From: Candidatus Omnitrophota bacterium
GTDB taxonomy: Bacteria > Omnitrophota > Gorgyraeia > JAHIPI01
Length of the DNA: 38,118 bases
Reading direction: 5' to 3'
NCBI GenBank assembly: GCA_016931215.1
Contig: JAFGFD010000135.1
Span: 1-38,118, forward strand
Of the stretch, positions 1 to 38,118 are shown piece after piece (within the stretch, counting starts at the first letter, position 1; each line of letters opens with the position of its first letter). The translations under genes and the position numbers were made by a program. The notes under the pieces were generated by a model. It did not search any database. It was not told the origin of the DNA and saw nothing but the letters and a program-made list of their open reading frames with translations.

Positions 1-393
1 AAAATAGCTGTGAAATACATGGCCGTGGAACGTATGTATTATAACAGGGACTCCGGCTAAGATAGCCGCAATCCTTCCTATCGCCCCGGCCTTTGCCGTA
101 TGCGTATGAATTATATCCGGCCTATTCTTCTTCAAATATCTACAAATCTTCCATAACCCTTTTATGTCTTTTACTATATCTACTTCGCGTTGTAATTCCG
201 CTATCAATATAGGCTCTATCCCCTGCTCGGCCACCAGATATGTCATGTCGCCCTCGTTCTCGCATATAGCCCCTGTCAAGAGCGTTGAATCGAACTTATC
301 TCTGTTTAAACCTGTCGTTAAGAGAGCGGCCTGTATGGCCGGCCCACCTATATTCATGCGCGTAATAATTCTTATTACCTTAATCTTTTCCAT
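1..393 (-). CDS. GT4 family glycosyltransferase, N-terminal part (runs off the left edge)
   Basis: Not in the ORF track. Manual translation from ATG 393 gives MEKIKVIRIITRMNIGGPAIQ...PDIIHTHTAKAG...IIHTFHGH, a typical GT4 N-terminal domain, open to base 1. Confidence 0.88.
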   Translation of the reverse strand, partial: MEKIKVIRIITRMNIGGPAIQAALLTTGLNRDKFDSTLLTGAICENEGDMTYLVAEQGIEPILIAELQREVDIVKDIKGLWKICRYLKKNRPDIIHTHTAKAGAIGRIAAILAGVPVIIHTFHGHVFHSYF

Positions 394-1498
394 GGGCGTC
401 AAGCAGTTCTTCGTAAAGCCTTTTGGTATCGGAGACTGTTCTCTTTATATTGAACCTTTCATTTGTGTAAGTCGCGGCATTCCGCGATAAACGGTCCCTT
501 AATGATTTGTCATTGAACAAGATTTCAATGGCCTCGGAAAGCGTCTTACTCTCCCTCGGCGGAACTATCAGACCTGTATCATTATTGGCCAATGCCTCCG
601 TGACACCTCCTACGTCAGTGGCGACGACGGCTAGACCCGCGGCCATCGCTTCCAGGAGGGCATTGGGCAGACCCTCCCAAATCGAAGGCAAGACGAAGAT
701 ATCAGCCGCTTTTAAAAGCCTGTTTACATCGTCCCTTCTTCCCAGCAAAGCTACTCTATCCACCAGGTCCATTTTGGTTATTTGCCTTTCCAATCTTCTT
801 CTTTCCCTGCCCGAACCTGCGATTACAGATTTAAAGTCATAGCCCCTTTGTTTCAATATCCGGAGGGCTTCAAGCAAGTAGATATGCCCCTTTTTTTTCT
901 CGAGGTTACTTACCGTCAATATGAAATAAGTGTCCTGCCCGAGGCCTATTTCTTTTCTCAGGCGCAAATTATCCGCCGTATCATCTTCGGTAAGCTCGAG
1001 CCCATTATAGATAACTTTTATTTTATCTTCTCTGGTCACCCCTTTCTTGACATGTGCCCTTCCGACTTCTCTTGAAACCGCGGTGACTTTACTGACACAA
1101 AAATCGGTCAAACGCAATGACATCTCACGAAATTTACCGCCTATGTTCTCGTTGCGTAACGAGGATATGACAATGGGGACTCCCGATATCCTCGCCGCTA
1201 TTCTACCCAATATGTCCGCGTGAAAGAGGTAATTATGTACTATGTTGGGCCTTTCCGATTTTAGAATCGATATCAAGCGCGGAAGCGAGGCTACAAAACT
1301 GATCTTATTGACACCCAAAGTATAGACCTTCACGCCTTCACTTTCTATCTTTTCCCTCAAAGGCGTGTTGGGGAGCAACGATACAACGAAATGAGAAAAC
1401 CGGCTATCTTCAAAGTTGCGAAGCACTTTAAGCAGCATGTATTCCGCACCGCCTATATCTAAATCTGTTATTATATGAGCCACTTTAACTTGAGCCAC
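380..1498 (-). CDS. GT4 family glycosyltransferase
   Basis: IGGAE N-terminal motif and EGLPNALLEAMAAG (EX7E). Start moved from 1564 to GTG 1498, which has a GAGG SD and avoids a long overlap. Confidence 0.9.
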   Translation of the reverse strand: MAQVKVAHIITDLDIGGAEYMLLKVLRNFEDSRFSHFVVSLLPNTPLREKIESEGVKVYTLGVNKISFVASLPRLISILKSERPNIVHNYLFHADILGRIAARISGVPIVISSLRNENIGGKFREMSLRLTDFCVSKVTAVSREVGRAHVKKGVTREDKIKVIYNGLELTEDDTADNLRLRKEIGLGQDTYFILTVSNLEKKKGHIYLLEALRILKQRGYDFKSVIAGSGRERRRLERQITKMDLVDRVALLGRRDDVNRLLKAADIFVLPSIWEGLPNALLEAMAAGLAVVATDVGGVTEALANNDTGLIVPPRESKTLSEAIEILFNDKSLRDRLSRNAATYTNERFNIKRTVSDTKRLYEELLDAHGKD

Positions 1499-2708
1499 GT
1501 TTATGCCTCTCGAATAAGTCCCGATATAAAAGCATATATCTGTCCGCGATAAGCCCCCAGTCATACGATTCCGCCCTCTTCAGCGCATTTTCCGACAGCC
1601 TTCTTGCCAGGTTTACGTCAGAAAATATCGACGAGATGGACCTGGTCATGCCGTCGATATCGCCCACCCGATTTTTTAGACCATCTTGCCCCTCAATGAC
1701 CATATCATCGACACCCGGGGCATCTGTAGTCACTATCGGAAGTCCGGCCGCCATAGCTTCTATTATAACTTTGGCAAAAAGCTCTATCATCGTAGGATAT
1801 ACGAATATATCGCTTGCCTTATAATAGCGAATAAGCTTAGGAGAAGGTATTACGGGCTCGCCGCTCGCGGCGATCTCCACCTTAAGGTCCTTTGTAATAA
1901 TAAGGTTCTGGACGCCGTGCTTTATTGCCTGGGATTTAATGCTTTCACACCCTTTGCCTATCAACAGCCAGCGGAACAAAAGCCCCTTATCCGACAACCT
2001 CCTGGCGATTTGCGGTATATACAAGAAGCCCTTCTTCGGATGGTTTCTGCCGACCGAGATTATCAATTTAGTCTTATCGTCAATGCCCAATTCTCTTCTT
2101 GTCTTTTCTCTCTCCACTTCAACTCTAAAGGCGCCATAATCCACGCCGTTAGGTATGATATTTATCTTATCGCCTGAGATCCCGAGATCTTTCAGTTCTT
2201 TCGTAAACGAATTATTCGCCGTGATAATAGCGTCGAACTTTTTATAATTCTCTTTAACTGCATTATCAACCTTCCTGTCCAGCCTATAACCGTACTTGAT
2301 GTCGGCGGACATCTGTATGTCTTCTCCGGCACAGCGTAAGATAGACGGGATATTTTCCGCATTGAAATAATCCGCAGAGGCAGCGCCTAAAGGATATCCG
2401 ATGGTGACCTGCCAGATGTCGAAGGAATATCTTCTTTGAATATCGCGCAATACCGCGCCAAGGATCTTTTTACCCAAAGCAAAATTATAAAAAATCAGTT
2501 TATAGATTATAGGATTGATCCGGAGAACATCATAATCATATTTAGTGTCGTACTTCCATTTCTTGCCCGGTGTAATAACAATGGCGCCATGCCCCTTTCC
2601 GGCGACAGACGTAGCGAGTCTGTGCACAAAGACCTGCGCCCCTCCGACGCTGGGAAGATAGTTGGAAATAAGATAAGCTATCTTTAATCTGCTATTATCC
2701 GTCTTCAC
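1485..2708 (-). CDS. GT4 family glycosyltransferase
   Basis: PSVGGAQ, IIPNGVD, VGRNHPKKG, ELFAKVIIEAMAAGLP. Confidence 0.9.
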   Translation of the reverse strand: MKTDNSRLKIAYLISNYLPSVGGAQVFVHRLATSVAGKGHGAIVITPGKKWKYDTKYDYDVLRINPIIYKLIFYNFALGKKILGAVLRDIQRRYSFDIWQVTIGYPLGAASADYFNAENIPSILRCAGEDIQMSADIKYGYRLDRKVDNAVKENYKKFDAIITANNSFTKELKDLGISGDKINIIPNGVDYGAFRVEVEREKTRRELGIDDKTKLIISVGRNHPKKGFLYIPQIARRLSDKGLLFRWLLIGKGCESIKSQAIKHGVQNLIITKDLKVEIAASGEPVIPSPKLIRYYKASDIFVYPTMIELFAKVIIEAMAAGLPIVTTDAPGVDDMVIEGQDGLKNRVGDIDGMTRSISSIFSDVNLARRLSENALKRAESYDWGLIADRYMLLYRDLFERHKRGSS

Positions 2709-3445
2709 ACATACCTTTTTTTCAATATAAATATTGCGCTGGAACAGAGCCCCTTATTCGCGAGCAGCCTCACAGTGGGCACTATTGGAAATTCGGAAGG
2801 CGCATATAACAAAAGCGGGTCGACGGTCATGACCTCGAATCCCCCTTCTTCGAACAGGCCTTTCCAATTTCCTATTTTAAAGGCATTGAAGCAACTCATA
2901 AAGCCCTCACGCCAGCCGTGTCCGACAGGCAAGACCTTCTTCCAGCCGGTTCTTTGCCTCAGGTCCATCTCGGGGCGGTCCCCGCGTCTGGCCTTTCTGC
3001 TTTTCTTGAATAACTTTCCCAGGGCGTTATAGGCCTGCGCGGGTATCGACAACAAAAGCCATATGTTGGTCGGTACGGCAAAAGCATATACGCAGTCGCC
3101 TCTCCCTATCCTTTTAAGTTCCGCAAAGGCTTTTTTAACATCCTCGATATGTTCTAAAACATGGTTCGAAAAGACCAGATCAAAGCTATCCGATGCAAAC
3201 GGGGCGTCCTTTATGTCGCATACAACATGTGCCGTGCCATTTTCTGACCTCTCGCTGACATATATATCGGAAGTTATGACATTCCCGAGTCTCTTCAAAT
3301 ACGGGATCTGATATCCGTCACCCGAGCCGAACTCGAGTATTTGGATCCTTGTGCCTGTCTTCAAAAAGGGCTTGATCGCTCCGATTGCAAAATTCATCTC
3401 GGCCTTTCTCTTTCTCTCCCTATGTGCTGTTTCAAAATTTAGCAT
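2705..3445 (-). CDS. Class I SAM-dependent methyltransferase
   Basis: ILEFGSGDG (motif I) and FDLVFSNHVLEH; lies within the glycan cluster. Confidence 0.85.
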   Translation of the reverse strand: MLNFETAHRERKRKAEMNFAIGAIKPFLKTGTRIQILEFGSGDGYQIPYLKRLGNVITSDIYVSERSENGTAHVVCDIKDAPFASDSFDLVFSNHVLEHIEDVKKAFAELKRIGRGDCVYAFAVPTNIWLLLSIPAQAYNALGKLFKKSRKARRGDRPEMDLRQRTGWKKVLPVGHGWREGFMSCFNAFKIGNWKGLFEEGGFEVMTVDPLLLYAPSEFPIVPTVRLLANKGLCSSAIFILKKRYV

Positions 3446-3460
3446 AATCCCAAAAGCCGT

Positions 3461-4570
3461 TCATGAATCAATCATGGTAAGCAATCTCTCGCAAAATTCC
3501 GACCGGCCCCCTCCATAAAGATAATATCTATACCTATCCTGTGCCTTTTTGCTGACGTATTCCAATCTCGCGCGATCTCTCAAGACGCACGATAGTTTAT
3601 CGACCAGATCTTCCAGCCCCCAAGAAAAAGAAATATAAGTCTCTCCATCGTCATATAAATGCGGCCAAGTCTCCATGTGGGACATATCCTGCTTAAAAAG
3701 TAATGCCCCCTGTATTATAATGTCGAAATCGCGGCAACTTATCTCGCCCCAGCCAAAAGGGCTGACGGCAACTTTTGTGTCGGCCAATTCCTTTAAATAG
3801 CGACTTCTTCTCACCTTTTGAGTCTTGACATCAAACTCTATTCTTAAAATATCGCTGATAACCTGCCTCTGATATCTTACGGTATCTCTCGAATGAGACA
3901 GTCCCAGCCTGCCGTTTATGTCTATCGACCTATTGCTAAGACAATCTGCAAATCTCACAGTGTAATCGGTCTTTAAAAGCAGGCCGCATCTCATGCGGCC
4001 GACCCATTCATCGTAGATATAGTTGTACCTACCCCATTCATTCAAGGCGCTGTTCCACGACACTCCGAGCTTATATTCAAACTCCTCTCTAAGAGGTGTC
4101 TCTACCGAAACACTCCCGGATGCATCGGACTCGCCCTTATCTGTAATATTAAATTTATTTTTGTAAAAATCCGTATAAATTCTGTTTCCATAGAAAGAAC
4201 GCCTGTAGAGCGATTTATCCTTCAGGATCTGGCTCTTATAATACCCGTCCACGTACGGCAAAATGTTAAACTGTGTCGTACCCGTACTGTCATTCGTGTC
4301 GAACCACAATATCTTGCCCGTCTTTTTTCTGAAAGAAGACAGCAGGTCATAAAGCTGACCGTACCTCCCGCTGTGCCATGTTTTGAAAAATTTACTGTTT
4401 ATAAACAAAATATCGCAGTCGCCTATCTTCTTGGAAAGCGAGTCAAAAAAATTGATACTTATTCCCTTTTCATCGAAAAAATCCTTGTTTATCAACAGCG
4501 GGTAGTTCAATGCATGGGAATTGGGCGATCTATATTCCGTCAATACAAATAAACGTCTTTTATCCTTCAT
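3461..4570 (-). CDS. Hypothetical protein, probable GT-B fold glycosyltransferase-like
   Basis: 369-aa ORF. The C-terminal SPFGWGEISCRDFD...ETYI segment resembles Glyco_trans_1_2-like domains; operon context agrees. Confidence 0.55.
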   Translation of the reverse strand: MKDKRRLFVLTEYRSPNSHALNYPLLINKDFFDEKGISINFFDSLSKKIGDCDILFINSKFFKTWHSGRYGQLYDLLSSFRKKTGKILWFDTNDSTGTTQFNILPYVDGYYKSQILKDKSLYRRSFYGNRIYTDFYKNKFNITDKGESDASGSVSVETPLREEFEYKLGVSWNSALNEWGRYNYIYDEWVGRMRCGLLLKTDYTVRFADCLSNRSIDINGRLGLSHSRDTVRYQRQVISDILRIEFDVKTQKVRRSRYLKELADTKVAVSPFGWGEISCRDFDIIIQGALLFKQDMSHMETWPHLYDDGETYISFSWGLEDLVDKLSCVLRDRARLEYVSKKAQDRYRYYLYGGGRSEFCERLLTMIDS

Positions 4571-4658
4571 ATTAGCGATAAATCAGGTTGGGGCCCGTTC
4601 TACATTGGGCGTTTTGGTGCTTCCCTCCGGGCATCATTCGATTTCGCCCGCTATTGAC

Positions 4659-5774
4659 TCAATTGCAGGCCTTCAGGCCCTTTTTTAATTTATCGATGAC
4701 ATACCTTTGTTCGTCATCTTTAATCTCGGGAAACAGGGGTAACGCCAATGTCTCGGTCGATGCCGCCTCGGCTTCGGGAAAATCGCCTTTTTTATACCCC
4801 AAGTCTTTGTAGCACTCCTGTAGATGGACCGGCAGCGGATAATATACCCTCGATTCTATCCCGTTATCGTTTAGAAACTTCATAAGCCCGTCTCTCTTTC
4901 GCTTCTCGACCCTGATTATGTAAAGATGATATACATGTCTGCCTTTATTCGCTTCCGATGGTGTCTCTACGAGCCCCTTCAGTTCCTCGTCATATCTCTT
5001 CGCTACCCTTCGCCTTCTTTCATTCCAATCGTCAAGCTTCTTGAGTTTTACAGTAAGGATGGTCGCCTGTAGATTATCCAATCTTGAATTAAAGCCGATT
5101 ATGGAATGATGGTATTTCTCGCTGGTTCCGTGCACTCTCAGCAAACGAAGTTTTTTATAGAGCCCTCCGTCATTGACGAGAATCATGCCGCCGTCTCCAA
5201 ACGCGCCGAGATTTTTACTCGGGAAAAAGCTTAAACAGCCCGCGTCGCCGAATGAGCCGACTTTTTTGTCATTATATGTCGCCCCGATTGCCTGCGCTGT
5301 GTCTTCTATTACCTTGAGATTATGCCTCCCGGCGATATCCATTATCCGATCCATGTCACACGGGTTTCCGAAAAGATGAACGGGGATTATTGCCTTGGTA
5401 CGAGGCGTAACCGCTTCCTCTATCTTACCGGGATCTATATTGTATGTATCTCTGTCGATATCGGCAAATACGGGCCTTGCTCCTACTCTTGAGATGGATT
5501 CCGCTGTAGCGATAAATGTAGCCGGCGTCGTGATGACTTCATCTCCTTTGCCTATGCCCAGGGCGGTGAGCGCCAAAATGAGCGCTTCCGTGCCCGAGCC
5601 AACTCCTACGGCGTATCGAGCGTCGCAGTAGGCGGCTATCTCTCTTTCAAAAATCTCAGTCTCTTTACCGAGAATAAATTTACTGGAACTGGCGATCTCG
5701 GTTATAGCGTCATCGATCTTTGTTTTTAACTGATCGTATTGAACCTGTATGTTCATTAAAGGGACTTTCATCAA
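4659..5774 (-). CDS. DegT/DnrJ/EryC1/StrS PLP-dependent sugar aminotransferase (WbpE-like)
   Basis: SGTEAL, IEDTAQA, SFFPSKNLGAFGDGG (PLP lysine), NSRLD; the start may be the second ATG at 5771. Confidence 0.93.
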   Translation of the reverse strand: MMKVPLMNIQVQYDQLKTKIDDAITEIASSSKFILGKETEIFEREIAAYCDARYAVGVGSGTEALILALTALGIGKGDEVITTPATFIATAESISRVGARPVFADIDRDTYNIDPGKIEEAVTPRTKAIIPVHLFGNPCDMDRIMDIAGRHNLKVIEDTAQAIGATYNDKKVGSFGDAGCLSFFPSKNLGAFGDGGMILVNDGGLYKKLRLLRVHGTSEKYHHSIIGFNSRLDNLQATILTVKLKKLDDWNERRRRVAKRYDEELKGLVETPSEANKGRHVYHLYIIRVEKRKRDGLMKFLNDNGIESRVYYPLPVHLQECYKDLGYKKGDFPEAEAASTETLALPLFPEIKDDEQRYVIDKLKKGLKACN

Positions 5775-5798
5775 CTTCTCCTTGATTTAACGGTTGCA

Positions 5799-5854
5799 AG
5801 GGATCAGGCCTTCATTCTTTAAAAAACGTGTCTAAACGTGAAGACCTGATCCCT
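5799..5854. repeat. REP-like intergenic palindrome with 16-bp arms
   Basis: agggatcaggccttca (5799-5814) and tgaagacctgatccct (5839-5854); the one mismatch is a G-U pair in the minus-strand RNA. Confidence 0.8.
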
Positions 5855-5857
5855 ATC

Positions 5858-6631
5858 TTATTTTCTTACATCACAGGGAAGGACATCCTTCCACTTCTTT
5901 TTAAATATCGCGCTGTTTCTATTATACAGCTTGAGGTCATTCGGTACTAAATCCTTATAAAAATCCGATCTCCTCGTAGTCCCGCCGTTGCCGACATGGA
6001 ATCCGAGTACATTCACGGCAACATTTCTATAGCCAGCCTTGAGGCTAGACAGAGAAAAGTCCATGTCGTAAAAATGCATCATTCCGTATGTCTCGTCCAG
6101 AATGCCTATCTTCTCTACAAAACTCTTTGCAAAAACAAAGCACATGCCGTCGCAAACGGCTATATCCGCCACCTCTTCTTTCATGGGCGGATTCAGGCCT
6201 ATACTCAAAAGATTGTGCTTTAGCGTGTCCTCGTCACAGGAACAATTTTTGCGTATATACTGCCTGCCGGCTAAACACGCTATGCCTATGGACGGATCTT
6301 TCTTCATTATCGATACAATCTTACCGAGCCAACCTTTTTCAAATATGACGACATCATTATGCATCTGGCAAATATAGTCATATTTGCTTTGCCTTATCCC
6401 CTGGTTTACCGCGAGGATAGGGCCAAGATTAGCATCATTGCGAATATAGTTAATATCCAGCTCTCTTGACAGGTCCTTAATGTATTCCTGGGTACCGTCC
6501 GTCGAGCCGTTATCAACTATCACCAACTCAAAAGGAACAACGGTATTCTTCACTATATAATCCAAGCACAATCTTGTAAAGCCAAGCATATTGCATACGG
6601 CTATTACTATGCTAACGCCATCATTTTTCAT
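5858..6631 (-). CDS. GT2 family glycosyltransferase
   Basis: VSIVIAV, IVDNGSTDGT, ANLG...NQG, YDMDFS. Confidence 0.88.
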   Translation of the reverse strand: MKNDGVSIVIAVCNMLGFTRLCLDYIVKNTVVPFELVIVDNGSTDGTQEYIKDLSRELDINYIRNDANLGPILAVNQGIRQSKYDYICQMHNDVVIFEKGWLGKIVSIMKKDPSIGIACLAGRQYIRKNCSCDEDTLKHNLLSIGLNPPMKEEVADIAVCDGMCFVFAKSFVEKIGILDETYGMMHFYDMDFSLSSLKAGYRNVAVNVLGFHVGNGGTTRRSDFYKDLVPNDLKLYNRNSAIFKKKWKDVLPCDVRK

Positions 6632-6669
6632 GTTATTGATTTAACCTCGTCATCTACCGTGGGATTAGA

Positions 6670-7599
6670 TCATTTCTTCCTAAACCAATCGATAGCAAGT
6701 CTTAAACCGTCATCCAGCGGTATCTCGGGCGACCAGTTCAACTCTCTTTTGGCCAGGGTCGTATCAGGCTTCCTGGTCTTGGGATCGTCTATGGGCAGTT
6801 TTCTGTATTCTATACTGCTTTTAGACCCCGATAATTTTATGATTTTTTCAGCTATCTCCAACACGCTGATCTCGTTCGGATTGCCTATATTGACCGGTGA
6901 ACTAAGATTTGAACCCATCAAGTTGTAAATTCCCCGGATCGTGTCCGTTATATAACAAAAACTCCTTGTCTGCCTACCGTCTCCGAAGACCGTCAAAGGC
7001 TCGTCCTTCAATGCCTGTTCTATAAAAGTCGGTATGGCCCTCCCGTCGGATCTTCTCATCTTCGGGCCGTAGGTATTGAAGATGCGCGCGATCTTGACGT
7101 CAAGATTATGCGTGTGATGATAGGCCATGGTAAGGGCTTCGGCGAATCTCTTGCTCTCATCGTACACTCCGCGCGGACCGATGTGGTTTACATTACCCCA
7201 ATAACTCTCCGGTTGAGGGTGAACCTGAGGGTCGCCGTAGACTTCGCTTGTAGAAGCCAATAAGAACTTTGCATCATTCGCCTTAGCTACGCCGAGGGCA
7301 TTATGCGTACCGAGTGAACCGACTTTTAATGTCTGTATTGGATATTTATTATAATCGACGGGGCTCGCGGGAGATGCGAAATGCAAGACGTAATCCAATT
7401 TTTTTTCTATACCAATATATTTAGTCACGTCCTGCTTTATGAACTCAAACCTTTTTCTCTTTAGAAGATCCGTTATATTGTCAAGGTCGCCGGTAATCAA
7501 ATTGTCCATACATATGATTTCATATTCTTTGTCATGCAGATAATGACAAAGATGGCTTCCTATGAATCCCGCTCCGCCCGTTATCAAGACTCTTTTCAT
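6670..7599 (-). CDS. UDP-glucuronic acid decarboxylase (UDP-xylose synthase family)
   Basis: [40 protein letters not shown]. Confidence 0.9.
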
Positions 7600-7623
7600 C
7601 TAATCGCCTTTTCTTTTCGCGAC

Positions 7624-8568
7624 TTATAAAGTAACTTTTGACGACTGAAACCACTCTAAAGTCTTTTTGAGACCGTCGTCAAAATTTACTCTTGGGGATA
7701 TCTTAAGTATATTCTTCATCCTCGAGATATCGGCCAATGTCTTTTGTACGTCACCCTGCCTGGAAGGTGCAAACTCCGGCTTTATATGTTTATTCATGTA
7801 TCTGTTTAACTGCTCAATGATATATACTACGGAGTGAGTAGTCCCGCAAGCCACATTAAAGACTTCTCCGGCTGCGCCTTTTGCCTTGGCCGCTGCGAGA
7901 TTGGCATCCACCACATTATCTACATACGTAAAATCTCTCGTTTGAGTGCCGTCGCCTTCGATGATAGGGGCTTCTCCGGAGAGCATTCTGAATATGAAGA
8001 TCGGCACAACAGCCGAATATTTGGACTCCGGATTCTGCCTGGGTCCGAATACGTTAAAATACCTAAGGCTTGCCACTTCGAGGCCGAAAGTCCTGGTATA
8101 GGTATAACCGTAATATTCTCCCGTGAGTTTAGAAACAGCGTACGGAGAAATCGGCAAAGGGCAATACTCCTCTTTCTCCGGAAATTTATCGCAGTCCCCG
8201 TATACCGAACTCGAGGATGCATATACAACCCTCTTGACACCCGCTTCTCTAGACGCCATAAAAACATTCAAGGTGCCGCTTACATTAATATCGTTGGTAA
8301 GGCTCGGATCATCGACGGATTTAGGCACGCTCCTAAGGGCGGCCTGATGCAGAACAAAGTCAATTCCCTTGACGGCCTTCTTAACGGCATCGGGATCCCG
8401 TATGTCCTTTTCTATCAGCTCGATATCATCCATGAAAGGGGCTATGTGCTCGCGTTTGCCGGTTATGAAACTGTCCATAACCCGGACCGAGTGGCCTTCC
8501 TTAAGCAATCTTTCGACTATATTTGAACCTATGAAACCTGCGCCTCCCGTAACAAGGTATTTCTCCAT
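7624..8568 (-). CDS. NAD-dependent epimerase/dehydratase (WbpP-like UDP-GlcNAc(A) 4-epimerase)
   Basis: GGAGFIG, HQAALRSVPKS, SSSSVYG, YAVSK, YFNVFGPRQ. Confidence 0.85.
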   Translation of the reverse strand: MEKYLVTGGAGFIGSNIVERLLKEGHSVRVMDSFITGKREHIAPFMDDIELIEKDIRDPDAVKKAVKGIDFVLHQAALRSVPKSVDDPSLTNDINVSGTLNVFMASREAGVKRVVYASSSSVYGDCDKFPEKEEYCPLPISPYAVSKLTGEYYGYTYTRTFGLEVASLRYFNVFGPRQNPESKYSAVVPIFIFRMLSGEAPIIEGDGTQTRDFTYVDNVVDANLAAAKAKGAAGEVFNVACGTTHSVVYIIEQLNRYMNKHIKPEFAPSRQGDVQKTLADISRMKNILKISPRVNFDDGLKKTLEWFQSSKVTL

Positions 8569-8581
8569 AATAACTCCTGTT

Positions 8582-9889
8582 TTAAAGCCTAATAATCTTC
8601 TTTGACACTATGCCTCTTTGTTTAAAGGCGTTTCTGGTGTCAAAAATCAATTTAGCGTCATTCTTAAGCTGTTTATAATCAAGTGAGCTATGGTCGGTAG
8701 CCAAAATAACACAATCCTGTTTCTTTAAAATATCATCCGTAATGCATAAAGATTTGAAAGTATGGCCGTCGACCCTCACCGTCGGGATATAAGGATCGTG
8801 GTATGAAACCTCGGCTTCTTCTTCTCGGAACAATCTCAATATCTCGAAAGAAGGCGATTCCCGCGTGTCATTTATATCTTTCTTATACGTAACGCCTAAT
8901 ATTAGTATCTTGCACCCCTTGACCGGCTTACGTTTTTTGTTGAGTGCGCTTATTACCCGATTCACTACGTACCTCGGCATCGAAGAATTTATGTTGTCGG
9001 CGATCTCTATAAACCTAGAATTGAAACCGTGTAAACTCGCCTTCCAAGACAGGTAGAGAGGGTCTATATTTATACAATGGCCCCCGATTCCGGGGCCAGG
9101 GTAAAACGGCATAAATCCGAAAGGCTTGGTCTTGGCAGCATCTATCACTTCCCAGACGTCGATGTGTAATGCTTCGCACATAAGGGCGAGTTCGTTTACA
9201 AGGCCTATATTGACACTTCTGAAGGTATTTTCCAGAAGTTTCGCCATCTCTGCCACTTTACTGGACGTCACCGGTATGACCTCTTCGACTATCTTCGAGT
9301 AAAGCTCTCTAGTCAGCATGGTGGATTTTCTCGTCACGCCGCCAACGACCTTCGGAATATTACTTGTAGTGTATGTCTTATTCCTCGGGTCGACGCGTTC
9401 CGGCGAAAACGCCAAAAAGAAATCCACGTCCTTTTTAAAACCGTCTTCCTCGAACTTGGGCAGAAGCATCTCCTCGGTGGTTCCGGGATAAGTCGTGCTT
9501 TCCAACACATAGAGCTGTCCCCGCTTTCTATTTTTAATGATATTTTTTATCGCCGACATTATGAAAGAGATGTCCGGCTCTTTCGTCTTTGACAGAGGCG
9601 TGGGCACGCATATAATAATGACATCCAACTGCTTGACTACGGAATAGTCGACGGTTGCGTCCAAAAACTTATTCGCGGTAAGTTCGGCGATGGTTTTCGT
9701 CGGGATATCCATAATATAGGACTTACCGTTTTTAATAGACTTGACTCTTTTTTGGCTGGTGTCTATCCCAGTAACTTCGAATTTCTGCTCCGCAAATAAA
9801 ACCGCCAGGGGTAACCCGACGTACCCCAAGCCTATGACTCCTATCTTGGCAGATTTATTAGCAATCTTACCCTTTATTTCCTTGTACAT
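8582..9889 (-). CDS. Nucleotide-sugar 6-dehydrogenase (WbpA/WbpO-like UDP-HexNAc dehydrogenase)
   Basis: GLGYVGLP, ESTTYPGTT, KLLENTFR, GPGIGGHCI, RESP. Confidence 0.9.
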   Translation of the reverse strand: MYKEIKGKIANKSAKIGVIGLGYVGLPLAVLFAEQKFEVTGIDTSQKRVKSIKNGKSYIMDIPTKTIAELTANKFLDATVDYSVVKQLDVIIICVPTPLSKTKEPDISFIMSAIKNIIKNRKRGQLYVLESTTYPGTTEEMLLPKFEEDGFKKDVDFFLAFSPERVDPRNKTYTTSNIPKVVGGVTRKSTMLTRELYSKIVEEVIPVTSSKVAEMAKLLENTFRSVNIGLVNELALMCEALHIDVWEVIDAAKTKPFGFMPFYPGPGIGGHCINIDPLYLSWKASLHGFNSRFIEIADNINSSMPRYVVNRVISALNKKRKPVKGCKILILGVTYKKDINDTRESPSFEILRLFREEEAEVSYHDPYIPTVRVDGHTFKSLCITDDILKKQDCVILATDHSSLDYKQLKNDAKLIFDTRNAFKQRGIVSKKIIRL

Positions 9890-10799
9890 AATCCCTCTTT
9901 ATTTTATGTTCGTTGAAAAGATAATCCTCCAAAGCCTTCCGCCATTCCCTGGGAACCTCTCCCGTAACGTCGCAATATTTCTCGGTGTTCAATGCCGACA
10001 TGGGCGGCCGCGCCGCAGGTCTATTCAGCTCCTGAGACGTTATCGGCACAATCCTCACGTGGGTTCTATTGGCAATCTTCAGAATCTCTTCCGCATATTT
10101 AAACCACGAACAGGTTCCAGAGTTGCAGAAATGGTAAACTCCCCCCATTTCTTTATTCTTAGATGCTATGTCCATTAAATTACTGATAGCTTCCGATAAG
10201 TCTTTGGTAAAGGTCGGCGATCCGAATTGATCGAATACCACCCTCAATTCCTTATTGGCATCCGCTTTATCCAGTATAATGTCCACAAAATTCCGTCCGT
10301 ATTTACCAAAGAGCCAGCTGGTCCTCACGATGCAATATCTATACAATTCCTTCCGAACGGCCTCTTCGCCTTTCAATTTAGATAATCCGTATATATTAAC
10401 GGGTGCTGCCTTGTCATCTTCGAGGTAAGGTTCGCTTTTTGAGCCGTCAAAGATAAAATCCGTTGAAATGTAAAACATCAATGCGCCGGAGTTTTTGCAT
10501 CCCAGGGCAACGTTATGCGTACCTTCGTAATTCACGGCCATCGCCTTTTCTTTGTCCAGCTCGCAACTATCCACGTCTGTCCACGCGGCGGCATGGATTA
10601 CTACCTCAGGGTTTATCTTGTCTATCACATTTAAAATCTCGTTCCTATCCGTTATGTCACATTTTTTAAAAGTAATCGCGCCGCCCTTCGGACTCTTGTT
10701 TTCGATGATATCTATCCCCGTGATATCGCAAGAATCCTTCAGTGCAAGGATAAGATCCATGCCTAGCATGCCGCTTGAACCCGTTATGAGTACCTTCAC
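9867..10799 (-). CDS. rfbD: dTDP-4-dehydrorhamnose reductase
   Basis: GSSGMLG, HAAAWTDVD, STDFIFDG, YGLSK, DQFGSPT, PAARP. Confidence 0.92.
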   Translation of the reverse strand: MKVLITGSSGMLGMDLILALKDSCDITGIDIIENKSPKGGAITFKKCDITDRNEILNVIDKINPEVVIHAAAWTDVDSCELDKEKAMAVNYEGTHNVALGCKNSGALMFYISTDFIFDGSKSEPYLEDDKAAPVNIYGLSKLKGEEAVRKELYRYCIVRTSWLFGKYGRNFVDIILDKADANKELRVVFDQFGSPTFTKDLSEAISNLMDIASKNKEMGGVYHFCNSGTCSWFKYAEEILKIANRTHVRIVPITSQELNRPAARPPMSALNTEKYCDVTGEVPREWRKALEDYLFNEHKIKRDYVQGNKG

Positions 10800-10800
10800 A

Positions 10801-11817
10801 TCACACCTTTGTCTTGGAACTCTTATGGAGGCGTGCCGCTTCTGCCGATTTCCTAAGCGGCTCCCACCACGCCTTGTTATTTTTATACCATTCTACAGTC
10901 TCTTTTAGTGCGCCCTCGAATTCGTACTTGCTCTCCCATCCAATGGCCCTTATCTTGGATGCATCCATTGAATACCGCCTATCGTGCCCCGGTCTATCTT
11001 CCACAAATTCAATCAGGTCGTCTGACTTGCCCACGTACTCCAATATCTTCCTTGTCAATTCGATGTTGCTTATTTCGTCTCCTTTCGCAACATTGTAAAT
11101 CTCGCCGATCTCGCCTTTATGCAGCACTATATCGATTGCGGAGCAATGGTCCAAAACGAAGAGCCAGTCTCTGACATTCATCCCGTCGCCATATACAGGT
11201 AATTTCTTATCTTCAATTGCGTTCGTAATAAAAAGGGGTATGATCTTTTCGGGATACTGATAAGGCCCAAAATTATTCGAGCTTCGCATTATTATAGCCG
11301 GTAGTTTGTAGGTGGTATGGAATGACAAAGCCATCAAATCTGCGCTGGCCTTACTGGCCGAATAGGGACTCCCCGGATTTAGATTGCTCTTCTCGGTAAA
11401 ACTGCCCTTTTCTATGCTTCCGTACACCTCATCGGTCCCGATTTGAACAATACGGGGCACATTGTAATCCTTGGCAACCCTAAGCACGGTCAATAGGCCG
11501 TGTATGTTTGTCCGCACAAAATTATTCGGGTTCTTTATGGATCTGTCGACATGGCTCTCGGCCGCGCAATTCACAATGGCGTCGCACCCTTTCATCGCCT
11601 CCTTTACCACTTCCGTATCTTTGATATCGCCTTTTATGAAAGAATAGTTGTGGTTCTTTTCAATATCCCTTAAGTTCTTCGGATTACCGCAATATGTCAA
11701 TTTATCAAGATTGACAATTTCGTAATCGGGGTGCTTCTTGAGCATGTATCTTATGAAATTGGAACCGATAAAGCCCGCGCCGCCGGTCACCAATATTTTT
11801 TTCAATTTAATCTTCAT
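10801..11817 (-). CDS. rfbB: dTDP-glucose 4,6-dehydratase
   Basis: DKLTY, AAESHVDRS, TDEVYG, YSASK, DRPGHDRRY. Confidence 0.95.
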   Translation of the reverse strand: MKIKLKKILVTGGAGFIGSNFIRYMLKKHPDYEIVNLDKLTYCGNPKNLRDIEKNHNYSFIKGDIKDTEVVKEAMKGCDAIVNCAAESHVDRSIKNPNNFVRTNIHGLLTVLRVAKDYNVPRIVQIGTDEVYGSIEKGSFTEKSNLNPGSPYSASKASADLMALSFHTTYKLPAIIMRSSNNFGPYQYPEKIIPLFITNAIEDKKLPVYGDGMNVRDWLFVLDHCSAIDIVLHKGEIGEIYNVAKGDEISNIELTRKILEYVGKSDDLIEFVEDRPGHDRRYSMDASKIRAIGWESKYEFEGALKETVEWYKNNKAWWEPLRKSAEAARLHKSSKTKV

Positions 11818-11818
11818 G

Positions 11819-12571
11819 TCAATCTTCTCCTTTAATCTTTCCTTGCCTCTTCCGGTCTCTTTTCTTGACCAGGTTACTCGCCTTGAGTAGTGAGTCGAAA
11901 GATGTGCCTGAGTCCGACCACCATCCGTTTAATATATCGTAGCGAAGCTCTTTTCTTTTTATATAGGCATTATTCACGTCCGTGATCTCGAGCTCATTCC
12001 TCTTTGAAGGTCTGAGGGTTTTTATGATGTCGAATACCTTTTCGTCATACATATAAACGCCGGTAACGATATAGTCCGATTTGGGGTTTTTGGGTTTTTC
12101 CTTTATCGACACGATCCTATTATGCTTTATTTCAACGACGCCGAATCTCCATGGGTCCTTGACCTTCTTTATCAAAATCCTGGCGCCGCGCGGTTGCTTC
12201 CTGAAATTTTCTATGTATCTTTTTATTCCTTTCTCCAATATATTATCGCCCAATATTACGACTATCTTTTCCCTGTCCGCGAAATGTTCCGCAAGCCTAA
12301 GGGCGTCGGCGATGCCGCCTTCCCCTTCTTGGTAAGTATAGTTGATATGTTTCAAGCCGAAGGCCTGGCCGTTGCCGAGCAACCTCAGGAATTCCCCGGC
12401 ACGGCTGCCGCCCGTTACCAAAAGTATATCTTTTATGCCCGCGTCTACAAGCGTCTGCAACGGGTAATAGATCATAGGCTTGGAATAGACGGGCAGAAGA
12501 TGTTTATTTGTTATCTTGGTCAAAGGGTTGAGCCTTGTTCCCAGACCACCTGCAAGTATCACGCCTTTCAT
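11819..12571 (-). CDS. rfbA: Glucose-1-phosphate thymidylyltransferase (short RmlA/SpsI type)
   Basis: MKGVILAGGLGTRL, KHLLPVY, LGDN, ELEITD. Start moved from 12616 to ATG 12571. Confidence 0.88.
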   Translation of the reverse strand: MKGVILAGGLGTRLNPLTKITNKHLLPVYSKPMIYYPLQTLVDAGIKDILLVTGGSRAGEFLRLLGNGQAFGLKHINYTYQEGEGGIADALRLAEHFADREKIVVILGDNILEKGIKRYIENFRKQPRGARILIKKVKDPWRFGVVEIKHNRIVSIKEKPKNPKSDYIVTGVYMYDEKVFDIIKTLRPSKRNELEITDVNNAYIKRKELRYDILNGWWSDSGTSFDSLLKASNLVKKRDRKRQGKIKGED

Positions 12572-12575
12572 CTTA

Positions 12576-13022
12576 TCACCTCTTCCAGTCGTACGGTATG
12601 TCGTTATCGAACGCATCTACCCTGTATTCATCGGGATTCTTGTGATTATACGGTACGGTCACGTTATTTACGACTATGGCTTCGTAATTGCTCACGCATT
12701 TAAAACCGTGGTAAACAAACGGCGGTATCTGTATGAGCTTGGGATCATCCAGGCTAACGGTAAACTCGTTCACCTCTCTGTATGTCGGAGATCCCTGTCT
12801 AGAATCATACAGGGCAAGACAAATCACGCCGTGGACGCAGGTAAAACTGTCCGTCTGCAACCTGTGATAATGCCATGCCTTTACGATACCCGGAAAGGCC
12901 GTCGTCATGTAGACCTGACCGAACTTTATAAATTCAGCATCATCGTTCCTCAATATCTCCATCAACCTACCCCTGTCGTCCGGTATAACTTTAAGTTTCT
13001 TAATCTTGATGCCGTCTATCAT
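12576..13022 (-). CDS. rfbC: dTDP-4-dehydrorhamnose 3,5-epimerase family (short cupin)
   Basis: DDRG, KAWHYH, DSRQGSPT, IPPFVYHGF; located next to the other rml genes. Confidence 0.85.
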   Translation of the reverse strand: MIDGIKIKKLKVIPDDRGRLMEILRNDDAEFIKFGQVYMTTAFPGIVKAWHYHRLQTDSFTCVHGVICLALYDSRQGSPTYREVNEFTVSLDDPKLIQIPPFVYHGFKCVSNYEAIVVNNVTVPYNHKNPDEYRVDAFDNDIPYDWKR

Positions 13023-14313
13023 AATATCTCCCTATTCCTTTATACTTCAAACCGAATTTTTCCACATCCTTGGGTTCATATATATTTCGTCCGTCTACGA
13101 TGATGGGTTGTTTCATCAGGCGCTTCACCCGCTTTAAATCCAAAGACTTAAACTCATCCCAATCGGTTATTATGCAAAGACAATCGCTGTCCCTAACGGC
13201 GCTATAAGCGTCTTTGCAGAACTTCACGTCTTTCAAGACAGTCTTTGCATTCTTCATGGCCTGAGGGTCGAAGGCCTTTATCTTGACCCCTTCGTTCTGA
13301 AGCATCTTTATGATATCTATAGCAGGGGCGTATCTTATATCGTCGGTGTTGGGTTTGAAAGCGATACCGAGTACGGCTATCGTTTTGCCGTTGAGCACCC
13401 ACAATGATTCTTCTATCTTCTTAATGAACAATATCTTCTGATAATCATTCACCCTTTTAACTGACCGTAAAAGGTCGAAATCATAGCCGAGTTTCTCCGA
13501 GATCCTTATGAACGCCTCTAAATCTTTAGGGAAGCAGAATCCGCCGAATCCAACGCCGGAGTTCAAAAAATCCTTTCCGATCCGCCTGTCGAGGCCTATA
13601 CCTTTCGACACCTTTACGATATCCGCTCCGCATCTCTCGCATATATTCGCTATGGAATTGATATAAGATATCTTCATAGCCAGAAAAGAGTTTGAGGCAT
13701 GTTTAATCAGCTCCGCACTTTCTATATCCGTAACGATTATGGGGGCCTTGAAAGAAGCGTAGATTGAACTCAATATATCGCGCGCCTTCTTTGAGTTTAC
13801 GCCTATGACTATCCTGTCAGGGCTCAGGAAATCGCTTATGGCCTGACCTTCGCGAAGAAACTCCGGATTGGAGGCAACATCAAATTTTATCTTCTTCTTA
13901 TTATATGCCTTTATGGTCTCCTCTATCCTCTTGCCTGTCTGAACGGGTACCGTGCTCTTTTCGACAATCAGCCGATATGACGGCATCTCCGTCGCAATCT
14001 TGCGTGCGACGTTCTCGATATAAGTAAGATCGGCCTCGCCGTTGTCCTTAGGAGGAGTTCCTACGGCAATAAATATTACCGTGGACTTCGCTATGGCGCT
14101 TTTGATATTGGCCGTAAAATATATATTCTTGGCGCGGAGTCCACTTCTGACAAGCTGGTCCAATCCCGGTTCGTATATTGGGATCTTGCCCTTCTTCAAT
14201 GCGTTTATCTTTGCCGTATCTATATCTACGCATATCACCTTATGGCCGAGTTTCGCAAAGCAAGCGGCAGTGACAAGCCCTACGTATCCTGCGCCGATTA
14301 CGCCTATATCCAT
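13000..14313 (-). CDS. ugd: UDP-glucose 6-dehydrogenase
   Basis: GAGYVG, KSTVP, SNPEFLREG, GFGGFCFPKD, FKPNTDD. ATG 14313 is preceded by GGAGGT. Confidence 0.93.
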   Translation of the reverse strand: MDIGVIGAGYVGLVTAACFAKLGHKVICVDIDTAKINALKKGKIPIYEPGLDQLVRSGLRAKNIYFTANIKSAIAKSTVIFIAVGTPPKDNGEADLTYIENVARKIATEMPSYRLIVEKSTVPVQTGKRIEETIKAYNKKKIKFDVASNPEFLREGQAISDFLSPDRIVIGVNSKKARDILSSIYASFKAPIIVTDIESAELIKHASNSFLAMKISYINSIANICERCGADIVKVSKGIGLDRRIGKDFLNSGVGFGGFCFPKDLEAFIRISEKLGYDFDLLRSVKRVNDYQKILFIKKIEESLWVLNGKTIAVLGIAFKPNTDDIRYAPAIDIIKMLQNEGVKIKAFDPQAMKNAKTVLKDVKFCKDAYSAVRDSDCLCIITDWDEFKSLDLKRVKRLMKQPIIVDGRNIYEPKDVEKFGLKYKGIGRYYDRRHQD

Positions 14314-14367
14314 ATCTACCTCCAAAATGACTTATTTCAATGATAGCCGTATTGTATCAGACCAAAC

Positions 14368-15387
14368 TTAACCGTTGACTACTTCTGCCCTGTGTAAAGG
14401 ACGAAACCATTTCAGACTTTTCGCGAGCTCGGGAGAGTCGCTGTATATAACGTCGAATCTTTTCTTTTTCTTTAAAATACGCACTATGCAGTTTGCATCG
14501 AAAAATAGATTTGGCATATGGACCTTTTTTATATATGCATGACTCGGCAGCTTCAAATCGACGCTCTTCGGCATGAATACCCACGTCCAATTCCTTTTCT
14601 GGGCTTCATCATAGGCCCTTCTATTCAAATCGAATGAATTTTTTCCTTTGAATATATATAAAAACCTTTTCGATCTCCCGTATTTTTCGTAAAATATATC
14701 CTGGTTCTTCTTGAATAGATCGTCAAAGTACCCTGTCTTTTTGAATGAAGAATGTTCCAGATGGACGACATAAGACCCTTGGGCTATCGCAATCTTAAAA
14801 CCGTTTTCTATAGCCGTGATGGAATACTCGGTATCTTCAAAATAGCCGGGTCCGTAATCTTCCGGCCATACCCCTATCTTTTCGATCACCTTTCTCTTGA
14901 TTAAAAAACAGAAGCCTATTGCCGCCGCCGTCTCTGTATAACTACCCTTATTACGCTTATAAAGATCCGCGGCGATGTCCTTCCATTCTTTTCCAAAAGG
15001 CCGCTTTGAGCCGAAATTGCTCAAAGGATTGACTATTCCTATCTTTTCGTCCTTCTCGGCCACCCCGACCATCTCCGTAAGCCAATTCTCGGTAACAATC
15101 GTGTCGTTATCCAATATGCATACGTATTCTGCGTCTGATGCGCGTATGCCCTGGTTTGCCCCTTTCGAATTACCTACATTCTCCTCGTTCCTTATAATCA
15201 GAATGTCCACATCTCTCCTTCTCGAGATCCCTTCCAAGTAAGTGCGAGTCTCTTCGCCGGAGGCATTGTCGACTATTATAATGCGGTAGGGAAAACGGGT
15301 ATTCTCTATTATGCTATCTATGCACTGCGCGGTCAGGTCCCTCATGTTCCATACGGGTATTACTATATCACATCTCGTTTTATTCAT
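14368..15387 (-). CDS. GT2 family glycosyltransferase
   Basis: DIVIPVWN, IVDNAS, LDNDT, GYFEDTEY, plus a C-terminal extension. Confidence 0.88.
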   Translation of the reverse strand: MNKTRCDIVIPVWNMRDLTAQCIDSIIENTRFPYRIIIVDNASGEETRTYLEGISRRRDVDILIIRNEENVGNSKGANQGIRASDAEYVCILDNDTIVTENWLTEMVGVAEKDEKIGIVNPLSNFGSKRPFGKEWKDIAADLYKRNKGSYTETAAAIGFCFLIKRKVIEKIGVWPEDYGPGYFEDTEYSITAIENGFKIAIAQGSYVVHLEHSSFKKTGYFDDLFKKNQDIFYEKYGRSKRFLYIFKGKNSFDLNRRAYDEAQKRNWTWVFMPKSVDLKLPSHAYIKKVHMPNLFFDANCIVRILKKKKRFDVIYSDSPELAKSLKWFRPLHRAEVVNG

Positions 15388-15399
15388 AATTCTGTATTA

Positions 15400-15468
15400 G
15401 GTTTACGGTGTATGGTTCATGGTTTTCGGTGCATGGGAATTTTTTCCTGACACCGTAAACCATTAACC
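15400..15468. repeat. Inverted heptamer array, GGTNNAY family
   Basis: ggtttac ggtgtat ggttcat ggttttc ggtgcat gg, then caccgtaaaccattaacc; 15400-15410 is perfectly complementary to 15451-15461. Confidence 0.9.
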
Positions 15469-15475
15469 AGTCTTC

Positions 15476-16579
15476 TTACCATCCCTTCTTTACGGTATCG
15501 ATTACCCTCATTACGTCATCGTCTGTAAGGCCCGCGTGCAGCGGTATGGAGACATATTTAGGCTCCAATTCGTTCATAACGGGTAGATTCAAACGTTTAC
15601 CTCCGAATATGGGATAGACGTCGCAGCGGACATGGACCATGTGGGTGTCTATCCCGTTGGATCTCATCATCTTTATGAAATCCTCCCGACGATTCACCAG
15701 GATCGTAAAGAGCCAGTTGGCGCTCTGCCTGTCCGATTTCTTCTCCAATAGCGTCAATCCGTCCACTCCGCTCAATCCCTTACGGTACATATCGGCTATT
15801 TCCCTGCGCCTTAGATTAACTTTTTCCAAATCGTCGAGCTGAACAGAAAGTATTGTGGCTGTGACATCGTTCATATGATATTTGAAACCGGGCTCTTCCA
15901 CCTTAAACTTCCAGTATATGTCGCCTTTGAAGTTTCTGTCTATTCCGTACCATCTCAGCAACTTTCCTCTTTTATAATCTACTCCATCCTTGCACACTAG
16001 CATGCCGCCGTCTATAGTCGTAATCTGTTTTATCGCCTGGAAGGAGAAGCAGGTAAAATTACTAACGGCCCCGATATAGGCACCTTTGTACCGTGCTCCC
16101 AAAGCGTGAGCTGCGTCTTCGATAACCGGGATATCTCTTGACTTGGCTACAGCATGTATCTCATCCAGGTCGCATGGATTGCCTGCCCAGTGCACAACGA
16201 GTATCGCCTTTGTCTTATCTGTTATCTTCTCTTTGACGCTTTCCGGGTCGATATTCATAGAAGACTTTTGTATATCGGCAAATACCGCCTTTGCCTTCTG
16301 ATGCAGAATATGGATATTTGTGGCGGAGCACGTCATCGGTGTGGCAACGACTTCGTCTCCCTCATTTACATCCGATAGTAAAAGAGCGAGATGCAACGCG
16401 GAGGTACAGGAATTTAAGGTGAGCGCCCCACTTAAGCCGAAAAGCTTTTCGAACTTCCTCTCCACCTTATCCACCTCGGGCCCCTGGCCGATCCAATCGG
16501 TCTTGAGTATCTCGACCACTGCCCCGGCTACCTTCTCCGACATATAGGGTTTGAACATCTTTATGGATTTGTCACTCAT
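15476..16579 (-). CDS. DegT/DnrJ/EryC1/StrS sugar aminotransferase
   Basis: NSCTSALHLAL, IEDAAHA, SFQAIKQITTIDGG, GFKYHM. Confidence 0.92.
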   Translation of the reverse strand: MSDKSIKMFKPYMSEKVAGAVVEILKTDWIGQGPEVDKVERKFEKLFGLSGALTLNSCTSALHLALLLSDVNEGDEVVATPMTCSATNIHILHQKAKAVFADIQKSSMNIDPESVKEKITDKTKAILVVHWAGNPCDLDEIHAVAKSRDIPVIEDAAHALGARYKGAYIGAVSNFTCFSFQAIKQITTIDGGMLVCKDGVDYKRGKLLRWYGIDRNFKGDIYWKFKVEEPGFKYHMNDVTATILSVQLDDLEKVNLRRREIADMYRKGLSGVDGLTLLEKKSDRQSANWLFTILVNRREDFIKMMRSNGIDTHMVHVRCDVYPIFGGKRLNLPVMNELEPKYVSIPLHAGLTDDDVMRVIDTVKKGW

Positions 16580-16601
16580 TCGTTAATATTCTCCTCGATT
16601 G

Positions 16602-17417
16602 TTACAAGATTGCATGTTCCTTTTTTCTATTTAATCTATCTAAAAAATCCGCATTGAAATCCATGATCTTTCTGCCGTTACGATCAAAGATGCCGAATTT
16701 CGCAAGGCCGCATCTTTGCAAGATAAACCTCAAGCATGTCCAGAGTATGCCGAATCCGTACACGATAGACCTTGCGAACGATATGGAAGAAGCCTCTTTG
16801 TTATAGTTGGTGGGGGAGGTCACCTCGCCTATGCTATATCCGAAATATATCGACTGCGCGAGCATCTCGTTGTCAAAGACGAAATCATCGGAATTCTCGA
16901 TTATAGGCAAGTTCAAAAGCACTTCTCTTTTAAAGGCCCTGTATCCGGTGTGATATTCTGAAATCTTCTGCCCCATAACGACATTTTCAAAAAGCGTCAA
17001 CGCACGATTAGCCACGTATTTATATAAAGGCATTCCGCCTTTGAGTGCCATGCCGCCCAATATCCTCGAACCCAGGGCTATATCAAAGACGCCGGATACA
17101 AGAAGCCCCGCCATAGCGGGGATGAGTCTGGCGGGATATTGATAATCCGGATGTAGCATGACGACTATGTCTGCCCCTCGTTCAATCGCAAGCTTGTAAC
17201 ATGTCTTTTGATTGGCACCGTAACCCATATTCTCGTCATGTAAATATGTCGCGATGCCCAACTCTTTTGCCTTATGAACGGTCTTATCATGGCTCTTATC
17301 GTCCACCAGGAGTATCTCGTCTACGATATCTTTTGGGATCTCTATATATGTCTTTTCCAGGGTACTTTCCGCATTATAAGCGGGCATCACTACAACAATC
17401 TTTTTACCATCGAGCAT
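16602..17417 (-). CDS. GT2, polyprenyl-phosphate (DPM-like) glycosyltransferase
   Basis: VVMPAYN, VDDKSHD, GYGANQKT, GSR, SEYHTGYRAF. Confidence 0.85.
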   Translation of the reverse strand: MLDGKKIVVVMPAYNAESTLEKTYIEIPKDIVDEILLVDDKSHDKTVHKAKELGIATYLHDENMGYGANQKTCYKLAIERGADIVVMLHPDYQYPARLIPAMAGLLVSGVFDIALGSRILGGMALKGGMPLYKYVANRALTLFENVVMGQKISEYHTGYRAFKREVLLNLPIIENSDDFVFDNEMLAQSIYFGYSIGEVTSPTNYNKEASSISFARSIVYGFGILWTCLRFILQRCGLAKFGIFDRNGRKIMDFNADFLDRLNRKKEHAIL

Positions 17418-17485
17418 TAACTACATTCTCCCTTGATGCGGGTGAATATCTAACTTTTTATATCTCTCTATGATGAATGTTAGAT

Positions 17486-17530
17486 ATTATACACTTTTCT
17501 ATTGTAGTTGTATAGCAAAAAATGTATAAT
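17486..17530. promoter_or_regulatory. Back-to-back divergent sigma70-type promoters
   Basis: Plus strand: TTGTAG (17502-17507), 17 nt, TATAAT (17525-17530). Minus strand: TATAAT at 17486-17491 with a weak TATACA -35. The spacer is AT-rich. Confidence 0.6.
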
Positions 17531-17560
17531 ATCGAAAACCATATACATATAAACAGGTAA

Positions 17561-18718
17561 ATGGGGGTCTACATGTCAAAATTAACACATAAAAATGTAC
17601 TAATAATAATTATAGTGTTATCCCTGGCCGTAAAATTGGGGCTTTTTTGCTATGCTTTTTTCAACGTCCCTTCCCTAAAATTCATGCCCGATACCCCTAC
17701 CTATCTGGAACCCGGAATAAATCTTATTGAAAAGGGGGCCTTCGGTACATACGATGAGAACGGCGTTCTCCACTATGAGATCAATAGAACCCCTGGATAT
17801 CCTTTATTTCTAGCCATATTAAACAAAACATTCAATCTCTCACTTGACGCTATAGTCGTTATCCAAATATTTCTCATCACCCTGGCGGGCTATATGGTAT
17901 ACAAAGCGGCGCAAGAGGTGGACAAGAACATTGCCCCTCTGGCGGCCTTCATATTTTTGTTCGACCAGCCTACCACGCTCGCAAGTTTAATGCTTTTGTC
18001 GGAAGCTTTATACACTCTATTCATCGCTATTTTTATATACCTTTTCCTGCGCTACCTCAACGAAAGGAGGTTGTCCCTATTGTTATCTTTGACGGTTACT
18101 ATTGTGGCTGCTACGTATATAAGGCCCGTAAGCTATTATATAGGGATATTCCTGGCTGGAGGCATAGTATACGCGTTATACCGCCCGTCTCTCACGCGGG
18201 CCTTAGTTCACGGCCTCACGTTACTTTTGGTCTTCTACTCTTTGTTGGGGGTATGGCATTACAGAAATTTCTCCGCAACCGGAAATGCCGATTTTACCGT
18301 TATAGACAACAGAGACCTGAATCATATGGGGTTTGTACATAAGTACGGAAGGGACGACGGACTTGAGGGGACAGGAGCCGGCCCTGTCCGATATTACGCA
18401 GACCTAGTCATAGAATCTATAGTCCAGTTCTTTACGTTACCTGGTACTTTCAAGTACTTCAAATCCGAAACCCTTAGAATGGCCTCGAAGATATTCGGTT
18501 ATCCCTGGGTCTTCTTTTGGATTGTCGGTCTATTCTTCGCAAGATACGGCGAGGTCAAAGGCCAGGCCCTCTTGTTAATTTTGCTCTATTTTATGCTGGC
18601 CTCTATCTTTGTGGTGGGTCTTTGCGTAGGAAGCAGATTCCGCGTACCTGTGATGCCGTTGGTCTCTATTTTATCGGCGGCCGGATGGATGAAAATATAC
18701 TCCTTTTTTAAAAAATAG
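17561..18718 (+). CDS. Multi-pass membrane GT-C superfamily glycosyltransferase (ArnT/PMT-like)
   Basis: Many hydrophobic helices, PDTPTY after TM1, RTPGYPLFL, LSEALY, C-terminal RFRVP. It is the only plus-strand gene; the start may be 17573. Confidence 0.75.
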   Translation: MGVYMSKLTHKNVLIIIIVLSLAVKLGLFCYAFFNVPSLKFMPDTPTYLEPGINLIEKGAFGTYDENGVLHYEINRTPGYPLFLAILNKTFNLSLDAIVVIQIFLITLAGYMVYKAAQEVDKNIAPLAAFIFLFDQPTTLASLMLLSEALYTLFIAIFIYLFLRYLNERRLSLLLSLTVTIVAATYIRPVSYYIGIFLAGGIVYALYRPSLTRALVHGLTLLLVFYSLLGVWHYRNFSATGNADFTVIDNRDLNHMGFVHKYGRDDGLEGTGAGPVRYYADLVIESIVQFFTLPGTFKYFKSETLRMASKIFGYPWVFFWIVGLFFARYGEVKGQALLLILLYFMLASIFVVGLCVGSRFRVPVMPLVSILSAAGWMKIYSFFKK

Positions 18719-18722
18719 ATTT

Positions 18723-20855
18723 TTATCTCCTTGCGCCGGGTTCGGGGCCTCGGTACGTCGTCCTGAAGAAGAACGGTATGTCGGGGAATGCCTTGAGGCG
18801 GAATATTACCCAGAACGTATAATCGGTCTCGTCCTCTATCCTGCAAGTCAGCTCGGAAGACCAACAGTGGAGATCTTTTACTATGGTGTACTCCTGCTCC
18901 TGAAACTGCTTTTCCTGTAACTCGTACCTATTATATATTCTGAAACCCCATCTCTTCTTCCAGTCCTTATTGGGTATGTCATAATTGAAGTAGCTGGTGA
19001 CTTGAGAGTTCTCGTCTTGTTCGTATCTATATCCCGCTCCGAACGTCATATCTTTATACTTTGTCACGTGTAGATCCGCGTTGAATGTGTCAAACTGACG
19101 AGCTTCTCTGTCAAGGTGCGCCTCGGCGTCGAAGTACAACCAGTCATAAGGGCGCGTCTCGAGATCATATTTTATGCCAAGGAGCTTATTGTCCTGGCCG
19201 AAGTCATCGAGAAATACGTATTCGCTCGACACTATAAACGAAAGGAGGTCAACGGTCTTTTCAGAGCCGTCATCGGCATGCCTCTTCGTCTGCAATTTAT
19301 GCTCGATTGCCAATTCCACGCTGTTTTTTTGCCTGATAGCGTCTATCTCGTCGAACTGAAGGAGATCTTCCGGAGAGACCTTTGGTTCCCTTATGTATTC
19401 ATAGCGGGCGCTCGGAATGATGAGGTGGCGGATCTTGTTGATATCCAGGTTCAAAAAATTTGTCTCAACGTCGTAAATCTTGTAACTCCGGGCGTATATA
19501 TCCACTCCCGTATTATACAGATCGCGCACGATATTGTCGTTACCGGCTTCGTCCTCCGTGTAAAAAGTCTGTCTCGTTCCTATAAAAGGATTGAGGTTCA
19601 GGAACCCGAACAGCGAAAATGGGTACGATAGCTCATTGTAGGTATCGGCCCTCGTAGCGTCATAACTGTCTCCGGCCCTTGCCCCATCGACGTCGTTGGC
19701 AAAACTCTTATTGAGAACGGCTATACTCGAAGTGTTCGTGTAGTAAAGATTCAAATGGTTCAATAACTTCAATTTTCTAATATTCAGGCGCGCCTCCGGC
19801 AGCCTCTCGGTTACGGTGAAGAAATCGTTTACCTTCGGGCGATATAACATGGAAAGGGTGTAATTCTCCTTTGCGCCGATAAGGGTAAGATAAGTCTGCG
19901 GCTCGTGGTCCAGTTCATATTCCTCTTTATAGAAAAAATCCTTTATGAAATCCCGGTCGCTCAATTTATGAAATTCGCCGGCCATGAATGTGTTTTCGTC
20001 GACCGGCCACTTATGGCGTACCTGAACCCTGTATCTTTTATCGTCGATGCCGCTGCCGGGCTCTTTGTCGTGCAGATAATAGAATCTTGCGTATCCTTTG
20101 CCGAATTTCTCCATTCCGTATTTGTAATCCAGCCCCTCCGCAAACCCTCTCTTGGACCTCCAGTCCACGTGGACGTGGCCTTTGGAATCGGGATGAAAGT
20201 AGTACCGCCAGCTCGACAGAAGATAAGCCCCCCACTCATCGTTATGGCCGGGTACCAGATTCACCTGAGGTAGATTGTCTTTCAACGGATGATTATAATA
20301 AGGGATGTACATAATCGGCATGTCTCCGACATAGAACAAGACGTTCCAGGCGGTTACCCGGTCGCCCAGATATATCTTGATGGTCCTTGCCTCGATCCTG
20401 TAATGCGGCTTCTCATAGTCGCAGGTTGTAATATAACTCTTATTGAGGTCGAATTCTTGGTCAGCGACTTTCTCGATGGATTCGGCGTTTCCGTACCAGG
20501 GCGGCATCTTCATCTCGCCGTTTATCAACTCTCCCGTCTTATTTTCGAAATTATAAACGACGTTCTCCGCGCTGAAGACGTTATCCTGTTGATACAGCGT
20601 CACGTTACCTTCCGCTAAGCCCTCTTTCGCATCCAGGTTGACAGTGATCTTATCACAAGTAATCCTGATATCCTTGTAATTTATAGAGACGTTACCCGTT
20701 CCCGTAACTATCTTATTCGCATGATCGTACTGGACTTTGTCGCCGTTCACCACAATAGGAAGTGTCTTGGTATCAATGTCCTCGCCCTCTGCCGATGCAG
20801 CGGCCACCAGCAGTAGTGGAAAAATGATATATGATAACAGTATTTTTTTGAACAT
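18723..20855 (-). CDS. lptD: LPS assembly protein LptD
   Basis: Signal peptide, OstA-like N-domain, TTCDYEKPHY, aromatic-rich beta-barrel C-terminus. Confidence 0.82.
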   Translation of the reverse strand: MFKKILLSYIIFPLLLVAAASAEGEDIDTKTLPIVVNGDKVQYDHANKIVTGTGNVSINYKDIRITCDKITVNLDAKEGLAEGNVTLYQQDNVFSAENVVYNFENKTGELINGEMKMPPWYGNAESIEKVADQEFDLNKSYITTCDYEKPHYRIEARTIKIYLGDRVTAWNVLFYVGDMPIMYIPYYNHPLKDNLPQVNLVPGHNDEWGAYLLSSWRYYFHPDSKGHVHVDWRSKRGFAEGLDYKYGMEKFGKGYARFYYLHDKEPGSGIDDKRYRVQVRHKWPVDENTFMAGEFHKLSDRDFIKDFFYKEEYELDHEPQTYLTLIGAKENYTLSMLYRPKVNDFFTVTERLPEARLNIRKLKLLNHLNLYYTNTSSIAVLNKSFANDVDGARAGDSYDATRADTYNELSYPFSLFGFLNLNPFIGTRQTFYTEDEAGNDNIVRDLYNTGVDIYARSYKIYDVETNFLNLDINKIRHLIIPSARYEYIREPKVSPEDLLQFDEIDAIRQKNSVELAIEHKLQTKRHADDGSEKTVDLLSFIVSSEYVFLDDFGQDNKLLGIKYDLETRPYDWLYFDAEAHLDREARQFDTFNADLHVTKYKDMTFGAGYRYEQDENSQVTSYFNYDIPNKDWKKRWGFRIYNRYELQEKQFQEQEYTIVKDLHCWSSELTCRIEDETDYTFWVIFRLKAFPDIPFFFRTTYRGPEPGARR

Positions 20856-20875
20856 ATTCCCCCTTGATTAGGATT

Positions 20876-21529
20876 TTATTTTACCTCGACTTTCATCTTG
20901 TTCCAATCATCTATGAATCTCTGAATACCGATATCGGTAAGCGGGTGTTTTACGAGCTTCATAAGGGCCTCGTAAGGAACCGTAGCGATGTCGGCTCCTA
21001 TCTTCGCCGCTTCAAGAACATGCAGTGGGTGTCTTATACTCGCTACGATTATTTCAGTTTTAAAACCATAATTTTTATAGATGGCCTTGATATCCCTTAC
21101 GATATCCATGCCTATGTGGCTGATATCGTCAAGCCGCCCTATAAACGGACTTATATAAGTAGCTCCCGATTTAGCCGCAAGTAAAGCCTGATTAGCCGAA
21201 AAACACAGCGTAACATTTGTCCTCACTCCTTCCCGCGAAAGAACCTTTACGGTTCTAAGGCCATCGGGAATAAGAGGAATCTTTATGACAACATTCTTAT
21301 CTATCCGGGAAAGGGCCCTGGCTTCATCGAGCATCTCTTCATAATCAAGCGCCATCACCTCGGCGCTGACAGGACCATCCACGATCGAGCAGATCTCTTT
21401 TACCAGAGCTGTAAAATCTTTGCCCTCCCGGGCGACCAGAGTAGGATTTGTCGTTACGCCGTCTATAATACCTAGATTATTGGCTTGCCTTATATGCTCT
21501 ATGTTCGCCGTATCTATGAATATCTTCAT
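20876..21529 (-). CDS. fsa: Transaldolase / fructose-6-phosphate aldolase (TalC/MipB family)
   Basis: [35 protein letters not shown]. Confidence 0.93.
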
Positions 21530-21546
21530 CGGTTCCTCTTTAGTAT

Positions 21547-21637
21547 GGTGTACGGTTTAAGGTGTATGTTTCACGGCTACCGGTTGCTGGTTTATATTTT
21601 TTCTTTTCCGCTAACCAAAAACCGTGAACCATTAACC
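21547..21637. repeat. Inverted heptamer array, GGTNNAY family
   Basis: Seven GG-type units at 21547-21595, a T-rich loop, then gctaacc aaaaacc gtgaacc attaacc at 21610-21637, touching the ROK stop codon. Confidence 0.9.
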
Positions 21638-22611
21638 TAAGAAATTTTTTTTAATAAATTTATTTTGACCAGCTCTGCGGCGCCTATGACGCCCGCATCG
21701 TTACCTAGTTTTGCCCTTACAACCTTGGCCGTCCTACCCTGAATCGCCATGGCCCTTTTTTTCAAGGTCTCTCTAAGCGGCCTGAAGACCAAATCACCCG
21801 CGCCGGCAATCCCTCCTCCTATTATTATCAATTCGGGATTCAACAGGTTTACGACTCCGGTAAGTGCCACTCCCAGGTGTTCACCCATCTCCCGCCACTT
21901 ATTGAGAGCATATCGATCACCGCCTAGTGCGGCCTTTGTAAGCATCTCAGGCGTTATATCCGCTATTCTATTGTTAGATATCGCCAGGACGGATGTCCTG
22001 ACGCCTCTTCTAATATCTTTTTTCACTTCTTTTAAAAAATACTCCCTGCCCACGTACGCCTCTATGCACCCAATGCCTCCGCAGTTGCACCTGGGCCCCT
22101 TTTCGTTTATGGGCACATGGCCGATCTCGCCCGCTACCAGGTCTTGGCCTCTACGCATCTTGCCGTCGATTATAACGGCTCCTCCCACGCCTGTGCCCAA
22201 AGTAAGGCATATAACGTTATCGTAACCTCTTCCCGCTCCGTACGTGACTTCGCCTCTCGCCATTACCTTTACGTCGTTGTCGACAAAAGTAGGTAAGCCT
22301 GTCTTTTTTTCCAAAAGCTTCTTAAGAGGGACGTTTTTCCAGGCCGGAATATTTATAAAATAAAAAACCAGGCCTCTCTTAAAATCCAGTAGGCCTGGTA
22401 CACCGATTCCCAATCCCAAAAAATCGCGTTTTTTCAATCTTAATCTCCGAGAGAGGGAATCCAACAAATCCGATACGGCATCTATCAGGGCGTTCTTCCT
22501 ATGCATCTGAGTGCTGAAATTATCTTTGAGGAGGATATGCCCTTTTAAATCGAGTATGGCGACCTTCGTTTGTGTGGCCCCTACGTCCACACCTGCCAAA
22601 AATTTATTCAT
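21637..22611 (-). CDS. ROK family sugar kinase (glucokinase)
   Basis: GVDVGAT, LGTGVGG, EIGH...CNCG...GCIE zinc motif, NDAGVIGAA. Confidence 0.9.
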   Translation of the reverse strand: MNKFLAGVDVGATQTKVAILDLKGHILLKDNFSTQMHRKNALIDAVSDLLDSLSRRLRLKKRDFLGLGIGVPGLLDFKRGLVFYFINIPAWKNVPLKKLLEKKTGLPTFVDNDVKVMARGEVTYGAGRGYDNVICLTLGTGVGGAVIIDGKMRRGQDLVAGEIGHVPINEKGPRCNCGGIGCIEAYVGREYFLKEVKKDIRRGVRTSVLAISNNRIADITPEMLTKAALGGDRYALNKWREMGEHLGVALTGVVNLLNPELIIIGGGIAGAGDLVFRPLRETLKKRAMAIQGRTAKVVRAKLGNDAGVIGAAELVKINLLKKIS

Positions 22612-22618
22612 AATGGCA

Positions 22619-23722
22619 TCATACGATTGTGTTCTCTGTTTCTTTGTCGAAAAAGTGGACTTTATTCATATCGATAACGACTTCTATGTTCTTCCCCAAC
22701 TCAGGCGTACTGCGCGATCCCACCCTGGCTATGAAATTATGCTTTGGTGTCTTTAAGTATAAATATACCTCCGAGCCCATGGTTTCTACGACATCGACTT
22801 GCACCTTGACTGTGTTATCGGATTCCGATTTCGTCACAAATAATTTGTCATATATATCTTCGGGCCTGACGCCGAATATCACCTCCTTATTTATGAATTG
22901 AGCTAACGCGCTTTTCATCTTATCGACCGTGCCGAGCTGGAAATTGCCTTCGTCAAAGAACAATTTACCTTTTTTCTCGATCAGGGTGCCGTTCATGAAG
23001 TTCATCGGCGGGCTGCCGATGAATCCCGCAACAAATTTATTGACCGGTTTATCATAGATCTTCATCGGGGTGTCGCATTGGTTTATCACGCCGTCTCTCA
23101 TGACCGCTACCCTGTCTCCGAGAGTCATCGCCTCGACTTGATCATGAGTAACGTAGATCATGGTGGTCTGAAGCCTGTTATGAAGCTTATGTATTTCGGT
23201 CCTCATCTGTACGCGGAATTTTGCGTCTAAATTGGACAACGGTTCGTCAAAAAGAAAGACCATGGGTTTTCTTACTATGGCGCGGCCAACGGCTACGCGC
23301 TGCTTCTGTCCGCCGGATAGTTCCTTGGGCTTTCTTTTCAAAAGCTTGCCTATGCCCAGTATCTCCGCTGCGTCCACAACGCGTTTGTCTATTTCGCCCT
23401 TAGGGATCTTTCTAAGTTTAAGTCCGAAGGCCATGTTATTATAGACATTCATGTGAGGGTATAAAGCGTAATTCTGAAATACCATGGCGATATCCCTGTC
23501 CTTCGCAGGGACATCATTGACGATTCTATCGCCTATGTATATCTCTCCCGATGTTATCTCTTCGAGGCCGGCGATCATGCGAAGCACCGTGGACTTGCCG
23601 CACCCCGAGGGGCCGACCAAGACCAGAAACTCTCTGTTTTCCACTCCGAGAGTCACATCCTTCGCCGCCTCTACGTTTTCTCCGTATATCTTGGTAACAT
23701 TCTTCAGGCTTACTTGCGCCAT
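22619..23722 (-). CDS. Sugar ABC transporter ATP-binding protein (MalK/MsmX/UgpC family)
   Basis: GPSGCGKS, LSGGQ, DEPLSNLD, FVAGFIGSP, TOBE C-terminus. Confidence 0.95.
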   Translation of the reverse strand: MAQVSLKNVTKIYGENVEAAKDVTLGVENREFLVLVGPSGCGKSTVLRMIAGLEEITSGEIYIGDRIVNDVPAKDRDIAMVFQNYALYPHMNVYNNMAFGLKLRKIPKGEIDKRVVDAAEILGIGKLLKRKPKELSGGQKQRVAVGRAIVRKPMVFLFDEPLSNLDAKFRVQMRTEIHKLHNRLQTTMIYVTHDQVEAMTLGDRVAVMRDGVINQCDTPMKIYDKPVNKFVAGFIGSPPMNFMNGTLIEKKGKLFFDEGNFQLGTVDKMKSALAQFINKEVIFGVRPEDIYDKLFVTKSESDNTVKVQVDVVETMGSEVYLYLKTPKHNFIARVGSRSTPELGKNIEVVIDMNKVHFFDKETENTIV

Positions 23723-23753
23723 CCCGTCTCCACAATCTACTTTATTATAGAAA

Positions 23754-24596
23754 TCACGAAAAATAATGGATAAGCTTGTTGATGCAATCTCTTAAGTCTT
23801 TCCTAGAGATTACCATATCTATGAGTCCGTGTTCAAGCATAAACTCAGAAAGTTGAAACCCCTCGGGTAACTTCTGCCGTATGGTCTGTTCTATCACCCT
23901 CGGGCCGGTAAAACCTATGAGTGCCTTTGGCTCGGCTATAATGACATCTCCGAGAGAAGCAAAGCTCGCCATGATCCCGGCCATTGTGGGATGCGTAAGC
24001 AGCGATATGAATAAGTGACCGGCTTTATTGTGCCTGCTTATCGCGGCGCTGGTCTTGGCCATCTGCATCAGGGAAAACATCCCCTCGTACATCCTGGCCC
24101 CGCCGCCCGATCCGGAACAGATGACAATAGGCAGTTTTGACTCGGTAGCCTTTTCTATGGCGCGGGTGATCTTTTCTCCTACGACGGAACCCATGCTCCC
24201 CATGATAAACCGTGAATCGGTCACGGCAAATATCAATCTGTTCCCCTCTATCTTACCCTCGCCCGCAATGACGGCTTCTTTAAGACCCGTTGTCTTCTTG
24301 TCGCTCTCCAGTTTGTCCTTATATTTTTTTGGCCCCTTGAACCCCAGAGGGTCCTTGGATGTCATCTCCTTGTCAAACTCATGGAAACTATCTTTATCTA
24401 ATGTATATTTTATTCTTTCATGGGCGTTTAAGGTAAAGTGGTAGTTACACTTCGGGCATACCTTAAGGTTTTCCTCGAGTTTCTTGTTGTAAATAATCTC
24501 TCCGCATTCATCGCACTTTGTCCAGAGCCCCTTCGGAATGTCCTTCTTCTTCGAAACCTTTACTATCGTATATCTTGGTTTTCCAAACAGCGGCAT
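23754..24596 (-). CDS. accD: Acetyl-CoA carboxylase carboxyltransferase beta subunit
   Basis: LWTKCDEC...CPKC zinc ribbon, [30 protein letters not shown]. Confidence 0.96.
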
Positions 24597-24615
24597 ATCG
24601 ACTCCGTTATGTCTT

Positions 24616-24769
24616 TAGTCGATAGTCAATGGACTATGGTCTATAGACTATGGAAAAATTTTAAATCCTTATACTCCAGAATTTTTATTGTCGGGACAAC
24701 TACTAATCCTATATGCTAAACGCTGTCTCTCTTGTTCTCCTGTGCCCTTGTGACTTGTGTTCTTGTGCG
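24616..24769. repeat. Composite of short-period arrays (TRGWCNA heptamer, CGCTA heptamer remnant, CYTGTGNN octamer)
   Basis: tagtcga tagtcaa tggacta tggtcta tagacta tgg (24616-24653); ctatatg ctaaacg ct (24709-24724); cttgttct cctgtgcc cttgtga cttgtgtt cttgtgcg (24731-24769). Confidence 0.85.
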
Positions 24770-24784
24770 CTTATAACTGAAAAT

Positions 24785-24813
24785 ATTATACCTATTTATT
24801 CTTCTTATGTAAA
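24785..24813 (-). promoter_or_regulatory. Putative sigma70 promoter for accD and downstream genes
   Basis: TTTACA (24813-24808), 17 nt, TATAAT (24790-24785). Confidence 0.65.
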
Positions 24814-25436
24814 CCAATAAGTTCTCTTGCCTTCTCAACGGCGCTGGATGCATCTTTTGCATATCCGTCTGCCCCAATAGAACGGGCGAATTCATCCGTT
24901 ATCGGAGCTCCGCCCACCATTGTCTTTACCCGATTTCCGAGGCCCTGTTCCTTCAAACGCTCGATAACATGTTTCATCACCCCCATGGAAGTCGTCAAAA
25001 GACTGGACATCGCGATTATATTCATCTCTTCTTGTTTCGCGGCATCTATAAATTTCTCAACCGGCACATCTATGCCCAAATCCATGACTTCGAAGCCCGC
25101 TCCCCTAAACATCATCGCGACCAAATTCTTGCCTATATCGTGCAGGTCCCCTTTTACCGTGCCGATGCAGACCTTCGCCAAGGGCCGTATTCCGCTTGCC
25201 GAAAGCAGAGGTTCCAGAATATTCAGCCCTGCGTGCATAGCCTTGGCCGATATGAGAACCTCGGGTATGAATATCTCATTTTCCCTGAACTTGGCGCCGA
25301 CATCATCCATTCCTTTTATTAAAGTATCCAGAACCGTCTTTACGCCGTTTCCCTCATCGAGAGCCTGCTTTGTAAGCTCGCTGACTCTACCTATCTCGCC
25401 ATTGTTCAAGGCCTCTATAATAGACTCGAGCTTCAT
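24792..25436 (-). CDS. Corrinoid (B12-binding) protein of the MtbC/MttC methyltransferase-cognate family
   Basis: Cap domain IFIPEVL, GDLHDIGKN (DxHxxG), SSLLTT, MVGGAP. Start moved from 25514, which lies inside a repeat, to ATG 25436 with an AAGGA SD. Confidence 0.9.
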   Translation of the reverse strand: MKLESIIEALNNGEIGRVSELTKQALDEGNGVKTVLDTLIKGMDDVGAKFRENEIFIPEVLISAKAMHAGLNILEPLLSASGIRPLAKVCIGTVKGDLHDIGKNLVAMMFRGAGFEVMDLGIDVPVEKFIDAAKQEEMNIIAMSSLLTTSMGVMKHVIERLKEQGLGNRVKTMVGGAPITDEFARSIGADGYAKDASSAVEKARELIGLHKKNK

Positions 25437-25468
25437 ATGCATCCTTTCGCCAATATAGCTAACTTCGC

Positions 25469-25571
25469 TAAACGGGACATCTTCTTCGAAAATGTCCCGT
25501 TTAAATTCACCCACCGATGCTGCGGGACACTTTCGTTGAAAATGTCCCGTTTAAATTCACCCACCGATGCT
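25469..25571. repeat. Two tandem 50-bp units, each a REP-like hairpin
   Basis: 34 bp are identical at 25488-25521 and 25538-25571; taaacgggacat/atgtcccgttta form a perfect 12-bp stem. Confidence 0.9.
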
Positions 25572-26863
25572 TAAAACTTGTTCATGACGAGGCCTGTCAA
25601 TAGCTTCGGATAAAAATATGTCGACTTATGAGGCATCCTATCGCCCGATCTCGCTATATTGCGCACCTCTATTACCTTGGTGGGTAGCTGGAAAAATGCC
25701 GCTTCGCACTCGCCGCTCTCCACCAGTTTTATTGCGTAATCTTCTTCCCGTGTATAGATAATATTTTTATCGTTGGATAGGTTCCGTTCGATGTTCAAGA
25801 TATGATCAAATATCAAAAAATGCAGAACCGTAACATTCAACCTTTTCCATTCACGCGATTTATCGACCTTTATTACTTCATCCAGCACGGATTCATCCTT
25901 CAATGTCAAGAGGTAGAGCCTCTTGTTCTTGAAATACATTCCGAATGCGTAAGCCTTTTTTTTCTGTTCAAGCCTTTTGAACAATTCATTCTTATCTTTA
26001 ACCGTACTTATGTAAAAATAAGGGCTCAGCTTCTTTTCAATCTCCGAAAAATCCATATTGCCCATATCCCTTACGATTCGATAGGTAGAGAATATGACCA
26101 GATTTTCATCGGTTAGATTGGAGAAGAACGCCATTACATTATCATAGAGCCTTGCCTTGATCCTTCCGAGACGCCTTCTCATCTCATCTCTATAGGCAAG
26201 CGCCACTTCATATCTATGGTGGCCGTCGGCGATAAAGACCTGTTTTGAATCCATGCATCTTTGTATCATCTCAATGCCTCGGGGGTCCGACAGTCTCCAC
26301 AATTTATGCCTTACCCCTTCAAAATGGATGTCGACGATAGGGGAGGCCTTCCGGGCATATCCCTTGATTATTCCTGTCACTTTATTGTGATCGTCCTGAT
26401 AAATGCAGAATATCGGGCTGGTATTGGCTTTTGTCTTCCTTATGAGATTGAGTCGGTCTGCCTTAGGTTTAGAAAAGGTATACTCGTGCGGAAGGACGAG
26501 GCTCGAAGAAGGGTCTTCTATCTTCATCACGGATATGAAGCCTATCCTTTTATTCAATTTACCTCTGTAGAGATACTGCTGCTCGTAGATATATATTGAA
26601 GATCGCTTATCCTGTTTCAATATGCCGTCTCTTAACCATTCAGTAAGATGATCGGCTGCTCTCGTGTACTTATTATTCCTGGGGGTGTCGCCGTCAAATT
26701 CCTTGCCTAAAATTATCCTTACGACATTATTGGGGTGGGTCTTGTATAATTCTTCCCTCATATGGTCGGAGATCACATCATAAGGCGGGGCTGATACAGC
26801 CGCAATATCTTCTATCAATTCAGTGTTGTATAAAATCCCCTTAAATGATTTTATCTTGGCCAT
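25571..26863 (-). CDS. DUF1015 family protein
   Basis: PPYDVI, PHEYT, IADGHHRY, MPHKSTYFYPKLLTGL. Confidence 0.92.
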   Translation of the reverse strand: MAKIKSFKGILYNTELIEDIAAVSAPPYDVISDHMREELYKTHPNNVVRIILGKEFDGDTPRNNKYTRAADHLTEWLRDGILKQDKRSSIYIYEQQYLYRGKLNKRIGFISVMKIEDPSSSLVLPHEYTFSKPKADRLNLIRKTKANTSPIFCIYQDDHNKVTGIIKGYARKASPIVDIHFEGVRHKLWRLSDPRGIEMIQRCMDSKQVFIADGHHRYEVALAYRDEMRRRLGRIKARLYDNVMAFFSNLTDENLVIFSTYRIVRDMGNMDFSEIEKKLSPYFYISTVKDKNELFKRLEQKKKAYAFGMYFKNKRLYLLTLKDESVLDEVIKVDKSREWKRLNVTVLHFLIFDHILNIERNLSNDKNIIYTREEDYAIKLVESGECEAAFFQLPTKVIEVRNIARSGDRMPHKSTYFYPKLLTGLVMNKF

Positions 26864-26882
26864 CTATAGATAATTCCCGATA

Positions 26883-27257
26883 TCAATCTTTCGCGCTCTT
26901 CCTATAAACAAGAGAGCCTAAAATTACTCCCAATGTATCGAAAAGAAAATCCGATACTGTGGCAAATCGGCCCGGTACCACGCTCTGATGAAGCTCGTCC
27001 GTAAAACCATAGAATGTCCCTATGATAAAAGATATTAATATACCGATCTTCCAGGACATGGTCTTATCCGAACCGTGTACGGCCCTCATCAAGAGATAGC
27101 CGAATATCCCATATTCCAGCATGTGAAGCAGCTTGTCTAAATTATCTTCTGCGAATTTCAGGCCAAAGGGCTCTTCCAGTGAAGAGAACCAGAAAATTAA
27201 TATAGCATAAAATATGGGAGGAAGCCAGAATTTTATAAAATGTTTGATTAAATTCAT
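26883..27257 (-). CDS. VanZ-like family membrane protein
   Basis: DKLLH..EY, DELHQSVVPGR, D...D motif. Confidence 0.88.
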   Translation of the reverse strand: MNLIKHFIKFWLPPIFYAILIFWFSSLEEPFGLKFAEDNLDKLLHMLEYGIFGYLLMRAVHGSDKTMSWKIGILISFIIGTFYGFTDELHQSVVPGRFATVSDFLFDTLGVILGSLVYRKSAKD

Positions 27258-27529
27258 TTTTTAACCGTATTCTGCTGGCAGGCTGCGCAGCCGGGGTCCG
27301 AATCTTTTGCTTTCGGGCACTGAGAAGATCCCTTTTCCTTCTCTTTGCCCCTTTTATAATCCGTTTCGTAGAAGCCCGAACCTTTAAAAATTATACCCGC
27401 GCCGTAACCTATCAATCTTCTAATCTCGGATCTGCATTTCGGGCACTCCTTTAACGGTTCGTCTTTCATGCTCTGAAATGCCTCGAATCTATGTCCGCAT
27501 TTTATGCATTCGTATTCATAAGTCGGCAT
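27254..27529 (-). CDS. FmdB family zinc ribbon protein
   Basis: MPTYEYECIKCGH...CPKC...FKGSGFYETDY. Confidence 0.92.
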   Translation of the reverse strand: MPTYEYECIKCGHRFEAFQSMKDEPLKECPKCRSEIRRLIGYGAGIIFKGSGFYETDYKRGKEKEKGSSQCPKAKDSDPGCAACQQNTVKK

Positions 27530-27545
27530 ATTATTTTCTTTCTGT

Positions 27546-27573
27546 TTCGTCGTTCGTCGTGCGTATGTCGTAT
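27546..27573. repeat. Short degenerate heptamer array (TCGTCGT type)
   Basis: ttcgtcg ttcgtcg tgcgtat gtcgtat; a short complementary tacgca lies at 27591-27596. Confidence 0.6.
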
Positions 27574-27609
27574 TGAGCGAAAGCCTTCACTACGCATCAT
27601 CATGTTTTA

Positions 27610-28779
27610 TCATCTATTTTTATTTACAAATCTCTTTACCGACTCCAAAAATGACTTTCTCATAGGGCTCGATTCATCGCCGATAGACTTTGCAAATACT
27701 TTTAAGGCCTCCTTCTGCTCGGCGTTAAGGTTTTCCGGCACTTCTACGAAGATCCTTACGTGCTCGTCGCCGGTCCCGTAAAAATTCATCCTTGGGAAAC
27801 CTTTCCCCCTTAGCCTGAATATCTTGCCACTCTGAGTGCCGGACGGTATACTCATCTTGACTTTTCCGTCCAGAGTGGGTACATCTATCTCGGCCCCAAA
27901 TACGGCCTGGGGAAAAGTTATCGGGACGCTAACCAGCACGTCATCGCCGTGCCTTTCGAAAAGTTCATGCGGTCTGATATAAATATCGGCGTACAGATCG
28001 CCCCGGTTCCCGCCGGATGTGCCTGCTTCCCCCTCGCCGCTTATCCTAAGCCTAGTGCCCTCATTTACGCCGGCCGGGATTTTTATCTTTATCTTCTTTG
28101 CAACCTTTACCCTGCCGCTGCCGTTACAATCTTTGCATGGGCTCGTTATTATAGTGCCCTCGCCTCCGCAGGCGCTGCATGTCCTCGATACGCTGAAGAA
28201 GCCGCTCGACATCACGACCTGGCCCCTTCCGCCGCATTGGGAGCATTGCTTCTTTTTAGATCCGGGTTTTGCGCCACTTCCCTTGCAGGTAGGGCATATC
28301 TCGTTACGCTTAATCGTTACGGTCTTTTCGACCCCGGTCGCTGCTTCAAGGAATTCTATCTCAAGATTGATCTTGATGCTTGGGCCTCTTCTTGGGCCGC
28401 GGCGCCTTGAAGACGACCCGAAAGCCGTCTCGAATATGCTCCCCCCGAAACCGTTGAATATATCTCCGAGATTAAAATCGCTGAAGATATCCTGGATATC
28501 ATCGAAGTGGGTGAAGTCAGACCAACTGAAGCCTCCGCCGCTAAAAGCGCCCTGTATGCCAGCGTGGCCGAATTGGTCGTAGGTACTTCTCTTATTGGCG
28601 TCGCTTAAGACTTCGTAGGCCTCGGAGACTTCTTTAAACTTCTCCTCGGCCTCTTTTTCTCCTCCCGGATTCTTGTCGGGATGATACTTAAAGGCGAGTC
28701 TCCTATATGCCTTCTTTATATCCTCGGGGCTTGCATCACGCGCAATACCCAGGACTTCATAGTAATCACGTTTTTCCAT
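27610..28779 (-). CDS. dnaJ: Chaperone DnaJ
   Basis: J domain with HPD, G/F region, four CxxCxGxG repeats. Confidence 0.98.
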
Positions 28780-28785
28780 GATATT

Positions 28786-28870
28786 TAGCGTTTAGCGTAT
28801 AGCGTTTAGCGTATAGGTTTTTTGTTATAAGAATTACCTCCATGCGCTATCCGTTAGACGCTATACCCTA
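28786..28870. repeat. Inverted heptamer array, TAGCGTW family
   Basis: (tagcgtt tagcgta)x2 tag at 28786-28816; tgcgcta tccgtta gacgcta tacccta at 28843-28870, including the dnaK stop codon. Confidence 0.92.
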
Positions 28871-30844
28871 TTTCTTCCCCTCGTCCTCGACTTTGTAATC
28901 CGCGTCGACGATGTCTTCGTCATTATTCGTCTTTCTGCCATCCCGGCTCTGTTTTTCATCCTGCCCGGTTCCGGTGCCCTTCGGACCCGATTGAGAAGAC
29001 TGAGACTGTTTCTTCGAAGCCTCTTTATACATCTCCTCAGCCAGTTTATGGCTCGCTTTGGTCAATTCTTCCTGTACCTTCTTGATCTCACTTAAGTCCT
29101 CGCTCGTAAGTTTATCTTTCGCTTTGGAAAGGGCCTCTTCTACCCTCTTCTTTTCGTCTTGAGACACCTTGGAACCGTGTTCCTCCAGACTCTTCTGGAC
29201 CGAATAGACAAGCGTATCGAGCTGATTTCTCGCGTCTATCAACTCGCGCCTCTTTTTGTCCTCCTGCTCGTGGGCCTTTGCCTCGTTCATCATCTTATCT
29301 ATCTCTTCCTTGGATAGCCCGCTGGATGATTCTATTCGTATCTTCTGCTCCTTGCCGGTCGCCTTATCCTTCGCGCTCACATGAACTATGCCGTTTGCGT
29401 CTATATCGAAGGTGACCTCGACTTGCGGAATGCCCCTCGGAGCAGGAGGTATGCCTAACAGATCGAACCTGCCTAAAGTGCGGTTATGTTGGGCTATCTC
29501 CCTTTCGCCCTGGAGTACATGAATGGAGACGGCTGTCTGATTATCGGCAGCGGTAGAGAATATCTGGCTCTTCCTGGTAGGTATAGTGGTATTCCTTTCG
29601 ATAAGTCTTGTCATAACGCCTCCCAGCGTCTCGATGCCAAGGGAAAGTGGTGTAACGTCCAGAAGCAAAATGTCTTTAAGATCGGCGTGGCCTGAGAGGA
29701 TTCCACCCTGGATAGCCGCGCCTACCGCAACCACTTCATCAGGATTTACGCCTTTGTGGGGTTCTTTGCCAAAGAGCTCTTTTACCACGCTCTGTACCTT
29801 GGGCATCCTCGTCTGGCCCCCTACAAGGATAACTTCATCTATGTCGCTGGACGATAGCCCGGCGTCTTCCAATGCCTTAATGCAAGGTCCCTTGGTCCTT
29901 TCGACCAGATCGTCCAACAGCTGCTCCAGTTTTGATCTCGTTAAACTGAGTGTAAGATGTTTAGGGCCGCTCGAATCCGCCGTGATAAAAGGCAGGTTTA
30001 TCTCTGTCTGCATGTTAGTCGACAGCTCGCACTTGGCCTTTTCAGCCGCTTCTTTCAGCCTCTGCAGGGCCATCCTATCGTTCCTCAACTCGATGCCGTT
30101 CTCTTTCTTGAATTCATTCGCTATCCAATCCACTACCTTCTGGTCGAAATTGTCTCCGCCTAAGTGTGTATCGCCATTGGTCGATTTCACCTCAAGCGAA
30201 AGCTGGCCGTCTATCTCGCTCACTTCGAGGATCGATATGTCGAATGTACCGCCTCCCAAATCATACACCGCGATCTTCTCGTTCTTCTTCTTGTCCATAC
30301 CGTACGCGAGGCTTGCCGCTGTCGGCTCATTGATAATCCTCAAGACCTCCAATCCCGCTATCTGTCCGGCATCCTTGGTCGCCTGCCTTTGAGAGTCGTT
30401 GAAATACGCCGGCACGGTGATAACCGCCTTTGTCACCTTCTCGCCGAGATAATCCTCCGCGGTCTGTTTCATCTTCTGAAGTATCATGGCGGAGATCTCC
30501 GGCGGCGTGTAGGTCTTGCCTCTCAATTCGACCACGGCGTTCCCGCTGGAATCCTCGGATACCTTGTACGGCACCAGCTTCTCTTCTTCCTTGACCTCGT
30601 CGTGGCGCCTGCCCATGAAACGCTTTATTGAAAATACGGTGTTGTCGGGGTTGACTACGGCCTGGCGCTTTGCCGGTTGCCCGACCAATCGCTCGCCGCC
30701 TTTGGTGAAACCCACGACGGAGGGCGTGGTGCGCGAACCTTCGGCATTGGTCAACACCGTAGGCTCCTTTCCCTCCATCACCGCAACGCAAGAGTTTGTA
30801 GTCCCAAGGTCTATGCCTATTACCTTACCTTTTGTCTTTGTCAT
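28868..30844 (-). CDS. dnaK: Chaperone DnaK
   Basis: [33 protein letters not shown]. Confidence 0.99.
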
Positions 30845-30867
30845 GGCTAATCCCTCCTTAGATTATC

Positions 30868-31431
30868 CTATTTTTTCTTTCCTACCTTCACTATGGCCGG
30901 CCTAAGCAGCCGCCCATTAAGCATGTATCCGGCCTGAACCTCTTCCACTATCTTATGGTCTTTGTCTTCATCCGCCTCAACATGCTCAACGGCGTCGTGC
31001 AAAGTCGGATCGAATTCTTTTCCGAGTGCCTCTATCCGTTCGATGCCTCTCGCCTCCAGAATACGATGAAACTCTTTCTGTATCATCTTTATGCCCTCTA
31101 TCACGTTCTCCACTTTCTGCGTGCCGTTTATGTGCTCCATGGCTCTATCGAAGTTGTCAATAACGTATAACAGCTCGCTTAAGAGATCCTCATTGGCGAA
31201 CTTTACATATTCCTCTTTCTCCTTATTGAATCTCTTGCGGATATTATCGATCTCGGCTTGAGCTCTCAAATATTTATCCTTATAATCCTCTGCGTCTTTC
31301 GTGAAAGCTTTAAGCTTATCTAGCTCGGCCTTGTCGATCAATACCTTCTCTTCTATGCTTTTGCCCTCTTCCTTAGAGCTATCGGCTGTCTTCGCTTTAT
31401 CATTATGTTCCGCTTCTCTCTTATTACTCAC
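30868..31431 (-). CDS. grpE: Nucleotide exchange factor GrpE
   Basis: RAQAEIDNIRKR, DNFDRA, FDPTLHDA, GYMLNGRLLRPA; synteny with dnaK. Confidence 0.97.
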   Translation of the reverse strand: MSNKREAEHNDKAKTADSSKEEGKSIEEKVLIDKAELDKLKAFTKDAEDYKDKYLRAQAEIDNIRKRFNKEKEEYVKFANEDLLSELLYVIDNFDRAMEHINGTQKVENVIEGIKMIQKEFHRILEARGIERIEALGKEFDPTLHDAVEHVEADEDKDHKIVEEVQAGYMLNGRLLRPAIVKVGKKK

Positions 31432-31432
31432 T

Positions 31433-32176
31433 TTATATCTCCATATCGTCCAATACCTCTTCTATCGCCTTCGAAACAAAATCGACAAGAGGTATCAAGG
31501 CCGAATAATTCATCCGAACGGGTCCCAATACGCCAAGGCTGCCTTTCCTGGCCTTCTTAATATTATAATTCGCGGTTATCAACGACAGATCCCGAAGAGT
31601 CTCGTTTTTTCCTTCCTCTCCTATGTGTATCTTTACTCCTTCCGTCTGCAGGTCTTCTTCGATAAGGTTGAAGAGTTCCTCCTTTTCGTCGAACAACCTC
31701 AGAAGGTTCTTCATCCTCTCGACATCCTTGAACTCGGGTATGTCGGCCATATTACTGGTGCCTTCCATGTAAAATTTCAGGTTCGATATACAGGCGATAC
31801 CCGCGTAACGCGTCAATTCGGAAAGAAGATGAGATATATAACCCAGCATCTCCTCGAGCGTCTCTATTCTCTTCTTATAATACTCCATCTCGATCATCTG
31901 TTTCCTTTTGTCGGAGATGACATCCAGCTCCATCAGATTATTCACATAGTACCTATAACCGTTGCGTGTCGGTATCCTCCCCGCGGAAGTATGGGGCTTG
32001 GCTATATAGCCCATGTCCTCAAGTTCCCCCATTACGTTTCGTATAGTCGCGCTCGATAATCCAAGGACATCCGATACATGCAGAGACCCTATGGGAGAAG
32101 CTGACTTTATGTGGGAAAGTACGACTATCTTTAAAACGTCCTTTTGTCTATCGTTCAATCTATGCTCTCTTGCCAT
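31433..32176 (-). CDS. hrcA: Heat-inducible transcription repressor HrcA (short form)
   Basis: SSATIRNVMGELE...PHTSAGRIPT winged HTH and GVLGPVRMNY; CIRCE upstream. Confidence 0.93.
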   Translation of the reverse strand: MAREHRLNDRQKDVLKIVVLSHIKSASPIGSLHVSDVLGLSSATIRNVMGELEDMGYIAKPHTSAGRIPTRNGYRYYVNNLMELDVISDKRKQMIEMEYYKKRIETLEEMLGYISHLLSELTRYAGIACISNLKFYMEGTSNMADIPEFKDVERMKNLLRLFDEKEELFNLIEEDLQTEGVKIHIGEEGKNETLRDLSLITANYNIKKARKGSLGVLGPVRMNYSALIPLVDFVSKAIEEVLDDMEI

Positions 32177-32253
32177 AATCCCTCATTAGCCGTCCGGCAA
32201 AATATAAGCCAAATAAGACAAATGTGCCCCCTTGAGCCATATTGATAGGGGGC

Positions 32254-32280
32254 TTAGCACTCTATATAGAAGAGTGCTAA
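32254..32280. promoter_or_regulatory. CIRCE operator
   Basis: Perfect TTAGCACTC-N9-GAGTGCTAA. Confidence 0.98.
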
Positions 32281-32286
32281 TGTGTT

Positions 32287-32314
32287 ATTTTATCATGCTT
32301 TCATCTTTTGTCAA
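32287..32314 (-). promoter_or_regulatory. Sigma70 promoter of the hrcA operon
   Basis: TTGACA (32314-32309), 16 nt, TAAAAT (32292-32287) with an extended TG, immediately upstream of CIRCE. Confidence 0.82.
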
Positions 32315-32355
32315 GAAAAAAATCGTGAAAATTTTGCGCCTCGGTATCGCCGGCG

Positions 32356-33591
32356 TCATTTGTAAAAAATAGCCTGGTACCTCTTGGGTATAGTTGCCTC
32401 TATATAGATTCCTTTATCGGTATACTCGGTCTTTTTAACCTTGCCATACTCGTGTATTATATTGAATTTCTTCATCTCGTCATGCGGGATCGTTATCTTT
32501 ATCTCCGTCATAAGGTTCGACAATTCGCGGACCAGTCTGTCTATCAGGTCTTCCAGGCCTTGTCTTTTAAGGGCGGATATTATGACCGGTGAATCGAAAT
32601 GATGTCTGATGCCGGATAAGACTATATCATCGTCTATCTTATCCTTTTTATTCAACACGTTTATCAACGGCTTATCGTCTATTTCAAGATCCCTGAGCAC
32701 GGCGCGGACGGAATTGCTGCATTCGACGATCTTCGGGTTACTGGCATCTATGACATGAAGCAGCATATCGGCGCCGCGGGCCTCTTCGAGTGTGGCCTTG
32801 AATGACTCGACCAAATGGTGCGGTAGATTGTGTATGAAGCCGACTGTATCGGAGAAGACGATGCGTTGATTGTCAGGCAGCGTATACTTTCGCACCGTAG
32901 GGTCCAACGTGCTGAAGAGTTTATCCATGACATACGCGTGTGAGCCGGTGAGGGCATTGAAGAGTGTCGATTTACCTGCATTCGTATAGCCCACCAACGC
33001 GACCGTACAGGTCGTGAACCGTTCTCTCTGCTTTCTGCGCGCGTGCCTCTGCCTCGTAGCGCTATCGAGCTCCTCCTTGAGATGCGCGATCTTGTCGCGG
33101 ATCCTTCTTCTGTCAAGCTCGAGTTTCTTTTCGCCGGGCCCCCTTGTGCCGATTCCGCCTCCTAACCGCGAAAGGATAATGCCCTTGCCGGTGAGGCGCG
33201 GCAATGCATATATCAGTTGCGCCAATTCCACCTGGATCGTACCCTCCTTAGAATGCGCCCTTTGTGCGAATATATCCAAGATCAACTGTGTCCTGTCTAT
33301 CGTCTTTATCTCCAGCACCTCCTCGAGGTTTCTCTGCTGGGTCGGGCTTAAATCATGATTGAAGATAACGACATCGCAGCCTTTTTCCCGAGCGACAGAA
33401 CCAATCTGGTCCACTTTACCTTTCCCTATTAGGAACTTCGGCGAAAATTCCGCAAGTCTTGCCGTAACCTCCGCAAGTATACTGACTCTGCTTGAGGTCG
33501 CCAGTTCCTTCAACTCAGCAGCCAGATCCTCAACGCTCCATTCTCTGTCTTCCGAGACATGTTTCAAAGTTACTAAGACGGCTCTTTCCAT
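32356..33591 (-). CDS. hflX: GTPase HflX
   Basis: [36 protein letters not shown]. Confidence 0.97.
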
Positions 33592-34526
33592 ATCTTTTTA
33601 TTGCCCTTTTTTAGAACAGAATCTGCTATATTATTTATAAAGGTACTGTACTTGTCATTGTCGCGGAGATTGAACCACGTCGCGGAGGCATCTTTGCGAA
33701 ACCAAGTCATCTGCCTCTTAGCGTAACGACGCGTGTTCCTCTTGATTATCTCTTTTGTCTGAGGCAGAGTAAATTTTCCGTCCAAATAATCGACGATCTC
33801 TTTGTAACCGAGGACTGCGCCGGCCGTCCGGCTCAGTCTTATCCCCCTCAATCTCGATACCTCTTCCGCTACCCCCTGTTTGAACATCATCTCGACGCGG
33901 CTATCGATCCTTCCGTATAGCGCCTGTCGCGGTCTGGATAAGATGAATAACGCGATCTCATATCTGTCGCGGATACCTTCTGTCTTCAGGTGCTCATCGG
34001 AGATGCGACTGCCCGTAAGCTTATATATCTCCAGGGCCCTTATTATTCTTCTTGCATCATTCATGTGTATCTTGGAAGCGTACACAGGGTCGATCTTGAG
34101 CAATCGGCCATAAAGATAATCACCTCCTTTCTTGGCGGCGACTGCTTTAAGATGCATCCTATACCCCTCATCCTTGGGCGGCGATGGAAACAATCCGTTT
34201 ATAAACGAGCGGGCATACAGGCCGGTGCCGCCCACGACAATGGGCACCTTCCCTCTTCCCAAGATTTGAACGGTGATCCGATCGGCCCTCCCGACGAAAT
34301 CGGCAGCGCTCCATTCTTCGGACGGATCGAGAAAACCTATCAGATGATGTCTTGCCGACTTGAGCAACCGTTTCTGAGGCTGCTGGCTTATGATGCGCAT
34401 CCCTTTATAAACCTGCATGGAATCGCAGGAGATTATCTCTCCTTTGATCCTATCGGCGAGCTTTACCGCAAATTCGCTTTTGCCGATCCCCGTGGGGCCA
34501 AGAACAAAAACTATATTTGGCTTCAT
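33573..34526 (-). CDS. miaA: tRNA dimethylallyltransferase
   Basis: [30 protein letters not shown]. Confidence 0.97.
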
Positions 34527-34538
34527 GCGCTATATCCT

Positions 34539-35696
34539 TTATTGCGGAAATTTCGGGATGCGTATCTTGCCTCTTGCCATAGATATCTCAAAGATTATAA
34601 TAATTACCAACATAAAAAATGCAAATACATAAGGAGTCCTGATGCCTAATGTGCCTGCCGTTACGCCTCCCACTAGGGGACCCAAAAACGCCCCCGCTCC
34701 TATAAAGCCCTCATGAAGGCCGCTCCTCTTACCCTTGTCGATGAAACCGTAGAGTGAGTAGAAGATACTGGAAAAATACGTCATGCCGCCGGATATTCCC
34801 AACAGGAAAAACGCTATCATAAGATAAACGACTCCGGAATTTCTCATTAGTATGGCAAGGGCTAAGAGGGCCAAGGCCTGACATGCGACCAACGGGGTAA
34901 GCCGATAATGCCATCTTGCCGTCTTTCCCAAAATAAAAAATACAAAAGTCTGCGCCAGCATCATTATAAAAATCAAAATTCCGATGAAGCCGCTTGAAAA
35001 ACCCAACTCGATGCCCAGCTTAGGAAATATGTTTCTCACCGTGCCTACTATGTACCAGCTTGCAAAATTGGCGAACCAGGCAATGTAGAGGTATCTCTCG
35101 GACTCCTTGGGCCTGTCGTTCTCGGTCTGGATGAAGACCTTGCGGGCGGGCTCATCCTCCGTCTCAGAGACGATCGGCTGCCTGAGAAGAATAAAAAATA
35201 CAATACATAAAAGAGTTACGCCGAAAAAGAAAGGCGCCTTATAATCTATCGAGAATAGGAAACCAGATATCAAAAACCCAAAAGTGAGTCCGGCGCACCA
35301 GAATATATTGAAGTATTTTAGCGAACGAAGGAGCGCCTTTTTATCCAGACCCTGAGAGAGCCATGACTGTATTGTCGGCCAAAAAAGAGCCATCGAGAAC
35401 GCAGCGGGGATATATAACGCAAATACACATTTGATATCATGCGACAAGGGAAGGATTAAGTATGAGACTACAAAAAGTACGCAGCCCGACAGGAGGACCG
35501 TCCTGCGGTTCATCCTATCGCTCAACCTTCCGAACGCGACTACCCCGGATGAATAGATCAATGCACCAAGGGCGCCAAAGAGTCCAAGGGTGAGAGAAGA
35601 AGCTTCGAATCTATATATAAGAAGGAGGGGCAACGAGAGTAGGACAACCCCTAAAGCAAAATCGGCTAAAAACGCGGCGATGTAAAAATTGATCAT
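34539..35696 (-). CDS. MFS transporter
   Basis: About 12 TM helices; motif A GRLSDRMNRR. Confidence 0.88.
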   Translation of the reverse strand: MINFYIAAFLADFALGVVLLSLPLLLIYRFEASSLTLGLFGALGALIYSSGVVAFGRLSDRMNRRTVLLSGCVLFVVSYLILPLSHDIKCVFALYIPAAFSMALFWPTIQSWLSQGLDKKALLRSLKYFNIFWCAGLTFGFLISGFLFSIDYKAPFFFGVTLLCIVFFILLRQPIVSETEDEPARKVFIQTENDRPKESERYLYIAWFANFASWYIVGTVRNIFPKLGIELGFSSGFIGILIFIMMLAQTFVFFILGKTARWHYRLTPLVACQALALLALAILMRNSGVVYLMIAFFLLGISGGMTYFSSIFYSLYGFIDKGKRSGLHEGFIGAGAFLGPLVGGVTAGTLGIRTPYVFAFFMLVIIIIFEISMARGKIRIPKFPQ

Positions 35697-35698
35697 TT

Positions 35699-35962
35699 AC
35701 TAGACTATAGTTTTATATAGGTTTATGGCTAACGGTGTATGGTTCATGGAATTTTGCTTCTCCGTTAACCGATAACCGCAAACCGTGAACCGGTCCTTTA
35801 AAACCGTAAACCATTAACCGCGAACCTAAGTGCTATTTTTATTTGTATCCTGGTGACCTAGTGACTTTGCGCTTCTATAACAGAGTTTTTTCCGTAAACC
35901 GTATTATAGTCTATCGTCTATTGTCTATCGTCTATTGTCTATCGTCTATTGTCTATAGACCG
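35699..35962. repeat. Nested multi-family heptamer/octamer array complex
   Basis: tagactata at 35701; GG arm 35720-35749; in-phase AACC arm 35762-35826; cctggtga cctagtga at 35849-35864; (ctatcgt ctattgt)x3 at 35911-35952. Confidence 0.93.
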
Positions 35963-35963
35963 A

Positions 35964-36806
35964 TTACGGATATATCTTAACATCATACCCGGCGTTCTTC
36001 AATCTCAGGGCCATATCTTCCGCATCGTTAAAATTATTATACTGCCCCACCCTTACTCTGTAGAAACGTTCTTCCCCGAGCAGAGTCGTGTGGATAGTCG
36101 CGTCGAAACCCTGTTTTTTCAATTCCTCGCTCAGCCTCTGCGCGTTCTTCCACTTACCGAAAGAGGCTACTTGAACACTGTAGGTCAAGAAATCAAAACT
36201 CCCTCCCGACAAAAGGTTCGCCTCTAGGCTGTAAGGATACGCCTTGGTCAACCGGTTGAAGTTCTCTTGGGCCTTGGTATCATCCCCCAATGCGGAATAG
36301 CATTCCCCCAGCCTGTAATACACTATATGGAGATATTGAGAATCCGGAAAATAACGCAGAATCTTTTCGTAATAATCGACGGCCGTTTTATAATTACCCT
36401 CCAGAAAATACGAATCGGCAAGCCCGATATAGGCGTTGTCCAGCAATTCCTCATTATCGCTGTGATTCACCACTGTCGAAAAACGGTTACGCGCCTCATC
36501 GAATCTGCCCATCTTCAACAGTGCCCTTCCCATAAGATGTTGAAGCTCGCTGTCCGTTTTGCTTGCATAGGACTGATAATGGCCTGCTGTTCTTAAGACC
36601 TCTTCATAATCCCCCTGAACGAATGCCTGCTCAGCTTTCTTCAAAGCCGAACTCTTATCGTACCCTCCGGAGCCGGACTCATCTTCGGAAGGGCCTCTAT
36701 CGAAGAATCCCCTGGCGCAATAAGCCGTAGAGAATGCGGCGTCCAATATAAACAAAGCGAGAACAGCCATTAACGCAAGGTTATAAATTATTCTCTTCTT
36801 ATCCAT
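35964..36806 (-). CDS. Exported TPR-repeat protein with a C-terminal SPOR peptidoglycan-binding domain
   Basis: N-terminal hydrophobic signal, TPR helices (CpoB/BamD-like), YSVQVASF...YRVRVG SPOR signature. Confidence 0.85.
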   Translation of the reverse strand: MDKKRIIYNLALMAVLALFILDAAFSTAYCARGFFDRGPSEDESGSGGYDKSSALKKAEQAFVQGDYEEVLRTAGHYQSYASKTDSELQHLMGRALLKMGRFDEARNRFSTVVNHSDNEELLDNAYIGLADSYFLEGNYKTAVDYYEKILRYFPDSQYLHIVYYRLGECYSALGDDTKAQENFNRLTKAYPYSLEANLLSGGSFDFLTYSVQVASFGKWKNAQRLSEELKKQGFDATIHTTLLGEERFYRVRVGQYNNFNDAEDMALRLKNAGYDVKIYP

Positions 36807-36813
36807 AACTCAG

Positions 36814-36842
36814 ATTCTAACATAATAAAACTGTTTATTCAA
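36814..36842 (-). promoter_or_regulatory. Putative sigma70 promoter giving a leaderless mRNA
   Basis: TTGAAT (36842-36837), 17 nt, TAGAAT (36819-36814) with an extended TG; 7 nt from the ATG at 36806. Confidence 0.6.
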
Positions 36843-36865
36843 GAGGCCGATTGACCTATATGGCC

Positions 36866-38056
36866 TTACGCCATCTTCGAGGTTTCATGCCTGTGCGACG
36901 ATCTCTTGTTTCCGGAGATCTTCTTCTGCAGGTCCAATAACCTCCTATGCCTGTCTTTCTTTACCGCATCCTCTACGTTATCCTCGAACTCGCTCGATTT
37001 GGCCGGCGGTCTGGGAGAATACTTGAATATATATGCCGCATCAAACCCGATGCGTTTTAACAAATCGACCGTCTTTTCAAAATCGGTATCGCTCTCCCCG
37101 GGAAAACCCACAATGATATCCGTTGTCAAATTGCATTCAGGGACATACCGTCTGAGTTCTTCGACTAAATGCTTGTAATGGCGCACACTATAACCTCTAT
37201 TCATCGCCTTGAGAATCCTGTCCGACCCCGACTGCAGAGGCATGTGGAGGTGTTTGTAAATCTTCGGGAGGCTCCTCATCGTCGTAAAGAGCTCTACCTC
37301 CGTGTCTTTTGGGTGGCATGTGACAAACCGTATTCTTTTAACAGCCTCTATTCTATGAATATCCTCCAATAATCGTATAAAATCATAATGCGTATCCAGA
37401 TCCTTGCCGTAAGAATTGACGTTCTGGCCGAGCAGCGTAATTGCCGATATGCCCAGTTCTGTAGCGGCTTTTACTTCATCTAAAATATTGGATTTTTTTC
37501 GGGACCGCTGCCTTCCTCTCACATAAGGCACTATGCAATACGAACAAAAATTATCGCATCCCTCGCTGATAGAGACATAGGCTGAATTTCTATCTCCGTA
37601 AAAAAACGGCGTAACGCGGTCGGGCCTCTCGGTAAAATCGATGGCCAAGACCCTCTTTCTATTTTTAATCACATCGTCTATCAAGCCGGGTAATTTATAA
37701 ATAGAGGCGGGGCCGACCACCAAATCCACATGAGGCAGTCTTTTAAAGACTATATTCTTGTCCTGTTGCGCCGTGCATCCGATAAAGCCGAGGACGATGT
37801 CCGGTTTCCTTCTCTTAAGCTTTGCCAAGGTTCCCATGTTGCTGTAAGCCCGCTGTTCGGCGTGATGCCTCACGGAACATGTATTAAAAAGTATGCAGTC
37901 GGCATCCTCGATCTTCTCTGTCATCCTCCATCCCCTCTCGAGAAGGAGGCCCGAGATTATCTCCGAATCCCTGTCATTCATCTGACAGCCGAAAGTCCGG
38001 ATGTACACACTACGTCCGGCTTTGTCATAAGTCCTTCTATCTCTTGAAGTTGGCAA
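36866..38056 (-). CDS. miaB: tRNA-2-methylthio-N6-dimethylallyladenosine synthase MiaB, lacking the TRAM domain
   Basis: TFGCQMN, NTCSVR, GCDNFCSYCIVP..RG, LLGQNVNSY, IIVGFPGE, FKYSPRP; TTG start with a GAGGTG SD. Confidence 0.88.
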   Translation of the reverse strand: MPTSRDRRTYDKAGRSVYIRTFGCQMNDRDSEIISGLLLERGWRMTEKIEDADCILFNTCSVRHHAEQRAYSNMGTLAKLKRRKPDIVLGFIGCTAQQDKNIVFKRLPHVDLVVGPASIYKLPGLIDDVIKNRKRVLAIDFTERPDRVTPFFYGDRNSAYVSISEGCDNFCSYCIVPYVRGRQRSRKKSNILDEVKAATELGISAITLLGQNVNSYGKDLDTHYDFIRLLEDIHRIEAVKRIRFVTCHPKDTEVELFTTMRSLPKIYKHLHMPLQSGSDRILKAMNRGYSVRHYKHLVEELRRYVPECNLTTDIIVGFPGESDTDFEKTVDLLKRIGFDAAYIFKYSPRPPAKSSEFEDNVEDAVKKDRHRRLLDLQKKISGNKRSSHRHETSKMA

Positions 38057-38118
38057 TCTAATTGCACCTCATCTAAAAGCGTTTTGAAAGGCTCGTATAG
38101 CTCATATCTAGCGAGCTT

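Follow-up and report, generated by a model that had tools for sequence, protein, structure and literature searches.

The stretch of DNA analysed here (the window; 38,118 nt) is from a Candidatus Omnitrophota MAG, the host genome (G000). Six of its spacers, adjoining genes that include dnaK, dnaJ, ROK, DegT, an accD-type gene and a gene in which TPR and SPOR domains were detected (upstream of the 35901..35962 array), all contain tandem arrays with a period of 7 or 8 nt (Table 1). An earlier sequence-only reading had placed arrays at these six sites and had listed an octamer family, which is real. TRF found period-7 repeats at 24629-24654, 27546-27564, 28784-28820, 35762-35792 and 35905-35956. 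Three consecutive GGTNNAY units, with no more than one mismatch, matched eight times in the window compared with 0.00 expected, and two consecutive TAGCGTW units matched three times compared with 0.05 expected. Inverted arms occur at 15400-15469, 21545-21638, 24611-24654, 28786-28870 and 35718-35828, in several registers 7 or 14 nt apart, and a search of 27525-27615 found no inverted pair. On the + strand, the G-rich arm is 5' in every paired case of the window. Arrays lie 0 nt from the upstream stop codon for ROK and dnaK, 2 nt for TPR-SPOR and 6-7 nt for DegT. The words reported as shared between sites were also recovered, namely a 16-mer identical at 15407 and 35734, and a 17-mer that is shared exactly by 15452 and 35803 and recurs with a single mismatch at 21621. 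The proposal that the transcript folds into a long hairpin holds for four elements, whose transcript-strand folds are clearly low in energy (Table 1), but not for 24597-24670, 27530-27609 and 35890-35963, which are solo or decayed arms. Together, the six sites comprise four hairpins that are complete, several arms that are solo or decayed, and a mosaic, none of them with a gene inside.

Table 1. Repeat features of the window, with arm positions, genomic context and transcript-strand folding.
Feature	Coordinates	Arms or internal structure	Context	Fold
Gene-less complete hairpin, GGTNNAY family	15397..15470	G-rich arm 15400-15434, loop, C-rich arm 15450-15469	Between DegT stop (15476) and GT2 start (15387)	-26.7 kcal/mol, z -5.08
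Gene-less complete hairpin, GGTNNAY family	21543..21638	21545-21585 and 21613-21638	Between ROK and fsa-type aldolase gene; arm adjoins ROK stop codon	z -2.47
Self-complementary array, GTCTATA/GACTATG family	24611..24657		Immediately upstream of accD-type gene start (24596)	z -1.77, weak
Solo period-8 arm	24728..24778	CTTGTGNN on +, CACAAGNN on transcript	No partner arm	
Solo/decayed array, TCGTCGT type	27545..27574	No inverted partner	Between dnaJ and Zn-ribbon gene	z 0.04
Gene-less complete hairpin, TAGCGTW family	28784..28870	28786-28816 and 28842-28870	Fills dnaK-dnaJ spacer; arm adjoins dnaK stop TAG	z -2.88
Gene-less hairpin, GGTNNAY family	35718..35828	Extra internal C-rich array (35757-35794)	Part of 267-nt mosaic between TPR-SPOR gene and MFS gene	z -2.80
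Solo period-8 arm	35845..35882	Terminal motif same as arm 24766-24778	Inside the mosaic	
Array, 7.4 heptamers (TATCGTC/TATTGTC, 14-nt super-period)	35901..35962	Partner very short	Starts 2 nt past TPR-SPOR stop	z -1.42

A genome-wide scan of G000 counted 163 lag-7 arrays, compared with 15 in local shuffles and 7-41 at other lags, and the autocorrelation bump at lags 7, 14 and 21 is confined to intergenic DNA. An inverted partner lies no more than 200 nt away for 60 of the 163 arrays (5 in a reversed control). The polarity and the stop-codon anchoring claimed for the window extend to the whole genome, where 43 of 45 inverted pairs are G-first (one is C-first and one is a tie) and, in 13 of 33 hairpins, no more than 10 nt separate the 5' arm from the upstream stop. 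The arrays form 92 clusters that, by crude longest-ORF gene calls, are located in co-directional (84), convergent (7) or divergent (1) spacers. Divergent spacers, in which clusters are thus rare, make up 13% of spacer length (binomial p 7e-5 by spacer length, 0.03 by junction count). The gene junctions that carry arrays are transcribed ones. The genes beside the arrays are unrelated housekeeping genes. The 17-mer spans 2.4 units and has 6 exact copies in the genome, or 25 with no more than one mismatch. The postulated cargo-less copies exist: at loci whose flanks are unrelated, gene-less stretches of 102-124 nt are 97-98% identical to one another. Modules of 100-140 nt also recur in full, with their non-repetitive loops and mosaics, at an identity of 95-98%. 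These near-identical copies terminate inside arrays, which counts against transposition, since recombination or gene conversion between arrays could yield them without it. No transposase, integrase, reverse transcriptase or nuclease was found inside any module. Target-site duplications were not clearly evident either, the one candidate (B12-accD junction) being imperfect. A CTGAAAA-type family also occurs in G000.

The sequence-only reading had named small four-helix-bundle genes in operons as often flanked by such arrays, and genes of this kind are the cargo that was found. All four matches to PF05635 (23S_rRNA_IVP / TIGR02436; IVP hereafter) in G000, three full genes and one 29-residue remnant, are flanked on both sides by arrays, and the period-8 family of arm 24728..24778 also brackets the IVP gene at G000:C132:3084-3511. 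Gene-less copies outnumber filled copies by more than 10:1 in G000, and because only a single IVP remnant is present, most of them are not recent in-place decays of filled copies. A sample of the class contained 30 IVP loci, of which 28 were evaluable (L109 and L121 were dropped because a flank was short or masked). Seven was the best period for 21 of the upstream flanks and 20 of the downstream ones, and the two flanks matched as inverted repeats at a minimum of 14 of 18 positions in 20 of the 28 loci compared with 0 of 28 controls. The IVP gene shares the orientation of the upstream ORF at 26 of 26 loci and of the downstream ORF at 25 of 27. Ten plasmid loci (Nostoc, Calothrix, Anabaena, Geminocystis, Stanieria and Riemerella) all showed period 7 on both sides, and nine of these loci from Cyanobacteria and Riemerella had an inverted match of at least 15 of 18. 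Two loci, L126 and L133, encode related IVP proteins (66% identical) and have the same unusual arms at different junctions. One arm family recurs on distant IVP branches, and for the most abundant gene-less families (GGTNNAY in G000, GTTCATR in G050) no IVP copy with the same arms was found in their own genome. The idea that each arm family has a strict cognate reader is not supported.

Filled, empty and naive alleles, which the reading had suggested looking for, all occur at the dnaK-dnaJ junction. The module in G000 is gene-less, G032 carries an IVP gene flanked by arms of the family seen in G000, and G001, G005 and G003 are naive, with spacers of 8, 5 and 3 nt, respectively. G067, from the genus of G032, is gene-less with remnants of G032-type arms, and the spacer is 12 nt or shorter in 9 of 19 other relatives. 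The heptamer family at this junction differs by lineage (CATGACA, ACAGANN or TAGCGNN). Elsewhere, the ROK-fsa ortholog of G001 lacks a spacer, the dnaJ-Zn-ribbon spacer is ~11 nt in G001 and G005, the TPR-SPOR-MFS spacer is ~12 nt in G005, and array 24611..24657 belongs to a ~150-nt insert that is not present in G001 or G005. No arrays were found in 52 kb of syntenic DNA of these two genomes, compared with 7 in the window. The direction of change, gain in G000 as opposed to loss in the relatives, is argued by parsimony only. The median density of lag-7 arrays was 5.96 per 100 kb in 10 IVP-bearing genomes, 5 of them sampled by just 20 kb each from contigs with known IVP hits, and the 15 IVP-free genomes had a median of 0.0 (Mann-Whitney p 0.0016). 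A density of at least 2 arrays per 100 kb was reached by 7 of 10 IVP-bearing and 1 of 15 IVP-free genomes of the class; G013, G019 and G067 are IVP-positive yet array-poor in the sampled stretches.

We consider it likely that all six sites belong, as members without the gene, to a single lineage-specific population of palindromic modules that were copied as units into transcribed spacers, and the interpretation given by the sequence-only reading is, as a whole, partly supported. A module consists of a 5' arm of ~4-6 tandem heptamers (octamers in one family), a short loop rich in A/T and a 3' arm complementary to the first. In the full form, the same arms enclose a promoter-less gene of ~120 codons with an A-rich leader. 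The product of this gene is a four-helix bundle of the 23S_rRNA_IVP / S23p / TIGR02436 family, and the gene is always read in the direction of the host operon. This layout is that of the classical 23S rRNA intervening sequence (IVS), but sited between protein-coding genes. Copying is hypothesized to depend on machinery encoded outside the modules, followed by slippage (unit number and sliding register), nested insertion (mosaics) and decay (solo arms). The modules may be near-neutral for the host, as they occupy the space that separates a stop codon from the ribosome-binding site that follows. The full form of the insert is widespread and carries the small gene known from rRNA IVSs, a connection under which several heptamer repeats that have long lacked an explanation in bacteria would belong to a single type of element.

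An alternative that we regard as unlikely is that the arrays are microsatellite-like heptamers of the STRR or GGGAATC type, born by slippage in place and kept through an mRNA hairpin or G-quadruplex that stabilizes or separates cistrons, with unrelated IVP genes landing or surviving in pre-existing hairpin loops. Register-sliding degenerate units, variable unit number, the lineage-specific heptamers at dnaK-dnaJ and the abundant families that have no matching IVP copy would all fit this explanation, and Xanthomonas repeats are described in the accessible part of PMC4692102 as mostly transcribed and beside stop codons. Slippage does not, however, account for the 25 copies of a fixed 17-mer or for the recurrence of whole modules with their loops, and orthologous spacers of 3-12 nt in relatives offer no seed for it. 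Furthermore, 14 of the 15 IVP-free genomes of the class are near-devoid of arrays, folding shows no advantage of the sense strand, and a G-quadruplex cannot be a common property since the G000 units lack runs of three Gs.

Less probable again is a regulatory network, as opposed to a selfish element, in which the arrays are working binding sites and a pentameric IVP, or another RNA- or DNA-binding protein, reads the heptamers and regulates translation or decay of the neighbors. In favor of this, two structural relatives of the G000 IVP (2gsc and 2rld) were deposited with five chains each, and the median array of 36 nt equals about five units, although this figure is weak because a 28-nt detection floor truncates the array-length distribution. 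Across 33 IVPs, the polar residues Q, N, E, S and E are invariant and an RR pair is nearly so, arrays and IVP genes co-occur across genomes, and a binding role is proposed in the available text of PMC4679880 for TAACTGA repeats upstream of start codons. Conversely, array orientation relative to transcription is random, the neighboring genes are housekeeping genes without relation to one another, orthologs in sister genera lack arrays, and some families are without a matching IVP. The idea that the hairpins are intrinsic terminators or attenuators can be dismissed for practical purposes, as stem-loops do sit directly past stop codons but no T run follows the 3' arm, a terminator scan returned 22 sites compared with 20.0 expected and no coding-strand overlap with array hairpins, one 5-pair site, in the ROK-fsa loop, is on the opposite strand, and most hairpins lie within rows of co-directional genes, 13-27 nt ahead of the next ribosome-binding site.

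The reading had also proposed that the elements are tolerated through RNA folding or processing, and this claim found no support. Sense and antisense folds did not differ (22 versus 15 of 37, p 0.41), loop orientation was random (19 versus 14), and searches of G000 and 5 further genomes of the class recovered no RNase III family. Neither RNA-level selection nor RNase III processing is supported. As no strand asymmetry was detected, the role of the palindrome may lie in DNA, as a hairpin or cruciform substrate for copying, no less than in RNA. Classical IVSs are excised by RNase III, an enzyme that these six genomes appear to lack. The modules resemble the rRNA IVSs of Leptospira, Coxiella and others in that a PF05635 / TIGR02436 four-helix-bundle ORF lies between terminal inverted repeats that pair as a long stem, and in that ORF-less versions exist. 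They differ in being located in protein-coding operon spacers and beside a tRNA gene instead of in 23S helices, in arms that are tandem heptamer arrays throughout and belong to many sequence families, and in the excess of gene-less copies. In the Coxiella 23S IVS, the terminal stem measures 28 bp and two to three tandem heptamers precede the S23p ORF, with unit number varying by strain (PMC4990558).

The description of the element as undescribed is accurate only in part. Convergent heptamer pairs near stop codons and heptamers beside S23p are in print (PMC4692102, PMC4990558), and a published link between the two was not found in our literature search. In the part of PMC4692102 available to us, the Xanthomonas GGGAATC and Nostoc GGGGAYT repeats have a period of 7, are mostly intergenic between co-oriented ORFs with few between divergent ones, lie very near the upstream stop, prefer ~4 units and form 70-75 convergent pairs capable of stem-loops. 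They are viewed there as simple repeats that form G-quadruplexes; the authors found no link to mobile elements, and that text contains no mention of XCC0516 or IVP. The G000 arrays share their spacer preference, stop proximity and inverted pairing, but lack G3 runs and bracket IVP genes. Cyanobacterial STRRs are likewise abundant intergenic tandem heptamers. TAACTGA repeats of Beggiatoaceae, Cyanobacteria and Bacteroidetes, also abundant, intergenic and patchy across phyla, are direct repeats facing a downstream start codon, with one inverted case reported in the accessible text (PMC4679880). In contrast, the arrays described here mostly form inverted pairs, which are anchored to the upstream stop and show no bias in orientation. 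REP, BIME and REPIN sequences are short palindromic intergenic modules that form mosaics and are kept out of promoter spacers, and RAYT is a single-copy gene for a Y1 HUH transposase that is flanked by inverted copies of a dispersed REP repeat. The modules share all of these features except for the nature of the flanked gene, which encodes a 120-residue helical bundle instead of a Y1 HUH transposase. The single Y1_Tnp gene of G000 is flanked by its own non-heptamer inverted repeat, and Y1_Tnp is present in all of 6 genomes rich in arrays and in 2 of 5 that have none.

The six array-bearing spacers of the window are supported as cargo-less copies of an element that, when complete, contains a four-helix-bundle gene (23S_rRNA_IVP/S23p, PF05635 or TIGR02436; hereafter IVP). 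This had been the central inference of the sequence-only reading, and the cargo found between arrays, the alleles at a shared junction and the genome-wide tests support it. We file the system as IVS-type cassettes outside rRNA, with arms that are STRR-type heptamer arrays.

Every array position proposed for the six spacers was confirmed in the sequence. GGTNNAY x3 (at most one mismatch) has eight matches in the window against 0.00 expected, and TAGCGTW x2 has three against 0.05 expected. A 16-mer and a 17-mer said to be shared between spacers are exact as quoted. Almost all window genes lie on the minus strand. The inverted arms that had been proposed are present at five sites, in several registers 7 nt apart, but none was found at 27525-27615. 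Anchoring at upstream stop codons also held, with an arm abutting the ROK and dnaK stops and lying 2 nt from the TPR-SPOR stop and 6-7 nt from the DegT stop. Upon folding of the transcript strand, four window elements were of low energy (z -5.08, -2.47, -2.88 and -2.80) and three were not (z -1.77, 0.04 and -1.42), so that the window comprises four hairpins plus solo or decayed arms. A PF05635 gene is absent from all six sites, and no Rfam family matched the window. Short-read contigs of the probable source run stop at arrays at two places (Table), which indicates that the repeats break assemblies and that the number of arrays is probably underestimated; arrays are thus a source of contig breaks, as well as of mis-called gene starts, in metagenome-assembled genomes.

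Table. Modules, array-bearing spacers and associated features in the genome of the window (G000) and in a relative (G001). C-numbers are contigs, L-numbers are fetched loci and W denotes window positions.
Feature	Position	Arms or arrays	Remarks
Filled copy	G000:C11:4668-5033	ATAGCTC arms	PF05635; protein also matches TIGR02436
Filled copy	G000:C132:1363-1719	GACTATA/GTCTATA arms	PF05635
Filled copy	G000:C132:3094-3471	octamer arms	PF05635
IVP remnant, 29 residues	G000:C162:7770-7856	arrays on both sides	PF05635
Spacer DegT / GT2			co-directional neighbours
Spacer ROK / fsa-type aldolase gene			co-directional neighbours
Spacer B12-binding gene / accD-type gene			co-directional neighbours
Spacer dnaJ / Zn-ribbon gene			co-directional neighbours
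Spacer dnaK / dnaJ		TAGCGTW hairpin	88 nt; co-directional neighbours
Spacer TPR-SPOR gene / MFS gene	W 35697-35963	mosaic, at least four arrays	co-directional neighbours
Main array families of G000		GGTNNAY; GTCTATA/GACTATG; TAGCGNN; ATAGCTC; CTGAAAA; period-8 GAGCACAR	
Short-read contig ends	W 28659-28788; W 35929-35938	arrays	
Direct repeat, 50 nt	W 25473-25571		two copies, 91% match, across B12-binding gene start and DUF1015 gene end
tRNA-gene spacer	G000:C4:779-1366 (L278:180-767)	GTCTATR arrays; solo TAGCG-type and octamer arms	
Y1_Tnp gene	G000:C26:2950-3650 (L279:1330-2030)	inverted non-heptamer, REP-like copies	
Partial fsa-type aldolase match	G001:C8:31121-31219		
In-frame array, 36 nt	G000:C11:3285-3320	GGTNNAY	
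Two in-frame arrays	G000:C11:2430-2528	ATAGCTC	
Three consecutive pseudopilin genes	G000:C24:10167-11972 (L277:1168-2972)	heptamer arrays	

The window's arrays belong to a large population in their genome (1.6 Mb in 162 contigs, 81% complete, 45% G+C). The window is the complete contig C23 of this genome, and the closest named relatives of its dnaK come from Candidatus Omnitrophota. Among 689 TRF rows, 163 have period 7, 78 period 8 and 27 period 6, and autocorrelation rises at lags 7, 14 and 21 in intergenic DNA only. The genome-wide scan that had been suggested confirmed the excess: a detector requiring at least 15/21 matches at lag 7 returned 163 arrays, compared with 15 in local shuffles and 7-41 at other lags, and 130 of them are less than half coding by crude longest-ORF calls. 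Tandem 7-nt units in several copies with an intergenic excess, as expected of heptamer repeats, are therefore present. The arrays form 106 clusters, and the 92 with two called neighbours comprise 84 co-directional, seven convergent and one divergent; clusters are depleted in divergent spacers, relative both to their 13% share of spacer length (p 7e-5) and to their 6% share of junctions (p 0.03). Like STRR/GGGAATC-type repeats, the arrays lie near the end of the upstream ORF and mainly between co-oriented ORFs, and some of them face each other as convergent pairs. They are not enriched at contig ends (11/163, p 0.62).

A reverse-complement partner within 200 nt (at least 16/21) was found for 60 arrays, as opposed to five in a reversed-sequence control. 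Both the arm polarity and the stop anchoring proposed from the window recur genome-wide, with the G-rich arm first in 43/45 pairs and the 5' arm no more than 10 nt from the upstream stop in 13/33 hairpins; the 3' arm usually stops 13-27 nt short of the next start codon. Because a palindrome reads the same on both strands, the G-first polarity reflects how the module itself is handed, as opposed to a preference for one strand. Provision of stop codons in three frames was rejected as its cause, since both readings are raised over shuffles (frames with a stop: 2.01 vs 1.75 for the G-rich reading, 1.86 vs 1.34 for the C-rich reading).

The link to IVP comes from what lies between the arms. All four PF05635 matches in the genome, three full genes and one remnant, lie between arrays (Table). 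Complementary arrays 200-3000 nt apart number 19 pairs against three in the control, and arms separated by less than 500 nt enclose only IVP genes and one tRNA-gene spacer. Other cargo was considered and rejected, as the remaining long-range pairs are neighbouring hairpins that flank housekeeping genes. In the tRNA-gene spacer, a tRNA gene scoring 55.5 bits is accompanied by a partial second copy of its 3' end.

The same arrangement extends across the class, where PF05635 is present in 58/81 genomes. In 28 evaluable loci of 30 fetched, 7 was the best period in 21 upstream and 20 downstream flanks, and the flanks are inverted repeats (at least 14/18) in 20/28 loci but in 0/28 controls; 20 loci have a G-rich upstream arm. 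The unit differs from locus to locus (GGGTAAG, GCGTTAA, CAGCTNT, TAGGGTN and others), and the IVP gene points the same way as the gene upstream in 26/26 cases and as the gene downstream in 25/27. On named plasmids of Nostoc, Calothrix, Anabaena, Geminocystis, Stanieria and Riemerella, all ten IVP loci have period 7 on both sides, and in nine the two flanks match strongly as inverted repeats, the G-rich arm being upstream. One of these loci, in Anabaena sp. 90, has the gene order cas6-IVP-cas4. An earlier report (PMC3936711) describes IVP genes within cas operons, and array-flanked modules account for that report and for IVP genes in unrelated operons generally. An armless IVP match in one class genome (G083, locus L128), 2.4 kb away from an RVT_1 gene, probably represents an accessory gene of a retroelement.

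Arrays are denser in genomes that bear the gene. At a threshold of at least 16/21, lag-7 arrays per 100 kb were 4.0, 24.5, 5.5, 0.5 and 6.4 in five large IVP-bearing samples and 0, 50, 15, 0 and 25 in five 20-kb samples, the latter drawn from contigs known to hold IVP matches (two include such genes). Fifteen genomes lacking a PF05635 match had 0-2.6 (median 0; Mann-Whitney p 0.0016), and at least 2 per 100 kb was reached in 7/10 IVP-bearing against 1/15 IVP-free cases. Arms are shared within tight IVP clades (TAGGGTN; CAGCTNT; reversed-polarity ATAGACC at two different junctions), and TAGCGTA and CAGCTGT arms recur on distant IVP branches. The commonest gene-less families, GGTNNAY in G000 and GTTCATR in the class genome G050, lack an IVP copy with corresponding arms in the same genome. 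The suggestion that each repeat family has its own cognate protein is therefore not supported in its strict, one-protein-one-family form by these incomplete genomes.

Filled, empty and naive alleles could all be recovered by junction comparison at dnaK-dnaJ. In the relative G032 an IVP gene flanked by TAGCGNN arms occupies the spacer; there, as in the gene-less spacer of the window, the first unit directly adjoins the dnaK stop TAG. G067, from the genus of G032, lacks IVP at this junction; what is left of both arms is accompanied by a new GGATTAAG hairpin. Three members of the window genome's own family have spacers of 8 nt (G001), 5 nt (G005) and 3 nt (G003). Among 19 other relatives, nine have at most 12 nt, three have 32-46 nt, three carry other sequence, one is masked and three carry other heptamer families (CATGACA, ACAGANN, GACAGAA). 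Modules thus explain insert polymorphism at conserved operon junctions. Window-syntenic contigs of G001 (34.5 kb) and G005 (17.7 kb) contain no arrays against seven in the window, and four of the six array junctions have spacers of 5-40 nt there. In G001 the fsa-type aldolase match is limited to the first 33 residues; the window has the whole gene after the ROK-fsa hairpin. The dnaK of seven relatives (G011, G013, G016, G017, G024, G026 and G028) matches in two adjacent pieces, covering roughly residues 6-81 and 104-658, a pattern suggestive of an insertion or split near residue 81-106.

Gene-less modules also recur at unrelated loci of the genome, with 97% identity over 102 nt (C123 and C18) and 98% over 124 nt (C18 and C71), and a 142-nt mosaic is 95% identical at two places on C140; the flanks of these copies differ. 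Since the matches end inside arrays, recombination guided by the arrays is as possible as transposition. Set against the definition of a MITE, the modules have inverted-repeat arms and one imperfect candidate target-site duplication, with IVP as the only cargo found. No transposase-bearing parent was found, and no mobility-enzyme-like sequence was seen inside modules. A Y1 transposase was considered as mobiliser, and Y1_Tnp occurs in 6/6 array-rich and 2/5 array-free genomes; it is not sufficient and is not heptamer-flanked, the sole Y1_Tnp gene of G000 having no period-7 array nearby. That gene (IS200/RAYT-like) and its own repeats are a separate repeat system. Mobility via a resident reverse transcriptase was dismissed because RVT_1 does not track arrays, being absent from array-rich G000, G050 and G040 and present in array-free G001 and G059.

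Tolerance of the modules through RNA folding or processing, also proposed earlier, found no support. Fold energy did not differ between sense and antisense strands (22 vs 15 of 37, Wilcoxon p 0.41) and loop A/T orientation relative to transcription was not significant (19 vs 14), which argues against selection for wobble pairing in the sense RNA. Sequence alignments made in search of RNA evidence yielded only short conserved pieces, none informative on processing. RNase III was not found with PF14622 in G000 (81% complete) or in G001, G004, G040, G050 and G083 (93-96% complete), a search that matched 8/14 control genomes, nor with PF00636 in G000, the one genome searched with that family. A canonical RNase III may be missing from the class, and the excision step of the classical IVS model would then not be transferable. 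A role as intrinsic terminators was rejected because the hairpins do not combine a G+C-rich stem with a following T-run.

The comparison with rRNA intervening sequences rests on the PF05635/TIGR02436 protein encoded by filled copies and on terminal inverted repeats whose pairing would enclose its ORF in a stem (20/28 class loci, 9/10 plasmid loci and the G000 loci); it differs in that every IVP locus examined lies between protein-coding ORFs and not in a 23S or 16S helix. According to PMC4990558, the 23S IVS of Coxiella combines a terminal stem of 28 bp with an S23p ORF that is preceded by two to three tandem GACAGAT units, and RNase III cuts at the first of these units. Stop-codon placement, convergent pairs and scarcity between divergent genes are shared with the Xanthomonas GGGAATC and Nostoc GGGGAYT repeats, which PMC4692102 treats as G-quadruplex repeats with no link to mobile elements and no mention of IVP. 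Cyanobacterial plasmid arms do carry G-tracts of at least three, whereas the G000 units (GGTTTAC, GTCTATA, TAGCGTT, ATAGCTC, CTGAAAA) have no G3 run, so that a G-quadruplex is rejected as the common property. TAACTGA repeats have been described in PMC4679880 as possible translational operators. A self-propagating partnership of IVP and arms, as in the unlikely reading given below, would be REPIN-RAYT-like but built on a non-HUH helical-bundle protein; the heptamer palindromes of G000 do not flank a Y1 HUH transposase gene. In openly readable texts, supplements aside, no literature was found that connects IVP/S23p genes with inverted arrays of heptamers outside rRNA.

We consider it unlikely that IVP pentamers read tandem heptamers sequence-specifically, one unit per subunit, and propagate themselves with their arms, such that rRNA IVS, cyanobacterial STRR, Xanthomonas GGGAATC, TAACTGA and the Omnitrophota hairpins form one ancient cross-phylum class. 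The solved homologs of the C11 protein, 2gsc and 2rld, have five chains deposited each. In the IVP alignment Q, N, E, G, F, S and E are invariant and an RR pair nearly so, a pattern compatible with a binding or a catalytic site and proof of neither. To our knowledge, STRR, GGGAATC and TAACTGA repeats have been on record for decades with neither an origin nor a function assigned, and the four-helix-bundle protein of rRNA intervening sequences has been without a role since the 1990s. As IVP genes and inverted heptamer arms occur together in three phyla, and gene-less hairpins are abundant only where the IVP gene is present, these two puzzles become one testable system. Culturable hosts (Xanthomonas, Nostoc, Bacteroides) and the solved homolog structures make binding and mobilisation assays straightforward.

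Some arrays lie in frame within genes. On C11, a GGTNNAY array occurs within a family-2 glycosyltransferase ORF, and the two ATAGCTC arrays occur in the ORF preceding it. On C24, arrays read in frame would give the three pseudopilin genes long prepilin leaders. The first of these ORFs has a strong ribosome-binding site and ATG ahead of the hairpin and no alternative start after it, its N-methylation motif does not come before residues 37-58, and its T2SSG domain spans residues 61-159. Cleavage of the leader may be what makes such inserts tolerable.
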